IMG/VR virus record: IMGVR_UViG_3300011113_000415
Length of the DNA: 64,000 nucleotides
Direction: 5' to 3' (one strand)
DNA from: a virus
Taxonomy: Duplodnaviria; Caudoviricetes
Notes under the pieces: generated by a model
The model's database searches: none
Told to the model about the DNA's origin: nothing
The model's input: only the letters and a program-made list of their open reading frames with translations
Program-made: the position numbers and the translations under genes
Shown: piece by piece, positions 1 to 64,000 of the stretch
Layout of the letters: every line of letters starts with the position of its first letter
Numbering within the stretch: the stretch's first letter is position 1

Positions 1-3000
1 TCTGCCTGGCTGGTTTCTCCAGGCACGACCACTTGTACCAAACTTGGATTTGAAGTCAACAAGGCTTCATTCAGTCGTATTTCATAGAAACTTCTGTTGG
101 CGTTGGCACCATATACACCACGTTGCACTGCCCAGTTTTCATAGATCTGATACTCGTTGACTCCACGACCGAGATCAGCAAATGTAAAAATTTCAGCGGC
201 ACGCACAGTGCCTTTGGTGCCAAGAAATTGACGATACAGATTCACTTGACTGGTACTGTCAAGATTAAGGGCAACCATATACTCTCTAGGTTTGAATCCA
301 ATCAAGTTATAGGCAAAAAGGTCTTGGTTGAGTTCAAGATTGGCTTGATACACATTGTATGTGTTGGCCAATTGGTCGCTCTTGTTGGGCAGGTTAGGCA
401 ACAGACCCTGTTGAATCAGAGTGTAGTCACTGCGTGTCCAGTCGTTGAAATCAAACTTGGGTTTGGGCTGTACAATATCAACTGCACTGTAATAAAAGTT
501 TTTGTACAACACAATTTCACCACGAGCATATTTGCGTAGTGGTTCCCATTCTTTTACATTGTCTTGATTTAATATAAAACCAGGTGCATTGAGTTGACCA
601 TTCCAGTCTTGTGTAACTGATCCAATCAATCTTATTCTACTTTGTCTAGCACCAGTAGCAGGATAGTAAATTAAATCAGCAAATATGCTTTGATTGTCCA
701 ATACAACCATGTTTTCATAAGATGTAAATTTAATGTGGAAATAGTTTATGGTATCAGCAGTGAGACTTCTCAGAGTAAATGTGTTGTCCAGCCTTTCAAC
801 CACTAGATCTCGCGTGGCAAATGGAGTACGATCAGCATTGAGAACCATGTTTTCTGTTGTTTGTAATGCAATGCTGTCAACTATGGCCTCAGGTCTTTCC
901 ACAATTATCTGTGTGGCGCCTGGATTCAAATTTATAATGCTTCCTTCGGCCCACCCTTGACCACTCCAGTACAGAAATTCGCTGACCATTTGATTCCAGT
1001 CAAGCACGTAGCCATTTTCCATTTGATTGAATACCAATCCCTGTTGTTGTAGTAGGGCTCCATAACTCAGTAAGAAATCTGCTACCAAGGTTCTGTTGGT
1101 GAATGTGTATCCATAAGGTACCTGGACCACTTGGTCGCTGTAACTCACTGGCACACGCACTTCAAACCCGCCAGCACTTATTGTACTCAACACCCCGTTT
1201 ACCTTGCTGACCAAGATGTCAAAGTAAGGTTGTATGGTGCTATAGCCGTATACTGCCCACCCATTTGCCGTTGACTGCACAATGATACTGCTGTAGGTCA
1301 ACTGATCAAAAGGTACGTTCTTGTAAAACAACAGGTTGTAACTTTCATCGGGCAACAGCAAACTTGAGTTTAGACTGTTGGGGCTGGATTTTTCAGTATA
1401 AATTTCTAGTAGATTTTTGCCTGTAAAAGCAGCCATTCTGTAGCACAAACGCACGTCAAGATTTTTTAGATCTGCTGTGAGTGCGTCGGTGGAATTGATT
1501 CCACTTACTCGATTGAAGTCCACAATCCAGTCAATGTAACTGGCCTTGCTGACGCCGTTGCCATAGACTTCAATGCCATTGGCATCCAGTCTGTAACGAC
1601 CGTTGTAGAGATATTGACCCAGTTCTGCATTATAGCGATAAAGATCACGATCTGCAAACAGGCTGAAGAATTCTGCTGGACGTGTGAGGGCCAACAGGCG
1701 CATGATGGCAAATGGATATGCACTACTGGTTCTCCAGGCGTTCTCTACAGGAGCATCGTCACCAACCGCCCAATTTCTCTGGAAGTTGTTGCTGTTGAAA
1801 TTGCCAACCACTGTTTCAATGGGCGGTAGTAACGCACCTTCGCTGCCGGATGGAATCACCTGTGTAAGTTGAGGTCTTGCATATTGAGGCAACACGTAAG
1901 GTGCCACAGGGTCTCGCACTAGACCTGCCGCCAAGTCATCCCACAACACCAAGTTGCCTGACGTGTAAGGTGCAGGACCGTATTCTGCTTCCCACCAAGA
2001 AGGCATTACACTGAAACCCAGCATTTCCCAAGGTCTTGTGTTGGGACTTATTGTGTCATAAAAATAGTTATAGATGCCGCGCCAGGCGCCTACGGCCAAT
2101 GGTTGATTGGCAGTCAACTTGTTGCTGGCTGTGCTATAATTCCAAGTGAAACCATTGTTGGGCAGGTAGTCCTGTGACTTGTAGTCCAATTTGTTCCAGC
2201 CAACCCAGGTCAAAAAGTCTTGACTTTCTATGCCGGTGATTTCCTCCAGGGTATAATCTGTTGTGCGGAACTGTCCGGGCACAACCTCTGTGGCCACAAG
2301 AGGCACAGGATTACCATCTAGTTTCAAATTGTTGTATATTCTAGTTTCAAATTCCAACAACACTTGATCACGCAAGTCACCAAAAGCCACAGTGATACTT
2401 CCATCATGGCCGCGTATGACTCTTCTGGGCGTGACATAAGTGGTATCAATGTAGGTCTCAGGCACAAAGGCAGGATACAAACCCAGTTTGGTTGGGGTAT
2501 TGGGTACAAATGTACCGTATGTGTCAGCATATTCTTGTATGACAACTGTGTCGCCTACTGTTAGTGGTATGGTAATGGTCAACGTGGGTGCATCTGTTGC
2601 TACAACATATTCAACACCTCTTGTGAGCAGTCGGTCATTCACATACACAGATAATCCCAAATAGTTGGCAGAAGTGTAGTTGTATACTTGTGCAAGGTCA
2701 AAAGTATCTGTGGTAATAAAACTGATCACTGTTGAAGATTGTGTGTACACATTGCTGGCAGGCAACATGTCACTCCAATAAAATGGATTTGCACTGGTAC
2801 GTCCAGCCACAAGATCAGTCACTACAGCAGTGAGTATTTCAGGCACAGTCATATTCACATAATCGCCAGACACAGCGGCATTCAACAATTGTGCTTTGTA
2901 CTTTTCGTATTCTCTTGAATTAAATTCAAGACTGGCAAATATATTGTAGTTGGCACTGCGCAAAAAATAACCTGCCAATGTCATTGGTGCGCTTTGTTGT

Positions 3001-5771
3001 AGTATGTTCAAGCCAAATGGTATGATATTGCCAAGGTCGCGTGAATTGTTGGCTCCATTTATTTTTCCTGTCAAGCCAATCAAGTTTTGTCCAATGGTAT
3101 CGTAGTGGGTCCGTATAGTGCCTAGTGTGAGATTGGCAGCATTCTCATTCAAGGGATTGTTTTCAAGGTTGACAGGAACTTGGTAAAAACCCACAGCACT
3201 GACTTGGTCACTCAAGACCAACACTTCAATTATTTGTCCTGGCACAATTAGGGTGGTAGTAGGAAATGTGATAGTGGTAGTATTAGTTGTTGTTGCATAG
3301 GTATAAGAGCCTGGATCCTGGAACTCACTGTCCACATAGATCTTGATAGACGGAACTGTGTCTACTGGCAAGGCTGCCACATCCAACAACAAAGGTGTGT
3401 TAGAGGCGTAAGTAAAACTAAACTGCTGATAGATCTTGCTCTTGACTGCGGCCGTTTGCCAACCTATTTCTTTGGTATAAACAGTGCGATTGGCATACTG
3501 TCTTACAAATCCAATGCTGATATTTTTGGTATAACTTATGTCATTTTGCACATAAAGAAATGTGTCAGCATAGAGGTTGTTGTCAAAAACAATATCACCT
3601 ATGTTGTTGAGACTGAGATACCGTAGAGGAAAACCCAACACAGTATCGTCTAGACCCGGCCCTAAAGCATAACTAAACAATTTGCTGCCTGCAAACGTAC
3701 TGCTAGGATAGGCCACAGGATTGCCAAGACTGTAGCCGTTGGTGTCAAATACATCAAACAACGGTGCTTGATTTACTCCAGTTTTTTGTTGTGCCCGAAT
3801 CCATTGCACACCATCATAATAAAAACTTATACCTTGCAAGGTGATGCCGCTGAGACAGACCACTGTTTGGTCAACCAGCACATCGGCATCTGAGGCAGGA
3901 ACCAGATTGATCACTGGATATGAGAATGAACTGCCATCGTCACTGAAAGTAACAAATTCTACCACATAAATTTTGTTTCTTACGTCTGGATCGGTGTCAC
4001 CAGCAAATATAACTCTAGTTCCCTCAACAAAAGTGTATCCATCTACACCATAACCCACTGTGCCATTTATGGTGCTGAGAGCATCTGTTGTGGCAAAATC
4101 AATGATATCCACAGGTTGTTTGCCTTGTGTGCCCATGTGCCATAATCTAGTTCCACCGCGGAATTCCAAAATAGGTCGCTTGGCCCTGTATGCATTGTCA
4201 AGCACAGGTATTGTGTTATTGTAAGTGGCTGCGGCTGAAATTACGTCAACATGAAACCAACGATTGCTACGGCTCCAGGCATTCAAGTCTGGTGAGTCCA
4301 ATGCCATGGTAAGGTAGTCAGGCACCAAAGGCTGATTCAAACTGGCATCAAAATTACCCTCGTCATAAGGTACAGAATCAAAAGGCACGGTGGCACTTTG
4401 AGTGTAGGTTTCAGGTGTGACATAATTGCTGACTGGCAATAATTGAATTGCTGTGCCAACTCCTGACACGTAGTATTCTTGATTGGTATAACTGCTGGGC
4501 ACAACCGGAGCAAGAAATTGCACTTTGAGATTGTTGGTAAACACCACACCATTGGGGCTGGTGTAATTTTTCTTGCCCAAGATATCTGTTGCAACATTGA
4601 TAGTGGAACTGTCTACTTGATCCACTAGTCTAATTTGTCCAAAGATGTCTGGATTGGTGCCATCTTGATACCATAACACATCTTTGATTGCAGTCAATAG
4701 CGGAACCTGAGAGATCACACTGCTGGCATCATTGTACCAAGTGGTACTGGCCCACTGTGTGCCAAACAACACGTCAAATTTTGTCAATGTGCTCAGTGTA
4801 GAAATAGGCAACAAGTTTACAATAGGCAAATTGTTGATGTCATAGGAGTATTGAATCTGCCAAACGTTGTTGGTTGGAAATGTTGGACTGGTTGTGAATA
4901 CCAATGTTTTGTTGTTGAGATTGGTTATGCCATCTATGCCACCATAGTCAGCAATGATGTCGCTGAGATACATGCCGTTCAACTGATCATAACTCAACTC
5001 ACTCAGCAGGTCTACATTACCTATGCTGACAAGATCATAATAGAACTGTTGTGCATTTTTGAATGGCACATAAAAAGTCACTGTGCCTAGATCTTCGCCA
5101 TTGGCAGACACTCCCATCACACTTCTACTGCTGATGTTGGGTGCATAAGGCAATTGACCATTGATGCCAGGATCAGTTTGAATCCAGAATGGATTTCCAG
5201 TCTGGCTCACTTCAAAAGTGTAATTGCCCCCACGTACCAGCGTTATGGTAGGATTATTGCCTATTGCTCCACTGAACGTGTATGAGTTGGTACCACGAAC
5301 AACTGAAAAATTGTCTGTCAAAGGTATTGCTGTGGCAAACACATCCACAGCATCAGGTCCTGCTGGTAACCAGTAGTATTGGCTGTAGTTTACAAACTTG
5401 TCAAAACTTACAAAAGGATCCCAAGTGTAATAATCACTGGTATACAGTCTGTCACTGTTGTTGGTCACTGCACCTTGTATTGCCAGGGAGTCTGTGATAC
5501 CTGGATAAGTGATGGCATCTTGTATCTCTTCAGTGTCGGGTTTGAGACTGATAACACCAGGCTCCAATTGATAGTTGGCTCGAGTGGCATTGGGTTCTAG
5601 CACATAGTAATCATTGGGGTTGACCCCAGGGCCAACCCTGCGTCCAACATAACCCTGTACTTTTTCAAATGCAGGTTCTTGAACCAACTGATCAAGCGTG
5701 GCATTTAAAAATTGTTTGTTAGGAACAGTCTGAAATATTTCAGGTAAAAAATCAACGGTGCGTATGGCCAT
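1..5771 (-). CDS. Giant baseplate wedge-type structural protein (gp7-like position), >1920 aa, C-terminus beyond the left window edge
   Basis: ATG at 5771 overlaps the gp6 stop (TAATG). Manual translation gives MAIRTVDFLPEIFQTVPNKQFLNATLDQLVQEP...YTWDPFVSFDKFVNYSQYYWLPAGP. The same frame reads PWEMLGFSVMPSWWEAEYGP near 2000 and is still open at position 3. Absent from the ORF track, consistent with no stop inside the window. Confidence 0.85.
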   Translation of the reverse strand, partial: MAIRTVDFLPEIFQTVPNKQFLNATLDQLVQEPAFEKVQGYVGRRVGPGVNPNDYYVLEPNATRANYQLEPGVISLKPDTEEIQDAITYPGITDSLAIQGAVTNNSDRLYTSDYYTWDPFVSFDKFVNYSQYYWLPAGPDAVDVFATAIPLTDNFSVVRGTNSYTFSGAIGNNPTITLVRGGNYTFEVSQTGNPFWIQTDPGINGQLPYAPNISSRSVMGVSANGEDLGTVTFYVPFKNAQQFYYDLVSIGNVDLLSELSYDQLNGMYLSDIIADYGGIDGITNLNNKTLVFTTSPTFPTNNVWQIQYSYDINNLPIVNLLPISTLSTLTKFDVLFGTQWASTTWYNDASSVISQVPLLTAIKDVLWYQDGTNPDIFGQIRLVDQVDSSTINVATDILGKKNYTSPNGVVFTNNLKVQFLAPVVPSSYTNQEYYVSGVGTAIQLLPVSNYVTPETYTQSATVPFDSVPYDEGNFDASLNQPLVPDYLTMALDSPDLNAWSRSNRWFHVDVISAAATYNNTIPVLDNAYRAKRPILEFRGGTRLWHMGTQGKQPVDIIDFATTDALSTINGTVGYGVDGYTFVEGTRVIFAGDTDPDVRNKIYVVEFVTFSDDGSSFSYPVINLVPASDADVLVDQTVVCLSGITLQGISFYYDGVQWIRAQQKTGVNQAPLFDVFDTNGYSLGNPVAYPSSTFAGSKLFSYALGPGLDDTVLGFPLRYLSLNNIGDIVFDNNLYADTFLYVQNDISYTKNISIGFVRQYANRTVYTKEIGWQTAAVKSKIYQQFSFTYASNTPLLLDVAALPVDTVPSIKIYVDSEFQDPGSYTYATTTNTTTITFPTTTLIVPGQIIEVLVLSDQVSAVGFYQVPVNLENNPLNENAANLTLGTIRTHYDTIGQNLIGLTGKINGANNSRDLGNIIPFGLNILQQSAPMTLAGYFLRSANYNIFASLEFNSREYEKYKAQLLNAAVSGDYVNMTVPEILTAVVTDLVAGRTSANPFYWSDMLPASNVYTQSSTVISFITTDTFDLAQVYNYTSANYLGLSVYVNDRLLTRGVEYVVATDAPTLTITIPLTVGDTVVIQEYADTYGTFVPNTPTKLGLYPAFVPETYIDTTYVTPRRVIRGHDGSITVAFGDLRDQVLLEFETRIYNNLKLDGNPVPLVATEVVPGQFRTTDYTLEEITGIESQDFLTWVGWNKLDYKSQDYLPNNGFTWNYSTASNKLTANQPLAVGAWRGIYNYFYDTISPNTRPWEMLGFSVMPSWWEAEYGPAPYTSGNLVLWDDLAAGLVRDPVAPYVLPQYARPQLTQVIPSGSEGALLPPIETVVGNFNSNNFQRNWAVGDDAPVENAWRTSSAYPFAIMRLLALTRPAEFFSLFADRDLYRYNAELGQYLYNGRYRLDANGIEVYGNGVSKASYIDWIVDFNRVSGINSTDALTADLKNLDVRLCYRMAAFTGKNLLEIYTEKSSPNSLNSSLLLPDESYNLLFYKNVPFDQLTYSSIIVQSTANGWAVYGYSTIQPYFDILVSKVNGVLSTISAGGFEVRVPVSYSDQVVQVPYGYTFTNRTLVADFLLSYGALLQQQGLVFNQMENGYVLDWNQMVSEFLYWSGQGWAEGSIINLNPGATQIIVERPEAIVDSIALQTTENMVLNADRTPFATRDLVVERLDNTFTLRSLTADTINYFHIKFTSYENMVVLDNQSIFADLIYYPATGARQSRIRLIGSVTQDWNGQLNAPGFILNQDNVKEWEPLRKYARGEIVLYKNFYYSAVDIVQPKPKFDFNDWTRSDYTLIQQGLLPNLPNKSDQLANTYNVYQANLELNQDLFAYNLIGFKPREYMVALNLDSTSQVNLYRQFLGTKGTVRAAEIFTFADLGRGVNEYQIYENWAVQRGVYGANANRSFYEIRLNEALLTSNPSLVQVVVPGETSQA

Positions 5772-8700
5772 TAGATCACTCCACTGCCAGGAGCAGTTCT
5801 AATATTTGTGCTGGTCAATGCTGTAATTACTTCTACACTTGAAACTCCGGCACCATTCACAAATATTTCACTAGGCGCACTGCGTATTTCATACAAATCA
5901 CCAAAACTCTTTAAAGGGTCCAAAGGAACCAATACCACTGAACTGACCACTCCGCCCATGTTGGAATGAATATAGGCCGCCAGTTCTGAAAAATAAAACG
6001 TTTGTCCAAAATCCCATTTGTCAATGCTGAAATAAGTGTTGAGATTGGCTATCACTAGATTTTTTATTTCACTTTCGCTGGCTGTGCTGTCGGCAGCACG
6101 AATTACCTTGATTGTGGCTTGCAGTTCTTTGGCTGCTTTGGGACCAAACAAGGGTTTGAATACCACGCTGTTCACAATCACATTGTCGCTGATCATCTTG
6201 TAGTCATTGAGTCCCTGATAGGCCGTGCTGAGTTCGTCTATAGTAGGCACAGGAGGTTTAGGCACTGTGTTGGTGGTGTCCTTGATCCAGTTTTGATAGG
6301 CAAAATAATAGGCTTGATTGACCACATACAGATCAATTATGTTGGTTGTGCCTGGGTCAATTCTACTGGTCAGTGGCGCATTGTGTCTGTATTGATAGTA
6401 GAGACTTTGACGACCGGTTCTGGCCAGCCATTCGTTGCTGACTTCTAGCAAACTGCGCACACCTGTGCCGCTGATGATCAGTTGATAAAAAGCACCCACT
6501 TGACCGGCCAAGGGTCCAATGCCAATGGTTTGGTTGTAGGCATAGAAAATTTGTCCGGGCACAAACTGTGCCATGACCACTTCTATATCATCTTTGGTGG
6601 CATATTCTGAAACCACGCGACCTGGTTCAACCAACAAGTAACGTTGCAGATTGTCAAAGTCCACGGTCTTTTCAAAGAAAACAAGTTTGGTGGTGGGATT
6701 TACAGTGGGTGCCACTATTTCATCAAAGAAGTCAGGATCATCTGGAACGCCATCTGAATCTGAGTCTTGATAACTCACAAACACCTGATAGTCATCCACA
6801 AAACCGTCGCTCTCAACTGGTTGTCCCACAATAGCCAATTTGATATCTCCGGGCAAGGGCACATTGGTATCGGGTTGTGAATTGGTTTTGAGAACATTTA
6901 CAAAATCAGAGATCACAGTGCCGGTACGGCTATCATATATGCGTTGGTTGGTTTCAAAGAAAAATCTGGTTTGAATCACTGATCCAAACAAATAAAACAG
7001 CGCACGACTGGTTACTGAATAGGTGGTTCCGTTGCTGACAAATTGTATCAACCAAGAAGCATCTTGATTGGTACCAGATGTTGATTGTGCATTGGTCAAA
7101 CTGAATGTGGCATCCACTGCTAGATTTGTGCTTGTGATCACATACCACGTGGCAGTGGTATTGTTGTAGCCAAGACCAAAATTGCGATTCAACAATATCT
7201 GATTGGTTATATCAGTGATATTGGTTGTGGTGAAATCTGTCACGAACAACGGAATCACTGCTACAGGTATGGCACCAGTAGGCACAAAATTATTCAAAGT
7301 CACTGGGCCTGTGCCATCAGCAAAATTGCCTTGACCTTGATTGGTTCCGTCCAGCACTATGGCTGTGGGACTGGCCCACAGTATCAGTTTGTCATTGTCT
7401 TGACTGGGCGTGCCTAGTTTGAGTCTGTTGTTGCCGTCAAAATAGTAACCAGTGGGAGGTGCAAACTGTACCAAAGCACCAACTTGTATGTATTTGCTTG
7501 CTGTACTGCTGAATGTGCCAATGGCAGCAGGATTACCTAGAGAATTGACAAAATAACCAGTGGTCTCGTTGGCCAGTGTAGTACTCTGATTCCAGGTAAA
7601 ATTCAAAACTGTTAGATTGGGTCTTGGAAAATTTGCGTAGTAGAATTGATCCAGACCAGTGGACACCAACAGAGGTTGTACACTGTCAGTTATCACTGTG
7701 GCAATGTCATTGCGTGTTAGCCATGTGAAGTTAAATGTTGGCAGTTGATTTTCTTGCCACAAGGCACCGTCACTGCCAAAAGAATTGGTACTGGAATACT
7801 TGCCTGTGTTGTCTACTAGATCAAGATATCGTGAAGTGCCAATTGAGGCTCGGTTTAGAGCCTTGCTTTTGATAATTGAATTGTACAAGGTAAACGGAAA
7901 GTTGTTGTAGTCTTCACCGTTGACCATGCGGTTCTGTGTGTAGTATCTAGCCGGCGCACGTTGTTTGATTTCGTCTAGAGTCTCTCTAGGTTGTGCATTG
8001 CTCACAGGTTGTGTGATACCGCAAGTGAAAGTGATTGTTTCCAATTGCCCTGTACGACTCACATAACTGATGGGTATGACCACACTCTGCATTTCTTCTG
8101 GATTGATAATGTAGGCCAAACCGTTTGAGGCTCGAACATAGGCACGGAACGTGCCCACAGGAATAGTACTGAATACTCCATCTCCGAATGTCAATGTGAT
8201 TTGATCATTGGTTCTGCTGACCACTGAAAAAAGTTTTCTTTGATCAGGTGCCAGTTGTTCTGCGGCTGCCGCATACACACTCTGCACATACTGCCATTCA
8301 AATTGCACATTTCCCACTGTGTCCAGTTGATACAGCCAACGATCTTCGTTGTTGACACCTTCTATGTTGATGTTTACTGTGCGATTGGCAATGCGTTCGC
8401 CAAGATTGAAATCTTGATTTTGCAACACGCCCTGTTTGAAGTAAAAGAAGTATCCGGTGTTGGCACTGGCAAAGCCCAGTTGATCATTGCGGAACAAGAG
8501 GTTGAAAATGCCGTTGGGCAAGGGACTGGGTTCATACACATAGTCTCGACCCACAGAAGTGGAACTCACTGCCTCAAATGGCATGTTGATGCCGTCCACT
8601 GTGGCTGTGTAAGGAATTACTGGCAAGTAACCAGGCACCAGGTTGATGCTGTATTCAGATGTGTCAACTCCCACAATGGTTTGTTTGGCGCCAGGACGGC

Positions 8701-9211
8701 CCACACGTTGTGTGTCCACCAAGGCAGCATTCAAAATCGCAGTAAACTGTTCTACCCAGTTGAAGTTTGTGGGATCATTCCAGTTTATGGTTACATTGGC
8801 TAGATTAACACCGTTGAAGTCAGTGACATTTTCAGTGGTTTGCACCGAAAACACTTTGAGATAACCTTGTGCGGCTTGATTGCGCTTGGGAGTGTAACTG
8901 ACCAGTTCTGCCAGTTTGACCACTGAATCTCTGCGCTCGGCTGTGCCTAGATAGTTTTCTCTGGTGTTGAGGTCATTGCGGAAACTCATGGCTTGACCCA
9001 TGAACGCAATCACATCCAGCATGGCAATAAATTCTGAACTTTCAATGTAGTCATTGAAACTTTCAGGATAGTACTGACGTATGTAATCTACAAAACTCTT
9101 GCGCAGGGTTTCAAAGTCATAACTTTGAAAGTCTGCTTCGCGATAGGTTTGATAGATTCTTTTCCAATCTTCAACGCCAAATACAACTGTTTGTCTTGTG
9201 GTACGTGCCAT
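5771..9211 (-). CDS. gp6: Baseplate wedge subunit, T4 gp6 / baseplate-J-like (1146 aa)
   Basis: N-terminal DFETLRKSFVDYIR...IESSEFIAMLDVIAFMGQAMSFRNDLNTRENYLGTAERRDSVVKLAELVSYTP and DGEDY-like MVNGEDY motif; directly downstream of gp25. Confidence 0.8.
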   Translation of the reverse strand: MARTTRQTVVFGVEDWKRIYQTYREADFQSYDFETLRKSFVDYIRQYYPESFNDYIESSEFIAMLDVIAFMGQAMSFRNDLNTRENYLGTAERRDSVVKLAELVSYTPKRNQAAQGYLKVFSVQTTENVTDFNGVNLANVTINWNDPTNFNWVEQFTAILNAALVDTQRVGRPGAKQTIVGVDTSEYSINLVPGYLPVIPYTATVDGINMPFEAVSSTSVGRDYVYEPSPLPNGIFNLLFRNDQLGFASANTGYFFYFKQGVLQNQDFNLGERIANRTVNINIEGVNNEDRWLYQLDTVGNVQFEWQYVQSVYAAAAEQLAPDQRKLFSVVSRTNDQITLTFGDGVFSTIPVGTFRAYVRASNGLAYIINPEEMQSVVIPISYVSRTGQLETITFTCGITQPVSNAQPRETLDEIKQRAPARYYTQNRMVNGEDYNNFPFTLYNSIIKSKALNRASIGTSRYLDLVDNTGKYSSTNSFGSDGALWQENQLPTFNFTWLTRNDIATVITDSVQPLLVSTGLDQFYYANFPRPNLTVLNFTWNQSTTLANETTGYFVNSLGNPAAIGTFSSTASKYIQVGALVQFAPPTGYYFDGNNRLKLGTPSQDNDKLILWASPTAIVLDGTNQGQGNFADGTGPVTLNNFVPTGAIPVAVIPLFVTDFTTTNITDITNQILLNRNFGLGYNNTTATWYVITSTNLAVDATFSLTNAQSTSGTNQDASWLIQFVSNGTTYSVTSRALFYLFGSVIQTRFFFETNQRIYDSRTGTVISDFVNVLKTNSQPDTNVPLPGDIKLAIVGQPVESDGFVDDYQVFVSYQDSDSDGVPDDPDFFDEIVAPTVNPTTKLVFFEKTVDFDNLQRYLLVEPGRVVSEYATKDDIEVVMAQFVPGQIFYAYNQTIGIGPLAGQVGAFYQLIISGTGVRSLLEVSNEWLARTGRQSLYYQYRHNAPLTSRIDPGTTNIIDLYVVNQAYYFAYQNWIKDTTNTVPKPPVPTIDELSTAYQGLNDYKMISDNVIVNSVVFKPLFGPKAAKELQATIKVIRAADSTASESEIKNLVIANLNTYFSIDKWDFGQTFYFSELAAYIHSNMGGVVSSVVLVPLDPLKSFGDLYEIRSAPSEIFVNGAGVSSVEVITALTSTNIRTAPGSGVI

Positions 9212-9227
9212 AATGTTCCGTTTCTTT

Positions 9228-9233
9228 TATTTA
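9228..9233 (-). promoter_or_regulatory. T4-type late promoter box TAAATA upstream of gp6
   Basis: ATAAATAA on the minus strand, 16 nt before the ATG at 9211. Confidence 0.55.
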
Positions 9234-9254
9234 TTGCAAAAATAAACGGCGTAG

Positions 9255-9629
9255 TTATACGTAACTGGCTCGTCTTGTTTCTTGATTAAAAAATATGCTG
9301 AGTTGTTCTGCTGTGGTGCCTGGCACTATTTGCACTTGCAATTCTATCAAGACTCCGTTTTGCTGGGGATAATAATTTATGTCGCTAAGGTATACTCTTG
9401 GGTCACCGCCGGCTATGCGCTGTATTTCAGCAATTGTGGCCTGTTCAGTTGTGATGTCTTGATTTTCAAACACATAGTCCAGCAGTGTTGATCCATAATC
9501 AGGTCGGCCAGGTAGTGTGCCTTGGCGGATGTTGAATGCATTAAGAAGATCACGCTTGACCAATTCCCCGTCGACAAGCGTGAATTTTTTGTATTGATTG
9601 ATGGTACTATACCCGATAAATGTGGCCAT
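9255..9629 (-). CDS. gp25: Baseplate wedge subunit gp25-like (124 aa)
   Basis: LVKRDLLNAFNIRQGTLPGRPDYGSTL...IQRIAGGDPRV matches the GPW/gp25 pattern; adjacent to gp6. Confidence 0.8.
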   Translation of the reverse strand: MATFIGYSTINQYKKFTLVDGELVKRDLLNAFNIRQGTLPGRPDYGSTLLDYVFENQDITTEQATIAEIQRIAGGDPRVYLSDINYYPQQNGVLIELQVQIVPGTTAEQLSIFFNQETRRASYV

Positions 9630-9634
9630 ACAAG

Positions 9635-9640
9635 TATTTA
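9635..9640 (-). promoter_or_regulatory. Late promoter box (CATAAATAC) 5 nt upstream of the gp25 ATG
   Basis: TATTTA at 9635-9640 on the plus strand; no SD fits between box and ATG. Confidence 0.65.
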
Positions 9641-9650
9641 TGTTACTAAA

Positions 9651-11096
9651 TTACCAGAAACTAGCAATAAACTCAAAGGCCTCTTCGGCCAATGGTGCGG
9701 CATCAGCAAGAACTGAGTCTGCTCCACCTAATAAATCTGCAGGCAATTCAAATGCTGAAATATCAAGTTCGGTCAAATCAAGTGGTATGTCAAGTGCGGC
9801 CGACGAGAAGTCAATATTTGACAATATGTCCGATGCTCCGGGTATGTTGCTCAACAGGTCGGCGGCTCCTGGAAGATTACTAACTTTGCTGAGCAATTGC
9901 GAGGCACCTTGTATTTGATTCACTAGACCTTGTCCTGATTTTATTAATGACAAAATGTTGTTTGCACCTGGCACCTGAGACAGTACTGCTAATCCTGCTG
10001 ATGATTGTGCCAATTGTGTTAACAGTATTGATGAAGACTGGTTAACAGCAGCCACCTGAGAACTTTGTGCTCTAGCATCAACTCCCAACACAGGATTGGC
10101 AAATATGTTACGAGGTATCTTGTTGTTGCCAATTATGCTGTTGAAAGCGGTATCTATCACTGATCGATTTACTGTGTTAGAATAGCCTCGAGGAGTTTGA
10201 ACGCCTGTTTGTAAAGGATTACCTCCGCCGCTTACAGACTGGTTCACTGTGCCAAAATTCTGACCAAATATTGAATTAATGGCTGATGTAGTCAACTGAC
10301 CAATATCGCTACCACCTACTGTATTGTTTAACCAAGAGGTGGTTGCACTTATTCCATAGTTGGCCGCATTGTTGACCACTGCACCTAGATCTGTATTGGA
10401 ACTCAGTAGATTATTTGTAGTGGTAGACACAACTCCTAAATTAGATAGATTGTCGTAACTGGTTGCCAATGTACTTTGTTGTGTTATACTTTGTAGGGTT
10501 GGGTTAGACAGTATTGAATCCAAACTGTCTGCACCGCCTACCCCAGTCCATACTGTAGGACTACTGAGAGTGCTGACTAAGTTTGCAGGATCTTGATTGA
10601 TCAATTCTGCTGTGCCTGGTTTGATCAGCCCTGCTTGTTGCAACTGATCTGGGGTGAGTCCGTAGGTGCCCAGACCTTTTTCGTTGGTAATTTCTGTGGC
10701 CGGCTGATTCACTGCCGCGGCAGTAGACGAAAGTAATCCTTGTATCTGTGTTGTTGATAGTGGACCTACTGTACTGCTTGCCAACACTGGAGTATTGACA
10801 AAAGTTGAAATGTTTACTGGATTTTGTGCAGGAAGATTTGGTATTTTGGTTATCGCACTGCCTATTTGAGATATAGTGCTTGGTGTAATAGATGAGGTAA
10901 CTTGAGCCAGTGCTGTGGCAAGACCACCTTTGGCCTGAACCAAACTGTTTAATATATCACCAGACCGTAGTCCTGTTAGGCTACCAGTGTTGTACTGTTG
11001 ATTAAAGATGGCCAAGGCTTGGTCATAGGTAGATCCTGCTGGCCCAGTAACTTCAATTGGTTGACCTGTAGGGGTAACAAACTTAAAAACGTTCAT
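9651..11096 (-). CDS. Baseplate-associated protein of unknown function (~481 aa), Ser/Thr/Asn/Gly-rich, possible degenerate muramidase-like segment
   Basis: ORF track 9651..11114; likely start is the ATG at 11096, which overlaps the gp5-like stop (ATGA); lies inside the baseplate operon. Confidence 0.6.
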   Translation of the reverse strand: MNVFKFVTPTGQPIEVTGPAGSTYDQALAIFNQQYNTGSLTGLRSGDILNSLVQAKGGLATALAQVTSSITPSTISQIGSAITKIPNLPAQNPVNISTFVNTPVLASSTVGPLSTTQIQGLLSSTAAAVNQPATEITNEKGLGTYGLTPDQLQQAGLIKPGTAELINQDPANLVSTLSSPTVWTGVGGADSLDSILSNPTLQSITQQSTLATSYDNLSNLGVVSTTTNNLLSSNTDLGAVVNNAANYGISATTSWLNNTVGGSDIGQLTTSAINSIFGQNFGTVNQSVSGGGNPLQTGVQTPRGYSNTVNRSVIDTAFNSIIGNNKIPRNIFANPVLGVDARAQSSQVAAVNQSSSILLTQLAQSSAGLAVLSQVPGANNILSLIKSGQGLVNQIQGASQLLSKVSNLPGAADLLSNIPGASDILSNIDFSSAALDIPLDLTELDISAFELPADLLGGADSVLADAAPLAEEAFEFIASFW

Positions 11097-12601
11097 TTGA
11101 CTTGGAAATCCCATCCCGAGGGCACTGCCTCAGCAGTAGGAGGTGGTGTGGGCTGTCCATCAACAAAATCTACTACCACACTCACACCTTGGTTGTGATA
11201 TTTATAGGGCTCGTGTGTGGGTGCTCGAGTCACAATACTTTCTAGGGCACCTGTTTTGACTTGCCAACCTGTACTGTTGTTAAAAGTAGTATCATCAAGA
11301 GTGCGCTTGGGATACAGTTTAGGAGGTGTTACTGTTTTGGCCGACCCACCATTGAGATCAATACGTCCTGCCTTGAGTGCTAGTTTTGTTCCGCCTTGCC
11401 AGGAACTGGTTGCACCTTGCAGACTCAAACTGCCATCACTGCGAACTCCTAATGCGGCTGTGCTGTACAAGGTCATGCCTGCTTCGGCTGCCAGGTTCAT
11501 TGTGGTCACTGCACCAATGTTGGTGGCTGCACCGCTCTTCATACTGATATTGCCGCCAGCATACATGTTGATGTCCTTGTCAGCATGCAAGTTGATTGTG
11601 CCTTCTGTGCGCACGTTCACAGAGTTAGTAGAATACACATCCACGGTGCCTTCGACTCCCAGTTCAATCCAGGTTTGTCCATTGGCATGAGCAATGTAGA
11701 TAAAGTCGTTGGAGTCATTCATCATGATCTGATGACCTTTGGCTGACCTTAGGCGAAACAAGGCATTGTTGCTGTCAAGGTCTCCGTCGTCCATGACCAA
11801 AGTATGTCCACCGTAACGACCAATTACTTGCACATCTTGTGGGTTCACTGAGCCTGTGCTTAATTGTTTACGAATTGTGTTGGGATCTTGTCCTCCAGCA
11901 TAGATTGGTATTCCTGGAGTTGATATACCATACACAGTGCTGGGACTTTCTCTCTGTGCGCTTGATCCAATGGGACCACGTTCAGGATCATTGCTGAGTC
12001 CTTGTTGAAAATATATGGCAGCCTGTACCGAATGGACTGGTTTGGGTTGATCGTAGAACTTGGGATTTTTATCAATCTGTTCGTTTTCGTTATTGATTTC
12101 GGTCACTGGCAACTGTGGAGCCTTGGCAAAATATGCTGCCTGTGCTTTGTTACCAGACACATATTGACTCTTGGGCACAGCACCAATGGCTGGTATCATG
12201 CGATTCACGCCAGGATCGGGTATGCACCCAATGTAGTAGCCAAGGTTAGGATCACCATTCACAAACAAACACAAAACTCGTGTGCCTATGTCAGGTGGTG
12301 TGAACCACATGCCATAACTTTGTTGGTTGCCAGGATATGAACCCACTCCTGTACTGGCACTGTTTTTTTCTGTAACACCATAAAAAGGCGGCAGGTAGTT
12401 GACCAAGCGCCAGCCTGCAGGATTGTCTTCAGGATTGTCTCCACTGAACTGCTGGATGTAGACCCATAGCCTACCAGATCTAATGCTGTCTATGTTGTTT
12501 TTGACCACGCCCACAAAAGGGCCCACGTCGGCAATTTGCCCGCCGCGATCAAATTTGAAATTGTCTGCTCTTCCTGAACTGCGTTCTAGATTTTCTGCCA
12601 T
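11093..12601 (-). CDS. gp5: Baseplate central spike, gp5/VgrG-like (OB fold plus beta-helix, no T4-lysozyme domain recognised)
   Basis: GPFVGVVKNNIDSIRSGRLWVYI and WFTPPDIGTRVLCLF OB-fold motifs; GHTLVMDD / GHQIMMND repeats; VxG-type beta-helix tail; AAGGA SD. Confidence 0.75.
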   Translation of the reverse strand: MAENLERSSGRADNFKFDRGGQIADVGPFVGVVKNNIDSIRSGRLWVYIQQFSGDNPEDNPAGWRLVNYLPPFYGVTEKNSASTGVGSYPGNQQSYGMWFTPPDIGTRVLCLFVNGDPNLGYYIGCIPDPGVNRMIPAIGAVPKSQYVSGNKAQAAYFAKAPQLPVTEINNENEQIDKNPKFYDQPKPVHSVQAAIYFQQGLSNDPERGPIGSSAQRESPSTVYGISTPGIPIYAGGQDPNTIRKQLSTGSVNPQDVQVIGRYGGHTLVMDDGDLDSNNALFRLRSAKGHQIMMNDSNDFIYIAHANGQTWIELGVEGTVDVYSTNSVNVRTEGTINLHADKDINMYAGGNISMKSGAATNIGAVTTMNLAAEAGMTLYSTAALGVRSDGSLSLQGATSSWQGGTKLALKAGRIDLNGGSAKTVTPPKLYPKRTLDDTTFNNSTGWQVKTGALESIVTRAPTHEPYKYHNQGVSVVVDFVDGQPTPPPTAEAVPSGWDFQVK

Positions 12602-12610
12602 TGTTTTTCC

Positions 12611-14281
12611 TTATCCTGGGTTGCCGTCTTTGACTATGGGCTGTGGTCCTGTGCGAATGCCAGGTAGTGCAGTGCCTTGATTATTGTTTGTTCCGGCTGC
12701 CGATGCGGCTCGTGCAATCTCCAAGGCCTGGACATCGTTCTTGCCGGCCTTGCGAGCCTCAATATAAGCAGGTGACCCACGCAGTTCTGCATTACTGGCC
12801 GTGGGCGGCACATCAACTGGATGCAGAATCTGTTGTACACCTTTGGCCAAACTGGATTGTTGGCTTGCCACTGCGCGATTTTGTGTTTCTTGCTGTTGTT
12901 GACGTTGTCTGGCTGCTCGGTCAACTGGCGCCTTGGTTTCTCTTGCCACTGATGAAGGTGCATTTACTTGAGCACTTGCATTGTAGGTGATCCATTGTCC
13001 TTCCAATTCCTGGGTGAACTTGCCCCCTTTAAACACATGAGTGGCCTTGCTGGCAACGTAAAGTGTTGAAACTGTGTTGCTTCCTCCAGGTTGGCTGGGT
13101 GCTGTGGAGGCATCTATCAATCCTGTTTGTAGATTGTAATCTGCAGGTGTGTTGAATGTGATTTCAAAATAAGATCCGCTGACCATGGAGTTGATAGAGC
13201 CATCAGCCAAAAAAGGTTTTGCGCTGAACATTTCAGGCGACACATACTGTGTGAGATGACTGGGTAGCCAGGCAGGATCCCCCACTATGGTTATTTTTGC
13301 TTTGGCAAGATCAGACGAGTACAAAAAGTCTGCGGCATTGGCCCCAGGTTCCATGGTATTTTGTTCGCCGCCTTGATTGCTCTGGCCGCTGGCAGGAAAC
13401 ACATTGGTTTTCCAGGTCTCTTGATAGTTAGGGTTGGTTTGAAAATTGGCCTTTTGTACTCGAACTTCTGGCACAGTGTTGCCAGTGATGGCCTGGGTCC
13501 ATTGATTGTTGAATGACTGTTCAAAACTCAGTACCGAACTATTTTCGCCTGTGAACCAGTATTTGTAGGATTTGTGAACACCTCGATATTTGCCTGAATT
13601 GAAATATGTGCTCAACACAGGAGTTTCAAAAGGCACTACATAAAACTTCATGCGATAGGCATGGTCTTTTCTTTTGAAATCATAGCCCAGCATGGTTATG
13701 TTGCATAGAACATGAAACCATGCAAACTGATCAGACAGTTTTGAAGTCCTTGGTTCCCAAATCTCTTTGGTTTGATTCCATATTATTTTAGACTGATCTT
13801 GGATGTAGTTGCTGCCTCTAATGACCTGATCAATAAATTGAACAATTTGCTGGCCTGCTGAACATGCGCGAGCACGAGATTTGGGATCCATGCTTTGCCG
13901 AGATGGGTCCAGTTGTTGTGCGGCAGTGCCGCCTTTGGATCCCACTGCCAGTGATTTGTCTAGGCCGCCTGGTGGCACAACCACAGCATCACTGATGATT
14001 TTGTCTGAAAATTCAATCTCATATATGTCCGCAATTTCAATCTGTCCATTTTTGACCAAATTCAATTGATAGGCATTCAAGGCTGCTATGAGCCCGGTGC
14101 CCACTGTGTCAGTTGAAGGCTTGGGTGCCGCACTGGCCTTGGGCGGTGCTTGAGTGGTGGGGTTGGAAAGACCCAAGAATGCAGGAGGCTGTGCTGTACT
14201 GCCTGGACCAAAAACTGTGTTGGCAGGTTTGATAGGAACAGTGTTGGGTATTATTCCTAATGATTGAAAAGGATTAGCCAT
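12611..14281 (-). CDS. Baseplate hub (gp27/gp44-like), C-terminal part (556 aa)
   Basis: AKITIVGDPAWL...LYVASKATHVFKGGKFTQELEG resembles the C-terminal barrel of gp27/VgrG-type hubs; immediately upstream of the spike gene. Confidence 0.55.
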   Translation of the reverse strand: MANPFQSLGIIPNTVPIKPANTVFGPGSTAQPPAFLGLSNPTTQAPPKASAAPKPSTDTVGTGLIAALNAYQLNLVKNGQIEIADIYEIEFSDKIISDAVVVPPGGLDKSLAVGSKGGTAAQQLDPSRQSMDPKSRARACSAGQQIVQFIDQVIRGSNYIQDQSKIIWNQTKEIWEPRTSKLSDQFAWFHVLCNITMLGYDFKRKDHAYRMKFYVVPFETPVLSTYFNSGKYRGVHKSYKYWFTGENSSVLSFEQSFNNQWTQAITGNTVPEVRVQKANFQTNPNYQETWKTNVFPASGQSNQGGEQNTMEPGANAADFLYSSDLAKAKITIVGDPAWLPSHLTQYVSPEMFSAKPFLADGSINSMVSGSYFEITFNTPADYNLQTGLIDASTAPSQPGGSNTVSTLYVASKATHVFKGGKFTQELEGQWITYNASAQVNAPSSVARETKAPVDRAARQRQQQQETQNRAVASQQSSLAKGVQQILHPVDVPPTASNAELRGSPAYIEARKAGKNDVQALEIARAASAAGTNNNQGTALPGIRTGPQPIVKDGNPG

Positions 14282-15837
14282 TATAATCCTCCGCCACCAA
14301 AGGCCATGCCTTGATCATTTATTGTGTTTGGATCTGTTCCTGCTACAACAGGAGGAACAGAAGAAATTGGCACATCATTTCTGGTGTTATCACCTGCGGC
14401 TTGACTGGCTGTTTGTTGTTTGATTTGACCAACCAGGATATCTTTTACTGTGGTTCCTGTAAACTGCATGTTGAAAGGTATACTGCCTCGGTTGATACTG
14501 AATCCAATATTGGTACTGGGCACAGCACCAGTAATTCTATATTCTGTCAATTTGCTACTGACTGAATAATTCAAACTGGTCTGTTGATAAAATATGAATT
14601 TTTCCACAGCCGCATTGGGATCTGTGCTGCCAATGCTGTTGGTTATGGGTTGAACCAATTGTCCTGCTTCATTATACCCATAGAATCTTATGGCCAAACA
14701 ATACATCACTGATGAATAATTGATAAAACTGCCTGTTGCAGAATTTTTTGTATCGGTTTGGCTGTAAATTTCGTTTACGGCACGATAAAGATTGAGTGGC
14801 AGTGTGACTCCGTTGGGTTCGCTTATGGTAAATGACACATTCACGTAGGCCATTGGCCCACCAGAGTCAAGGCCGGCTGGATAAGCAGTCTCCATTGTGA
14901 GATTGTCAATGTAGTAATCCAAATTGAAATACTGATTACGTGAGGCTCCAACCACTGTGGTTCCTGGAACGGTGTCAAGATATGTTTTGTTGTATGCTGG
15001 AACAGTGACATCGATTGGAGTGCTGACTCTTGTGCCTGGTGCTGTGCCTGCTCCGCCACTTTGTGCCAAGAGGTAATAACCACTGAGTTCAGGATTTTTC
15101 ATTCTTATGATGTTTGAATTGTATGATGTTGGCGTGGCCAGGTACCAACTGATAGAGTAGGTGTAACTGGCATAATTATCCAATACATTTGCCTTTTCAA
15201 ATATAGGATTTTTTTCCGCAGAGTACAAGTCATTCAAAGTGTTGGCAACTACGTTGGGTGTCTGTGGTGTGTTGTCATCTCTAGGACCGCCGGCTCCTGG
15301 TCCACCTAGATCTGTACGTCTAGGATCACGAGAGGCAAAATCAGCGGTGCTTTGTCCTGCACCTGCGCCGGCTGTGGCACGATTGCTGGCATTGTTGATG
15401 GCTTGTGTTTGCGAAGTGGGTCGCAAATTGGCATTGGTTCCGTCGGTGGGTGTGTTTTCCGAGGTAGGAGTTGGGTTGGCATTGGTGCCTGATCTAGGTT
15501 CCACTTGTTCAATGCGTTTGTCTGGAGTCAGTATCTGTTGTCCTGTTATGGGACGAGAGGCATTGGCATTTTCATCTCTGGCCTGATTGGCATTGCCTAC
15601 GATAGCACCCGAACTGGCCACAGGTTGTTGGGCAAAGTTGTTGTACTCAATCAACACGATGTCAAGTCGTTGTTGCAATTCTGCCAAATAAGATCTTGCA
15701 CTTTCAATTTGTTGTTGCAATCTAGCGTTGCCAGGTGCTTGAGCCAAGATGGCTTCATCTCTGGCAATAATTGCTTGTTGTTGCTTGATTTCGGCTTGAA
15801 TTCTTGCTAGTTCGGCAGCCCAGGGATTTGTTGCCAT
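14281..15837 (-). CDS. Baseplate hub-like protein, N-terminal part (~518 aa)
   Basis: Likely start MATNPWAAE at 15837, 2 nt after the upstream stop. NVLDNYASYTYSISWYL and YYIDNLTMET...VSFTISEPNG motifs. Stop overlaps the next ATG (TAATG). Confidence 0.55.
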   Translation of the reverse strand: MATNPWAAELARIQAEIKQQQAIIARDEAILAQAPGNARLQQQIESARSYLAELQQRLDIVLIEYNNFAQQPVASSGAIVGNANQARDENANASRPITGQQILTPDKRIEQVEPRSGTNANPTPTSENTPTDGTNANLRPTSQTQAINNASNRATAGAGAGQSTADFASRDPRRTDLGGPGAGGPRDDNTPQTPNVVANTLNDLYSAEKNPIFEKANVLDNYASYTYSISWYLATPTSYNSNIIRMKNPELSGYYLLAQSGGAGTAPGTRVSTPIDVTVPAYNKTYLDTVPGTTVVGASRNQYFNLDYYIDNLTMETAYPAGLDSGGPMAYVNVSFTISEPNGVTLPLNLYRAVNEIYSQTDTKNSATGSFINYSSVMYCLAIRFYGYNEAGQLVQPITNSIGSTDPNAAVEKFIFYQQTSLNYSVSSKLTEYRITGAVPSTNIGFSINRGSIPFNMQFTGTTVKDILVGQIKQQTASQAAGDNTRNDVPISSVPPVVAGTDPNTINDQGMAFGGGGL

Positions 15838-15839
15838 GT

Positions 15840-16139
15840 TTAGAATCCTAACACGTTGCGTAGTGTGCTGAGTTTGGGCAGATAGATTTGAGTACCTGCC
15901 CGGAAGTCTAGTGGTGGTGCTTGTAGTGTGTTGGGGTTGCGTTGATAAAACACCCACCACAAGGCCGCAGTTGAATACAAGTCATAGGCCAACAAATCAG
16001 GTCTGTACTGATAGGTTTGATTGATCAACATTATGGTATCATCTGTTTCTTTGGGTATGGGCCGATTGGTCATGGTATCCAAAAAGAACTGACTGTATCC
16101 AGTGGCAAAATAAGGACTGGTTGCGTTGTAGGTGGCCAT
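15840..16139 (-). CDS. gp53: Baseplate wedge gp53-like / LysM-like protein (99 aa)
   Basis: YQYRPDLLAYDLYSTAALWWVFYQRNP is typical of the gp53/tail-X family. Confidence 0.7.
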   Translation of the reverse strand: MATYNATSPYFATGYSQFFLDTMTNRPIPKETDDTIMLINQTYQYRPDLLAYDLYSTAALWWVFYQRNPNTLQAPPLDFRAGTQIYLPKLSTLRNVLGF

Positions 16140-18211
16140 TACCAGAATCCTTTCTTGAGCAAATTGCCATTGGCATAGTCTCTCACACTGAATTCTCGGG
16201 TAACTTGATTGCGCGACTGCACCGGTAACAAACTTATCATGATGTCAATCTTGGTGGGCACATAAGTGGGTTGATTTTGTCCCAGAGTTGGTGGGGGCGG
16301 TCTGCAGATTTCTGCGCCATAACTGATGCCTTGACCACTGAACAAGTTCTGCAGGCGAGCCACAGCACCTGATATGGGATTGGTTGGTAAGTCTTGTCTG
16401 TTTCTGCGTGTGAGCATGTTGGTACCATTGATGTTGGTGGATCTAGCACGTATGTAGTCAACGTCACTGGGCAGGTTGTAATTAAAACTGGTTACCACGC
16501 AGGGGTGCTGGGAGAACTGATATTGCCCCAGACCAGACAAATATACCAAAGGTGGTGGCGCACCACGTTGCGGATCTTGGCCATAAAACATCTTGGTCAC
16601 CGAGCGAAAGAAATGTATCACTGCCAAGAGATAGTTGGCTTCGGTGGTATCTTGCGCTGTGAATGTGGCTGTGATACCCACTTGATCAGTGTAACTGCTC
16701 TTGTAAAAATAGCCTTTGTAGTTGCTGTGAGTCAAGGCATAACTTTCATAGTCGGCCTTGTAACTCATTTCAATCTTGGGGGTGTAGGGAAATATCACCC
16801 CATTTGTAATGGCCAGTGGCGCCAGTATGCCATCGGCATCCACATTGTACAAATAGTTGGCACCAGGTGCCAGGCTCAGTCGCACACGCCAATCACCGTT
16901 GTTGGCTATTTTCTTTTGCGCGGCTCGTACTGCCTGTTGTTGGGCTGCCTGACGTCCTACTTCCACCTGTGCGGCTTCATCTGCAACTGCATCATTGGCA
17001 CTTTGTAAAAGACGACCTTGTGCAATTTGTTCGGCGTCACTTACATAACCAGTATTGATAGGATTAACTGCCGCGGCGCTGGTGGTAGGATTAATCACTG
17101 TGGCAGTGATCTGTTGCGGCCCTACAAAACTAGGATCACTATTGACTTCTATCACAGGAACATTGGATCCGGCTGTGGTGGCTCGGTAACTGGCTGAGTT
17201 AGCATCAATGGAGGCTTCGTTGAATTGGATTGTTTCTTGTGCGGTAGTGATGTAGTTTTGATTGGTAGTTATGTCTTGGGTTGATTCAAAGATAATTTGA
17301 GCATTTTCTGCATTGTTGGCTTCTAGTACTGCTCGGCGTTCTGCACTGATGTTTGGATCAGCCAGTTCAGCATTGTTCTGTGCAATATAGCCTTCAGCAT
17401 TGGCAATATTTTGTTGTGCTGTTTGAATATTTTTAGTGGATCTTGCTATACCGTCTTGGCCTTGAGAGATGTAAGCGGCGGCTTGATCAATATTTTCAAG
17501 GTAAGGATTAGGCGACTGAGCATTGAGTCTGGCTGCCGAGGCTGCTGTCTGTTGATTGGCAGCGGCGATTGCGTCACCTGCACCTGTGTTAACTGGTGTG
17601 GCAGATGTGTTTATAGGATACTTGGGATTTTCTACCCAGTCACCGGCAGCATTTTTAATAAATGTGTCTGGCGGCCCAGCAAGATTGCTTTGACCTGGAT
17701 TTACTGGGGTGGCAACTGACTTGGCTCCTGCCCCAAACATCTCAAGCCTTACCTGGGCCGCCGAATCAGTTACGGCCAATACATCCGCAGGTATTAGTTG
17801 TTTGCCTGAGGCTTTGTCAACTGGATAACTTACTCCTGTCCTTGAATCAAATGCAAGTCCAGTTTGATCAACATACGCAGGTTGTGCGGTAGCAGATTTA
17901 TTCACTGCATTTGCGACATTTTTTGCTATTGGTGCATTAGGATCAACAAAATTATTAATGAATGCAGGATTGATATTTCTTGTTAGTTGTGCTGTTTGTT
18001 CAGCATTGAGAATGGTTAGACCGTATGCATCTTGAGTAGGGTTGGCGGCTGTGTCTGTTATTTGTCCAGGATAATTATCATCCCACCAGGCAGGATTGCC
18101 AGCCTCATCAGCAACCTGTTCACCTGAGTTGTCTTCTGTTACAGCGCCGTCCGACTGTATTTCTGCAGGCACATCTTCGGGTGCGGTCCAGATAAAATTT
18201 TCTTCATCCAT
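16139..18211 (-). CDS. Tail tube initiator / baseplate tail-tube cap (gp48/gp54-like C-terminal domain) with long low-complexity N-terminal extension (690 aa)
   Basis: C-terminal DWRVRLSL...GVIFPYTP...HSNY...FTAQ...GAPPPLVYLSGLGQY...PCVVTSFNYNLP is a tube-fold-like pattern; the first ~430 aa are Ala/Asn/Gln/Thr-rich. Confidence 0.55.
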   Translation of the reverse strand: MDEENFIWTAPEDVPAEIQSDGAVTEDNSGEQVADEAGNPAWWDDNYPGQITDTAANPTQDAYGLTILNAEQTAQLTRNINPAFINNFVDPNAPIAKNVANAVNKSATAQPAYVDQTGLAFDSRTGVSYPVDKASGKQLIPADVLAVTDSAAQVRLEMFGAGAKSVATPVNPGQSNLAGPPDTFIKNAAGDWVENPKYPINTSATPVNTGAGDAIAAANQQTAASAARLNAQSPNPYLENIDQAAAYISQGQDGIARSTKNIQTAQQNIANAEGYIAQNNAELADPNISAERRAVLEANNAENAQIIFESTQDITTNQNYITTAQETIQFNEASIDANSASYRATTAGSNVPVIEVNSDPSFVGPQQITATVINPTTSAAAVNPINTGYVSDAEQIAQGRLLQSANDAVADEAAQVEVGRQAAQQQAVRAAQKKIANNGDWRVRLSLAPGANYLYNVDADGILAPLAITNGVIFPYTPKIEMSYKADYESYALTHSNYKGYFYKSSYTDQVGITATFTAQDTTEANYLLAVIHFFRSVTKMFYGQDPQRGAPPPLVYLSGLGQYQFSQHPCVVTSFNYNLPSDVDYIRARSTNINGTNMLTRRNRQDLPTNPISGAVARLQNLFSGQGISYGAEICRPPPPTLGQNQPTYVPTKIDIMISLLPVQSRNQVTREFSVRDYANGNLLKKGFW

Positions 18212-18229
18212 GTTTGTTCCTTGACCCTG

Positions 18230-18235
18230 TATTTA
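18230..18235 (-). promoter_or_regulatory. Late promoter box for the baseplate operon
   Basis: TTAAATAC on the minus strand, followed by an AAGGA SD and ATG at 18211. Confidence 0.65.
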
Positions 18236-18267
18236 ACCAAAAAATTAACTGGTCCGTTTATAAAAGG

Positions 18268-18295
18268 TTGACAACTAGTACAAATGTGCTACAAT
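18268..18295 (+). promoter_or_regulatory. Sigma70-type early promoter for the gp55-gp47-gp46 operon
   Basis: TTGACA (18268-73), 16-nt spacer, extended -10 TGC-TACAAT (18287-95); AAGGA SD before ATG 18325. Confidence 0.75.
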
Positions 18296-18324
18296 AAGTA
18301 ATATTTTAAAGGAATCCCCAGTCA

Positions 18325-19218
18325 ATGACTGCAACTATCCGTGCCACACCCAAAACCAATTATCTCAACAACAGAGATATTCTCAAAGAGATACACCTAA
18401 GCAAAAATACCTACTGCTCTTTCCGAGATCCAGCAATCGATCATCAATTTGATATAATCCTGCCCTCTGTAAGCAAGATCAATCAAAAGACCATAGCCGA
18501 AGCCCGACGCAATCGTGCTGACCGTCTCAAGCGCGAAGGTATCATAGTTGACCCAAAGAAAATACCCAATACTGACTGTGTGTTTCGAGTCACTTGTTGG
18601 GATCACATACCCATGGCACCCAAGAAAGTCACCAAAGCCGAAGCCAAAAAACGGAAATTAGAGGACTTGTTGGAACTGGATGATGTGACTGAAGATCCTC
18701 TAGCGGACCTTGTAGAGGAGCCTATTCTGGATCCCACACACATGCGAGTTAACTTTCCTCCGTTCTGGCATTACCGAATTGATGACAATAAAGTGCCTTT
18801 TGTGGTGGGTAAAAGCCACTGGCGGGGTACCTTAGATGCGGGCGAGTTCTGTAAAGATCATGGCAAAATGACCCGAACTTTGGCCACAATGTTTATGAAA
18901 CTGTGCGAAAGATACGCCACAAGGTCAAACTGGCGTGGATACACCTACAACGAAGAAATGCGGGGTCAAGCCCTGCTACAACTGTCTCAAATAGGACTCC
19001 AGTTCGATGAATCAAAATCGCAGAACCCTTTTGCGTATTATACTGCCGCTATCACTAATAGTTTCACTCGTATCCTAAACATCGAAAAGAAAAACCAAAA
19101 CATTCGAGATGACATACTAGAAATGAACGGACTCAATCCTTCATGGACTCGCCAGAATTCTGGCAAGTATTCAATGGAAGCCTTGTCCGGACCGGTTGTG
19201 AGTAGCCTTGATGAGTAG
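18325..19218 (+). CDS. gp55: Late transcription sigma factor gp55-like (297 aa)
   Basis: NYLNNRDILKEI N-terminal motif and RYATRSNWRGYTYNEEM...FDESKSQNPFAYYTAAITNSFTRIL match T4 gp55; directly upstream of gp47 as in T4. Confidence 0.85.
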   Translation: MTATIRATPKTNYLNNRDILKEIHLSKNTYCSFRDPAIDHQFDIILPSVSKINQKTIAEARRNRADRLKREGIIVDPKKIPNTDCVFRVTCWDHIPMAPKKVTKAEAKKRKLEDLLELDDVTEDPLADLVEEPILDPTHMRVNFPPFWHYRIDDNKVPFVVGKSHWRGTLDAGEFCKDHGKMTRTLATMFMKLCERYATRSNWRGYTYNEEMRGQALLQLSQIGLQFDESKSQNPFAYYTAAITNSFTRILNIEKKNQNIRDDILEMNGLNPSWTRQNSGKYSMEALSGPVVSSLDE

Positions 19219-19230
19219 TATACTAACAGG

Positions 19231-26711: not shown

Positions 26712-28853
26712 ATGGCCACATCCTTAACCCCAGAAGAAATTCAAGCCGCATTTGATCAATTCAATACAGAATTCAATCGAACTGGCAAAGTCAGTAAAGA
26801 AACAGCAGAAGCCTTTGCTGATGCCAAAGCCGGCATCAAAAACTATACCTATCAACTGAATCTCAGCCTAAAACAACTGGGCACTTCCATGTTGAACTTT
26901 GGCGAGTCCCTGAAAGACGGCAAACAAGGTGCATCGGTCTACAACGACAGTATCCAAGCAGGTGCCGACGCAATTGATGCATTTGCTGCCAAATTTGGTA
27001 TCTTGGGCAGGATCATTGGTGGCTTGGCCACAGCCGGTGCTAGATATGTGGTAGAAGTCAACAAGCAGAGTGACAAACTGTTCGAAAGTTATCAGTCACT
27101 CAGCAAGTTTGGTGCTGCCAGTGCTTCGGGCATGAGTGGTGTGTTCCAAAGCATGCAGGACTTTGGCTACAATATTGAACAACTGGGCGACTTTGGTAAT
27201 CTTATCAAACAAAATGCCGAATCATTGGCCTTGATGAGTGGCACGGTAAATCAAGGCACTCGAGTGTTCACTGACGTGGCCAAAGGAATTCAGAGAAGCG
27301 GCCTGCAAACAGAATTCCTGCGCATGGGCATGACCGTGAATGATATCAATTCGGGCATGGGCGGTTATTTGAGAATACAAACATTAACAGGAGCCGCACA
27401 GCGCAAGACCACAGGCGAACTCACACAAGGTGCCGCAGAGTATATCAAAAATCTGGATCTGTTGTCTAAACTCACAGGCAAAAACGCAGAAACAATTCAA
27501 CAAGAACGCGAAGCCAGAATGATGGAACAGCGATTTGTTGCTGTGCAAATGGAACTAGAAGACAAAGCCGCACAGGCCAGACTTGCTGGTAATGAGGCAC
27601 AGGCCAAGGCATTTGAAACACAAAAAGCATTAAATGATGAACTTATAGACAGGGCACCAACACAAGAACTGAAAACAGCAATTATAGGTGCTATGACCGG
27701 ATTTGCAGGCACCAACAAAGAAGCAGAAAAACTTTTGAGAACTGCACCAGTGGCATTTCAAGCAATAGCCAGACAAAGTGGCGAGGCTCCGGGTGCAATA
27801 CTTGACATGATTGGTACAGAAGGACAACAAAGAAGGCGCGAATTTACGGGATTGGGTAAAGTTGGTGGATTTGACGATGTGTTTATTCAATTGGGATCAA
27901 TTAACAAACTTCGCAAAGACAATCTTGAGCAAGAAAAGATAGCCGCAGAAGAGGCAAAAGATCAAAGGAAAAATTTAGACAAGGCCACAGAAGCACAGGT
28001 AGGATTGCGTCAGGAACAGATGGAAGCAACTCGTGCGCTTCAGACCTTTATCAATCAAGGTGTAAATCGTACCACCAGGGCTATGTCAAATCTCAGTGGT
28101 GCTATTGAAACTGTAACTAGCAAAATACCCGGCACAGGTACTACCACAGGCACCACGGGCACTGGACGGGGTAACGAAGCAGTGGGTGGCACAGCCAGCA
28201 TGGTCAATCAGACCACTACCATACTGAATCAGGCTGGTCAAGTGGTGGAACAGCGTCAAGGTGGCAACCGCAACTGGCGCAACAACAATCCAGGCAATAT
28301 TGAATACGGACCTTTTGCGATCAGCATGGGTGCCACTGGCAGTGATGGCAGATTTGCTATATTCCCTACCATGGACATGGGATACAAAGCCGCTGATGCA
28401 CTCATGAAAGGCAAGAACTATCAAAATCTCAGCATTGCTGATGCAATCAAACGCTGGGCTCCTCCTAATGAAAATGATACCAGAGCCTATCAACAGAGAT
28501 TCCAGGCAGCAGGATTTGATCTAAACAAACGCTACAGTGACCTTTCTCCAGTAGAACAACGCAGGTATTTAGAAACCAAGATGATGGTAGAAGGGGGCAA
28601 AGCAGGCACAGTCACAGCAGGCCCTGGAGGCACAATGTCGGGACCTGTTGACCGTTATGCATCTTCGTTGAGAAACGTGGACACCAATATAGCCAGTGCC
28701 CAGGCCTCAACTGAAACTTCATCTGCAATCAACAATGCTAGAAATCAAAATGATCTAATTGTGATACAAATAGCCAAAATGGATGAACTGATTGGGCTTA
28801 TGAAAGCCAATAATTCTATCAACAGCAAGATACTGCAACGAGCCCGGAACTAA
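26712..28853 (+). CDS. Tape measure / tail-associated protein with C-terminal lysozyme-like domain (~713 aa)
   Basis: Ala/Gln-rich helical region; RNWRNNNPGNI...GRFAIFPT...AIKRWAPPNENDTRAY muramidase-like motif; start MATSLTPEE. Confidence 0.7.
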   Translation: MATSLTPEEIQAAFDQFNTEFNRTGKVSKETAEAFADAKAGIKNYTYQLNLSLKQLGTSMLNFGESLKDGKQGASVYNDSIQAGADAIDAFAAKFGILGRIIGGLATAGARYVVEVNKQSDKLFESYQSLSKFGAASASGMSGVFQSMQDFGYNIEQLGDFGNLIKQNAESLALMSGTVNQGTRVFTDVAKGIQRSGLQTEFLRMGMTVNDINSGMGGYLRIQTLTGAAQRKTTGELTQGAAEYIKNLDLLSKLTGKNAETIQQEREARMMEQRFVAVQMELEDKAAQARLAGNEAQAKAFETQKALNDELIDRAPTQELKTAIIGAMTGFAGTNKEAEKLLRTAPVAFQAIARQSGEAPGAILDMIGTEGQQRRREFTGLGKVGGFDDVFIQLGSINKLRKDNLEQEKIAAEEAKDQRKNLDKATEAQVGLRQEQMEATRALQTFINQGVNRTTRAMSNLSGAIETVTSKIPGTGTTTGTTGTGRGNEAVGGTASMVNQTTTILNQAGQVVEQRQGGNRNWRNNNPGNIEYGPFAISMGATGSDGRFAIFPTMDMGYKAADALMKGKNYQNLSIADAIKRWAPPNENDTRAYQQRFQAAGFDLNKRYSDLSPVEQRRYLETKMMVEGGKAGTVTAGPGGTMSGPVDRYASSLRNVDTNIASAQASTETSSAINNARNQNDLIVIQIAKMDELIGLMKANNSINSKILQRARN

Positions 28854-28856
28854 CAC

Positions 28857-28862
28857 TAAATA
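28857..28862 (+). promoter_or_regulatory. Late promoter box 7 nt before the portal ATG
   Basis: CTAAATAA, no SD. Confidence 0.65.
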
Positions 28863-28869
28863 ACACACT

Positions 28870-30648
28870 ATGGCTGGATGGCGAAAATATTTCAAAGTGG
28901 CTGACCTCTCAGGTCAGATGAGCCCAATTTCGGGCGGCAGAGATTCAGGACTGCCGGGTTATCCCCGCAACGATGGCCGCGGAACCAATCTGGCACAGAC
29001 AGATTTTGCGTTTCGCAACTATGCATCACGACTGCCAGAAGTGTACTCAGGACACCCAAATCGTATCGAACGCTACAATCAGTATGAAAACATGGATGCT
29101 GACTCCGAAGTCAATGCCTGTTTGGACATTATTGCTGAGTTCTCTACACAACTCAGCGAAGACAACAACACGCCTTTTGAAATCAACTACAACGACGAGC
29201 CCACTGATCATGAAATAGAGATTATTCGCAAGCAGATGCAACAGTGGACCAAACTCAATAAACTGGATCAGCGCATCTTCAAACTGTTCCGCAATACCAT
29301 CAAGTACGGTGATCAAGTGTTTGTGCGTGACCCCGAAACATTTGAAATGTACTGGGTGGATATGAGCAAGGTCAGCCGAGTGATTGTGAACGAATCCGAA
29401 GGCAAACGTCCAGAGCAGTACATCATTCGTGACATCAATCCCAACTTCCAGAATCTAACTGTGGCAGCCAAGACCACCACAGACTTCATGGTCAACCCAC
29501 CCACAGGCGGTGGCTACAATCAAGGCTCGGGCTATACCATGCCCAATACTGCCATGACAGGCACCAGCAGATTCAGCCGTGCTGTGAACGAAACCTGTAT
29601 TGATGCCAAACACGTGGTGCATCTAAGTCTTAACGAAGGCTTGGACACATTCTGGCCCTTTGGCAAATCCATACTTGAAAACATTTTCAAAGTATTCAAA
29701 CAAAAAGAACTGTTGGAAGATGCCTTGTTGATCTATCGTGTACAACGTGCTCCTGAGCGCAGAGTGTTCAAGATTGATGTGGGCAACATGCCATCACACT
29801 TGGCTATGGCCTTTGTGGAACGTGTGAAAAACGAAATGCACCAGCGCAGAATTCCCACATTTGGTGGCGGTGGTGGCAATATCATGGATAGTAGTTACAA
29901 TCCGCTATCAATCAATGAAGACTTCTTTTTCCCAACAGGTGCAGACGGACGTGGCTCATCAGTAGATGTGTTGCCCGGCGGTCAAAATCTAGGCGAAATC
30001 GACGATTTAAAGTATTTCAACAATAAAATGGCCCGTGGTTTGCGTGTGCCTAGCAGTTATTTGCCCACTGCTCCCGATGATTCTGAGCGCACCATGCAGG
30101 ACGGCAAAGTGGGCACAGCATTGATTCAAGAGTACAGATTCAACCAGTATTGTGAGCGATTACAAGCACTAATCATGCAGAAACTGGATGACGAATTCAA
30201 GATGTTCCTGCGCTGGAGAGGCTTCAACATTGACGCTGGCCTGTTCCAACTGCGATTCAATCCGCCACAAAATTTTGCCAGTTACCGTCAAGCCGAGATG
30301 GACACAGCACGTATCTCTAGTTTTACCAGCCTAGAGCCCTTGCCCTACATGTCAAAACGCTTTATGCTAGAGCGTTTCTTGGGTCTCAGCAAGGACGAAA
30401 TTGAACGCAACGAAACCATGTGGCGTGAAGAACGTGATCAGCCTGAACTGCAAACCACACAGGGACAGGATCTACGTTCAATTGGCATCACCCCAGCCGG
30501 CATGGAAACTGATATTGCCACTGGTGAAGAAATGGCCAACTTACAGGCACCTGGAGCAGAGGGTGCTGTATCAGCCGCCCCTGCTGGCGCTGTAGGAGGA
30601 ACTATTCCCGGTGTTCAAGCACCGGCTGCCACACCCGCAGGATTATAA
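28870..30648 (+). CDS. gp20: Portal vertex protein
   Basis: RYNQYENMDADSEVNACLDII, LLEDALLIYRVQRAPERRVFKIDVGNMP, EDFFFP, LPGGQNLGEIDDLKYF. Confidence 0.95.
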   Translation: MAGWRKYFKVADLSGQMSPISGGRDSGLPGYPRNDGRGTNLAQTDFAFRNYASRLPEVYSGHPNRIERYNQYENMDADSEVNACLDIIAEFSTQLSEDNNTPFEINYNDEPTDHEIEIIRKQMQQWTKLNKLDQRIFKLFRNTIKYGDQVFVRDPETFEMYWVDMSKVSRVIVNESEGKRPEQYIIRDINPNFQNLTVAAKTTTDFMVNPPTGGGYNQGSGYTMPNTAMTGTSRFSRAVNETCIDAKHVVHLSLNEGLDTFWPFGKSILENIFKVFKQKELLEDALLIYRVQRAPERRVFKIDVGNMPSHLAMAFVERVKNEMHQRRIPTFGGGGGNIMDSSYNPLSINEDFFFPTGADGRGSSVDVLPGGQNLGEIDDLKYFNNKMARGLRVPSSYLPTAPDDSERTMQDGKVGTALIQEYRFNQYCERLQALIMQKLDDEFKMFLRWRGFNIDAGLFQLRFNPPQNFASYRQAEMDTARISSFTSLEPLPYMSKRFMLERFLGLSKDEIERNETMWREERDQPELQTTQGQDLRSIGITPAGMETDIATGEEMANLQAPGAEGAVSAAPAGAVGGTIPGVQAPAATPAGL

Positions 30649-30651
30649 ATA
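30644..30651 (+). promoter_or_regulatory. Full T4 late consensus TATAAATA overlapping the portal stop
   Basis: 4 nt before ATG 30656. Confidence 0.7.
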
Positions 30652-30655
30652 CAAC

Positions 30656-30874
30656 ATGATCCTGAATGAAATTTACGAGCGTGCGCCCAAAGGCTATCAA
30701 GATGTTGCGGCAGACAACACACAGCCCCACCTGGGTCAACTGCGTAAAACCAAACTCACACTCAAGCAGTTGAACAAACTGCGCCGTATGCAAGATACTC
30801 GCACCTATGAGTATGCGGAAAAACTCAAACTGATCCGCAAACAGTATGCACCGCCAGCACAGCCTGCGATGTAA
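30656..30874 (+). CDS. Small basic protein (72 aa) between portal and prohead core genes
   Basis: MILNEIYER...RKTKLTLKQLNKLRRM; start assigned from the promoter position. Confidence 0.65.
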   Translation: MILNEIYERAPKGYQDVAADNTQPHLGQLRKTKLTLKQLNKLRRMQDTRTYEYAEKLKLIRKQYAPPAQPAM

Positions 30875-30924
30875 AAAAACTGTCATTTATTGCAAAAAAC
30901 CCACCATAAACCGCATAGTTTTTG

Positions 30925-30943
30925 CCTATAGTGTAAATATAGG
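30925..30943 (+). promoter_or_regulatory. Late promoter TAAATA (30934-39) embedded in the inverted repeat CCTATA/TATAGG
   Basis: Followed by hairpin CTGCC/GGCAG (30951-65) and AGGAG SD. Confidence 0.6.
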
Positions 30944-30996
30944 TATAGATCTGCCATGAGGGCAGGACTACCCAACACACCCTTTAGGAGACATGA

Positions 30997-31821
30997 ATGA
31001 GCAAGAACCAGTTTGAACAATTGATCGAATACGTGATCAATGACGAAGAAGCCAAGGCCAAAGAACTTTTCCACCAAATTGTTGTGGCCAAGAGTCGTGC
31101 TATCTATGAAGACCTCATGGATGAAGAAGCCGAAGAACAAGAAGAAAGCATTGAAGAAGACAATGCCATGGGTGAAGAGCCTGTTGAAGTTGACACAGAC
31201 ATGAGCGAAAGCCTTGGTGGAAGCCAAGCCCAAGACATGATCGACGACGTGGAAATGGAAGAACAAGGCATGAGCGAAGATGACAGCGAATTCGACGATG
31301 AAGCAGAAACTGCCGGCAAAGATCTAACACACGACATCGAAGATGCACATGACGAAGGTGATCTTGAAAATCGCGTGGTTGATTTGGAAGACAAACTAGA
31401 CGAACTCATGGCAGAATTTGAAGCCATGATGGACGGTGGTGACGCCAAAGACATGGACGACACACCCGACATGACCGATCTTGAAGTGCAAGACGACGAG
31501 TTTGAAACTGAAGGCGCCATGCCCATGGAAGAAGCCATCAATCTCAAGCAAGTACACCCAAAGACTACAACAGCCGAAGAAGGTGGTACCAACACCAAGT
31601 CAACAGTGGCATTCAACAGCGGCAAGACAGGCATGGCAGGCGCACCAGTCAAAATGACCGGTGACACAGCACAAGGTCGTCCTGCTCCAACTACCAAGGA
31701 CTTGATTGGCAAAGTGGGCAACACACCTGCTCAAGGCACACAAGATCCCAAGGCCGCACCCAAGCCAGTGACATCACAAGCCGCAGGCGTGAACACACGT
31801 TCACCATTGCCAAAGGCCTAA
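30997..31821 (+). CDS. Highly acidic prohead core/scaffold-type protein (gp67-like position)
   Basis: Glu/Asp-rich 274 aa lying between portal and protease; AGGAG SD. Confidence 0.65.
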   Translation: MSKNQFEQLIEYVINDEEAKAKELFHQIVVAKSRAIYEDLMDEEAEEQEESIEEDNAMGEEPVEVDTDMSESLGGSQAQDMIDDVEMEEQGMSEDDSEFDDEAETAGKDLTHDIEDAHDEGDLENRVVDLEDKLDELMAEFEAMMDGGDAKDMDDTPDMTDLEVQDDEFETEGAMPMEEAINLKQVHPKTTTAEEGGTNTKSTVAFNSGKTGMAGAPVKMTGDTAQGRPAPTTKDLIGKVGNTPAQGTQDPKAAPKPVTSQAAGVNTRSPLPKA

Positions 31822-31826
31822 TCTAA

Positions 31827-32474
31827 ATGAGATATCTACAAGAGCATTTGAACTTCAATCAGGCCAAGATTCGCGTCTTGGTCGAAGATGCTCCTGACGG
31901 CAAAGGCCCATTCAATGGCAAGAACTTGTACATGGAAGGCATCTGTATCGAAGGCGGAGTAAAGAACGCCAACGAACGTGTGTACCCTGTGCATGAAATT
32001 GCCAAGGCTGTGGACACCATCAACAAACAAGTTGTTGAAGGCTACAGCGTGATGGGCGAAGTCGATCACCCAGAAGATCTCAAAATCAACTTGGATCGTG
32101 TGAGTCACACCATTGACAAAATGTGGATGGATGGACATTGCGGTTATGGCAAGTTGAGAATTATTCCAACACCAATGGGACAACTGGTTAAAACTATGTT
32201 GGACTCAGGTGTCAAACTCGGAGTTTCGAGCCGTGGTTCCGGTAACGTGAACGACGGCAACGGACATGTCAGTGACTTTGAAATTGTCACTGTCGATGTT
32301 GTTGCTCAACCCAGCGCACCACATGCTTATCCTAGAGCCATATATGAAGGACTTCTCAACATGAAGTACGGACATAGGGTTCTGGACGTGGCAAAAGACG
32401 CAGGCAAGGACAGCAAGGTACAGAGATATTTGCAGAACGAGGTAACTCGTTTGATCAAAGATCTCAAAATATAA
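31827..32474 (+). CDS. gp21: Prohead core protease
   Basis: KNANERVYP, GEVDHP, LGVSSRGSG, DVVAQPSAP. Confidence 0.95.
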   Translation: MRYLQEHLNFNQAKIRVLVEDAPDGKGPFNGKNLYMEGICIEGGVKNANERVYPVHEIAKAVDTINKQVVEGYSVMGEVDHPEDLKINLDRVSHTIDKMWMDGHCGYGKLRIIPTPMGQLVKTMLDSGVKLGVSSRGSGNVNDGNGHVSDFEIVTVDVVAQPSAPHAYPRAIYEGLLNMKYGHRVLDVAKDAGKDSKVQRYLQNEVTRLIKDLKI

Positions 32475-32485
32475 GGAGTAAAAGC

Positions 32486-33586
32486 ATGCTAGATGCTATT
32501 AAACCATTGCTTGATAGTGAACTGATCAACGAGGAAACTCGCACGGCTATCAGTGAGGCTTGGGATGCCAAACTGACTGAAGCACGTGAACAGGTTCGCG
32601 CAGAACTCCGCGAGGAATTTGCGCAACGCTATGAGCATGACAAATCAGTGATGGTAGAAGCCTTAGACAAAATGGTAACAGAAGGTCTTGCCGCAGAAGT
32701 TCACGCCGTGGTTGCTGAAAAGCAGGCATTGGCAGAAGACCGTGTTCGTTTCCAAGTCAAGATCAAAGAAGATGCAACTAAGTTCAACAACTTCATGGTC
32801 ACAAAATTGGCAGAGGAAATCGGCGAATTGCGTCGAGATCGTAAGATGCACACAGAGGGACTGGGTAAACTGGAAAACTTTGTGGTACATGCATTGGCCC
32901 GTGAAATTCAAGAATTTGCAACAGACAAACGTGACGTGGTGGAAACCAAGGTTCGTTTGGTCCGTGAAGCACGTGGTCAACTGGAAAATCTCAAAGCACG
33001 TTTTGTAAAAGAAAGTGCCGAGAAGATGAGCCAGGCTGTTAGCCGTCACCTAAAGGCTGAACTCACACAATTACATGAAGACATCCAGGTTGCTCGCGAG
33101 AACAATTTTGGTCGTCGTATCTTTGAAGCATACGCCGCTGAATTTGGTGCTACTCATCTCAATGAGAAAGCCGAAGTTCGTAAGTTGCATGATATGCTGG
33201 CACACAAAGATCATCAATTGAGTGAAGCCATCAAACTCACACAGAGAGCAAAAACTCTGGTTGAGTCCAAAGAACGTGAAATACGTATTATCAAAGAATC
33301 CAATGTGCGTCAAAACACCTTGGAAGAATTGCTCGCACCTCTCAATGAAGAGAAGCGTGAAACAATGCGTAATTTACTCGAAAGCGTACAAACAGCCCGT
33401 CTGAATGCCGCATTTGAAAAGTATCTACCAGCCGTACTAGCCGAAGGCCGATCAACAAGTAGCCGTAAAGTGATTGTTGAAAGTGTGTCGGAAGTGACTG
33501 GTGATAAAACTGCCCGTAGCCAAGTAGAAGATAATGTTGAAGACAACAGCAACGTTATTGCTATCAAGCGCCTGGCAGGCCTCTAA
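32486..33586 (+). CDS. gp22: Prohead core scaffold protein
   Basis: Coiled-coil, Glu/Ala/Lys-rich, between gp21 and gp23; AAGGAG SD. Confidence 0.85.
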   Translation: MLDAIKPLLDSELINEETRTAISEAWDAKLTEAREQVRAELREEFAQRYEHDKSVMVEALDKMVTEGLAAEVHAVVAEKQALAEDRVRFQVKIKEDATKFNNFMVTKLAEEIGELRRDRKMHTEGLGKLENFVVHALAREIQEFATDKRDVVETKVRLVREARGQLENLKARFVKESAEKMSQAVSRHLKAELTQLHEDIQVARENNFGRRIFEAYAAEFGATHLNEKAEVRKLHDMLAHKDHQLSEAIKLTQRAKTLVESKEREIRIIKESNVRQNTLEELLAPLNEEKRETMRNLLESVQTARLNAAFEKYLPAVLAEGRSTSSRKVIVESVSEVTGDKTARSQVEDNVEDNSNVIAIKRLAGL

Positions 33587-33607
33587 ACAAAGAAAAAGGA
33601 GACAGAA

Positions 33608-34819
33608 ATGTCAGAACAACTATTAGAAAGTCGCTGGGGCGAAACCAAAGAAGCATTGCTTGAAGGTTTGAACGGTTCCAAGCGCAACTCAATGAGTGTG
33701 ATCCTCGAAAACACTCGCAAGTACTTGAAGGAAAACGCAAGTTCTGGTTCAACAGGCAGTGGCAATATTGCAACATTGAACCGTGTGATTTTGCCAGTGA
33801 TCCGACGTGTAATGCCAACTGTTATTGCTAACGAGTTGGTAGGCGTTCAGCCAATGACAGGTCCAGTTGGTCAAATCCACACTCTGCGTGTGCGTTATGC
33901 CAACTCTATGACTGACAACAGCCCAGCACAAACTAGTGTTGCCGCTGGTCAAGAAGCATTGAGCCCATTCACTATTGCTCAAGCATACTCTTCAGCATCT
34001 AGCGTGACAGCAGGTACTGTTGACTCAACACAAAACATCTACTCTGGTGCTAACACATCAGTTCTAGAAGGTTCTGGTGGTCGTCAAATTAGCGTGCAAA
34101 TCTTGAAGCAGGCTGTTGAAGCCAAGACTCGCAAGTTGCAAGCACGTTGGACATTTGAAGCCGCTCAAGACGCACAAGCAATGCATGGTATCGACGTTGA
34201 AGCCGAAATCATGGCTGCTTTGGCTCAAGAGATCACTGCTGAAATTGACCAAGAGATTCTTTTGAGTCTCCGTAGTTTGGCCGCAACTGAGTACACATAC
34301 AACCAAGCAACCGTTTCAGGTACTGCTACATTCGTTGGTGACGAACATGCCGCATTGGCAGTTTTGATCAACCGTGTTGCTAACTTGATCGCACAACGCA
34401 CACGTCGTGGCGCAGGTAACTACGCAGTTGTATCTAGTGCAAGTTTGACAGTGTTGCAAAGTGCAACTACTAGTGCATTTGCACGTACTACAGAAGGTAC
34501 ATTTGAAGCACCAACAAACACCAAGTTTGTTGGTACACTCAACGGCGCAATGCGTGTGTTCGTTGACTCTTATGCTAGTGACACAACTCCTGTGTTGGTT
34601 GGCTACAAGGGTTCTTCAGAAGCAGACGCTCCAGCATTCTACTGCCCATACATCCCATTGATGTCAAGCGGTGTTGTGTTGGATCCAACAACCTTTGAAC
34701 CAGTCGTATCATTTATGACACGTTATGGCTTCATTGAACTCACTAACACTGCCTCTTCATTCGGCAATGCTGGTGACTATGTCGGAGAAATTGCCGTTTC
34801 TAACCTGAGTTTTTCGTGA
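33608..34819 (+). CDS. gp23: Major capsid protein
   Basis: RRVMPTVIANELVGVQPMTGPVGQI, KQAVEAKTRKLQARWTFEAAQD, EITAEIDQEI, YCPYIPL, FMTRYG. Confidence 0.97.
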   Translation: MSEQLLESRWGETKEALLEGLNGSKRNSMSVILENTRKYLKENASSGSTGSGNIATLNRVILPVIRRVMPTVIANELVGVQPMTGPVGQIHTLRVRYANSMTDNSPAQTSVAAGQEALSPFTIAQAYSSASSVTAGTVDSTQNIYSGANTSVLEGSGGRQISVQILKQAVEAKTRKLQARWTFEAAQDAQAMHGIDVEAEIMAALAQEITAEIDQEILLSLRSLAATEYTYNQATVSGTATFVGDEHAALAVLINRVANLIAQRTRRGAGNYAVVSSASLTVLQSATTSAFARTTEGTFEAPTNTKFVGTLNGAMRVFVDSYASDTTPVLVGYKGSSEADAPAFYCPYIPLMSSGVVLDPTTFEPVVSFMTRYGFIELTNTASSFGNAGDYVGEIAVSNLSFS

Positions 34820-34844
34820 TCTATCGATTACAATTACTTTAATA

Positions 34845-34868
34845 AAAACGCCCTTCGGGGCGTTTTTT
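34845..34868 (+). terminator. Rho-independent terminator after gp23 (probably bidirectional)
   Basis: AAAAA-CGCCC-TTCG-GGGCG-TTTTTT; C(UUCG)G tetraloop. Confidence 0.9.
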
Positions 34869-34869
34869 A

Positions 34870-34898
34870 TTGACAAAAATATTAAAAAAGTTTATATT
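34870..34898 (+). promoter_or_regulatory. Possible sigma70 promoter pointing antisense into the TPR-glycosyltransferase gene
   Basis: TTGACA-17 nt-TATATT. Confidence 0.35.
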
Positions 34899-36054
34899 AA
34901 ATCTTAAACCAACCCAAGAACTTGGCGATTTTATTCATAGGACCTGACCAGTCGCCATAGCGTTCTTGACGAAACAGTCTAGCAGTGGTATACCAAGGCG
35001 AGTCATCGCGATTCTGCATCCAGCGCCAGCAGTGGCCATAAGCATTGAGTGGGATCCATAACGGACGTCCCATGGCACCTGCTAGATGTGCGGCAGCAGT
35101 GTCTACTGAAATCACAAGATCCATGTGATGCATGAGTGCGGCTGTGTCAGCAAAATCGTTTATGGTGCCTGGGTAGCACTCTACTCCTGCTGCCTTGACC
35201 GTAGCAGTGTCTTCATCCGACGCATCTACCTGCAGGTTGATCCATTGATGTTCAGGAAATCGCCGCACCAGTTCGGCCATGGTCTCAGCCGGCATGCTTT
35301 TGTGTTGGTTGATCCAGGAGTCTTTGCGTCCTGACCATGCAATGCCAATTCTCATGCGTTGTTTTGGGATGCCCAGGCGTTCAGCCCAGGCCTGTACTCT
35401 AGCCTGATCAGGTTGCACATATTGCAAATAGTGTTGTACATTCTCCAGTCGCATGTTCAGCAGTCTTGGCAGGCTCATCATGGCCACCCAGTAGTCAAAA
35501 TCACCTATCACATCTTCAGTATTGGCAGTCACACTCAGGATGGCTGGGGGTGTGTTGATCAACAGGGGCTTGATACTGGGACTCACATGCAGTCTAATTT
35601 TGGCACCCCGGTCTTGCAAATTGCCACAGAATCTCAAAAACTGAATTTGATCTCCCAATCCCTGCTCACCTATGACCAAAATGGTCTTGTCACGTAGATC
35701 TTCACCGGCCCATTCAGGTCGGGGCAATCGAGGCTTGGTACCCTCCAGGTGTTCGTAGCGCCAGCGACTTTCGTACAAGCGCCAACCCTGCTCATAGTTG
35801 CCCAGCATGAGATGTGCCACGGCCAGATTGAATTCTGCTGTGACATTTGTGGGATCTATCAGTCGTGCTGTTTCCAAAAAAGGAATGGCACGTTGAGCGT
35901 CGCCCATTTCTCTCAGCACGTTGCCATAGTTGTTGAAACCTGCAAAGCAGTTGAGGTCTTGCACAAAAGCCTGTGCATAGCATGCTATGGCCTGTTCGGG
36001 ACGGTGTTGTTCTCTTGCTTGATTGCCCAGGGCAATTAGATCATCTGTGGTCAT
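34897..36054 (-). CDS. TPR-repeat plus GT-B (GT9-like) glycosyltransferase
   Basis: Three to four TPRs (FNNYGNVLREMG, AEFNLAVAHLMLG); GEQGLGDQIQFLRF; DLVISVDTAAAHLAGAMG; likely start MTTDD 5 nt after a TAAATA box (36060-65). Confidence 0.85.
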   Translation of the reverse strand: MTTDDLIALGNQAREQHRPEQAIACYAQAFVQDLNCFAGFNNYGNVLREMGDAQRAIPFLETARLIDPTNVTAEFNLAVAHLMLGNYEQGWRLYESRWRYEHLEGTKPRLPRPEWAGEDLRDKTILVIGEQGLGDQIQFLRFCGNLQDRGAKIRLHVSPSIKPLLINTPPAILSVTANTEDVIGDFDYWVAMMSLPRLLNMRLENVQHYLQYVQPDQARVQAWAERLGIPKQRMRIGIAWSGRKDSWINQHKSMPAETMAELVRRFPEHQWINLQVDASDEDTATVKAAGVECYPGTINDFADTAALMHHMDLVISVDTAAAHLAGAMGRPLWIPLNAYGHCWRWMQNRDDSPWYTTARLFRQERYGDWSGPMNKIAKFLGWFKI

Positions 36055-36103
36055 CACAATATTTAAATCAATGACAGCACAGCCCAAAATAAACCAATGA
36101 CCA

Positions 36104-36199
36104 TAAATACAGTCAACGCAATTGGGCGTTTTATGCGGCGATTAATACCCACCGCGTAGCGGCTAGAACCCGCATGGGGCTTCTATAAGGAGAAATCAA
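36104..36199 (+). promoter_or_regulatory. Late promoter (TAAATA 36104-09) plus GC-rich structured 5' leader of the 276-aa gene
   Basis: Stems AACGC/GCGTT, ATGCGG/CCGCAT, CCGC-GTA-GCGG and TAGAA-CCC/GGG-TTCTA abut the AAGGAG SD. Confidence 0.55.
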
Positions 36200-37030
36200 A
36201 TGGGAAGAGCACTAAAAATTCAAAAAAACAACGTTGGTTCAGGTAGTACAGTTACCGGTTCCAATCCTGAGGTCACAACCTACAACCAAACTATCTTGAC
36301 AGATGCTGGTTTTCCAAACTTCGGTAGTTTAACCTCACCAGCAACGCCATACAACTCGGCTGACACACTCAATTCTGATCAGTTCCTGGGTGTGGTCGGT
36401 GGTTCACCTACTACCAGCACAGCCAGTGCCACATTCCCAGAAGTGTTGGCAGCAGTCAATATTACTTTAGCAGATGGTACAAGCACTACTGCCGGTGCTG
36501 GTCGTTTGATACGCCAAAAAGGTGCGCACAAGTTCTTGGTGGCCTACACAGCCAGTGCCACAGCAGATGAAAGTTTTATTGTTGGACAGGCCTATCAGAT
36601 TTCCACGCTGGGCACAACCGACTGGCAGGCATGCGGCGCAGGTGCTGATGCCGCAGTGGGTGACATATTCACAGCAGTAGCAGTGGGATCAGGCACAGGC
36701 GAAGGCTATCCAGTCGGCGTATGTGTGTTGAGCAACACAGGCACACCCACAGCCGGCAATATGAGTATTCAATACTCAGTGGGCGACTCAGCCGCTGTGT
36801 ACGCCAGTTATATTACCAACAAATGGATTCGTGACTGGAACGGTATGACTTATGGCAACTACAGCAGTAGCAATCTTGGTGAAAACATCTACTCAAGTGA
36901 AAACTTCTATGTGACCAACTTCTTCACAGACGAAGGCACTGTGACATGGTCAGGTGCAGAAATTATCAACGGTGTGGAAGCCGCAAACGGTTCACTGCAA
37001 TTGGCACAAGTGGTCAACGTTACAAGTTAA
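36200..37030 (+). CDS. Putative virion structural protein (276 aa, Thr/Gly/Ser-rich), function unknown
   Basis: Late promoter, strong SD, own terminator; composition like head decoration/fibre proteins. Confidence 0.65.
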   Translation: MGRALKIQKNNVGSGSTVTGSNPEVTTYNQTILTDAGFPNFGSLTSPATPYNSADTLNSDQFLGVVGGSPTTSTASATFPEVLAAVNITLADGTSTTAGAGRLIRQKGAHKFLVAYTASATADESFIVGQAYQISTLGTTDWQACGAGADAAVGDIFTAVAVGSGTGEGYPVGVCVLSNTGTPTAGNMSIQYSVGDSAAVYASYITNKWIRDWNGMTYGNYSSSNLGENIYSSENFYVTNFFTDEGTVTWSGAEIINGVEAANGSLQLAQVVNVTS

Positions 37031-37043
37031 TTTGTAACCTGTC

Positions 37044-37078
37044 AACATCCTCCTTGCTAACTACAAGGAGGATTTTTT
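37044..37078 (+). terminator. Rho-independent terminator
   Basis: ATCCTCCTTG-CTAACTA-CAAGGAGGAT followed by a T tract. Confidence 0.8.
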
Positions 37079-37666
37079 ATGACCAGAGCATTTGTATTGG
37101 GCAACGGCATCAGCCGACAAGCAGTTGATCTAACTCAACTGCAATCATTGGGTAAAATTTACGGCTGTAACGCACTCTATAGAGATTTTGAACCTGATTG
37201 TCTTGTGGCCACTGATAGACCCATTGCTGAAACTATTCAAAATTCTGGATATAGTATTCGACACAAATTTTATACTCGCAAGCCCTTACACGGGTTGGGT
37301 GCATTGCCTGTACCTAAAAAATATCATGGCAACAGTTCAGGACCTATTGCAGTTGCCCTTGCGGCACTAAACGGAAATCAAACGGTATACATGTTGGGTT
37401 TTGATATGGGACCTACAGAAAATCAACGGTTTAACAATGTGTATGCCGGCACAGATTTTTATAAAAAACACGACGCCGCTCCTACATATACTGGTAACTG
37501 GGTCCGACAATTGTGTGCGATTGCCCAAGATTTTCCGCAAACTAACTTTGTAAGAGTATGCGGAGCAACCACAGCAGACATAAAAGAGTTAAAAGTGTTT
37601 AGTAATCTACTTCATATACCCCTACAGATGTTTTTAGATCGTGTGGTAACTGGTCAAGATCTCTAG
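37079..37666 (+). CDS. Putative Maf/DUF115/CstII-like (GT-A variant) sugar transferase (195 aa)
   Basis: AFVLGNGIS...IYGCNALYR...NSSGPIAVALA...VYMLGFD pattern shared by sialyltransferase/Maf-fold proteins. Confidence 0.55.
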   Translation: MTRAFVLGNGISRQAVDLTQLQSLGKIYGCNALYRDFEPDCLVATDRPIAETIQNSGYSIRHKFYTRKPLHGLGALPVPKKYHGNSSGPIAVALAALNGNQTVYMLGFDMGPTENQRFNNVYAGTDFYKKHDAAPTYTGNWVRQLCAIAQDFPQTNFVRVCGATTADIKELKVFSNLLHIPLQMFLDRVVTGQDL

Positions 37667-37699
37667 TGTCCAGCGAGTTCTGGGTATGTTTGATTGCGG

Positions 37700-37705
37700 T
37701 AAATA
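37700..37705 (+). promoter_or_regulatory. Late promoter box; 15-mer TTGCGGTAAATATAC is identical to 53023-53037
   Basis: Direct sequence comparison. Confidence 0.7.
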
Positions 37706-37724
37706 TACTCAGAGACTCTAATTT

Positions 37725-40673
37725 ATGACACAGTATATCATTGACATCGGTGCATACCCAGATGATGGGCAAGGCAGTCCGTTACGCACAGCATTTGACT
37801 ATACCAACGAAAACTTCAATCAGATTTTTGCGGCTGGGCCGGTACTCAGCAACATTCAAATTGGTAATAACACTATTACCACCACAGTACTCAACAGCAA
37901 CTTAATTCTAAGCCCATCTGGCATTGGGCGTGTACAATTCAACAACACCCTGTTTCCTAGACTGGACAATGTTTACGACATTGGCACACCCAGTCTACGG
38001 TTTAATTCTATCTATTTAGGCACAGGCGGTATTGATACCACGGGTGGTATAACAACCACAGGCAATATCACAGCCAATTATTTCATTGGCAATGGCAGTC
38101 AACTCACAGGCATCGTGGCCACAACTGGCAGTGAAGTTGTCAACGGCAACAGCAACATTCTTATTCCTAATCCTGGTTCTAATATTGTTGTCACAGTCAA
38201 TGGTACCAGCAATGTTGTGACATTTGCTAACACAGGTGTGTATGTTGCTGGCACTGTGACTGCCACAGGTAACATTGCCGGCAATTATATTTTGGGTAAC
38301 GGTGCGCTACTGACTGGTATCAACATTGGTTATGGCAACTCAAACGTAGCAGACTTCTTGCCCACATACACAGGCAACCTAGCGAGCCTGACAGGACCAG
38401 TTACAACCACTGCTAACATAACGGGCGGCAACTTACGCACCGCGGGTCAGATCACAGCCACGGGCAATATCACTAGCGGTAATGTTAACACAGGTAGATT
38501 AAACGCAGGCTATGTCACTGTAGGTACTACTATAAGTGCAATTGGTAACATCACTACTAATAGTTACTTTATTGGTGATGGTAGTTTACTTACAGGCATT
38601 AATGCCAACTATTCAAATGCCAATGTGGCTGCCTTCTTGCCCACGTACACAGGCAATCTGGTCAGCCTGACTGGCCCAGTAACAACCACAGCCAATGTCA
38701 CAGGTGGCAACCTGAGAACCTCAGGCACAATACTAGCCTCAGGAAATATCACTGCGGCTAATCTTGACACCAGCAGAGTAAATGCGGCCAACATCACTGC
38801 CAGTGGTTCGGTATCAGCGGTGGCCAACATTATCACCAGTGCATACTTCATTGGTGATGGCAGTCAACTCACAAACTTGCCAGCAGGTAATTATTCTAAT
38901 GCCAATGTAGCAGCCTTCTTGCCAACTTACACTGGCAGTATGCCAAACATGACTGGACTGCTGAGAACCACTGCCAACATTGTAGGTGGAAACATTTCCA
39001 TAGTTGGCAACATCACAGGCAGCAATGTTGATACCAGCAGAGTTAATGCCGGCAATGTCACGGTAAGTGGACCAGTAAGTGCTGTAGGTAATATCACAAC
39101 CAGTGCATACTTCATTGGTGATGGCAGTCAACTAACAAACTTGCCAGCCGGCAACTACTCAAATGCCAATGTGGCTGCATTCTTGCCCACATACACTGGT
39201 AATTTGGTCAGTCTAACAGGACCAGTTACAACCACTGCTAACATCACAGGTGGTAATTTACAAACCACAGGACAGGTATCGGCCACTGGCAACATAACTG
39301 GTGGCAACATTGATGCCAGCAGAGTCAATGCCAACACAGTTACAGTTAACACAACTATAAGTGCTGGTGGAAATATTACTGGCAATAACCTAATAGGGTC
39401 CACAGTCACAGCCACCACAGTCACAGCCATTGCCAATGTTGTTGGTGGTAATGTTATAACTAGCGGGCAAGTTTCTGCCGTTGGTAACATACAAGGTGGC
39501 AATTTAAATGCACCTGGCGGTACTGTAACATCTTATATTGTTAGTGCTACTGGTCGAGTACAGGGTGGTAATCTTGTTACAACTGGATATATTACAGCCA
39601 CAGGCAACATCACAGGCGGCAACGTAGATACTGGTAATATACATGCTGGCAACGTCAATGTGGACAGTAGAATATCGGCTGGCGGCAATGTTATTGGACA
39701 ATACTTTATTGGTAATGGTAGTCAACTAACAGGTATTAATGCTTCTGGTGGTACCAGTATAAACTATGGTAACAGCAATGTCAAAATAGACAGTGCCAAC
39801 GGCAACGTCAGTATCAATATTGACAATAGCAGTAACGTAGCATTGTTTACCACTTCGGGTGAGTATGTCACTGGAGTTGTCAGTGCCACTGGAAATATTC
39901 TTGGTAATGGCTTCTTGTCAGACAATTATTACTACGCCAATGGTACACCTGTTCCTTTTGGTATTACCTACACTGCCAACGTAGCCCCTCCTGCAACCTC
40001 CAAAGTAGGCGATCAATGGTACGACACTTCTAATGACGTTTTGTATGAGTATATCAATGATGGTACTAGCACTTACTGGGTTGATACCACTTCACCGGCA
40101 TTTGCTGGAGGAGTTGTAGCCAATGTGGCCATATCAGGTACTCTGGTGCCAGTGGCTAATTTAACCTATGACATTGGCACCAGCACAGTCTATTTCCGTA
40201 ACACCTACACTCAAAATCTTTACACCAACAACAGATTATTAGCACGAAATATGCCTGTGGGTGCTGTGGTACAAACAGTAATGAGTTCGAGCCTAGGTGG
40301 TGGTATAACAAATAGCACTGCTTATGCTGATATCAGTTATGCAAACGTAACCATTACGCCTTCCAGCACAACCAGTAAGATTTTTGTCATAGCAACTGGC
40401 ACTGCAAGTTTTACATCATTGTCGGGACAAAACGTTAATGCTGATACTCAATTGGTTAGAAGTCCCAGTACCAGTTTGCAAATACAAACCTGCGGTACAA
40501 CAGTAACAGGCGGCGGCATTGGTGTAACTGGTTCTATTGCATACAGTTATATAGACTCACCGGGCACCACTGGTGCTGTGACCTACAAACTACAGCAAAA
40601 AGTAAGCAACGCCAGTAGCACACTGACCAGTACAAATATTTGGTTGATAGCCATGGAGATTGCCGCATCATGA
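37725..40673 (+). CDS. Tail fibre/adhesin-like protein with four ~90-aa internal repeats (982 aa)
   Basis: N-terminal IDIGAYPDDGQGSPLRTAF; repeats YFIGDGSQLT...ANVAAFLPTYTGNL; C-terminal domain with AYSYIDSPGTTGAVTYKLQ. Confidence 0.75.
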   Translation: MTQYIIDIGAYPDDGQGSPLRTAFDYTNENFNQIFAAGPVLSNIQIGNNTITTTVLNSNLILSPSGIGRVQFNNTLFPRLDNVYDIGTPSLRFNSIYLGTGGIDTTGGITTTGNITANYFIGNGSQLTGIVATTGSEVVNGNSNILIPNPGSNIVVTVNGTSNVVTFANTGVYVAGTVTATGNIAGNYILGNGALLTGINIGYGNSNVADFLPTYTGNLASLTGPVTTTANITGGNLRTAGQITATGNITSGNVNTGRLNAGYVTVGTTISAIGNITTNSYFIGDGSLLTGINANYSNANVAAFLPTYTGNLVSLTGPVTTTANVTGGNLRTSGTILASGNITAANLDTSRVNAANITASGSVSAVANIITSAYFIGDGSQLTNLPAGNYSNANVAAFLPTYTGSMPNMTGLLRTTANIVGGNISIVGNITGSNVDTSRVNAGNVTVSGPVSAVGNITTSAYFIGDGSQLTNLPAGNYSNANVAAFLPTYTGNLVSLTGPVTTTANITGGNLQTTGQVSATGNITGGNIDASRVNANTVTVNTTISAGGNITGNNLIGSTVTATTVTAIANVVGGNVITSGQVSAVGNIQGGNLNAPGGTVTSYIVSATGRVQGGNLVTTGYITATGNITGGNVDTGNIHAGNVNVDSRISAGGNVIGQYFIGNGSQLTGINASGGTSINYGNSNVKIDSANGNVSINIDNSSNVALFTTSGEYVTGVVSATGNILGNGFLSDNYYYANGTPVPFGITYTANVAPPATSKVGDQWYDTSNDVLYEYINDGTSTYWVDTTSPAFAGGVVANVAISGTLVPVANLTYDIGTSTVYFRNTYTQNLYTNNRLLARNMPVGAVVQTVMSSSLGGGITNSTAYADISYANVTITPSSTTSKIFVIATGTASFTSLSGQNVNADTQLVRSPSTSLQIQTCGTTVTGGGIGVTGSIAYSYIDSPGTTGAVTYKLQQKVSNASSTLTSTNIWLIAMEIAAS
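38260..39300 (+). repeat. Four tandem coding repeats; spacing of the FLP codons is 279, 282 and 264 nt
   Basis: TTCTTGCC anchors at 38355, 38634, 38916, 39180. Confidence 0.85.
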
Positions 40674-41326
40674 TAACACTGTTTCATGCCATTCAAAGTC
40701 TGGTGCCTGGCGCAGAAGTCAGCGTGGGTATATACGATCAAACAATAGTATGGCACCAGCCCGAGACTGCACCCGTTACTATGGAGCAGATTTTAGCAGA
40801 ACAACAGCGTCTGCAACAGGCCTATGACTGGAACGAATATCAAAGAAATCGAGCCAAAGAGTATCCCAGTATTGAAGAACAATTGGATGCCCTGTATCAT
40901 GCTGGTGTGTTTCCTGCAGAAATGGCAGCCCGAATACGAGCAGTGAAAGAAAAATATCCACGCTATACTCCAAACAACACTCAAACTGCTGAACAACCAG
41001 CACCAAAAATGTCAGTTGAGCAGTGGCTAGCAGAACAAACAAAAATGACAGCCGAACAGTGGTTGGCACAACAACAGTCCACTGCACCCATGACTAGAGA
41101 ACAATGGCTGGCATCACAGGCTCAAGTCAACACCGCGCCACCCCAACAGTCCACAAGCACAGTAAACAGAACAATGACTGCTGAAGAATGGCTGCGAGAA
41201 CAGTCCACTCAAGAAAATTCACAAAAAATGACCCGAGAACAGTGGTTAGAACAGCAAAAAACCCTTGTACAACCGCCGCCAATGACTCGAGAACAGTGGT
41301 TGGCGGAGCAGGCAAAAATACAATGA
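40670..41326 (+). CDS. Fibre-associated small protein (chaperone-like N-terminus) with six C-terminal MxxEQWLxxQ repeats
   Basis: YQRNRAKEYPSIEEQLDALYH motif; start is either the track's 40640 or the ATGA-coupled ATG at 40670. Confidence 0.7.
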   Translation: MITLFHAIQSLVPGAEVSVGIYDQTIVWHQPETAPVTMEQILAEQQRLQQAYDWNEYQRNRAKEYPSIEEQLDALYHAGVFPAEMAARIRAVKEKYPRYTPNNTQTAEQPAPKMSVEQWLAEQTKMTAEQWLAQQQSTAPMTREQWLASQAQVNTAPPQQSTSTVNRTMTAEEWLREQSTQENSQKMTREQWLEQQKTLVQPPPMTREQWLAEQAKIQ

Positions 41327-41382
41327 CCAAGAAAGAAAAGTTTCTAATTGGCATAAGTACCACATAGCAGGAGCAAAGTCAT

Positions 41383-44300
41383 ATGTCATTCCCAGTATCG
41401 CCTACAAATGGACAAGTTACCGTAGTAAATCAGGTATCATACCAATATTCCAGCGCCACCAACTCGTGGACTAGAATTCTCAGCACAGCCAACATTATCA
41501 CAGCCAATACTGTTGCTGTAAACGGTGCGCTCACAGTAGGTACGACCATTGTTGCCAACGGTAACATAACAGGCAGTTACTTTATTGGTAATGGCTCGCA
41601 GTTGACTGGTGTTACTGCTACCAGTGCTGGCTTCCCAATTACTTCGGGTACCAGTAATATTGCGGCTCCTGTTGCCAACGGCAACATTGCAATCACTGTA
41701 GGCGGTACCGCTAACGTTGCGGTATTTGCAACTACTGGTGAATACATCACAGGGCTTTTAAGTGTAAGTGGTAATGTAAATGGCGGCAACTTAAACACTG
41801 TTGGTTTAGTAACTGCTACAGGTAATATACAAGGTGGAAATCTGGTTACAGGCGGCCTGGTATCAGCCACTGGCACAGTAACTGGTTCTACACTAATTGG
41901 CTCAGTGGTCACAGCAAGTGGCAATGTGGTTGGTGGTAATATCAACACAGGTGGAGTGATATCAGCAACAGGTAATATCACAAGTGTGGCCAACATCGCT
42001 GGTGGTAATTTATTAACGGCTGGCCAAGTATCAGCAACTGGTAATGCCACTTTTGGAAATATCAGTACCAGTGGTTCAGGCGGCAATATTTCAGGTGCCA
42101 ACGTAATTTCTGGAACAACACTCAGTGCCACTGCTAACGTGGTAGGTGGCAATATTAACACAGGTGGGCTAGTAACTGCCACTGGTAACATCACTGGTGG
42201 AAATGTATTAACTGCTGGTCAAGTTTCAGCCACTGGTAACGTTACTGGTAATTATATTTTGGGTAATGGCTATTTCTTAACAGGTGTTATCACCTCAGTG
42301 GCCAATATCAACAACGGAAATTCTAACGTTTCAATCTATACCGCTGGCGGCAACGTAGCAGTCAGTGTAGGCAACGTGGCCAACGTGGCTGTGTTTACCA
42401 CAGCAGGCGAACTTATTTCTGGATTATTAAGTGTCAGCGGCAACGTCACTGGCGGTAACGTCCTAACAGGTGGACTGGTTTCAGCAACTGCCAACGTTAC
42501 TGGTGGTAATTTGTTGACTGGTGGGTTAATATCTGCCACAAGTACAATTACAAGTGCTGCCAACATCACTGGCGGTAACGTCCTAACAGGTGGACTAGTA
42601 AGTGCAACAGGAACAGTAACTGGTTCTACCTTGATCGGCACAGTAGTCACTGCAACAGGCAACATTGTTGGTGGTAACATCAATACAGGTGGCGTAATCA
42701 GTGCCACAGGTAATATCACAAGTGTGGCCAACATCGCTGGTGGTAACTTGCTCACCGGCGGATTGGTAAGTGCTACTGCCAACGTCACAGGTGGCAATCT
42801 GGTTACTGGTGGACAAGTATCAGCAACAGGTAATATCACAAGTGTGGCCAACATCGCTGGTGGCAATATCTTGACTGGCGGATTGGTAAGTGCTACCGCT
42901 AATATTACAAGTGCTGCCAACGTCAATGCCAACAACGTGATGGCAACCACAATTGTCAATGCACCAAGTTTGACAGGTACTATTGTAAGTGTAACAGGTA
43001 ACGTAACTGGTGGTAACGTTAACACAGGTGGTGTAATTAGTGCTACGGGTAATATTACCAGCGTGGCCAACATTGCTGGTGGCAATATCTTGACTGGTGG
43101 ATTGGTGTCAGCAACTGCTAATATTACAGGCGGTAACTTGCTGACAGGTGGTTTAATATCAGCAACTAGTACTATCACAAGTGCTACCACAATCACTGGC
43201 GGCAATTTGGCCACAGGCGGTTATGCAAGTGCCACAGGTAATGTCACTGGTGGTAACATCAACACAGGTGGTTTGGTCACAGCAACTGGTAACGTGGTTG
43301 GTGGCAATATCTCTACTTCAGGTGTGGTAACTGCCGCAGGCAACGTATTTGGCAACAACATTTTTGCCACAACATCAGTTAGCACAGCCGGAAACGTAAT
43401 TGCCGGCAACGTAAACACAAGCACGATTCGTCCAACTAGCGGTGCGTTGACAATCAGCACAGGTACAGGTGCAATCAACTTGAACCCTGCTGGTAATATT
43501 GTGTTGAGTGCTAATACTTACATTAACAATTTGGCAAGTCCGGTACAAAATGCTGATGCGGCAACTAAAGAATATGTTGATAACTTTGCCACAACAGGCA
43601 TCAGTTATCACCAGCCAGTATACGTAGCAACAACTGCTAACTTGGCCACAACTACAGGTGGTACAATTACCTACACACAGCCCAATGGCGCAGCCAATGG
43701 TGTTGGTGCAAAACTAACAACTACTACGTCGTTCAACTTGATCGACACAGGTAATGTGCAAACAATTGGTACACGTATTTTGGTTAAAGACGAGGGCAAT
43801 GCAGTATACAATGGTGTTTACACCTGGGCCAACGCCACAAACATTGTGCGTTCCACAGACACTGACGAATACGGCGCAGATAGCGCAAACGCATTCAGTA
43901 TCAACGACTACTTCTTTACCACAAACGGTAACGTCAACGCCGGCACAGCCTTTGTTGTGAGTGCTCCAGCAGGCACAATTACCTTTGGTACGTCAAACAT
44001 CACGTTCAGTACATTCAGTACTAGCCAAGTTTACTCGGCCAATACTTCAGCAGGTTTGAGTTTAACTGGTACTGTATTTTCAGCCAAAGTTGACAACACA
44101 ACCACAGCATTTGATGGTACAGGTAACATCATTGTCAAGGCCAGTGCTCAACTCACAACACCCAACATTGGTGCCGCTACAGGTACAAGCCTAAACGTCA
44201 CTGCCAACGTTGATGCAGGCAACTTGCGTACAGGTGGACTAGTAAGTGCTACCGGCAACGTAACTGGCGGTAACATCACAACAGGCGGACAAGTAACTGC

Positions 44301-47028
44301 CACTGGTAATATCACAAGTGTGGCCAACATTGCTGGTGGCAACTTGCTCACAGGCGGATTGATATCCGCAACTGGAACAGTAACAGGATCAACCTTGATT
44401 GGTTCAGTTGTGACCGCAAGTGGTAACATTACTGGCGGTAACGTATTAACAGGCGGATTGATTTCTGCAACCTCAACAATTACAAGTGCTGCCAACGTTA
44501 CTGGTGGCAATTTGGTCACAGGTGGACAAGTGTCTGCCACAGGTAATATCACAAGTGTGGCCAACATTGCTGGCGGCAACTTGCTGACAGGTGGGTTAGT
44601 AAGTGCTACTGCCAATGTGATTGGTGGTAATATTAACACTGGTGGCGTAATTAGTGCCACAGGTAATATCACAAGTGTGGCCAACATTGCTGGTGGTAAT
44701 GTATTAACAGGTGGATTAGTATCAGCAACTGCTAACGTAATTGGTGGTAACCTGGTCACAGGTGGGCTAGCCACAGTCACCGGTAATATCACTGGTGGTA
44801 ATCTATTAACAGGTGGATTGATATCAGCCACAGCCAACGTCACCGGCGGTAACTTGGTCACAGGTGGTGTAATATCGGCCACTGGTAATATCACAAGTGT
44901 GGCCAACATTGCTGGTGGTAACTTGCTCACAGGTGGATTGATCAGTTCGACTGGCAACATTATTAGTGCCGCTAACGTGTCGGGTGGCAACATCTTAACA
45001 GGCGGGTTAATGTCCAGTACTGGTAATGCTGTACATGGTAATATTTCAACTGGTGGTGTAATATCAGCAACTGGCAACATCACAAGCGTGGCCAACATCG
45101 CTGGTGGTAATATTTTAACTGCTGGTCAAGTATCAGCAACTGGAAACGTTACAGGTAACTATATCCTTGGTAACGGTGCTTTCTTGACAGGTGTTATCAC
45201 CTCAGTAGCCAATATCAACAACGGTACGTCAAATGTAAACATTGCCACAGCCAACGCCAACGTAACTGTAAGTGTTAACGGCACACCAAACGTGGTAGTA
45301 TTTGCCAACACTGGTGCTTATGTGACTGGACTTGTAAGCGTTAGTGGTAACATTACGTCAGCCGCCAACGTAAGCGGTGGTAACTTGCTCACAGGTGGAT
45401 TGATAAGTGCAACTGCTAATATTACAGGTGGCAATCTGTTAACTGGTGGATTGATCAGTTCTACAGGAACTATTACAGGTTCAAGTCACTTGGGTAGCGT
45501 TGTATCGGTAACTGGTAACATCACTGGTGGTAATATTACCACAACCGGCCTAATCAGTACCACAGGCAACGTCGCTGGCGGCAACATACTCAGCAACAAC
45601 TATTTCTATGCCAATGGACAAGCCATTGTGTTTGGTGTAAACTATACTGCGGCTACAACACCTCCTTCAAGTCCTGCCAATGGATGGCAGTGGTACAACA
45701 CTTCAACAGACGTATTGTACGAATATCTAAGCGATGGCACAACACCATACTGGGTAGACATCTCAAGTCCTGCATTTGCAGGCGGCGTGGTAGCCAATGT
45801 GTCAATCACTGGCAGTTTGTTGGCTAATGCCAATGCCACATATGACATTGGTAGTTCAAGCCAAACATTCCGTAACGTTTATGCGCAGAACTATTATGGT
45901 AACGGTGCTACACTTACTGGTATTATTACCAGTGTCAGCAACATCAACAACGGAACATCAAATGTCACAGTGGTAAGTTCAGGTGGTAACATTGCGGCAT
46001 CAGTTGGTGGAACATCAAACGTGATGGTGATCAGTTCAGGTGCTGTGGCAATTACAGGTGATTTGAGTGTATCTGGCAACGCAAGTTTGACTGGTAATAT
46101 TGTCGGCGATGCTATCTACAATGGTACAACTAGCATACAAATTCAAGCATCTGGTGGTAATGCCAACGTCACAGTTGGTGGAACATCAAACGTGGCTGTA
46201 TTTGCATCAGATAGATTGACCCTGGCCGGTAACTTGTTGCCAAGTGCCAACATCACATACGATTTAGGTACATCGACACAGCGTTGGAAAGATTTGTGGT
46301 TGAGCAACAGCACAATCTATCTGGGTAATGCTCAGATCAGTGCCAATGCCACAGCAGTCACAATTACTAACCCAGCAGGCGGAACCACAGTGTTACAAGG
46401 TGCTACTCCAAGTATCACAGGTAGTGTGGTCAGTGCAAGTGGTAACGTAACTGGTGGCAACATCTTAACTGGTGGATTGATATCAGCAGGTGGTAACATC
46501 ACCGGTGGTAACTTGACCACAGCGGGCATACTTACTGTAAACTCTGGTGGTGCCGCAACAGCCATTGTGAACGGCGCTGGCAATGCGGTGGGTAACATTG
46601 GAACATCGAGCACATACTTTAATAGATTGTTTGCTCAAGCAACCACAGCACTCTACGCTGACTTAGCAGAAAATTATGTAAGTGACGCCGACTACGCACC
46701 AGGCACGGTTTTAGATTTTGGTGGCAACCAAGAGGTTACACTAAGTACAGCGGATTCCAGCAAACGGGTTGCTGGTGTGGTTTCAACAAATCCGGCTCAC
46801 TTGATGAACGCAGGCTTACAAGGTGAACATGTGGTCACAGTGGCCTTGATTGGTCGAGTACCAGTAAAGGTTTCAGGAACTGTACGCAAAGGAGATGCCA
46901 TGGTATCTGATGGTGCTGGTGGTGCGCGAGCCGAAGCCGATCCTGGTGTGGGTACCTTGATTGGCAAGGCGTTACAAGACTTTGATGGTGATAAGGGCAC
47001 AATTGAAATCGTAATTGGCAAGCACTAA
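41383..47028 (+). CDS. Very long fibre/adhesin protein (1881 aa) built of ~17-aa SATGNITGGNLLTGGL repeats, with a C-terminal chaperone/peptidase-like domain
   Basis: AGGAG SD; DAATKEYVD motif; TYDLGTSTQRWKDLWL; C-terminal YADLAENY...AGVVSTNPAHLMN...ALIGRVPVKV. Confidence 0.8.
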   Translation: MSFPVSPTNGQVTVVNQVSYQYSSATNSWTRILSTANIITANTVAVNGALTVGTTIVANGNITGSYFIGNGSQLTGVTATSAGFPITSGTSNIAAPVANGNIAITVGGTANVAVFATTGEYITGLLSVSGNVNGGNLNTVGLVTATGNIQGGNLVTGGLVSATGTVTGSTLIGSVVTASGNVVGGNINTGGVISATGNITSVANIAGGNLLTAGQVSATGNATFGNISTSGSGGNISGANVISGTTLSATANVVGGNINTGGLVTATGNITGGNVLTAGQVSATGNVTGNYILGNGYFLTGVITSVANINNGNSNVSIYTAGGNVAVSVGNVANVAVFTTAGELISGLLSVSGNVTGGNVLTGGLVSATANVTGGNLLTGGLISATSTITSAANITGGNVLTGGLVSATGTVTGSTLIGTVVTATGNIVGGNINTGGVISATGNITSVANIAGGNLLTGGLVSATANVTGGNLVTGGQVSATGNITSVANIAGGNILTGGLVSATANITSAANVNANNVMATTIVNAPSLTGTIVSVTGNVTGGNVNTGGVISATGNITSVANIAGGNILTGGLVSATANITGGNLLTGGLISATSTITSATTITGGNLATGGYASATGNVTGGNINTGGLVTATGNVVGGNISTSGVVTAAGNVFGNNIFATTSVSTAGNVIAGNVNTSTIRPTSGALTISTGTGAINLNPAGNIVLSANTYINNLASPVQNADAATKEYVDNFATTGISYHQPVYVATTANLATTTGGTITYTQPNGAANGVGAKLTTTTSFNLIDTGNVQTIGTRILVKDEGNAVYNGVYTWANATNIVRSTDTDEYGADSANAFSINDYFFTTNGNVNAGTAFVVSAPAGTITFGTSNITFSTFSTSQVYSANTSAGLSLTGTVFSAKVDNTTTAFDGTGNIIVKASAQLTTPNIGAATGTSLNVTANVDAGNLRTGGLVSATGNVTGGNITTGGQVTATGNITSVANIAGGNLLTGGLISATGTVTGSTLIGSVVTASGNITGGNVLTGGLISATSTITSAANVTGGNLVTGGQVSATGNITSVANIAGGNLLTGGLVSATANVIGGNINTGGVISATGNITSVANIAGGNVLTGGLVSATANVIGGNLVTGGLATVTGNITGGNLLTGGLISATANVTGGNLVTGGVISATGNITSVANIAGGNLLTGGLISSTGNIISAANVSGGNILTGGLMSSTGNAVHGNISTGGVISATGNITSVANIAGGNILTAGQVSATGNVTGNYILGNGAFLTGVITSVANINNGTSNVNIATANANVTVSVNGTPNVVVFANTGAYVTGLVSVSGNITSAANVSGGNLLTGGLISATANITGGNLLTGGLISSTGTITGSSHLGSVVSVTGNITGGNITTTGLISTTGNVAGGNILSNNYFYANGQAIVFGVNYTAATTPPSSPANGWQWYNTSTDVLYEYLSDGTTPYWVDISSPAFAGGVVANVSITGSLLANANATYDIGSSSQTFRNVYAQNYYGNGATLTGIITSVSNINNGTSNVTVVSSGGNIAASVGGTSNVMVISSGAVAITGDLSVSGNASLTGNIVGDAIYNGTTSIQIQASGGNANVTVGGTSNVAVFASDRLTLAGNLLPSANITYDLGTSTQRWKDLWLSNSTIYLGNAQISANATAVTITNPAGGTTVLQGATPSITGSVVSASGNVTGGNILTGGLISAGGNITGGNLTTAGILTVNSGGAATAIVNGAGNAVGNIGTSSTYFNRLFAQATTALYADLAENYVSDADYAPGTVLDFGGNQEVTLSTADSSKRVAGVVSTNPAHLMNAGLQGEHVVTVALIGRVPVKVSGTVRKGDAMVSDGAGGARAEADPGVGTLIGKALQDFDGDKGTIEIVIGKH
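41971..44909 (+). repeat. Seven exact copies of the 26-mer GGTAATATCACAAGTGTGGCCAACAT
   Basis: Copies start at 41971, 42709, 42829, 44305, 44542, 44662 and 44884; variants near 43048 and 45073. Confidence 0.85.
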
Positions 47029-47038
47029 AGGATAGAGA

Positions 47039-50000
47039 ATGGCCTTTCCAGTATCGCCGACGAACGGCCAAACTGCTGTTGTTAACAACATAACATACCA
47101 GTTTTCCAACGTGGGCAACACGTGGACACGCATACTGTCTACAGCCAATATCATCACAGCCAATACCTTGGCCTCAAACGGCTACATCTCGGCTGTTGGC
47201 AATATCATAACCGGCAACTATTTCATAGGTAACGGATCGTTGCTGACTGGAATAACATTAAATCCAGGAAACATCTCTAACGGTACTTCAAACGTCACTG
47301 TTGTGAGTTCAGGTGGCAACGTCACTGTGGGTGTGGGCGGAACAGGCAATGTAGCAGTGTTTGCCACTACAGGCGAGTATGTAACAGGTGTAGTATCAGC
47401 GTCGGGCAACATCACCGGCGGTAATATTTTAACAGCGGGATTGGTAAGTGTAACTGGTACACTGAGTGTGACTGGTGCCACAACATTAGGCACAGCCAGC
47501 ACAGGTAACTTGTCAGCAGGCAATGTGACCACAGGCGGTTTAGTAAGTGCCGCAGGCAATGTCACTGGTGGTAATTTATTAACGGCTGGACTAATCAGTT
47601 CTACAGGCACAATCACAGGATCAAGTCACTTGGGCGCAGTGGTCAGTGTCACTGCCAATGTCACTGGCGGTAACATCTTAACTGCTGGATTGATATCAGC
47701 CACCGGCACCATCACTTCAGCAGCCAACGTGTTGGGTGGCAACTTAACCACGGCAGGGTTGGTCACGGCAACTGGTAATGTTACAGGTGGAAACATAATC
47801 ACAGGCGGATTAGTATCAGCAACTGCCAACGTAACTGGTGGTAATATCGTAACTGCAGGGTTGATATCAGCCACTGGCACTATCACTTCAGCAGCCAACG
47901 TGTCGGGTGGCAATCTTACCACAGCAGGTTTGGTCACAGCAACTGGTAACATTATTGGCGGCAATTTAACCACGGCTGGATTGATCACTGCCACAGGTAA
48001 TATCACCGGTGGCAACATATTAACAAGTGGATTGATATCAGCCACTGGCAACGTGCAAGGCGGTAATCTTGTATTGACCACTGGTGCTTTGACTTTAAGC
48101 AACGTAAACGTAACTTCTAGCACATCAGCAATTCAGGGTTGGAGTTACGCCAACGTCAGTTTATCTATCTCAGCGTCAGAAGGTACGTCTACTGGTTTGT
48201 TCTTTGGCAACTCTGGATCAAGTTTTTATGTAGTTGGAACCACAAACGATCGTGTTTATCAATACAACATGAGCACTACCAACATGGCCAACACTGGCAC
48301 TGTGTTTGGCAACGTAAGCGTAACCACACAAGATGGTACACCAGCCGATTTGTTTATTGACAGTACTGGTGCCAACATGTATATGTTGGGATCTACCAAT
48401 AGAGTTGTATATCAATACACACTGTCATCGCCGTGGAATATTACCACAGCATCTTATGCTACGCTAAGTGCCAACATCAGTGCTCAAGAAGCAACACCAA
48501 CTGGTGTATGGTTCAAGCCCGACCTTACAACCATGTATTTGGTTGGTACGACTAACTCAACAGTTTATCAATACACACTGACAACGCCAGGTAACATAGC
48601 AACCGCTGCCTACGCAACTAAATCAGTGTCGGTATCTACAGCAACTACACCACACGCTGTAAATTTAAGCAGCGACGGTGCCAAGATGTGGGTTCTAAGT
48701 CAATCCGTTCCAGCGGTGTATGAATGGAACCTGGCTACTCCTTGGGATATCAGCACAGCAACTCACTCATTGGGCAACAGTTTTGGTATTCTTCCGCAAG
48801 AAGGCACACCTACTGGTATGTATGTTGACCTGGCAAATACCAAGGCATGGGTAGTTGGATCGGCTAGTGATGCAGTATTTCAATACAACACAGCAAACTC
48901 AATCATTGCTCAAGCCAATGCAGTGGGTATTCAAGGACAATTGGCGGTTCAGGGCAATGCTTGGTTTGGTCAACAAGTACAATTTGGTGGTGCAGTTCGA
49001 GCAGAAACCACACTAACTGTTGACTCATCATTTTCAGCCGGTAGCACCTCGACTTTTTCGACCACAACTGGCACCATTGGTATTGGCACTAGCCAAACCA
49101 CAGGAACCACAACCATTGGCGGCACTGCACAAACTGGTAATATTTTGATAGGCCAGAGCACTGCCACACAAATTTTAAACATTGGCACAGGTGCAGTCTC
49201 TAGCGCCAACACCAAGAGTATTAATATAGCAGCCAACGGTGTTGCAAACTCTGTCAGTAACGTGACTATTTTCAGTAACGTAGCCGGTAATAGCACAATG
49301 ACCATTGGCGCAAACACTGGCAACACCACGGTGAGTCTCACTGGTAACACCATAGTTGCCATTGCCAACACATCGGGCTCAGCACTCAGCGTAGCAGGTA
49401 ATATCACAGGTGGTAACATATCTACTGCTGGATTACTGTCAGCCACAGCCAACGTTACTGGCGGTAATTTACTAACTGCTGGACTGATTTCTGCCACAGC
49501 CAATATTACAGGTGGTAACGTACTATTTGGTGCAGGCGTAGTGTCAGGTACCGGTAACATCTATGGTGGCAACATATCTGGCACCATCATAGCCAGTTCA
49601 TTCTCTACCGCTGGCAATATCACCGGTGGCAATTTGCTAACAGGTGGTCTTGTATCAGCCACATCAACAATCACCTCGGCTGCCAATATCACTGGTGGTA
49701 ACTTGCTCACAGGTGGACTTGTGTCAGCCACTGGCAACGTCACTGGTGGTAACTTGCTCACAGGTGGACTGATCAGCGCCACTTCGACTATAACTTCAGC
49801 AGCCAACATCACTGGTGGCAACATCTTGACAGGTGGATTGATCAGTGCCACAGCCAACGTTGTGGCCAACAACGGTATGTTCACTAACATTGTGAACACA
49901 GCAAGTTTCACTGGATCAGTGGCATCACTAAGTGGTAACGTAACAGGTGGCAATCTACTAACTGCTGGTCTGGTATCAGCCACCAGTACTATCACAAGTT

Positions 50001-51505
50001 CGGCAAACATCACAGGCGGTAATCTACTAACTGCTGGCCTGGCCAGTGTTACAGGTAACGTGATCGCTGGCAACGTCAACACCGCCACTGTTAGACCCAC
50101 AAGCGGCGCATTGACTCTAAGTACAGCATCGGGTGCTATCAACTTGAACCCAGCCGGTAACATTGTTCTAAGTGCCAACACCTATATCAACAACTTGAAC
50201 AGTCCAGTTCAGGATGCAGATGCTGCCACCAAGGCCTATGTTGACAACTTTGCGGCACAAGGCATTTCATACCACTCACCAGTGAGCGCAGCCACCACAA
50301 CCACTTTGGCCACAACCACAGGTGGTACAATCACTTACACACAGCCTAACGGGGCGTCAAATGGTATTGGTGCATATCTAAGTACTACAGGTAGTTTCAA
50401 CTTGATTGACACAGTAAACGTTCAGACTGCAGGAACCCGTATTCTTGTCAAGAACGAAGGCAACGCTGTATACAATGGCGTGTACACTTGGTCAAATGCC
50501 ACTGCTATTGTACGTTCAACTGACACAGATGAATATGGTGCAAATAGTTCAGAACAGTTGAGTCTGAATGACTATTTCTTTGTGTCAAATGGTAATGTCA
50601 ACGTTGGCAGTGCTTATGTTGTTAACGCACCCACAGGTACAATCACATTTGGTACTTCAAACATCACGTTTGCCCAGTTCAGTTCAAGCCAAGTCTACAC
50701 GGCCAATGGTTCAGCAGGTTTGAGTTTAACCGGTACTGTATTTTCGGCCAAAGTAGACAACACAACCACAGCCTTTGATGGCACAGGTAACATTATTGTC
50801 AAAGCCAGTGCTAACTTGACCACACCCAACATTGGTGCCGCAACAGGCACAAGTTTGAGTGTCACAGGTAATGTCACAAGCGGTAACGTCAACACCGGGG
50901 GCGTAATTACAGCAACTGGTAATGTAACTGGTGGTAACATCCTGACAGGTGGATTATTGTCTGCTACAGCAAACGTAACCGGTGGCAATCTGTTAACAGG
51001 CGGGTTGATTAGTGCCGCTGGTTCTATTACCACAGGCGGTGATCATAGCCTAACAGGTAACATCGTTGACACTGGTACTCTTTGGATCAACACCAGCAGT
51101 AACGGCAACATCAACTTAAATCCCAATGGCACTGGACAGACCAATATACCAGTGGGCATACTCAGCGTTACTGCTAACATTTCTGGTGGTAATCTATTAA
51201 CACCGGGCCTAGTTAGTGCCGCTGGTACCATAACTGGCTCGAGTCACCTAGGATCAGTAGTTTCAGTAACAGCCAACATTACTGGTGGCAATTTGCTCAC
51301 AGGTGGGTTGATAAGTGCCACAGCCAACATCACAGGCGGTAACATTATCACTGCCGGCTTGATCACAGCATCAGGCAATGTGAACGTGCTGGCCAACGTG
51401 AACATTGGTAATGCTAATTCAGTGACCTGGGCCAATGCATCAGGTATAAGAGTGTACACATATTATAACAACAGCGCCACAAGTTTAGACACGGTGTTCT
51501 TATAA
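47039..51505 (+). CDS. Long fibre/adhesin protein (1488 aa), paralogous modules plus an inserted beta-propeller-like domain
   Basis: N-terminus nearly identical to the 41383 gene; 17-aa repeats; propeller-type repeats GxxFxxDxxxMYxxGxxxxxVYQYxLxxPWxIxTA at ~48130-48900. Confidence 0.8.
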   Translation: MAFPVSPTNGQTAVVNNITYQFSNVGNTWTRILSTANIITANTLASNGYISAVGNIITGNYFIGNGSLLTGITLNPGNISNGTSNVTVVSSGGNVTVGVGGTGNVAVFATTGEYVTGVVSASGNITGGNILTAGLVSVTGTLSVTGATTLGTASTGNLSAGNVTTGGLVSAAGNVTGGNLLTAGLISSTGTITGSSHLGAVVSVTANVTGGNILTAGLISATGTITSAANVLGGNLTTAGLVTATGNVTGGNIITGGLVSATANVTGGNIVTAGLISATGTITSAANVSGGNLTTAGLVTATGNIIGGNLTTAGLITATGNITGGNILTSGLISATGNVQGGNLVLTTGALTLSNVNVTSSTSAIQGWSYANVSLSISASEGTSTGLFFGNSGSSFYVVGTTNDRVYQYNMSTTNMANTGTVFGNVSVTTQDGTPADLFIDSTGANMYMLGSTNRVVYQYTLSSPWNITTASYATLSANISAQEATPTGVWFKPDLTTMYLVGTTNSTVYQYTLTTPGNIATAAYATKSVSVSTATTPHAVNLSSDGAKMWVLSQSVPAVYEWNLATPWDISTATHSLGNSFGILPQEGTPTGMYVDLANTKAWVVGSASDAVFQYNTANSIIAQANAVGIQGQLAVQGNAWFGQQVQFGGAVRAETTLTVDSSFSAGSTSTFSTTTGTIGIGTSQTTGTTTIGGTAQTGNILIGQSTATQILNIGTGAVSSANTKSINIAANGVANSVSNVTIFSNVAGNSTMTIGANTGNTTVSLTGNTIVAIANTSGSALSVAGNITGGNISTAGLLSATANVTGGNLLTAGLISATANITGGNVLFGAGVVSGTGNIYGGNISGTIIASSFSTAGNITGGNLLTGGLVSATSTITSAANITGGNLLTGGLVSATGNVTGGNLLTGGLISATSTITSAANITGGNILTGGLISATANVVANNGMFTNIVNTASFTGSVASLSGNVTGGNLLTAGLVSATSTITSSANITGGNLLTAGLASVTGNVIAGNVNTATVRPTSGALTLSTASGAINLNPAGNIVLSANTYINNLNSPVQDADAATKAYVDNFAAQGISYHSPVSAATTTTLATTTGGTITYTQPNGASNGIGAYLSTTGSFNLIDTVNVQTAGTRILVKNEGNAVYNGVYTWSNATAIVRSTDTDEYGANSSEQLSLNDYFFVSNGNVNVGSAYVVNAPTGTITFGTSNITFAQFSSSQVYTANGSAGLSLTGTVFSAKVDNTTTAFDGTGNIIVKASANLTTPNIGAATGTSLSVTGNVTSGNVNTGGVITATGNVTGGNILTGGLLSATANVTGGNLLTGGLISAAGSITTGGDHSLTGNIVDTGTLWINTSSNGNINLNPNGTGQTNIPVGILSVTANISGGNLLTPGLVSAAGTITGSSHLGSVVSVTANITGGNLLTGGLISATANITGGNIITAGLITASGNVNVLANVNIGNANSVTWANASGIRVYTYYNNSATSLDTVFL

Positions 51506-51506
51506 A

Positions 51507-53021
51507 ATGCCAATAGCAACTAGACTCACCAATACAGGAACATTATTGGTCAACGGCTCGTTTGACGAGAATACCTCAATCACTCCTGCAAAATTTCGCA
51601 CAACATCAACCACGGTGTATGCTGGCACATTGGATGAGGCCAGCCTGACCGCAGGTGCTATTAGTTTCAATGGAACTAGTCAGTATTTGACTGCTACAAG
51701 TCCGAACTTATCCGGAACTTGGACAGTAGAGATGTGGTGTTACTGGACAACCGGAGCAACACAAACCACTATAGTTAGTTTTAACAATGGTAGTAATAGT
51801 GGAATTAATTTGTGGAAAAACTCATCTAATCAACTGGTAGCCGACGATGGAGTAAATGGTGTGACGCCAATGTCCACAGTCACTCCCACAATAAATGCAT
51901 GGAACCATATTGCGTTTGTTAGAGTCGGAACAACCACAAGTGGCTATGTAAATGGAGTATTGGCCGGAACAACCACTTATACTCCAGGAACAACATCCGT
52001 GATTAGTGTGGGTCGATATAATGGTACTCCTTTTTATTATTTTCCAGGATATATTTCCAATCTTCGAGTGGTCAATGGAACAGCAGTTTACACAGCCGCA
52101 TTTACTCCACCACAGTCAATACTACCTGCTATATCAGGAACAAGTTTTCTGTTGAATGTAGTTAACTCCGCAAACTTTATTCAAGACAACAGCCCAAATG
52201 CATATACCGTAACCAACAACGGTACGGCTACCTGGACTGCTACTGGCCCATTCAATCAAGGTTCTACCACATTAAAACAACGACTAGTCAATGACGGCAC
52301 TCAGGAAGTGTACACTCAATTTGATGAATTTACGGGAGCACCAGTTGTTAATACCAATTTGATGGTTTGGGTAGATGCCGGACAAACAGCCAGTTATTCA
52401 GGTTCGGGTACCACTTGGACTGATCTTAGTGGTAATGGTAAAACTTATACTTTAGGCAACTCGCCAACTTTTAATTCAATCACCGGCGGCGGAGTTATAA
52501 CATTTGCTGGAGCCAGCAGTCAGTATGCCACCACAGCCTCTACACTGTTCAACTCCACCACAACCAATACCTACAGCATGAACATTTGGGTTTATCCTAC
52601 AGGTGCTGGCCAGATTGTACAAGTGGATGGACAATCAACTCCCAACACCGGATATCATTATACTGCCCTAGAAATTACTGCGGCAGGATTGATATATTTC
52701 GGACAATGGACCGGCACAAACTCTGTGATTGCCACAAGTTCTCAGAGTTTAAATGCCTGGTACAACCTGGCGATCACTTATGATGGAAACACAGCCACAG
52801 CCTATGTCAATGGAACCAGCGTAGGATCTAGTACTATTGCATGGAGTGCTCCAGGCGCTAGTACATTTTTTGGTTTAATGGCGCAGGATGGTACCAATAT
52901 GACTGGCACAGCGGCCTATGCCAGCGGTAGTATTGGTGCGTTTATGGTGTATAACCGTGCTTTAACTGCAGATGAAGTCACAACAAATTTCAACGCTCTG
53001 CGAAACAGATACGGTAGATAA
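51507..53021 (+). CDS. Tandem LamG/concanavalin-A-like lectin-domain protein (504 aa)
   Basis: WTVEMW...WNHIAFVR...YVNG...GYISNLRV and WYNLAITYDG...YVNG...MVYNRALTADEV. Confidence 0.8.
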   Translation: MPIATRLTNTGTLLVNGSFDENTSITPAKFRTTSTTVYAGTLDEASLTAGAISFNGTSQYLTATSPNLSGTWTVEMWCYWTTGATQTTIVSFNNGSNSGINLWKNSSNQLVADDGVNGVTPMSTVTPTINAWNHIAFVRVGTTTSGYVNGVLAGTTTYTPGTTSVISVGRYNGTPFYYFPGYISNLRVVNGTAVYTAAFTPPQSILPAISGTSFLLNVVNSANFIQDNSPNAYTVTNNGTATWTATGPFNQGSTTLKQRLVNDGTQEVYTQFDEFTGAPVVNTNLMVWVDAGQTASYSGSGTTWTDLSGNGKTYTLGNSPTFNSITGGGVITFAGASSQYATTASTLFNSTTTNTYSMNIWVYPTGAGQIVQVDGQSTPNTGYHYTALEITAAGLIYFGQWTGTNSVIATSSQSLNAWYNLAITYDGNTATAYVNGTSVGSSTIAWSAPGASTFFGLMAQDGTNMTGTAAYASGSIGAFMVYNRALTADEVTTNFNALRNRYGR

Positions 53022-53028
53022 CTTGCGG

Positions 53029-53034
53029 TAAATA
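53029..53034 (+). promoter_or_regulatory. Late promoter box 7 nt before ATG 53042
   Basis: GGTAAATAT. Confidence 0.65.
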
Positions 53035-53041
53035 TACAACT

Positions 53042-53836
53042 ATGGCCAAACTCAACTCCGGAACCAGAATTTATGGCAACGTTACAATAGATACGTTTGT
53101 CACAGCCACAGGCAACGTGATTGGTGGTAACGTATTGACTGGTGGATTAATATCAGCCACATCAACAATCACAAGTGCTGCCAATATCACTGGTGGCAAC
53201 ATCTTGACTGGTGGATTAATCAGTTCAACTGGCACTATTACAGGTTCAAGTCATCTTGGTTCTGTAGTGTCAGTAACTGCCAATGTCACTGGTGGCAACG
53301 TGTTAACAGCAGGATTGATTTCTGCCACATCAACAATCACCTCAGCAGCCAACGTGATTGGTGGAAATATTACCACAACTGGTGTAGTCACAGCAACTGG
53401 TAATATCACAGGTGGCAATGTTTTAACTGGCGGGTTGGTCAGTGCCACTGCTAACGTTGCAGGTGGAAATCTTACAACAGTTGGGCAAATTTCAGCAACT
53501 GGTAATATCACTGGTAATTATTACATTGGAAATGGTGCGTTCTTAACTGGACTCAACGTAGGTGCAGCCAGCCAAATTGCCAACGGTGCTACGACTATCA
53601 GTATCCCCCAGGCTTCGGGCAATATTACTTTCAATGTGGCGGGTGCGTCAAATACTGTGGTTATAAACCTGGGCAGTTTGACCATGTACGGCACATTTGC
53701 GGGACCAAAAACGCTGAACGCTAACGTGTCGGTGGCAGATTCAGTAAATGCCCTGCTGTTGGGCCCTGTTACTCTGGCAAATAACTACAACATCACAGTG
53801 CCCGATACATCAACGCTGTATGTTTTTGCACCATAA
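53042..53836 (+). CDS. Short fibre-like protein with 17-aa repeats (264 aa)
   Basis: MAKLNSGTRIYG; the same SATxNITGGNxLTGG repeats. Confidence 0.7.
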   Translation: MAKLNSGTRIYGNVTIDTFVTATGNVIGGNVLTGGLISATSTITSAANITGGNILTGGLISSTGTITGSSHLGSVVSVTANVTGGNVLTAGLISATSTITSAANVIGGNITTTGVVTATGNITGGNVLTGGLVSATANVAGGNLTTVGQISATGNITGNYYIGNGAFLTGLNVGAASQIANGATTISIPQASGNITFNVAGASNTVVINLGSLTMYGTFAGPKTLNANVSVADSVNALLLGPVTLANNYNITVPDTSTLYVFAP

Positions 53837-53857
53837 ATACAGCCAGGAATAGAATTT

Positions 53858-55066
53858 ATGTCATTATCACTAGACGGCACAACAGGTATATCAGCAACGG
53901 GTAACATCATATCTAGTGGTGGTATTATCTCCGCTACAGGCAACATCTACGGCGGAAACATTATTGGTACTTTGGTAGTTTCTACTGCTACATTTTCGGG
54001 TAACGTCACAGCAGGTAACTTGCTGACCGGTGGGTTAATAAGTGCAACTGGCACAGTCACAGGATCAAGTTTCCTTGGCTCAGTGGTTTCTGTCACAGCC
54101 AACGTAACCGGTGGCAACTTGCTCACAGGTGGACTTATATCAGCCACTTCTACAATCACATCAGCGGCCAATATCACCGGTGGCAACTTGCTCACAGGTG
54201 GATTGATAAGTTCAACTGGTACAATCACTGGCTCAAGCCATTTAGGATCAGTTGTGTTTGTAACAGCCAACATAACTGGTGGTAACGTACTAACTGCTGG
54301 CGTTGTAAGTGCAACAGGCAACATTAACGCCAACTTTTTTATTGGCAACGGTAGTCAGTTATCGGGTCTAAGTGCCAGTAAAATATTCAACGGAACATCA
54401 GAAGCCAACATTGGTGCATCAGGTGGCAATGCTAACATTACAATTGGTGGTACATCAAACGTGGTGGTTGTTGCAACCACTGGTGTACTAGTTACTGGTA
54501 TCACAAGTGCAACAGGTAACATTACAGGTGGTAATTTGACCACAGCCGGTATCTTAACAGTAAACTCGGGCAATGCTTCAGGTGCAGTTATTGTTAATGC
54601 AGGCGGCAACGCTGTAGGTAATATTGGCAGTGCCACAACCTACTTCAACAGATTATATGCTCAAGCCACCACAGCACTCTACGCTGACTTGGCTGAGGTT
54701 TACAAAAGTGATGCACCATATCCCCCAGGTACTGTGTTGGTGTTTGGTGGTACGCAAGAAGTCACAATGAGCACAGTGAGTCACGATACCAAAATTGCTG
54801 GAGTAGTTTCTACGCACCCAGCACACGTTATGAATTCAGGCTTGCAATCAGAATTCACTGTGGAAGTTGGCTTGATTGGTCGTGTGCCGTGTCGTGTAAT
54901 TGGACCAATCTCAGCAGGTGATCGTGTGGTGTCAAGCAATCGTGCTGGTGTTGCCGAACGCCTAGACATGTCACAGTATCAACCAGGCGTAATCATTGGC
55001 AAGGCAGTAGAAAGTTATTCAGGCTTAGATGTGGGCACGATTGAAGTTGTGGTTGGTAGACTATAA
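53858..55066 (+). CDS. Fibre-like protein (402 aa) sharing the C-terminal domain of the 1881-aa protein
   Basis: TAAATA at 53834 and AGGA SD; YFNRLYAQATTALYADLAE...AGVVSTHPAHVMN...GLIGRVPC. Confidence 0.75.
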   Translation: MSLSLDGTTGISATGNIISSGGIISATGNIYGGNIIGTLVVSTATFSGNVTAGNLLTGGLISATGTVTGSSFLGSVVSVTANVTGGNLLTGGLISATSTITSAANITGGNLLTGGLISSTGTITGSSHLGSVVFVTANITGGNVLTAGVVSATGNINANFFIGNGSQLSGLSASKIFNGTSEANIGASGGNANITIGGTSNVVVVATTGVLVTGITSATGNITGGNLTTAGILTVNSGNASGAVIVNAGGNAVGNIGSATTYFNRLYAQATTALYADLAEVYKSDAPYPPGTVLVFGGTQEVTMSTVSHDTKIAGVVSTHPAHVMNSGLQSEFTVEVGLIGRVPCRVIGPISAGDRVVSSNRAGVAERLDMSQYQPGVIIGKAVESYSGLDVGTIEVVVGRL

Positions 55067-55489
55067 AGACCGTTCTACCTGCTCTAGTTTTTGTTGCACA
55101 GCATCCATATTCACAGTGTTCCACAGGCCAGGATGCAATGGTCGAGGCCAACGTCCTGATTCAATCCAGGCATAGCCAGTGTGTTCGTGATTCAAATCTG
55201 GCACAAATTCATAATCTACTCTGCACCAAAAAGTATGGTATTCGAACGCACCGTCAGGTGATGTGAATTGTTCTATAGGTATGAGTCGTTCGTAGTCAGG
55301 AACACTACCCAGTTCTTCTTCACACTCGCGTTCTACTGCCACCAACAAACTTTCTCCTGACTCTACCTTGCCCCCGGCCAGCCCCCAGGTGTCAGGGTAC
55401 TTGACATCATTTCTTAACAGATACAGATAGCGTTGTGTTCTGGCACAAAAAAACCAAACACCCACAGCCCTTATAGTATGAGGTTCCAC
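55061..55489 (-). CDS. Nudix hydrolase (142 aa)
   Basis: Nudix box GGKVESGESLLVAVERECEEELG. Confidence 0.9.
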   Translation of the reverse strand: MEPHTIRAVGVWFFCARTQRYLYLLRNDVKYPDTWGLAGGKVESGESLLVAVERECEEELGSVPDYERLIPIEQFTSPDGAFEYHTFWCRVDYEFVPDLNHEHTGYAWIESGRWPRPLHPGLWNTVNMDAVQQKLEQVERSL

Positions 55490-56877
55490 GAGCCTCCGGC
55501 ATACAAGCCATCAATGCTTTTGACCCAGGCATCGCCGGTCCACTTGTACTGTATGCCTGTGGTTAGATTGGTCACATACTGTGTTTCGGTGTCTGTGACA
55601 CTGTTGAATGCTATGATCCAACGCACACCATCAAATTCAATGATGTCATTGGCATTGGCCAGCAAGGGTTGACCAGCCATGCCCAACCATGCACTGGGAT
55701 TTTGACTGTTTGAGGAATTGCCTGTTGCTTCGGTTAACAGGTATCTTTGACCCAATAGACTGCTGTCAAGTCCATCACCAGGACCAGACAGCAAAGGATT
55801 GATCACAGAATCCACAGGCAACAAAGTGTTTTGCGGAGCAGTGTCAGGATCAATATTGAATATTAGCAGTCGATCATCAGCAGGATTTATGGTAACAGTA
55901 CCTACAATACTGGAGTCTGGATTCCAGGGATTGTCTAGAGTGATATAACTCACACCAGGTCGCAACACACCATATGCTTCAATCACAGCAGGCCAAGTTA
56001 TCTGGGGATCTTCCACAATGGGGAATGTGAAAGGTGACAAACTCAATCTGTTGGGCACTACCACTTCCGCTGGCTGTAAAATTTGCAGTTGTCCATCCAA
56101 CAACACCACTTGATAGTTCCAAGGCGTGACTTTGAGGCGTGTTCCCAACAGCAGATCGTTGTCTAATATGGCATTGGCAGCATCACCATTGGCATCAAAT
56201 ATTGATGCAATCACACGTTCGACCACGCCCAGTTTCTTGACCTTGGCCGGTGAACTGATCCAAATAGGGATACCAAATGTCAAGGTCATGATGTCTATGG
56301 GATTTTCTGTGTTAACAGGTATAACTCTTGAACTCCAGTTTACTTTTTCCAAATCAACCACACTCAATGAAGTCCAGTCAATGTAGTTTTCTGAACTTTG
56401 TATCTCCAGGCTGGGATTGAACAAGGTGGCAATCTGCTCAAACAACTGCATTTTTTGGTTGGTGTTTGATGTCCAGATGTCCAAGTTTATGGTCATACGA
56501 TATGGCACAGGCATCAAGCGTTCAATGGTAAAAGCATTGCCTTGGGTGGTTTCGTAGGAGTCTGTGGCAGCATCATAAGTGCGTTGACGAACCTGCATTT
56601 TGTTCACATGATACGGCTCTTGCATTCTGGGACGATCATAATCAAGTGCAGTTATGTAAAAAGTCATGAGCGGGGTTGATGGCAAGGCATTGGCTGAGTT
56701 TTGTTGCATGATTGTGGCGGCCTGACGAGTAGCATCGCCATAACGCACAGGAACACGAATCAAGTCTGTAGTGCCTTGCTCGTTGCGGCCATATTCCACT
56801 TGAAACAAACTGACCATGCGTGTGAACTGTAGCAGGTATCTGCGTATCTGTTCGTCGAAAAAATACATTTGACTCAT
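55471..56877 (-). CDS. gp15: Tail sheath stabiliser / tail terminator gp15-like, with C-terminal extension
   Basis: YFFDEQIRRYLLQF, RVPVRYGD, RLMPVPY, QLFEQIATLFNPSL. Confidence 0.8.
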   Translation of the reverse strand: MSQMYFFDEQIRRYLLQFTRMVSLFQVEYGRNEQGTTDLIRVPVRYGDATRQAATIMQQNSANALPSTPLMTFYITALDYDRPRMQEPYHVNKMQVRQRTYDAATDSYETTQGNAFTIERLMPVPYRMTINLDIWTSNTNQKMQLFEQIATLFNPSLEIQSSENYIDWTSLSVVDLEKVNWSSRVIPVNTENPIDIMTLTFGIPIWISSPAKVKKLGVVERVIASIFDANGDAANAILDNDLLLGTRLKVTPWNYQVVLLDGQLQILQPAEVVVPNRLSLSPFTFPIVEDPQITWPAVIEAYGVLRPGVSYITLDNPWNPDSSIVGTVTINPADDRLLIFNIDPDTAPQNTLLPVDSVINPLLSGPGDGLDSSLLGQRYLLTEATGNSSNSQNPSAWLGMAGQPLLANANDIIEFDGVRWIIAFNSVTDTETQYVTNLTTGIQYKWTGDAWVKSIDGLYAGGSWNLIL

Positions 56878-56883
56878 TTTTGA

Positions 56884-58257
56884 TTAACTAGATGGTTGAT
56901 AGGGTTGAGTTGGAGGATAGGGATTGGCAGGTTTGTTGCCACCTTGATCACCATTGCTCAAATCGGGTTGCAGGGCCTGACTCAAACTTTGGCGACTTGG
57001 AATGTTGCCCATGTCTGTGGTCGGCGTAGTGTATGTATTGTTGACAAAACTCGACCGTAAAGTATTGTTGGTGGCTCCAGGTGTGAGTTGTGTGCGTACA
57101 TCACTTTCAATCTTGACCCAAGATCTGCCATTGTAGCGAAATAGTCGATTGGGAAAGTAATCCAATCTCAGTGCATACTGTCCAGCAACAGGATTCACAG
57201 GAAAATTCACACCGGCAGTGACGGGCAAACCATTGGGTGCGCGGCCATCGCCTGTGAGATAACCTGCGGTGTATCCATCTCCGCGTGGAGAATTGCCTTC
57301 GTTGGCCACTGTTCTTGATGCATCAGTTAAGGTATAGTCTGCGGTATAAGTTGCCGTGGAGGGATTGGCAGGTGTACCATCAGGATTGGTGGCCACAATA
57401 TAAAATTTCACAACATCAAAACCGGACTTGGGTATCTCTGCTTCGGCTTGAATCAATATAGCGTCATTGAGTTCAAGATCCTTGGGTCGAGTACTCATCC
57501 GGTCTGCCAATGTATCAGGATTGGATTTTTCTTGCCAATATTGTGTGTTGGTGATGTCCGTGCCCGGCGGCACATTCTTGGTACTGATATAATAGGTGTC
57601 TCCCGACAGCACCGTGACACCCCCAGGGTAAAAATTGCCAGGATCCCAAATGTTGAGTGGCTCAAATGGTTGTTTGGTGATTTCGTTGAACTCTTGAGCA
57701 TTGACCATGGGTGTGCATTTCACTCGCCACAAGTGAGGCAACCAAGTTTGGCTAAAGCCTTCAGAAGCAAATGCCGCATCCTGTATCACGTAAAATTTTG
57801 GTAAGGCACGTGGTATAGTTTGATTTAGTGGATTGTAGTCACGCAGATTGGGCAGTTCCAGCACATCGCCTGACATAAGTTTGCGTCCCACAGTGTCAAT
57901 CATGTTGTTGTAGTGAAACGTTATGAATATGGTATCATTGTTCAAGAACAAGCCAAATTGTGTGAGATCAAAATCAATGTCTTGAGTATTGTAAACTCCA
58001 CGCATGACATACACATCCGGATCGTAGTTGCGGTCTCTGTTTTCTAACAACAGCAAATCTTCGATAAAAAGTGGATTTGATTCTGAATACTTGGGAAGAG
58101 TAGCGTCATTGTCCCCGGTGTTGTCGTTGGTCAGCGGACCCAGGTATTTGTGCAAATACATATCAACGCCTCCAACCTGATACATCTCCGATATTGTTCT
58201 ATCGAAAAACTGGTAGTCGGCTGTTCTGTTGGGTCTGAATAAACTTAGGCGTGGCAT
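56884..58257 (-). CDS. gp14: Neck protein gp14-like (457 aa)
   Basis: EMYQVGGVDMYLHKY, DLLLLENRDRNYD, FGLFLNNDTIFITF, GDVLELP...FYVI; adjacent to gp15. Confidence 0.75.
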   Translation of the reverse strand: MPRLSLFRPNRTADYQFFDRTISEMYQVGGVDMYLHKYLGPLTNDNTGDNDATLPKYSESNPLFIEDLLLLENRDRNYDPDVYVMRGVYNTQDIDFDLTQFGLFLNNDTIFITFHYNNMIDTVGRKLMSGDVLELPNLRDYNPLNQTIPRALPKFYVIQDAAFASEGFSQTWLPHLWRVKCTPMVNAQEFNEITKQPFEPLNIWDPGNFYPGGVTVLSGDTYYISTKNVPPGTDITNTQYWQEKSNPDTLADRMSTRPKDLELNDAILIQAEAEIPKSGFDVVKFYIVATNPDGTPANPSTATYTADYTLTDASRTVANEGNSPRGDGYTAGYLTGDGRAPNGLPVTAGVNFPVNPVAGQYALRLDYFPNRLFRYNGRSWVKIESDVRTQLTPGATNNTLRSSFVNNTYTTPTTDMGNIPSRQSLSQALQPDLSNGDQGGNKPANPYPPTQPYQPSS

Positions 58258-58264
58258 AGTCTAG

Positions 58265-58270
58265 TATTTA
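58265..58270 (-). promoter_or_regulatory. Late promoter box 7 nt before the gp14 ATG
   Basis: CATAAATAC on the minus strand. Confidence 0.65.
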
Positions 58271-58290
58271 TGGGTAATACTTTTGTTTAC

Positions 58291-58319
58291 TTGACCAAAA
58301 AACCTGTTGATGCTATAAT
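58291..58319 (+). promoter_or_regulatory. Sigma70-type early promoter
   Basis: TTGACC-17 nt-TATAAT with extended -10 TG. Confidence 0.75.
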
Positions 58320-58341
58320 TACAGCATATTTTGGAGAACCT

Positions 58342-59478
58342 ATGAAAGCCACTGCCGCACTCAAACCTCTCAATCCCCGTAGCCCTGATACCAAATATGT
58401 AGGATCGGAACCCACTTGGCGAATCCAGCCCACAGAAGGTCGCATCAGTGCTCTAAGCAATGCGTTTGGTTGGTACAATTACTTTTATGGCAAAAAAGAA
58501 GCCAAAGACTTTGTGGTGGCCTATTTGGACAAGCATGAAAAAAGCAAGGAAGCACGACAAATTCGTACCTTACCTGACAGCCAAATGCGACTGACCACAG
58601 GTTGGCTATGCCGTATGAGCATGATGGGCTTGCAATTAAGCGATCATGAACAAATACAGTTAGACAATCTGATTGCAGAACTTGTGGCTGTCAAGCAAGA
58701 AATTCGGGCAGAAGCACAGGTTGCCGATGATGAACCTGCTCGACCCAATATCCAAGACCGTCTTCGTGAAAAAGTTAGCGAATGCGGTGCAGAACTCGAA
58801 GCCATGTTTGATGAGTTTATGTCAGCAGGTGCAAAAATGTCAGCAGACTTCAAGCCCATCATGCTAATCCGTGGCATGAATGTGGCACCGCAAATGATCA
58901 GTGTGATCAGTCATCACTGGAAAGCACGTCTTGCTGAATTTGAGCAGGCCATAGAAGGGCGGGACTCACAACTGGTAGAAGCCTACAGTTTCTTGACAAA
59001 AATTCAATTGCGTAATTGTATCAAGTTCTGCGAAACAGTGATTAATGACTGTGGTGCTTATGTGCAGATTAAAAAAGTGGAACGTAAACCGCGCAAGGTC
59101 AAAGCCGTGCCACCAGAAAAACGTGCGGTCAAGTTCAAGATCATGGCTGAGTTTGCTGAACTCAAACTCAAGAGTTTGCCAGCCGCAAGCCTTGTGGACA
59201 AGTCGGAAGCCTGGTTGTATGACACCAAAAAACGCAAGTTGATTCACTTGGTAGCAGACAGCCACACACAGGCATTCACTGTGAAAAACAACTCAATCAT
59301 TGGCTTCAGCACCGCAGATACACAACAAAAGACTGTGCGTAAACCTGCAGAAACGCTCAAAGCCCTAACAACCGCAGGCAAGCCAGCCGCACGTAAGATA
59401 TTCAAAGACATTAAGACCACAGAAACTGCCTGGAACGCTCGTGGTACCGAAAACTTGATCATTCTCAAGAGTTGGTAA
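58342..59478 (+). CDS. Hypothetical early protein (~378 aa)
   Basis: Start MKATAALKP follows a GGAG SD and lies downstream of the sigma70 promoter; the track start at 58270 is upstream of that promoter. Confidence 0.75.
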   Translation: MKATAALKPLNPRSPDTKYVGSEPTWRIQPTEGRISALSNAFGWYNYFYGKKEAKDFVVAYLDKHEKSKEARQIRTLPDSQMRLTTGWLCRMSMMGLQLSDHEQIQLDNLIAELVAVKQEIRAEAQVADDEPARPNIQDRLREKVSECGAELEAMFDEFMSAGAKMSADFKPIMLIRGMNVAPQMISVISHHWKARLAEFEQAIEGRDSQLVEAYSFLTKIQLRNCIKFCETVINDCGAYVQIKKVERKPRKVKAVPPEKRAVKFKIMAEFAELKLKSLPAASLVDKSEAWLYDTKKRKLIHLVADSHTQAFTVKNNSIIGFSTADTQQKTVRKPAETLKALTTAGKPAARKIFKDIKTTETAWNARGTENLIILKSW

Positions 59479-59483
59479 TGGGC

Positions 59484-59507
59484 TAAATATTGGGTACGGA
59501 GTACCCA
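59484..59507 (+). promoter_or_regulatory. Late promoter TAAATA plus SD-sequestering hairpin TGGGTAC-GGA-GTACCCA for gp13
   Basis: Perfect 7-bp stem (59491-59507) containing GGAG, ending at the ATG (59508). Confidence 0.7.
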
Positions 59508-60275
59508 ATGTCAGAAACCCAAGATAGTTTAACCACACTCAAATCCCAACTGTTTGATTATGTTCGCTTTACTTTGGGCGACCAAATTGTGGATCTTGAA
59601 CTGGACCCTGCACACTACGAAACTGCTTATCAACGCACCATTGGCACTTATAGACAGCGAGCCAACAATGCCTATGAAGAAAGTTACAGTTTCATGCAGT
59701 TGGTCAATCAGGTAAACATCTATACCTTGCCACAAGAAGTTCAAAGTGTGCGACAGATCTTTAGACGCACATTTGGTATTGCCACAGGTCCTTTTGGATC
59801 AAACTTTGACCCGTTCAGTCAAGCACAGATGAACGTGTACTTGATCAACTTCAACCAAGCAGGTGGCTTGGCCACTTATGATTTTTACAGTCAGTATGTG
59901 GAATTGGCCGCACGTATGTTTGGTGGCTACCTAAACTACACTTGGAATCCAGTGACCAAGAAACTGCAACTGATCCGTAGCCCCCCTGGTGGTGGCGAAG
60001 TTGTGTTGCTTTGGACCTATAACCTTAAACCCGAAATTCAATTGCTGAGTGACTACCAAATTCAACAGTGGATCCGTGACTACATGGTTGCGGCCTGCAA
60101 GATGATCATTGGTGAAGCACGTGAGAAGTTTGGACAGATTGCTGGACCGCAAGGCGGCAGCGTCTTAAACGGCACAGCCATGAAAGCCGAAGCACAGGCC
60201 CAAATGGATGCCAAAATCCAAGAACTGGTCATGTACGTGGACGGATCACAGCCACTGACCTTTGTAATTGGCTAA
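59508..60275 (+). CDS. gp13: Neck protein gp13-like
   Basis: LFDYVRFTLGDQIVDLELDPAHY, WIRDYMVAACKMIIGEAREKF, GGSVLNGTAMKAEAQ. Confidence 0.85.
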   Translation: MSETQDSLTTLKSQLFDYVRFTLGDQIVDLELDPAHYETAYQRTIGTYRQRANNAYEESYSFMQLVNQVNIYTLPQEVQSVRQIFRRTFGIATGPFGSNFDPFSQAQMNVYLINFNQAGGLATYDFYSQYVELAARMFGGYLNYTWNPVTKKLQLIRSPPGGGEVVLLWTYNLKPEIQLLSDYQIQQWIRDYMVAACKMIIGEAREKFGQIAGPQGGSVLNGTAMKAEAQAQMDAKIQELVMYVDGSQPLTFVIG

Positions 60276-60994
60276 TGCCCACACTGATAGTAGGTTGTAG
60301 TTTTTGTAGCACCCTTGGTGAACAAAACCCAGATCGATGGCAATCGCGTCCTGACGTAGTGGTACAAGCAACATCAGGAACAGGTAATCAAGCCATGGCT
60401 GCAAGAGTAGCATTTGAATGTTCTAGGTACAATTATAATCGAGTGATTGTGATATGGACAGGAATCAATCGACTTGATACTATGATCACTCGAGATCTAC
60501 ATGAAACGTATCCAGGCGCCAAACAATGTAGACCAGAATACAGTTTCTGTACTCCGTTAGAACAAAGTGTTTGGTACCATTCGGGTGGCCAGGCTGGATC
60601 TTGGACATGGAAAGATTGTCCATCAGAAATACATCAAATTTTTAAAACACAATATCTTGGAGCAAGTCCGAGATATCTTTCAGATATCAGTTTATGCAGT
60701 GTGTTTTACACACAAAGTTTTTTAGAAAAATTAGATATCAAATATCAAATGAGTTTTATCTACAATCCTCTAGCACAATGGTCACACACTAGACACGAGC
60801 ATTATTTTGGAACAATAGATAAACATTCTGCTTACTACAATCTAGTAGACTGGGCAAAGATAGATATCACCAACACTGCCTTTGAATGGGCCAATCAAGA
60901 CCTCAATCGATTGGAAATTGATCAATTGCATCCAACTCGAGACGCTATGAGAGAGTGGATAGATCTTACCTTTAACATAGACATTGCCGCGTAA
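60275..60994 (+). CDS. SGNH-hydrolase-like protein (239 aa)
   Basis: LIVGCSF (block I), SGTGN (block II), DQLHP (block V). Confidence 0.55.
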   Translation: MPTLIVGCSFCSTLGEQNPDRWQSRPDVVVQATSGTGNQAMAARVAFECSRYNYNRVIVIWTGINRLDTMITRDLHETYPGAKQCRPEYSFCTPLEQSVWYHSGGQAGSWTWKDCPSEIHQIFKTQYLGASPRYLSDISLCSVFYTQSFLEKLDIKYQMSFIYNPLAQWSHTRHEHYFGTIDKHSAYYNLVDWAKIDITNTAFEWANQDLNRLEIDQLHPTRDAMREWIDLTFNIDIAA

Positions 60995-61006
60995 CTTTGC
61001 TATAAT
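60978..61006 (+). promoter_or_regulatory. Sigma70-type promoter whose predicted +1 coincides with the exonuclease ATG
   Basis: TAGACA-17 nt-TATAAT with extended TG; ATG at 61013. Confidence 0.7.
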
Positions 61007-61012
61007 CTAGCA

Positions 61013-61534
61013 ATGCACCTGATGATTGATCTTGAGGGTTTGGCAACAGGCCCTGACACTACTATTCTTACCATAGCCGCCCAGGCCTTTGATCCGTTTG
61101 GGTCAGGCTATTACGATCAGCATTACTATGCTAGAATCACACCGGAAAGCCAGGAAAATCGCGCCATTGATGACGGTACAATTGCATGGTGGGCTACACA
61201 ACCAGAACACGCTAGAGAAGAAGCATTTGGCGAGCAAGATCGTATCCCCTTGGATCAAGCATTAGATGAGTTAGGCCGGTTGATTTGGCACTCCAAGATG
61301 ATCTGGGCCCAAGGTCCTACATATGACTGTAACATACTTGAACACGCCTACAAGAGTTATGGCAAAGCCTTGCCTTGGAAATACTATCAGGTACGAGATT
61401 CGAGAACTGTGTTTAGCCTATGGCCTGAACTGCCTATTCCTCCTACCAGCCATCATGCGCTAGAAGACTGTCGCAGACAAATTGGTATGCTTCAAGATAC
61501 GCTTAAATATCTCAACGTAAAGGAACTCAAATGA
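61013..61534 (+). CDS. DEDDh 3'-5' exonuclease (DnaQ-like fold)
   Basis: HLMIDLEGL, WAQGPTYDCNIL, HHALED. Confidence 0.85.
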   Translation: MHLMIDLEGLATGPDTTILTIAAQAFDPFGSGYYDQHYYARITPESQENRAIDDGTIAWWATQPEHAREEAFGEQDRIPLDQALDELGRLIWHSKMIWAQGPTYDCNILEHAYKSYGKALPWKYYQVRDSRTVFSLWPELPIPPTSHHALEDCRRQIGMLQDTLKYLNVKELK

Positions 61535-62196
61535 TCATTGGAGTATGTGGATTCATTGGCTCGGGAAAAGATACTATTGCTGATTATCTCACTAACTTTC
61601 ATGGATTCCGCAGAGAATCATTTGCATCAACATTAAAAGATGCTGTTAGCCAAGTGTTTGGATGGGACAGAACCCTACTGGAAGGGCGCACTAAACAGGC
61701 TCGTGAGTGGCGTGAGCGTGTGGATCCTTGGTGGGCAGAACGCTTGAACATGCCCACACTTACTCCACGTTGGATATTGCAGTACTGGGGTACAGAAGTG
61801 TGCAGAGCCGGTTTTCACGATGACATTTGGATTGCCAGTTTAGAAAACAAACTACGACACAGCCAAGATGATATTGTTATTTCGGACTGCCGTTTTCCCA
61901 ACGAGATTAAGGCCATTAAGAACGCCGGCGGGCGTGTGATTAGAGTAGTGCGTGGCCCTGAACCTGCCTGGTATGATGCGGCTGTAAGCGTAAACCGTGG
62001 ACCCAATGGCAACTCAACCTGGGCATTAAGTCACAAAAAACTTGAAAAATTGGGCATCCATGCCTCAGAAACTGCCTGGGTAGGCACTCAATTTGATGCG
62101 GTGCTAGACAACAACACTACAGTGGATGACTTGTATCAACAGGTCAATGATCTGCTTGCAAGTCTCCTGGACGCCAAGGCACAGTCAAACGTTTGA
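61531..62196 (+). CDS. gp1: Deoxynucleoside monophosphate kinase
   Basis: GFIGSGKDT P-loop, FASTLKD, TPRWILQYWGTE, ISDCRFPNE. Confidence 0.9.
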   Translation: MIIGVCGFIGSGKDTIADYLTNFHGFRRESFASTLKDAVSQVFGWDRTLLEGRTKQAREWRERVDPWWAERLNMPTLTPRWILQYWGTEVCRAGFHDDIWIASLENKLRHSQDDIVISDCRFPNEIKAIKNAGGRVIRVVRGPEPAWYDAAVSVNRGPNGNSTWALSHKKLEKLGIHASETAWVGTQFDAVLDNNTTVDDLYQQVNDLLASLLDAKAQSNV

Positions 62197-62488
62197 CCTC
62201 TTCCACGCAGTTCAAGCAAATGGTGCGTAGGTTTGATAGTTCAGTGTTGGTCATGCGACCATCCACATGATAAACTAACAGTTGACTGGCGTATCTTGAT
62301 TTAAACCCACAGCGATCGCACACAGTTTTTTTCTTATAGCCTGCTGACTGCCAACGTGCTACTGGTGTTTTTTCTCTGCGCCCACGACGTATACAATGAT
62401 CGCATCGGTTGCGATAATAGACTGTTTCACCGCGACGGTAGTTCACAGCCACTGGGCGTTGCTTACATGCTCCACAAATGGGTCTCAT
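62144..62488 (-). CDS. Zinc-finger / HNH-like protein (114 aa)
   Basis: CxxC x3 plus YHVDGRMTNTELSNLRTICLNC; TAAATA box at 62494-99. Confidence 0.7.
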   Translation of the reverse strand: MRPICGACKQRPVAVNYRRGETVYYRNRCDHCIRRGRREKTPVARWQSAGYKKKTVCDRCGFKSRYASQLLVYHVDGRMTNTELSNLRTICLNCVEEVKRLTVPWRPGDLQADH

Positions 62489-62555
62489 GTGCTTATTTAG
62501 TAAAGCGAACCTTTATAAAGGGCAACACAACCAGGGTGGTTTTAGTCTCTATCGA

Positions 62556-62561
62556 TAAATA
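62556..62561 (+). promoter_or_regulatory. Late promoter box for tail sheath
   Basis: GATAAATAT; AGGAG SD at 62602. Confidence 0.6.
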
Positions 62562-62612
62562 TCTTTATGAAAAAATATTTTTTGATATTTTACAAAATTT
62601 TAGGAGAATAAA

Positions 62613-64000
62613 ATGGCCCTTACCAGTCCAGGTGTACAAGTCACCATCGTAGACGAAAGCAACTATCTTTCAGCCGCAACAAATTCGGTACCATACTTTT
62701 TGATTGCCACAGCGCAAGACAAAGTATCCGGATCAGGAGTGGGTGTAGCCGCTGGCACACTCAAGGCCAATGCCAATCGAGCCTATTTGATTACCAGTCA
62801 ACGAGATCTGACTGCTACATTTGGCAATCCCTTCTTTTACAAGACCACTATTGGTACTCCAATCAATGGTTATGAACTCAATGAATATGGTTTATTGGCC
62901 GCTTATTCAGCACTGGGTGTGACCAATCGTGCCTATGTACAGCGTTGTGACATTGATTTAACCCAACTTACAGCCAGTTTGGTACGCCCTACAGGCGAGC
63001 CCGACAACGGTACCTATTGGCTAGACACTGCCAACACCTTATGGGGTATTTGGGAATGGAATGCCACAACAGGCGCCTTCAGTAACATGGTACCAAGTGT
63101 GATTACAGATACTGCTTATTTAAGTGGTGGAGTTCCCATTGACAGTTACGGCAATATTGGTGACTATGCAGTTGTGGCCACAAACACAGCCAATCCTGTT
63201 TATTATAAAAATGGAGCGGCCGATAGTACTCAAAGTACCTCTAGTCATTTGGTCAATCTATACAATACCTGGGTACTGGTGGGCAGTAATGACTGGAAAG
63301 TAAGTTATCCCACAATCACAGGTGCCAACGCTGTCACAAGCGATTTAACTGGTGGAAATACTTTGGTAATCAATGGAACTACTGTTACAGTTCCTGTAGC
63401 CCCTAACAACGATATTGCAGGACTCAGCGCCGCAATTAACTCTGCCGGTATCGATGGAGTCCACAGTGCAGTAATTGACAACAAGTTGACCTTGTATTGT
63501 GATGCTACTTCCTCAGCAGACGGATCATCCGCTGATGATGGTATTATTGTGATCAACAGTTCGGGCAGTACTCCTGGTTTGATTACCACACTAGGACTTA
63601 CTACCAATACTGCTTTCTTTGCTCCACAACTGCAACAAAGTCCAAGTTATCAAAATCCACGTTGGAATTCAACAGGTGCCACACCAAGACCTACAGGTTC
63701 AGTCTGGAACAAGACCAACAGTGTGAATCTCGGCACTACAATGGTTGTGAAAAAATATTCAACTGCCTTGGCTGCTTTTGTACAACAGAGTGCTACAGTT
63801 TATGCCAATGATTGGACAGCCAACGCAACTTTGGATGCAACAGGCGGAGGCAAACTGATTCCAGCCGGAACCACTTACACTCAATACAATGTGAGCCCTG
63901 AAACCAATGGCGGCCCCACCGGCAACTACCCTTTCAATCCCACGTACACACTGCAAGTGTTTGAAAGATCCGCAGTGGGCGCCACAGTGATCACTGGAGA
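62613..64000 (+). CDS. gp18: Tail sheath protein (partial, runs off the right edge)
   Basis: Manual translation MALTSPGVQVTIVDESNY...LITSQRDLTATFGNP...YELNEYGLLAAYSALGVTNRAYVQR; not in the ORF track, consistent with no stop in the window. Confidence 0.9.
   Translation, partial: MALTSPGVQVTIVDESNYLSAATNSVPYFLIATAQDKVSGSGVGVAAGTLKANANRAYLITSQRDLTATFGNPFFYKTTIGTPINGYELNEYGLLAAYSALGVTNRAYVQRCDIDLTQLTASLVRPTGEPDNGTYWLDTANTLWGIWEWNATTGAFSNMVPSVITDTAYLSGGVPIDSYGNIGDYAVVATNTANPVYYKNGAADSTQSTSSHLVNLYNTWVLVGSNDWKVSYPTITGANAVTSDLTGGNTLVINGTTVTVPVAPNNDIAGLSAAINSAGIDGVHSAVIDNKLTLYCDATSSADGSSADDGIIVINSSGSTPGLITTLGLTTNTAFFAPQLQQSPSYQNPRWNSTGATPRPTGSVWNKTNSVNLGTTMVVKKYSTALAAFVQQSATVYANDWTANATLDATGGGKLIPAGTTYTQYNVSPETNGGPTGNYPFNPTYTLQVFERSAVGATVITG

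Follow-up and report, generated by a model that had tools for sequence, protein, structure and literature searches.

A freshwater giant phage that has not been cultured carries, as do its relatives, a short box of the T4 late-promoter type, TAAATA, only 4-7 bases 5' of certain ATG codons. We analyzed a stretch of 64,000 nucleotides of this phage (the window), for which an earlier note had claimed eight TAAATA-N4-7-ATG sites. All of them were found at the positions and spacings given there. With the spacing d as the number of nucleotides between the final A of TAAATA and the first letter of ATG, the genes of this layout (leaderless format) are as follows:

9255..9640, minus strand: gp25-like baseplate wedge gene (box 9635-9640, d=5, ATG 9629)
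26701..28853, plus strand: gene of a 713-aa virion/tail protein (box 26701-26706, d=5, ATG 26712)
28857..30648, plus strand: portal gene (box 28857-28862, d=7 with spacer ACACACT, ATG 28870)
30646..30874, plus strand: gene of a 72-aa protein (box 30646-30651, d=4, ATG 30656)
34897..36065, minus strand: TPR plus glycosyltransferase-9 gene, 385 aa (box 36060-36065, d=5, ATG 36054)
53029..53836, plus strand: gene of a 264-aa protein (box 53029-53034, d=7 with spacer TACAACT, ATG 53042)
56884..58270, minus strand: gene of a 457-aa virion structural protein (box 58265-58270, d=7 with spacer CTAGACT, ATG 58257)
62144..62499, minus strand: HNH endonuclease gene (box 62494-62499, d=5, ATG 62488)

Four of the eight sites lie in divergent junctions. 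The narrowest is that of the 713-aa gene, whose box is held in just 23 nt between its own ATG and the ATG of the divergent hub gene (26688). At the 72-aa gene the TAA of the box doubles as the stop codon of the portal gene. The portal itself has an in-frame TAA at 28861-28863, three codons upstream, and thus no earlier start, while the ATG of the 264-aa gene is the earliest possible start of its open frame; altogether, 5/8 window genes have no possible start codon ahead of this ATG in their open frame. Most of the eight lack an alternative start led by a Shine-Dalgarno sequence (SD) among the first 45 codons, and in the 457-aa gene a strong SD precedes the in-frame ATG of codon 33.

PHROG or Pfam matches bear out the functional labels of the gp25-like, portal, HNH, exonuclease and TPR plus Glyco_transf_9 proteins as well as those of protease, scaffold, capsid and sheath. 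Two other labels were not borne out. The 713-aa protein, formerly named tape measure, is listed here as a virion/tail protein, and its sole match is a C-terminal endolysin-like domain. The 457-aa protein, formerly named gp14, is a virion structural protein by annotation, while its identity as gp14 found no support. The 72-aa protein is a homologue of PA5oct gp150 and the positional equivalent of T4 gp67.

TAAATA as such is rarer in the window than expected by chance (23 copies vs 31), whereas the fused form, counted only where the ATG opens at least 60 codons, occurs 8 times vs 0.29 expected (P = 2.4e-10). Promoter-like positions are held by 19 of the 23 copies. Their placement is bimodal, with one group at 4-7 nt and another at 16-21 nt before the start codon, the latter comprising six window sites with an SD between box and ATG. 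When the distances from TAAATA to ATG were compared with those of control hexamers, both peaks were present for TAAATA and missing for the controls; d=6 is nearly absent among fused TAAATA sites. The relatives G001, G003 and G004 contain 16, 35 and 31 fused sites vs 1.3-2.8 expected, and whole-record pattern counts in the near-complete relatives G002-G004 amount to 39-43 each vs 12-16 for a control pattern.

The same box was also found farther upstream, in front of genes with an SD:

5771..9233, minus strand: gp6-like baseplate wedge gene (box 9228-9233, 16-nt leader; short-leader class)
16139..18235, minus strand: gene of a 690-aa virion protein (box 18230-18235, 18-nt leader with AAGGA; short-leader SD class)
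30934..34819, plus strand: operon of core274, protease, scaffold and major capsid (box 30934-30939, 57-nt leader)
36104..37030, plus strand: gene of a 276-aa protein (box 36104-36109, 90-nt leader with TAAGGAGA)
37700..37727, plus strand: promoter of a 982-aa gene (TAAATA, 19-nt leader; short-leader class)
53834..53860, plus strand: promoter of a 402-aa gene (TAAATA, 18-nt leader with AGGAA; the 264-aa gene ends with the TAA of this box)
59484..59510, plus strand: promoter of the head-tail adaptor gene (TAAATA, 18-nt leader with GGAG, ATG 59508)
61504..61533, plus strand: promoter of the dNMP kinase gene (TAAATA, 21-nt leader with AAGGA, ATG 61531)
62556..63998, plus strand: tail sheath gene, 62613 onward (box 62556-62561, 51-nt leader with AGGAG)

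Within the head operon a strong SD is found on core274, scaffold and capsid. For these three genes, the sheath gene and the 276-aa gene, strong SD leaders had been claimed, and they are indeed present (-7.3 to -9.3 kcal/mol). Upstream of the fused ATGs there is no SD, as judged from the box-ATG gap of 4-7 nt and from the energies of the anti-SD duplex, which range from about +1.8 to -4.1 kcal/mol for leaderless-format genes vs -7.3 to -11.4 kcal/mol for strong-SD genes. Promoter-proximal genes form a graded series, in which the SD is absent, moderate where the leader is short, or strong where it is long.

A candidate for the protein that reads the box is encoded in the window as well:

18325..19218, plus strand: gp55-family late sigma factor, 297 aa (phrog_12791, 1.3e-75; phrog_234, 2.9e-24)

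The family phrog_234 is the one into which T4 gp55 itself falls, and one copy of the gp55-family sigma factor is present in each of G001-G004. This 297-aa protein is likely to be the reader of TAAATA. The box agrees with 6/8 positions of the T4 late box TATAAATA, and with respect to a -35-type element the 8 nt upstream of the box are without strong conservation among 90 fused and 63 SD-led sites. These comparisons support the view that TAAATA behaves as a T4-type late promoter consisting of a -10 element only. In related cultured jumbo phages an ATAAATA box was predicted before structural genes, and for CBB and GAP32 an ATAAATA late promoter together with a gp55-like sigma factor (PMC5259590).

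Since gp55 accommodates the adenines at -12, -9 and -8 in pockets, the late box of T4 is assigned to positions -13 to -6 (PMC7892883). By this geometry +1 would be the A of ATG where d=5, with the box-to-start distance taken from T4, whose sigma factor has 185 aa vs 297 aa here. The SD-led TAAATA promoters match the T4 geometry, since they show a peak of A at position 6 after the box (34/63). T4 late transcription involves gp55 as sigma factor, gp33 as co-activator and gp45 as clamp. In the near-complete relatives G002-G004 neither gp33 (phrog_254) nor gp45 (phrog_223) gave a match, while such misses in profile searches do not prove absence; a study of CBB likewise found neither of the two (PMC5259590). 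Consequently, late initiation may differ from that of T4 in detail.

The fused layout is conserved in a gene-specific manner in 80 related loci and in G001-G004. Orthologues retain the spacing although the letters of the spacer differ, and at 58-95% identity they are conserved N-terminally from residue 1-3 onward. For example, gp25-like orthologues have d=5, 5 and 4 in G001, G003 and G004 with differing spacers and an N-terminus conserved from residue 1. Orthologues of the 457-aa gene have d=5 in G003 and d=7 in G004 with the conserved N-terminus MPRLSL, those of the HNH gene d=4 in G003 and d=5 in G004, and those of the TPR-glycosyltransferase gene d=5 in G001 and G004; the 713-aa gene has d=5 in G001 and a box 25 nt upstream in G003. 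Leaderless format was found for the 72-aa gene after the portal in 80/80 related loci, for the portal in 64/79 (mostly at d=7, where position 5 is a conserved A), for the TPR-glycosyltransferase gene in 12/13 and for the 713-aa gene in 10/31. In those lineages in which the portal is not fused, the box is again cggTAAATA but stands 22-26 nt upstream, together with an AAGGA SD. Prohead core (78/78), scaffold (59/61) and major capsid (51/51) carry a strong SD in related loci and are never of leaderless format, and the 276-aa gene has a strong SD in 18/18; in G003 and G004 the box of the sheath gene is located 24-27 nt upstream, with AAGGA. Relatives possess about 30 fused genes per genome. Which format a gene has is conserved over the clade.

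The fusion is not restricted to the TAAATA box:

60978..61534, plus strand: exonuclease gene with sigma70-type promoter (promoter 60978-61006, 6 nt, ATG 61013)

The sigma70 promoter claimed for this gene is present (TAGACA-17-TATAAT) and ends 6 nt before the ATG. It matches the sigma70-like hexamers in 11/12 positions and has a TG ahead of the second hexamer. In the exonuclease orthologues the -10 box stands exactly 6 nt from the ATG as well (TATACT in G003, TATAAT in G004), and genome-wide TATAAT shows a d=6 peak before ATG, mostly with TTGAC at -35. The exonuclease start appears to represent leaderless format in an early/middle promoter class, and some predicted early promoters of the sigma70 type share the design of a box fused to the ATG.

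With TAAATA only 4-7 nt from the ATG, the mRNAs of box-fused genes probably begin at AUG and lack a ribosome-binding site. The choice of start codon points in the same direction. Messenger RNA without a leader requires an AUG start codon in E. coli. After TAAATA at d=4-7 we counted 90 ATG, 2 GTG, 3 TTG and 4 CTG codons, and after AGGAG 138 ATG, 25 GTG, 37 TTG and 16 CTG, with CTG serving as noise control. After noise correction, roughly 20% of the AGGAG-led starts are non-ATG, and the stronger preference for ATG at fused sites is significant (Fisher P about 6e-7).

From this geometry we infer the following course of events. Host RNA polymerase with the phage gp55-family sigma factor would read TAAATA as the -10-like core of late promoters, and transcription would most likely start 5-6 nt past the box. 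At d=4-5 the mRNA would begin at the A of AUG with a 0-nt leader, and at d=7, given the conserved A at position 5, the leader would measure at most about 3 nt (2-3 nt). Such SD-less mRNAs would be translated as leaderless messages, presumably through recognition of the 5'-terminal AUG by 70S ribosomes or with the assistance of IF2. Other late genes have this box type farther from the ATG, the leader being either 16-21 nt long with a moderate SD or 50-90 nt long with a strong one. In addition, box-fused genes can be reached by read-through from upstream promoters.

The purpose of this arrangement is more debatable. It had been suggested earlier that the phage tunes stoichiometry through two initiation modes, the leaderless one being for low-copy virion genes. 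In favor of this idea no abundant structural gene is of leaderless format (51-78 loci each), but low-copy genes are SD-led too, namely those of the gp6-like wedge, the head-tail adaptor and giant fibre-like proteins. Similarly, minor virion parts do belong to the leaderless-format genes, but the set of G004 comprises mostly enzymes and homing endonucleases besides minor virion proteins, so that most members are not virion parts. Two further observations speak against a link to dosage: sigma70-type early promoters carry the same fusion, and the 72-aa gene, always of leaderless format, occupies the position of T4 gp67, which is a multi-copy core protein. Since abundant proteins always have a strong SD while leaderless-format genes encode enzymes, endonucleases and minor parts, the leaderless mode most likely marks an expression class of low demand. 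It had also been proposed that the host must translate leaderless mRNA well, but a low output could itself be the purpose. Overall, a late box fused to AUG that yields leaderless messages for a low-demand class is the explanation we favor and consider probable, if by no means assured.

A reading to which we give less weight, yet regard as a real possibility, takes the leaderless design as genuine but gives it no part in stoichiometry; the clade or the host translation system would have it as a general habit, early and late alike. The design might then be favored for compactness or for insulation from read-through or SD-directed control, and its absence from abundant genes would just reflect their need for maximal translation. 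Such a habit fits to sigma70-type promoters that are fused alike (TTGAC-17-TATAAT-6-ATG), to homing endonucleases, including the HNH gene of the window, that carry the minimal module of box plus ATG, and to the SD-led low-copy gp6-like wedge and adaptor. Against it stand the strong conservation of the mode per gene over 80 loci, with all abundant head genes opposite to the portal and the 72-aa gene, and the graded series of SD and leader in promoter-proximal genes. Somewhat more speculatively, one promoter type might drive a conserved, gene-specific initiation code of three tiers in a large clade of aquatic T4-related jumbo phages. The leaderless tier would in that case form a separately controllable regulon, whose translation might change late in infection through translation components made by the phage or through the balance of initiation factors, and which would be immune to SD-directed nucleases or repressors.

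Compared with the preferred low-demand reading, it is unlikely that TAAATA is a promoter while translation proceeds mainly from read-through transcripts, either by S1-type binding to the A/U-rich box or by termination-reinitiation, with the proximity of box and ATG resulting from genome compaction. Many sites do lie few nt past a co-directional gene, no convincing terminators precede most sites, and at about a quarter of the fused sites the box contains the stop codon of the preceding gene, which makes reinitiation possible there, for example from the portal to the 72-aa gene. However, 37/90 fused sites (about 40%) have no co-directional ORF end within 40 nt and translational coupling cannot explain those, as is also true of the divergent half of the window sites. 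Furthermore, the exclusive use of ATG is in keeping with ribosomes that recognize AUG at the 5' end, a sigma70 -10 box lying exactly 6 nt ahead of the start codon cannot double as a ribosome-binding site, and the TAAATA box stands 16-90 nt upstream of genes with ordinary SDs.

Still less probable, in our opinion, is a misjudgement of start sites or start codons, by which the sigma factor would initiate at a distance other than in T4 or the true starts would lie downstream, and the mRNAs would not be leaderless. This idea could build on a sigma factor 112 residues longer than T4 gp55, on the undetected gp33 and gp45 and on the SD-led ATG at codon 33 of the 457-aa gene. It conflicts with N-termini conserved among orthologues from the first residues, with the ATG being the earliest possible start in five of the eight genes and with the A peak at +6 of SD-led promoters, and it leaves the tight 4-7 window and the ATG-only use unexplained. 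A merely accidental pairing of start codons with an A/T-rich hexamer, for which nothing but the shortness of the motif speaks, is refuted by P values for the fused-site excess from 2e-10 to 1e-27, by flat control hexamers and by spacing conserved among orthologues, and its probability is negligible.

If the favored explanation is true, the phage sets protein output by choosing the initiation mode from a single promoter type. Gene finders would gain a rule for correct start calls in such genomes, and box plus ATG, about 14 nt in all, would constitute a minimal unit of expression that is seemingly exploited by homing endonucleases. It would also raise the question of how leaderless late messages, dozens of them, are translated in a host that uses SDs. 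This host is probably a proteobacterium, an assignment that should be taken as a lead only. Taken separately, both leaderless mRNAs and late promoters of the T4 type are well known. For their systematic fusion, conserved gene by gene in hundreds of uncultured jumbo phages, we found no description in the searchable literature.

In T4, the late promoters likewise consist of an A/T-rich -10-only box without -35 element before virion genes, they depend on a phage-encoded gp55-family sigma factor, and the predicted start lies about 6 nt past the box, where the SD-led promoters of the clade show a peak of A. In contrast to T4, the core of the clade has 6 nt instead of 8 and position -12 is not conserved; its sigma factor of 297 aa has an N-terminal extension, while the gp33 and gp45 families were undetected in relatives. 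Moreover, T4 has no excess of the box-N4-7-ATG form (16 vs 20 for the control) and its late mRNAs therefore have leaders. The nearest cultured relatives are jumbo phages of the Rak2/PA5oct/CBB/Atu_ph07 type, with portal proteins 46-50% identical. In PA5oct and Atu_ph07 the box precedes the homologue of the 713-aa gene and the prohead core genes, and in Atu_ph07, not PA5oct, the portal. However, it is situated there 24-45 nt upstream with an SD-like sequence in between, and neither genome has an overall excess of the fused form (39 vs 58 and 36 vs 56 for the control, respectively).

Pelagibacter phage HTVC008M, a cultured SAR11 myophage, shares the TAAATA-N4-7-ATG excess (24 vs 12 for the control), mostly with d=5 and with 20/24 sites on the forward strand. 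It differs by its much smaller genome of 147 kb, its affiliation with the Kyanoviridae and its low-GC marine host, and no publication on RNA mapping for this phage was found in the literature. Many middle and late transcripts of the Thermus phages phiYS40 and P23-45 are leaderless. These phages and the Deinococcus-Thermus, for which a '-10 region adjacent to ORFs' pattern was described (PMC12340547, which cites Sevostyanova 2007), resemble the clade in having a -10 element few bp before the start codon and systematic leaderless mRNA, which is predicted here. There, however, host-type -10 elements act in a phylum whose genes are leaderless as a rule, whereas here a phage-specific gp55-type box does so in a T4-related jumbo phage with classical strong SDs elsewhere.

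The cI mRNA of lambda, transcribed from PRM, is the classical leaderless mRNA in E. coli. PRM is a sigma70 promoter from which transcription starts at the A of AUG, and similarly the exonuclease gene has its -10 box followed by 6 nt and the ATG. While lambda employs this arrangement for one regulatory gene, here dozens of genes per genome and two promoter classes are concerned.

The fusion of the predicted late-promoter box TAAATA to start codons is real and highly non-random. All eight sites at which the earlier note had placed the box 4-7 nt before an ATG were found, with its distances unchanged (d, from the last A of the box to the A of the ATG). They precede the gp25-like, 713-aa, portal, 72-aa, TPR-glycosyltransferase (ATG 36054), 264-aa, 457-aa and HNH genes. 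TAAATA is rarer in the window than expected by chance (23 copies vs 31), and despite this under-representation eight copies precede the ATG of a long frame by 4-7 nt, where 0.29 would be expected (P = 2.4e-10). Six further copies are separated from an ATG by 16-21 nt that include a Shine-Dalgarno sequence (SD); three stand 51-90 nt ahead of strong-SD genes, and only about four fall inside coding sequence. In the histogram of box-to-ATG distances the control hexamers were flat; together with the enrichment, this rules out chance co-occurrence. Other details of box placement were recorded as well:

30646-30651 and 53834-53839: the TAA stop codons of the portal and 264-aa genes double as the start of the TAAATA box that serves the following gene, an overlap also present in about one quarter of the fused sites in relatives
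11199-11204 (-): TAAATA within the gp5-like hub gene, 84 nt before ATG 11114 of the next gene (487 aa), which may be an internal late promoter
25200-25633 (-): 430-nt gap without genes between convergent genes, about 85% conserved in the related record G001, with a terminator-like hairpin (25596-25614) and then a minus-strand TAAATA (25553-25558); an Rfam search of the gap gave no match and its folding energy is not unusual (z = 0.23)

The boxes are set in a T4-core-like morphogenesis region (64 kb, GC 45%) with the following genes:

baseplate: gp6-, gp25-, gp5- and gp53-like genes
18325-19218: gp55-family late sigma gene, then gp47/gp46
head block: portal, 72-aa protein, 274-aa prohead-core-position protein, protease, scaffold, major capsid
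rest: giant fibre-like proteins, neck and sheath genes, exonuclease, dNMP kinase, HNH endonuclease

Cultured phages share negligible DNA similarity with the window, and the nearest by portal protein are the jumbo phages Atu_ph07, PA5oct, GAP32, CBB and 121Q (46-50% identity). IMG/VR holds at least 599 related contigs. Three records served for genome-wide tests: G001 (200 kb; the closest, with only about 80-90% DNA identity), G003 (332 kb) and G004 (337 kb; complete, with terminal repeats). The clade-wide check proposed earlier gave 16, 35 and 31 fused sites in G001, G003 and G004, respectively, against 1.3-2.8 expected. Whole-record pattern counts in G002-G004 were 39-43 vs 12-16 for the reversed control. 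When pattern and control counts of TAAATA-N4-7-ATG were compared in cultured phages, PA5oct, Atu_ph07 and T4 had no excess; the SAR11 phage HTVC008M had one (24 vs 12).

In orthologues of the gp25, portal, 72-aa, TPR-glycosyltransferase, 457-aa and HNH genes the box stays 4-7 nt ahead of the ATG at a protein identity of only 51-96%; the spacer bases differ, and conservation of the proteins begins with their very first residues. Scored gene by gene in 80 portal-centred loci, the initiation mode turned out to be gene-specific. Here, leaderless format denotes a box 4-7 nt before the ATG without SD, the mRNA 5' end being predicted from geometry.

Initiation mode by gene in portal-centred loci (leaderless format; strong SD)
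72-aa gene: 80/80; -
portal: 64/79; 9/79
TPR-glycosyltransferase: 12/13; -
prohead-core-position gene: 0; 78/78
scaffold: 0; 59/61
major capsid: 0; 51/51
276-aa gene: 0; 18/18

Where portal lacks the fused form, several lineages have this cggTAAATA box farther from the start, at 22-26 nt, and an AAGGA SD follows it. For several orthologous genes of cultured relatives the distance is 24-45 nt, the PA5oct portal not being among them. Thus, the occurrence of one box at both distances points to a single promoter that evolution has shifted between a fused position and one farther upstream.

The gp55-family sigma of the window matches phrog_12791 (1e-75) and phrog_234, the T4 gp55 family (3e-24), and each relative examined has one copy. 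The protein has 297 aa, and its alignment with the T4 family (181 positions) is limited to residues 177-278; about 170 N-terminal residues form an extension that the Rak2-group family phrog_12791 shares. For CBB and GAP32, an ATAAATA late motif ahead of structural genes has been reported, as has a gp55-like sigma for CBB (PMC5259590). Profile searches of three near-complete relatives (G002-G004) found no match to the gp33 and gp45 families, so membership in the T4 late system is only partial. In the T4 open complex, adenines -12, -9 and -8 of the -10-like element occupy gp55 pockets (PMC7892883). These positions would put TATAAATA at -13 to -6 and hence +1 at the sixth base after the box. Among 63 TAAATA promoters of the clade with leader and SD, A is commonest exactly at this position (34/63), and G is nearly excluded at positions 1-2. 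The A peak provides independent support, from within the clade, for a T4-like placement of the predicted +1. The A of the ATG falls at position 6 for d=5 and at position 5 for d=4. The d=7 class has a conserved A at position 5 (e.g., AACAACT or ACACACT before the ATG), which suggests a predicted 3-nt leader, ACU. In this class (28857-28872, 53029-53044, 58255-58270; loci L002-L080 of relatives) a conserved A-C-(T/C) abuts the ATG, often with GCA/GCC after it; d=6 is rare (7/187 in related loci).

A sigma70-type promoter was likewise said to place its start on the exonuclease ATG. It is present (60978-61006; TAGACA-17-TATAAT, TG in front) and ends 6 nt before that codon, an arrangement conserved in relatives. 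There, TTGAC(-35)/TATAAT promoters recur at d=6 (4, 5 and 8 sites vs 0-3 at most neighboring distances). Thus, the design is not confined to late virion genes.

Fused sites leave too little space for an SD, and by duplex energy the DNA ahead of them is a poor partner for the anti-SD. Unleadered mRNA in E. coli requires AUG, and the near-exclusive use of ATG after the fused box fits this requirement: ATG occurred 90 times, GTG twice, TTG three times and CTG, the noise control, four times, while about 20% of the starts after AGGAG are non-ATG (noise-corrected; Fisher P ~6e-7). An alternative in-frame ATG behind a strong SD occurs in the 457-aa gene alone, whose N-terminal 15 residues are nevertheless conserved; in five of the eight window genes the fused ATG is the first possible start of the open frame. 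SD-led downstream starts were rejected for most of the eight. Coupling or reinitiation is ruled out as a general mechanism, since about 40% of fused sites have no co-directional gene end within 40 nt and four window sites lie in divergent junctions, one only 23 nt wide. Taken together, the reading of fused sites as predicted promoters of leaderless messages is well supported by comparative evidence. Two neighboring frames were also inspected:

62556-62613: sheath leader with TAAATA, 5 nt and the ATG of a 14-codon mini-ORF (62567-62611) ending 1 nt before the sheath ATG; rejected as a conserved leaderless-format gene because it is absent in G003 and G004, whose leader is 24-27 nt, and probably incidental
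58270-59478 (+): 402-aa ORF seemingly starting 12 nt from the divergent 457-aa gene; ATG 58342 is more likely its true start, with TTGACC-17-TATAAT at 58291-58319 (11/12 match, TG-extended) and a 16-nt leader with GGAG before it

The earlier note had assigned leaderless initiation to low-copy virion genes and SD-led initiation to high-copy ones. Support for this model is partial. In its favor, in none of the relatives is an abundant head protein encoded in leaderless format; against a simple reading, some genes taken as low-copy are SD-led as well, and in G004 most of the fused set has other functions. Promoter-proximal late genes of the window form a graded series in SD strength.

SD strength of promoter-proximal late genes
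fused box, no SD: 8 genes
short leader, moderate SD: 6 genes; -2.9 to -6.1 kcal/mol
long leader, strong SD: prohead-core-position gene, 276-aa gene, sheath; -7.3 to -9.3 kcal/mol

SD-led initiation is also seen for proteins that are low-copy by analogy to T4, namely the gp6-like wedge, head-tail adaptor and giant fibre-like proteins. Protease, hub and several others have weak or no SD, with neither fused box nor strong SD. For the 276-aa protein, labeled high-copy in the earlier note, an ESM Atlas search gave no usable match. Behind its gene, a 10-bp hairpin with T run resembles an intrinsic terminator (37047-37081); the AGGAGG that makes up its descending arm doubles as the SD of the following gene (ATG 37079) and would thus be sequestered once the hairpin forms.

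T4 gp67 is a multi-copy prohead core protein; its place between portal and the core/protease/scaffold/capsid genes is here occupied by the 72-aa gene, which encodes a homologue of a virion protein from PA5oct. Sequence comparison of the two proteins revealed no similarity; thus, the equivalence is positional only. Among the 20 leaderless-format genes annotated in G004 are genes for radical SAM enzymes, phosphoesterases and enzymes of sugar-nucleotide metabolism, three to four homing endonuclease genes and a few for minor virion proteins; several others gave no informative match. As a name for the class, low-demand late genes is preferable to low-copy virion genes. Homing endonuclease genes (HNH, GIY-YIG) with a minimal box-plus-ATG module occur in G004 (L095:12962-13720, L097:4440-5072, L097:13539-14078) and in the window (62144-62499), as would be expected if mobile genes carry along, or easily gain, a ~14-nt late expression signal. 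So reworded, the dosage model is plausible, yet correlative only.

It was further proposed that the host needs to be proficient in leaderless translation. To our knowledge, leaderless initiation by 70S ribosomes is universal; inefficient translation could therefore be the purpose, and the proposal does not follow. As to the relatives, ARAGORN found permuted (two-piece) tmRNA genes in G001 (99182-99597, -) and G004 (196894-197230, +) and no tmRNA in G003; the tags, ANDEQFALAA and ANASNDETFALAA, end in FALAA.

Leaderless mRNAs are already known from lambda cI and Thermus phages. Indeed, none of the components is new by itself: gp55-type late promoters, leaderless mRNAs and ORF-adjacent -10 boxes, the latter from Deinococcus-Thermus (PMC12340547). 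In the literature searched, we found no paper in which T4-type promoters of T4-like or jumbo phages give rise to leaderless late mRNAs. The present analysis adds the gene-by-gene conservation table, the switching of the portal promoter between fused and SD-led forms, the A peak at +6 of SD-led promoters, a functional breakdown of the leaderless-format genes and the test of the stoichiometry model.

Follow-up and report, generated by a model that had tools for sequence, protein, structure and literature searches.

In Caulobacter crescentus and Brevundimonas subvibrioides, the tetratricopeptide repeats (TPRs) of FlmG bind flagellin, while its C-terminal GT-B domain sets donor specificity (PMC7591256; bioRxiv 2022.03.25.485807). 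TibC-type GT9-like enzymes O-heptosylate serines of beta-helical repeat proteins in the cytoplasm; these BAHTs (TibC, AAH) carry a WaaC-like GT-B domain, their substrates are rich in Gly, Ser, Thr, and Asn, and their donor is the host LPS precursor ADP-heptose (PMC4358343). In mycobacteriophages, virion protein glycans have been described and the phage glycosyltransferase genes adjoin structural genes (Freeman et al. 2023, as cited in PMC12619734).

We analyzed a stretch of 64,000 nucleotides (the window) from an uncultured freshwater giant phage (IMG/VR record IMGVR_UViG_3300011113_000415), a T4-like jumbo myovirus whose host is probably a Gram-negative freshwater bacterium. The window contains a cassette encoding a TPR-GT9 glycosyltransferase (TPR-GT), a small Maf-like transferase (mini-Maf), and a series of fibre-like proteins. 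As in the mycobacteriophage systems, the transferase genes lie next to structural genes; enzyme families, host, and phage type differ. Both FlmG and TPR-GT are soluble proteins with N-terminal TPRs and a C-terminal GT-B domain, and FlmG acts in the cytoplasm on the subunit of a surface filament before assembly. This likeness is one of domain architecture. FlmG is larger (596 amino acids), its TPR region is longer, and its donor is CMP-pseudaminic or CMP-legionaminic acid, whereas the phage enzyme has 385 amino acids, three TPRs, and a GT9-type domain. The joining of TPRs to a GT-B domain is also common to OGT and SPY.

Layout of the cassette

The features of the region are as follows.

33608..34819, + strand: major capsid protein, gp23-like (phrog_138, major head protein, 1.6e-99)
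34846..34870, no strand: GC-rich hairpin of the GCCCC-TTCG-GGGGC type between an A-run and a T-run (visible in the sequence itself)
34897..36054, - strand: TPR-GT (P0001; Pfam, alignment, AlphaFold model, fold matches)
34900..35706, - strand: GT-B catalytic domain of GT9 type, residues 128 to 396 (fold matches, WaaC/WaaF alignment, invariant residues)
35758..36048, - strand: three TPRs, residues 14 to 110 (six helices in the model)
36060..36065, - strand: TAAATA late-type box, 5 nt ahead of the TPR-GT start codon
36104..36109, + strand: TAAATA late-type box, about 96 nt ahead of the p276 start codon
36200..37030, + strand: p276 (P0003), 276 amino acids, Ser/Thr/Gly-rich, of no known family, divergent neighbour of TPR-GT
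37079..37666, + strand: mini-Maf, a GT42-like transferase (P0002) of 195 amino acids (phrog and fold matches)
37725..40673, + strand: fibre-like protein of 982 amino acids with its own late box (composition; Chlorovi_GP_rpt, 1.5e-6)
40640..41326, + strand: 228-amino-acid protein, not Ser/Thr-rich, with a tandem M-T-x-E-Q-W-L motif (phrog_9114, 1.8e-20)
41383..47028, + strand: fibre protein of 1,881 amino acids with 42 anchored 17-residue repeats (composition; C terminus matches phrog_22593)
47039..51505, + strand: fibre protein of 1,488 amino acids with 26 anchored repeats (N-terminal motif common with the 1,881-amino-acid protein)
51507..53021, + strand: 504-amino-acid protein with two lectin-like Laminin_G_3 domains (Pfam, 2e-35; phrog_8510, phrog_13163, and related families)
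53042..55066, + strand: two short repeat-fibre proteins of 264 and 402 amino acids, each with a late box (composition, boxes, repeats)

On its head side the cassette is bounded by the capsid gene. The capsid and TPR-GT genes converge on the hairpin, which is predicted from its sequence to terminate transcription in both directions. The 228-amino-acid protein is possibly a fibre assembly factor. The 504-amino-acid protein resembles baseplate-wedge or virion structural proteins.

TPR-GT is a GT9-type enzyme

The initial annotation had described TPR-GT as a TPR plus GT-B enzyme, and this was confirmed by Pfam (TPR_2, 3.2e-10; Glyco_transf_9 [PF01075], residues 210 to 343, 9e-9, 35.4 bits against a gathering cut-off of 22) and by the modelled fold. 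The open reading frame opens with a TTG at 36087, while M12 (ATG at 36054) is nearly invariant among homologues; the true start is likely this ATG, giving a product of 385 amino acids. In the AlphaFold model (pLDDT 88), the six helices of the three TPRs (residues 14 to 110) precede the GT-B domain (residues 128 to 396). Of solved structures, the GT9 protein 3tov is the one closest to this domain (Z 18.4, 252 aligned residues at an rmsd of 3.1); WaaF (1psw) matches it as well (Z 16.6, 247 aligned residues). The TPR module, presumed to be the acceptor-binding domain, aligns with designed TPRs and with those of OGT (Z 16 to 18, rmsd 1.6 to 2.1), the latter being detected by phmmer as well (1e-14). 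Whole-length Foldseek matches to SPY and OGT (E 1e-9, TM 0.25 to 0.3, rmsd 13 to 18) arise because the TPR plus GT-B layout is common to these proteins.

TPR-GT shares the G-D and D-T/S-x-x-x-H motifs of the GT9 (PF01075) enzymes WaaC and WaaF at an identity of 19 to 23%. In a MAFFT alignment with both Escherichia coli proteins, G-L-G-D146 of TPR-GT aligned with S-M-G-D13 of WaaC, and V-D329-T-A-A-A-H334 with V-D261-T-G-L-S-H266. Asp13 and Asp261/His266 have catalytic roles in WaaC; their counterparts D146, D329, and H334 are invariant in 22 TPR-GT homologues with identities down to 48%. Unlike WaaC and WaaF, the phage enzyme has an added TPR domain and a late-gene context, and lipid A-Kdo is an unlikely acceptor for it. 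It also differs from BAHTs, which have an N-terminal beta-barrel, a thumb formed by a beta-hairpin, and an iron finger with four Cys residues (PMC4358343): the N terminus of TPR-GT consists of all-helical TPRs, and the homologue alignment contained no invariant or nearly invariant cysteine.

Mini-Maf comprises only a catalytic core

The claim that the second enzyme is Maf/CstII-like held as well. Mini-Maf matched phrog_30607 (5.9e-33) and phrog_4603, annotated as alpha-2,3-sialyltransferase (1.7e-7), and its model (pLDDT 87) is a single domain spanning all 195 residues. Among 48,161 PDB representatives, its best match was residues 272 to 513 of the Maf structure 5mu5 (Z 12.8 over 166 aligned residues). 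MptE (8sd5, Z 9.5) came second, 3.3 Z units lower, followed by CstI (2p56, Z 9.1); the Foldseek probability against CstI/CstII was 1.0. Mini-Maf therefore has the catalytic-core fold common to Maf (MAF_flag10/DUF115) and the GT42 enzymes CstI and CstII, including an N-terminal G-N-G-x-S loop, but only this core, without the flanking N- and C-terminal Maf domains. Maf cores devoid of a binding domain depend on an adaptor, GlfM being one example, or on a fused TPR. Family assignment succeeded for GT9 and the Maf-core fold; Pfam gave no match at E≤0.01 to PF01973 (MAF_flag10) in mini-Maf or to PF13844 (GT41) in TPR-GT. Gene structures, folds, and catalytic motifs are established here. The two enzymes are real and appear catalytically competent, with late-type control inside a block of virion genes.

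TPR-GT is paired with p276

The p276 gene, located between the two enzyme genes, was absent from the initial annotation. We compared 80 related syntenic loci, all from a single phage lineage with capsid protein identities of 87% or more. p276 adjoins TPR-GT divergently in 70/70 loci, over a TPR-GT identity range of 52 to 91% and with a gap of 102 to 159 nt (814 nt in one locus). Since all loci come from a single lineage, this constant adjacency may reflect inheritance rather than functional coupling. Around the pair, homing endonucleases are present in some loci and absent from others, and the fibre cassette varies. The mini-Maf gene is present in 58 of 63 loci and lost in the other five. The expected co-occurrence of glycosyltransferase and fibres was only partly borne out: fibre-like sequence lies within 6 kb of TPR-GT in 29 of 33 loci, but two loci have a tail-sheath gene in that place, and 48%-identical TPR-GT enzymes in another group of phage contigs adjoin Hsp70, tRNA, and non-structural genes. 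No p276 homologue was found in these Hsp70-type contigs, which are only 2 to 30% complete. Within the lineage, the constant partner of TPR-GT is p276, not the fibres.

The identity of p276 ranges from 32 to 92% across the related loci, compared to 87 to 99% for the capsid protein. Its ends are conserved (MGRxLKIQK at the N terminus, LAQVxN[VIYT]TS at the C terminus), while its linkers are rich in Ser, Thr, Pro, and Ala and in indels. A central motif of about 50 residues recurs in up to 10 copies in giant phage proteins of fibre type (700 to 2,256 amino acids), one of which carries Mtd_N. p276 is probably surface exposed.

The late promoter box reported ahead of TPR-GT is conserved: TAAATA at 36060-36065 (- strand) recurs at its position in 56 of 57 distinct related intergenic regions, and the box upstream of p276, at -89 to -101, in 57/57, although the bases flanking both boxes vary. 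Of the 23 TAAATA copies in this phage, 15 precede a gene start by at most 120 nt, most of them ahead of structural genes, and by this distribution TAAATA is a gene-proximal signal. Both the late boxes and the conserved pairing are established. As the box lies 5 nt ahead of the TPR-GT start codon, the late TPR-GT mRNA is predicted to have little or no leader; mini-Maf, having no late box of its own, is probably cotranscribed with p276.

Proposed role of the cassette

We tentatively propose, with a probability of about 0.45, that the cassette O-glycosylates virion surface proteins late, in the cytoplasm, and guided by the TPRs, p276 first and possibly the fibres too, with mini-Maf as an optional second transferase. 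TPR-GT would be produced late, from a promoter region that also serves the divergent p276 gene. The three TPRs would engage a freshly synthesized virion protein, and the GT-B domain would move a sugar from its nucleotide-activated form to Ser/Thr. Judging by GT9 and BAHT enzymes, host ADP-heptose is a possible donor. We infer that a protein is modified at all, which protein this would be, and which sugars would be used. p276 is the most likely acceptor because it is Ser/Thr/Gly-rich, fast evolving, and probably surface exposed; secondary candidates would be the 17-residue-repeat fibres, whose repeat is similar in character to BAHT substrates, and possibly the capsid protein. Mini-Maf, lacking an acceptor-binding domain, might extend the first sugar or work with a partner. 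As to nucleotide-sugar genes elsewhere in the genome, NeuB and CTP_transf_3/CMP-sugar synthetase were not found in complete relatives. This speaks against a nonulosonate donor made by the phage and for a host-made activated sugar for mini-Maf. The original suggestion of virion glycosylation retains the real enzymes, the late control, and the FlmG-like architecture, but loses its arguments from sequons, an HMW1C-like route, and a specific tie to the fibres.

Alternatively, though we consider this doubtful, the enzymes could act off the virion, on host envelope glycoconjugates (e.g., the LPS inner core), host proteins, or phage non-structural proteins, or feed other soluble glycan pathways of the phage. 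To our knowledge, no acceptor other than the LPS core has been characterised for classical GT9 enzymes, and the GT9-type domain with its WaaC/WaaF-like motifs, like the homologues beside Hsp70, is compatible with such a target. Similarly, in Pelagibacter phage HTVC008M, the mini-Maf homologue sits among DNA-metabolism genes, between uvsY and a helicase gene and away from virion genes. However, LPS heptosyltransferases have no TPRs, which would have no evident role with a lipid acceptor; late-box control and divergent pairing with a virion-type protein are strictly conserved; and profile searches of the cassette proteins found no membrane-associated or export genes.

The reading first put forward, cytoplasmic N-glycosylation of N-x-S/T motifs in beta-solenoid fibres as performed by HMW1C on HMW1, we regard as highly improbable. 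The described composition was correct: the six fibre-like proteins (37725 to 55066) contain 46 to 53% S+T+N+G and 2.3 to 6.7% D+E+K+R, compared to 19 to 40% and 9 to 35% in the other proteins of the window. Dozens of N-x-S/T motifs were indeed present (186, mostly GNIT, GNVT, ANIT, and ANVT), but per-protein shuffling predicted about 149 (per-protein z 0.1 to 2.5; pooled z about 3.6). The excess is due to a 17-residue structural repeat, GGN[LIV]LTGG[LV][IV]SAT[GA]N[IV]T, which ends in [GA]-N-[IV]-T and occurs in 90 copies; 119 of the 186 sequons are of the form [GAS]-N-[IVL]-[TS] belonging to this repeat. The sequons are therefore a by-product of composition and repeat and provide no evidence for glycosylation. 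Furthermore, no GT41/HMW1C-type domain (PF13844) was found in TPR-GT or in three relatives with orthologues (89 to 100% complete), and the only known protein-modifying GT9-like relatives make O-linkages to Ser.

Equally improbable is that TPR-GT mainly helps p276 or the fibres to assemble, as a chaperone or scaffold, with vestigial or irrelevant transferase activity: TPR domains are common in chaperone adaptors and this module superposes on Hsp70/Hsp90-binding TPRs (Z 16 to 17.6), but the putative catalytic Asp and donor-binding D-T-x-x-x-H are invariant in the 22 homologues, and the GT-B domain, which accounts for two thirds of the protein, is better conserved than the rest.

If the enzymes act off the virion, late receptor masking on cell debris or altered host physiology could follow. 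As to its family, TPR-GT belongs to a very large group of bacterial TPR-GT9 proteins. In genomes rich in them, among the matches listed, they rarely share a contig with flagellin genes, and a flagellin-type role is therefore not general in the family. The many paralogues per genome fit with diverse protein acceptors.

Gene order and a conserved divergent pair

The window belongs to an uncultured freshwater T4-like jumbo phage. Its source contig measures about 335 kb, its DNA was found in lake, river, and viral metagenomes, and its capsid gene shares 64 to 67% nucleotide identity with those of Rak2/PBECO4-type and other jumbo phages. The initial annotation had described a TPR plus GT-B enzyme (TPR-GT), a Maf/CstII-like protein (here mini-Maf), and a block of fibre genes, and each of these elements is present in the following arrangement.

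Before the major capsid gene: a prohead protease-like gene, then a phrog_10922 gene, a putative scaffold by its syntenic position
33608-34819: major capsid protein
34846-34870: GC hairpin bordered by an A-run and, on its opposite side, a T-run; it separates the convergent genes for capsid protein and TPR-GT
34897-36087, minus strand: TPR-GT
36200-37030, plus strand: p276, a 276-aa Ser/Thr/Gly-rich protein
37079-37666, plus strand: mini-Maf, 195 aa
37725-55066, plus strand: seven fibre-block genes
After 55066, minus strand: NUDIX gene, tail-sheath-type gene, virion protein

The hairpin could be a two-way transcription terminator. In relatives, the gap between capsid and TPR-GT genes is an insertion hotspot (L013:11167-13084, L024:12816-14481, and L019:11173-12725 in three related viral loci). 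Insertions there include GIY-YIG/NUMOD3 homing endonucleases, and that of L024 additionally holds a 1251-aa protein and a Laminin_G_3 protein. The idea that sugar genes lie in this gap was rejected, the genes there being homing endonucleases and unknowns.

TPR-GT is carried by at least 556 viral contigs, of which we examined 33 and then 80 with relatives 48 to 91% identical. The proposed co-occurrence of glycosyltransferase and fibres held in part: fibre-like sequence lay within 6 kb of TPR-GT in 29 of 33 loci (with the sheath-type gene directly next in two), but the constant partner was a p276 homologue, found as a divergent neighbor in all 70 loci whose upstream sequence reaches 1 kb or more. 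The gap between the two genes was 102 to 159 nt in all loci except one. Mini-Maf was found in 58 of 63 related loci, and a search elsewhere on the five partial contigs lacking it at its usual position did not recover it. The capsid gene followed downstream of TPR-GT in 39/44 loci, often with intervening homing endonucleases. All syntenic loci represent one lineage (capsid protein 87 to 99% identical), and the pairing may therefore be inherited rather than selected. The pair is intact despite divergence down to 32% identity for p276 and 52% for the glycosyltransferase.

Putative late promoter boxes precede both genes

The hexamer TAAATA stands 5 nt before the TPR-GT start in 56 of 57 distinct intergenic regions, and each of the 57 has a further copy 89 to 101 nt upstream of the p276 start codon; the bases around both boxes vary. 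Of its 23 occurrences in the window, 15 fall within the 120 nt ahead of a gene start, usually that of a structural gene. The late promoter of T4 is TATAAATA, and TAAATA fits a T4-style late promoter element. Upstream of several genes, the box ends only 2 to 9 nt before the start codon, with no Shine-Dalgarno sequence between (window 36055-36065 on the minus strand, and upstream of the starts at 9629(-), 28870(+), 53042(+), 58257(-), and 59490(+)). This spacing suggests that late mRNAs of this phage lineage are leaderless or nearly so.

TPR-GT resembles GT9 enzymes

The TPR-GT open reading frame comprises 396 codons with Pfam matches to TPR and Glyco_transf_9; its true start is probably the ATG at 36054, since Met12 is nearly invariant. 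The AlphaFold model (pLDDT 88) places three TPRs at residues 14 to 110 and a GT-B domain at 128 to 396. With the full-length model, the top Foldseek ranks were the TPR-containing protein glycosyltransferases SPINDLY and OGT (E 1e-9), in poor alignments with a TM of 0.25 to 0.3. The catalytic domain alone fitted GT9 enzymes best (3tov, Z 18.4 over 252 residues, rmsd 3.1; WaaF, Z 16.6). Searching PDB sequences with a profile of this domain gave chance matches only (E > 0.6), and the GT9 relation rests on Pfam, fold, and manual alignment. The HMW1C-type route put forward in the initial annotation found no counterpart, as no GT41/HMW1C-type domain was detected in TPR-GT or in the genomes of three relatives that are 89 to 100% complete.

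When the family was aligned with Escherichia coli WaaC and WaaF, the G-D motif (D146, corresponding to WaaC D13) and the V-D-T-x-x-x-H motif (D329/H334, corresponding to WaaC D261/H266) were kept, and all three residues are invariant in 22 homologues with identity down to 48%. With these motifs matched and invariant, TPR-GT looks catalytically competent. Complex prediction for TPR-GT and p276 (alignments A1 and A5) returned a score of 0.00, which weighs in neither direction.

p276, a possible surface-exposed virion protein

p276 had no match in Pfam, PHROGs, or NCBIfam, and the ESM Atlas gave low feature scores only (0.76). Its N terminus, MGRxLKIQK, is invariant and its C terminus, ...LAQVxN[VIYT]TS, conserved, and its linkers are rich in Ser, Thr, Pro, and Ala, with frequent indels. 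The motif at its centre, some 50 aa long (residues ~115 to 170, window 36545-36710), reads G-x-x-Y-x-I...G-x-T-x-W...G-A...V-G-x-I-F-T-A and is covered by no Pfam family. It recurs in up to 10 copies in uncharacterised phage proteins of 700 to 2256 aa, and it is also present in a 4931-codon open reading frame of a relative; a viral locus noted for it is L044 (G006:C1:48694-51852), and one protein harboring it starts with a tail-fibre Mtd_N domain. p276 also diverges at a far higher rate than the capsid protein. Taken together, the termini, the linkers, the fibre-type motif, and the fast evolution suggest a surface-exposed virion protein.

Mini-Maf and the source of sugar donors

Mini-Maf matches phrog_4603, annotated as alpha-2,3-sialyltransferase. 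The closest of 48,161 PDB representatives to its model (pLDDT 87) is the central domain of Maf (5mu5, Z 12.8, 166 residues), followed by the MptE kinase (Z 9.5) and CstI (Z 9.1). Its nearest relative in a cultured phage is gp096 of HTVC008M, whose gene has uvsY on one side and a helicase gene on the other. A binding domain is missing from mini-Maf, and Maf-type cores of this kind require an adaptor according to the literature, so that it may extend a first sugar or act with a partner. A search of the complete relatives for the nucleotide-sugar genes CTP_transf_3 and NeuB found neither, so that donors for TPR-GT and mini-Maf would be supplied by the host.

A late virion protein as possible acceptor

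In FlmG (PMC7591256; bioRxiv 2022.03.25.485807) and in Maf-1, the TPR domains choose the protein acceptor, and GT9-like enzymes can carry out cytoplasmic O-glycosylation of serines in beta-helical repeat proteins rich in Gly, Ser, Thr, and Asn, with ADP-heptose as the donor (PMC4358343). By analogy with both, the simplest interpretation would have TPR-GT glycosylate a late virion protein prior to assembly, and to this we assign a tentative probability of about 0.45. p276 would be the first acceptor candidate, because of its invariant pairing with TPR-GT and the late control region that they have in common, and the fibres and the capsid protein might be additional acceptors.

The main competing explanation is that the target is not in the virion and belongs to the host envelope, to host or phage non-structural proteins, or to other phage glycan pathways. 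In its favor, the HTVC008M relative of mini-Maf sits among non-structural genes, and the TPR-GT of a second group of phage contigs, which shares 48% identity with ours, follows a phage Hsp70/DnaK gene, a 90-aa membrane-like hydrophobic open reading frame, and a tRNA (L030:7362-11146 and L033:7686-11155; the tRNA is seen as an apparent 3' end), with radical SAM, methyltransferase, and peptidase genes as neighbors. Neither p276 nor a capsid gene turned up on these contigs, which are only 2 to 30% complete. We consider such a non-virion target unlikely, though still a serious contender. Docking of the TPRs on the phage Hsp70 of this second group was dropped as an idea, since the Hsp70 C terminus (...VVDAEVKETN) has no EEVD-type tail. 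A chaperone-only role for TPR-GT seems to us very improbable.

Fibre sequons derive from a structural repeat

The six repeat proteins in 37725-55066 contain 46 to 53% Ser+Thr+Asn+Gly and 2 to 7% charged residues, well apart from other proteins of the window, which bears out their description as Ser/Thr/Asn/Gly-rich and nearly uncharged. Their N-x-S/T motifs had been taken as a possible sign of glycosylation. We counted 186, against about 149 expected from per-protein shuffling (individual z 0.1 to 2.5, pooled z about 3.6). The building unit has 17 residues, with a 23-residue variant, and 90 anchored copies gave the consensus G-G-N-[LIV]-L-T-[GA]-G-[LV]-[IV]-S-A-T-[GA]-N-[IV]-T, the final four positions of which supply 119 of the motifs. 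Sequons thus arise here as a side effect of structural repeat and composition and carry no information on glycosylation. Given this origin and the lack of a GT41/HMW1C-type domain, N-glycosylation of the fibres is hardly credible.

The fibre block, which spans some 17 kb in the window, is missing from its place between mini-Maf and the genes of NUDIX and sheath type in two related loci, L017 (= L135) and L153; it thus behaves as a movable cassette. A 228-aa protein encoded between the fibre genes, whose Ser/Thr content is not high, carries tandem M-T-x-E-Q-W-L-x-x-Q units at its C-terminal end (36-nt period, window 40990-41320).

A large bacterial TPR-GT9 family

Bacteria very commonly have the TPR-GT9 architecture: of 301 Pseudomonadota genomes sampled, 80 contained it (E ≤ 1e-20), often with at least six scored copies per genome, in open reading frames of 490 to 2497 aa. 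This large, uncharacterised family probably consists of protein glycosyltransferases, and the phage TPR-GT is a minimal member of it. Flagellins were present in 29 of 30 genomes rich in TPR-GT9 homologues, often in 10 to 20 copies, and the genomes with most paralogues (e.g., G211, G023, and G095) have unusually many flagellin genes, with 10 to 20 Flagellin_N matches each. Among the matches listed, only three genomes had both on one contig, 11 to 67 kb apart. In one Rhodocyclales clade, TPR-GT9 homologues adjoin a paralogue, a GT8-like gene, and a GspH-like pilin gene.

Implications

Virion glycosylation is already known from mycobacteriophages (Freeman et al. 2023, as cited in PMC12619734) and giant viruses, and our literature search found nothing on phage virion modules that include TPR-GT9 or mini-Maf enzymes. 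What is new here is the invariant TPR-GT/p276 pair with its conserved late boxes, the apparent assignment to GT9 instead of GT41 with catalytic motifs intact, the repeat origin of the fibre sequons, and the size of the bacterial TPR-GT9 family. A fuller hypothesis holds that these freshwater T4-like jumbo phages, a widespread lineage, O-glycosylate p276, and perhaps the giant 17-residue-repeat fibres, with the TPR-GT9 enzyme drawing on host LPS-precursor sugars such as ADP-heptose and mini-Maf adding a second sugar, possibly CMP-activated. In all its detail this is improbable. If true, autotransporter heptosylation and flagellin glycosylation would have a counterpart in phages, and a virion glycosylation system would be described for the first time in phages that infect Gram-negative hosts.

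Should a surface protein or the fibres be sugar-coated, virion glycosylation would no longer be confined to mycobacteriophages and giant eukaryotic viruses but would also occur in an abundant lineage of freshwater jumbo phages. The 385-aa TPR-GT and its 276-aa neighbor form a small, co-expressible pair suited to studying how TPRs choose a glycosylation target, and p276 would, if the proposal is correct, be the first tractable acceptor for a very large, uncharacterised bacterial TPR-GT9 family.

Follow-up and report, generated by a model that had tools for sequence, protein, structure and literature searches.

A freshwater-2 RNA leader ahead of a late gene near the major capsid gene of a giant T4-like lake phage

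What kind of RNA element forms the leader of a 276-aa gene in an uncultured phage, and does this leader switch between alternative structures? The stretch of viral DNA analyzed here (64,000 nucleotides in total, called the window below) includes a gap at positions 36055-36199 that separates two divergent genes. A first-pass annotation had proposed that the leader within this gap supports mutually exclusive pairings, as would be typical of a translational riboswitch or an autoregulatory leader that binds a protein.

Family membership and parts of the leader

A covariance-model scan with Rfam provides the first part of the answer. The leader matches RF02980 (freshwater-2) at positions 36114-36202 on the + strand with a score of 69.3 bits versus a gathering threshold of 49.9, and hence the initial statement that no known family was recognised no longer holds. 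The match spans model positions 1-84 of 84 (E = 1.7e-08 for the 64-kb window) and is the single Rfam match above gathering in the whole window. There is very little room for doubt that the leader at 36114-36202 is a member of the freshwater-2 family, and the element is already known as an RNA family rather than being new.

Rfam lists freshwater-2 under the type Cis-reg only, and the consensus consists of three successive hairpins followed by a ribosome-binding site and an AUG that are located inside the model. The leader in the window likewise resides directly 5' of an ORF with a ribosome-binding site and AUG, and its three hairpins are backed by compensatory changes. It shares with the Rfam family the same three hairpins, the UUAUGC.G / C.GCGUA stem, the UAGAAC loop, and an aquatic, phage-like setting, and there is no difference in structure. 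The family presumably originated in the comparative screen of Weinberg et al. 2017. The main text of that paper (PMC5737381) makes no mention of freshwater-2, and a literature search found no paper that names the motif. To the existing description can now be added a T4-type late promoter, a position after gp23, a single-copy state, and an association with the MGRP protein family, as well as marine members and covariation within P2.

The leader comprises roughly 85 nt of 5' untranslated RNA and follows a T4-type late promoter box, CATAAATA, read directly at 36102-36109 on the + strand. At the 5' end of the RNA, the Rfam alignment places the P1 hairpin (36114-36131), in which AACGC pairs with GCGUU across an AAUUGG loop. 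Next is P2 (36132-36158), as assigned from the Rfam alignment and covariation, which pairs UAUGCGG with CCGCGUA, carries a 13-nt loop ending in ACCCA, and includes a conserved U.G wobble (36134-36156). P3 (36159-36173) adjoins P2 without a spacer; its arms GCGG (36159-36162) and CCGC (36170-36173) enclose the 7-nt loop CUAGAAC (36163-36169), which is nearly invariant in the alignment of relatives. The linker that follows, AUGGGGCUUCUAU (36174-36186), varies in length as judged from alignments of relatives and gap counts, and the gap counts reveal that the linker word GGRCUUC is missing in about 40% of members. A ribosome-binding site, AAGGAG (36187-36192), is found within the Rfam model 7 nt 5' of the ATG that begins the 276-aa gene at 36200.

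The words from which the initial pairing scheme was built are all present when the sequence is read directly: ATGCGG (36133-36138), CCGCGT (36152-36157), CCGCAT (36170-36175), TAGAACCC (36164-36171), GGGGCTTCTA (36176-36185), TGGG (36123-36126), and CCCA (36148-36151). That scheme overlooked the P1 hairpin (36114-36131) and the true P3 hairpin. Likewise, the leader had been called GC-rich, but its GC fraction of 0.51 versus 0.45 for the window is not notably high. The folding energy of the lone leader sequence is uninformative, being no better than that of shuffles (z = -0.14).

Several additional candidate features of the leader were considered and set aside. An AUG inside the 5' arm of P2 opens an 8-codon frame (36133-36159 of the window) whose stop is the conserved UAG of GCGUAG. 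Among relatives, this upstream frame is unconserved (its stop falls in the P3 loop in 46, at GCGUAG in 20, and elsewhere in 35), and the encoded peptide is likewise unconserved. P3 as a mimic of an anticodon loop or T-loop, and a likeness of AUGC/GCGUAG to the 16S 690 loop, were dropped because the matching parts covary or do not fit these motifs. A search of the 64-kb window for second operator sites found none.

One conserved fold and its candidate alternatives

Relatives of the leader were assembled by several routes. A DNA pattern for the conserved core retrieved over 120 IMG/VR loci. Another 167, of which 80 were kept, came from a protein search that used the product of the 276-aa gene as query, and two further searches with short family members provided 115 more. 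A covariance model was then built from 150 leaders, with the caveat that covariance-model alignments lean towards the structure of the model itself. Because the set retrieved with the DNA pattern fixes most of P2, the count was repeated on loci found through protein (the protein-ascertained set).

Among 101 diverse copies, 94.2% of the cells in the three-hairpin fold are paired, versus 25-48% after the partners have been shifted by 1-3 columns. None of 500 shuffles of these copies reached the covariation score of 0.617 (versus about 0.07). In the protein-ascertained set, 89.3% of cells are paired, and pairs altered on both sides number 13 of 16 in that set and 10 of 16 in the 101 copies. Altogether, more than 170 distinct relatives support the fold, and all three hairpins covary strongly. 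The structure can be assigned to the + strand RNA because of its G.U pairs, which include the conserved U.G of P2.

The three hairpins differ in what is held constant. For P1, all 5 pairs are altered on both sides among relatives and 84% of cells are paired; the hairpin is weak or absent in some members. P2 is 100% paired in the protein-ascertained set, where 4 of its 7 pairs are altered on both sides (pair 5 occurs as CG54/GC13/UA3/AU1 and pair 6 as GC29/UA24/AU18) and the U.G wobble is retained in 69 of 71 leaders. P3 is 97-99% paired, and all 4 of its pairs covary. The four outer pairs of P2 and the loop of P3 are nearly fixed across relatives, and CUGGAAC and CUAAAAC are the only loop variants seen besides CUAGAAC.

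Thus, the family has one conserved fold, not a set of competing folds: P1, P2, and P3 in succession, and then an open A/U-rich region. The original claim of a structured leader that links a late box to the ribosome-binding site ahead of the 276-aa gene is borne out by the Rfam match and the covariation, and this leader probably is a cis-acting, conserved 5' leader of that gene. One sub-clade (L273-L276, L284, L307, L309, L368, and L370, at about 528-618) carries P2 as UAUGGGG/CCCCGUA, and its short, purine-rich P2 loops (ACAGAA, ACAACA) do not have the usual CCC. These RNAs are natural variants that should be useful for probing the role of the loop.

How, then, should the other pairings be viewed? 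The proposed pairing of ATGCGG with CCGCGT is the real P2, and it is the sole member of the initial scheme that has been retained in evolution. Its proposed competitor, ATGCGG with CCGCAT, is paired in 60.8% of cases among 101 relatives, versus 61.4% in shuffles, and the 3' arm of P3 covaries with its own 5' arm and not with P2. The hairpin formed by TAGAACCC and GGGGCTTCTA scores similarly (65.2% versus 63.8% in shuffles), and about 40% of members do not have its 3' half. A TGGG/CCCA pseudoknot between the P1 and P2 loops does no better (40.5% versus 41.2%), and pairing of the P2 loop with a UGGG in the linker was rejected on the same grounds (49.4% versus 50.6% in shuffles). With alternative partners that do not covary, the proposal of mutually exclusive pairings has no counterpart in the family.

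These results bear directly on the possibility of a two-state switch, in which AUGCGG with CCGCAU, or UAGAACCC with GGGGCUUCUA, would compete with the conserved hairpins, and a metabolite or a protein would select between the states. Taken singly, the present sequence does favor the TAGAACCC/GGGGCTTCTA hairpin, whose computed stability exceeds that of P3 (-8.7 versus -5.3 kcal/mol), and CUUCU (36180-36184) can pair with AGGAG, such that the two G's of the ribosome-binding site have a predicted unpaired probability of 0.07. Moreover, a GAA/UUC complementarity persists in the clade that bears the linker. The switch-like appearance of the leader arises because the nearest-neighbor model favors the alternative hairpin over P3 together with the CUUCU pairing to the ribosome-binding site in this sequence. 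Across the family, however, the alternative pairings remain at the level of shuffles, the linker word is lost in about 40% of members, and the P3-loop variant UAAAA disrupts the alternative hairpin with no compensation. In 97 leaders, the ribosome-binding site is predicted to be just as accessible as in controls with shuffled linkers, and the candidate occlusion of this site by the CUUCU word did not differ from shuffled linkers. A two-state switch is therefore highly improbable. The original suggestion of a translational riboswitch fares no better, given that no conserved pairing over the ribosome-binding site was found across the family and that the sequence between P3 and the ATG includes no terminator. 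Nor does the arrangement of the hairpins favor a riboswitch: they follow one another without a junction or an internal-loop pocket, and a conserved expression platform is absent. The switch-like look of single sequences that is not conserved among relatives urges caution against over-reading such leaders as riboswitches.

A different long-range contact would involve the start codon itself. CCCA in the P2 loop (36148-36151) might pair with UGGG of AUG-GGN (36201-36204), forming a pseudoknot that gates initiation. These segments are pairable in 88.1% of cells, versus 49-54% at one-column slides, and A/G variation opposite U is compatible with pairing. In addition, a G preceding CC is enriched when the second codon is GCA (3 of 8 leaders versus 3 of 143). 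However, both sides are nearly invariant and shuffles reach 87.4%, and the G enrichment is confined to one or two clades. In the protein-ascertained set, four base pairs are possible in only 63% of leaders, and about 13% (with loops such as ACAGAA and ACAACA) form two at most. Native loops score barely above shuffled ones (3.5 versus 3.1), and we regard such gating of the start codon as quite unlikely.

The promoter, the genomes, and the downstream gene

The conserved fold described above is consistently preceded by a late promoter. Of 101 relatives, 94 carry TAAATA in the 40 nt that precede P1, usually with 5-9 nt separating it from the first paired base; most of the remaining 7 have it overlapping the assigned P1. 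Using the start-site distance of T4 late promoters in general, the RNA is predicted to start at about 36115, at or within a few bases (about 0-4 nt) of P1. The gap also holds a second late promoter, and the divergent pair shares one interval (36055-36110): a TAAATA box on the minus strand (36060-36065) serves a gene for a TPR and GT9 glycosyltransferase protein (34897-36054, minus strand, Pfam), and CATAAATA on the plus strand serves the freshwater-2 leader. In one RNA run (as contigs), only short conserved pieces of the leader are covered, and these are present in DNA runs as well.

The surroundings identify the source as an uncultured giant T4-like lake phage. The gene for the gp23 major capsid protein is located at 33608-34819 on the + strand (Pfam Gp23, 2.2e-97), and Pfam matches reveal that the window also encodes the gp20 portal protein and the gp21 prohead protease. 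Comparison of gp23 places jumbo myoviruses closest among cultured phages, with Vibrio phage 2.275.O and Pseudomonas phage PA5oct as examples (64-66% identity). Nearly identical DNA is found in viral metagenomes of lake, river, and freshwater origin, and related contigs reach 318-343 kb. A gp23 homologue is present upstream on the same strand in 123 of the 123 related loci in which gp23 was found. It either is adjacent to the gene that carries the element or is separated from it by the antisense TPR-GT9 gene, and in 80 related loci the latter is the gene immediately 5' of the leader.

The leader yielded only chance matches of 20-26 nt in a cultured phage collection, and neither Vibrio phage 2.275.O nor PA5oct carries the motif after its capsid gene. 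Among prokaryote genomes (596 Gb), 52 pattern matches included 3 real ones, all of which reside on MAG contigs with the look of binned jumbo-phage DNA. Two of these (L246 and L229, of 148 and 183 kb) belong to Haliscomenobacter sp. MAG EUL_031 and total about 331 kb; they may be either a hint of the host or a binning artefact. The third (L244) is from Rickettsiales MAG MED657, and this match, together with Tara homologues, indicates that the family is also marine.

Freshwater-2 is essentially a single-copy element. The 64-kb window has one copy, as does each of three nearly complete phage genomes (91-99% complete, 318-343 kb), whose other late genes do not have the element. A few phages, such as L009, have two copies before tandem paralogues. 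In L009, both tandem MGRP paralogues carry a freshwater-2 leader (L009:1430-1530 and L009:3149-3247). In L355, L360, and L362, the motif precedes the first tandem gene only (at about 77-171), and the second gene (at 601) is preceded by a late box of its own and then a short, AT-rich leader. The distant family members L302 and L326 have a late promoter and no leader. The leaderless genes of these two, along with the second tandem genes, show that the element is dispensable and acts as an accessory.

Could the hairpins simply constitute a constitutive leader, one that senses nothing, stabilizes the late mRNA, and keeps the ribosome-binding site open for an abundant virion protein? The 5'-terminal location of P1 is as expected for such a role, as are the strong AAGGAG site with its A-rich spacer, the lack of systematic occlusion of this site, and the fact that some relatives manage without the leader. 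However, stabilizers need no fixed sequence, and yet leaders whose downstream proteins have diverged share an almost unchanged P2 base, U.G wobble, and P3 loop. Furthermore, a single-copy element tied to one gene and absent from other late genes is not what a general stabilizer would predict. We judge a purely constitutive leader to be a possible but somewhat unlikely explanation.

The gene that follows provides additional clues. Freshwater-2 precedes one gene family almost exclusively, called here MGRP/MGRA-start, of which the 276-aa gene (P0001, 36200-37030, + strand) was found to be a member by homologue searches. Of 184 pattern matches, 183 lead to an ORF that opens with MGR (170), MAR (12), or MGN (1), and the distance from the end of P3 to the ATG in these 183 instances is 18-33 nt. 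The ORFs after the motif encode 116-512 aa and all belong to one BLAST-linked family. When examined with the covariance model, all 79 P0001 relatives for which upstream DNA is present have the element, and 65 of 144 family proteins have diverged below BLAST detection from P0001. Codons for the basic N-terminus, MGRP(L/I)K, change synonymously while the amino acids are conserved, and the family is variable in the C-terminal part. Overall the proteins are acidic (median pI 4.6; P0001 has a pI of 4.24 and a net charge of -11), although residues 1-12 carry +3.

Structure prediction gives a partial view of these proteins. The core of P0001 (residues 81-215) is modeled by AlphaFold with confidence as all-beta, and a 116-aa member is predicted to form two small beta-barrels (pLDDT 86.5); by these models, the family is built of tandem small beta-barrels. 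Searches of solved structures with both models returned background only (Foldseek E >= 0.16, VIA Z <= 5.0), including a weak fold likeness to Tudor, KOW, and SH3 domains (Z at most 5.0, within the background range). Matches in BFVD are just uncharacterised phage proteins plus one from Agrobacterium phage Atu_ph07, and a protein atlas provided no useful lead. No Pfam family or PHROG was found for the MGRP family, all of its homologues are named "hypothetical protein", and four family proteins and the P0001 core have no match among cultured phages.

Position, late expression, variable C-terminal parts, and acidity together suggest that the MGRP protein is a virion-surface or capsid-accessory protein. 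Some additional observations touch on its nature. A 373-aa member (L084:993-2111, minus strand) ends in a PA14/GLEYA carbohydrate-binding (lectin) domain at residues 242-344, which is consistent with surface exposure. The MGRP gene product is 53% Ser, Thr, Gly, Ala, and Asn. Within 34897-37666 of the window, its gene is flanked by the TPR-GT9 gene and a gene for a 195-aa protein with a match to phrog_30607 and a weak one to a sialyltransferase PHROG, and this arrangement recurs in 77-80 related loci. The residue content and the recurring neighbors raise the possibility that the MGRP protein is glycosylated.

A protein of this type might also control its own synthesis. In T4 gp32 and the P22 scaffolding protein, there is a precedent for feedback logic whereby unassembled MGRP product would bind its own P2/P3 and repress translation. 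Freshwater-2 would then be the operator of an assembly-coupled feedback system in which the tandem-beta-barrel protein contacts P2/P3 via its basic N-terminus. The RNA and the gene are strictly co-inherited, the MGRP(L/I)K terminus is both conserved and basic, and the predicted barrels are weakly like Tudor, KOW, and SH3 domains, a set with some nucleic-acid-binding members. Against this stand the overall acidity of the proteins, fold matches that do not rise above background, and tandem pairs in which the second gene does not carry the leader. The proposal of an operator for assembly-coupled feedback is on balance unlikely. If true, MGRP synthesis would be matched to capsid production, and both a new RNA-binding protein family and a function for an orphan Rfam motif would be at hand.

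Possible roles and comparison with known systems

Our best guess, which we offer tentatively and with less than even confidence, is that P1 shields the 5' end of the mRNA and that P2 and P3 serve as a module by which a trans-acting factor recognizes this particular gene. The transcript made from the late box (36102-36109) would begin near the first base of P1, and this hairpin would protect the message against 5'-end-dependent decay. A protective role for P1 is probable based on its variable sequence and 5'-terminal position. The base of P2 (UUAUG...CGUAG, with the U.G wobble) and the CUAGAAC loop of P3 would serve jointly for recognition, which is probable given that these parts are invariant in sequence even where the proteins are too diverged from P0001 for BLAST to detect. 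The trans-acting factor would probably be a protein that binds P2/P3 and sets the translation rate or the mRNA lifetime of the virion-module gene after gp23. This factor could be encoded by the phage or by the host, or it could be the basic N-terminus of the product of the gene itself; the acidity of the downstream proteins argues against simple autoregulation, despite the charge of +3 carried by the first 12 residues. Counting against the proposed mechanism, the leader is dispensable in some members, and P1 is weak or missing in some. Even so, a leader that may bind a protein, as initially suggested for this locus, is a live reading.

Regardless of mechanism, the description of freshwater-2 has become sharper and the orphan motif has been made testable. 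The element can now be viewed as a leader dedicated to a particular late gene, the one that follows the major capsid gene in uncultured aquatic phages of the giant T4-like type.

Three types of known leaders invite comparison. The preQ1-I and guanidine-III riboswitches are similarly short, reside in the 5' UTR, and have a loop able to reach a downstream segment. However, freshwater-2 does not have a supported pseudoknot, a conserved expression platform, or a link to metabolic genes, and its hairpins stand in a row with no pocket-forming junction. Stabilizing hairpins of the ompA 5' UTR type are closer in one respect, since P1 lies about 0-4 nt from the predicted 5' end and keeps its pairing as its sequence varies, but such stabilizers have no need for invariant P2 and P3 sequences like those found in freshwater-2.

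The operator of T4 gene 32 begins with a 5' pseudoknot, after which unstructured A/U-rich RNA extends to the ribosome-binding site. Freshwater-2 differs in having no supported pseudoknot and no sequence or Rfam relationship to this operator. Moreover, T4 gene 32 encodes an early protein that binds ssDNA, whereas the gene that freshwater-2 precedes is a late gene of the virion module with an acidic product. The likeness between the two is one of architecture only: each presents a structured 5' module, then an open A/U-rich initiation region, and each is specific to its gene.
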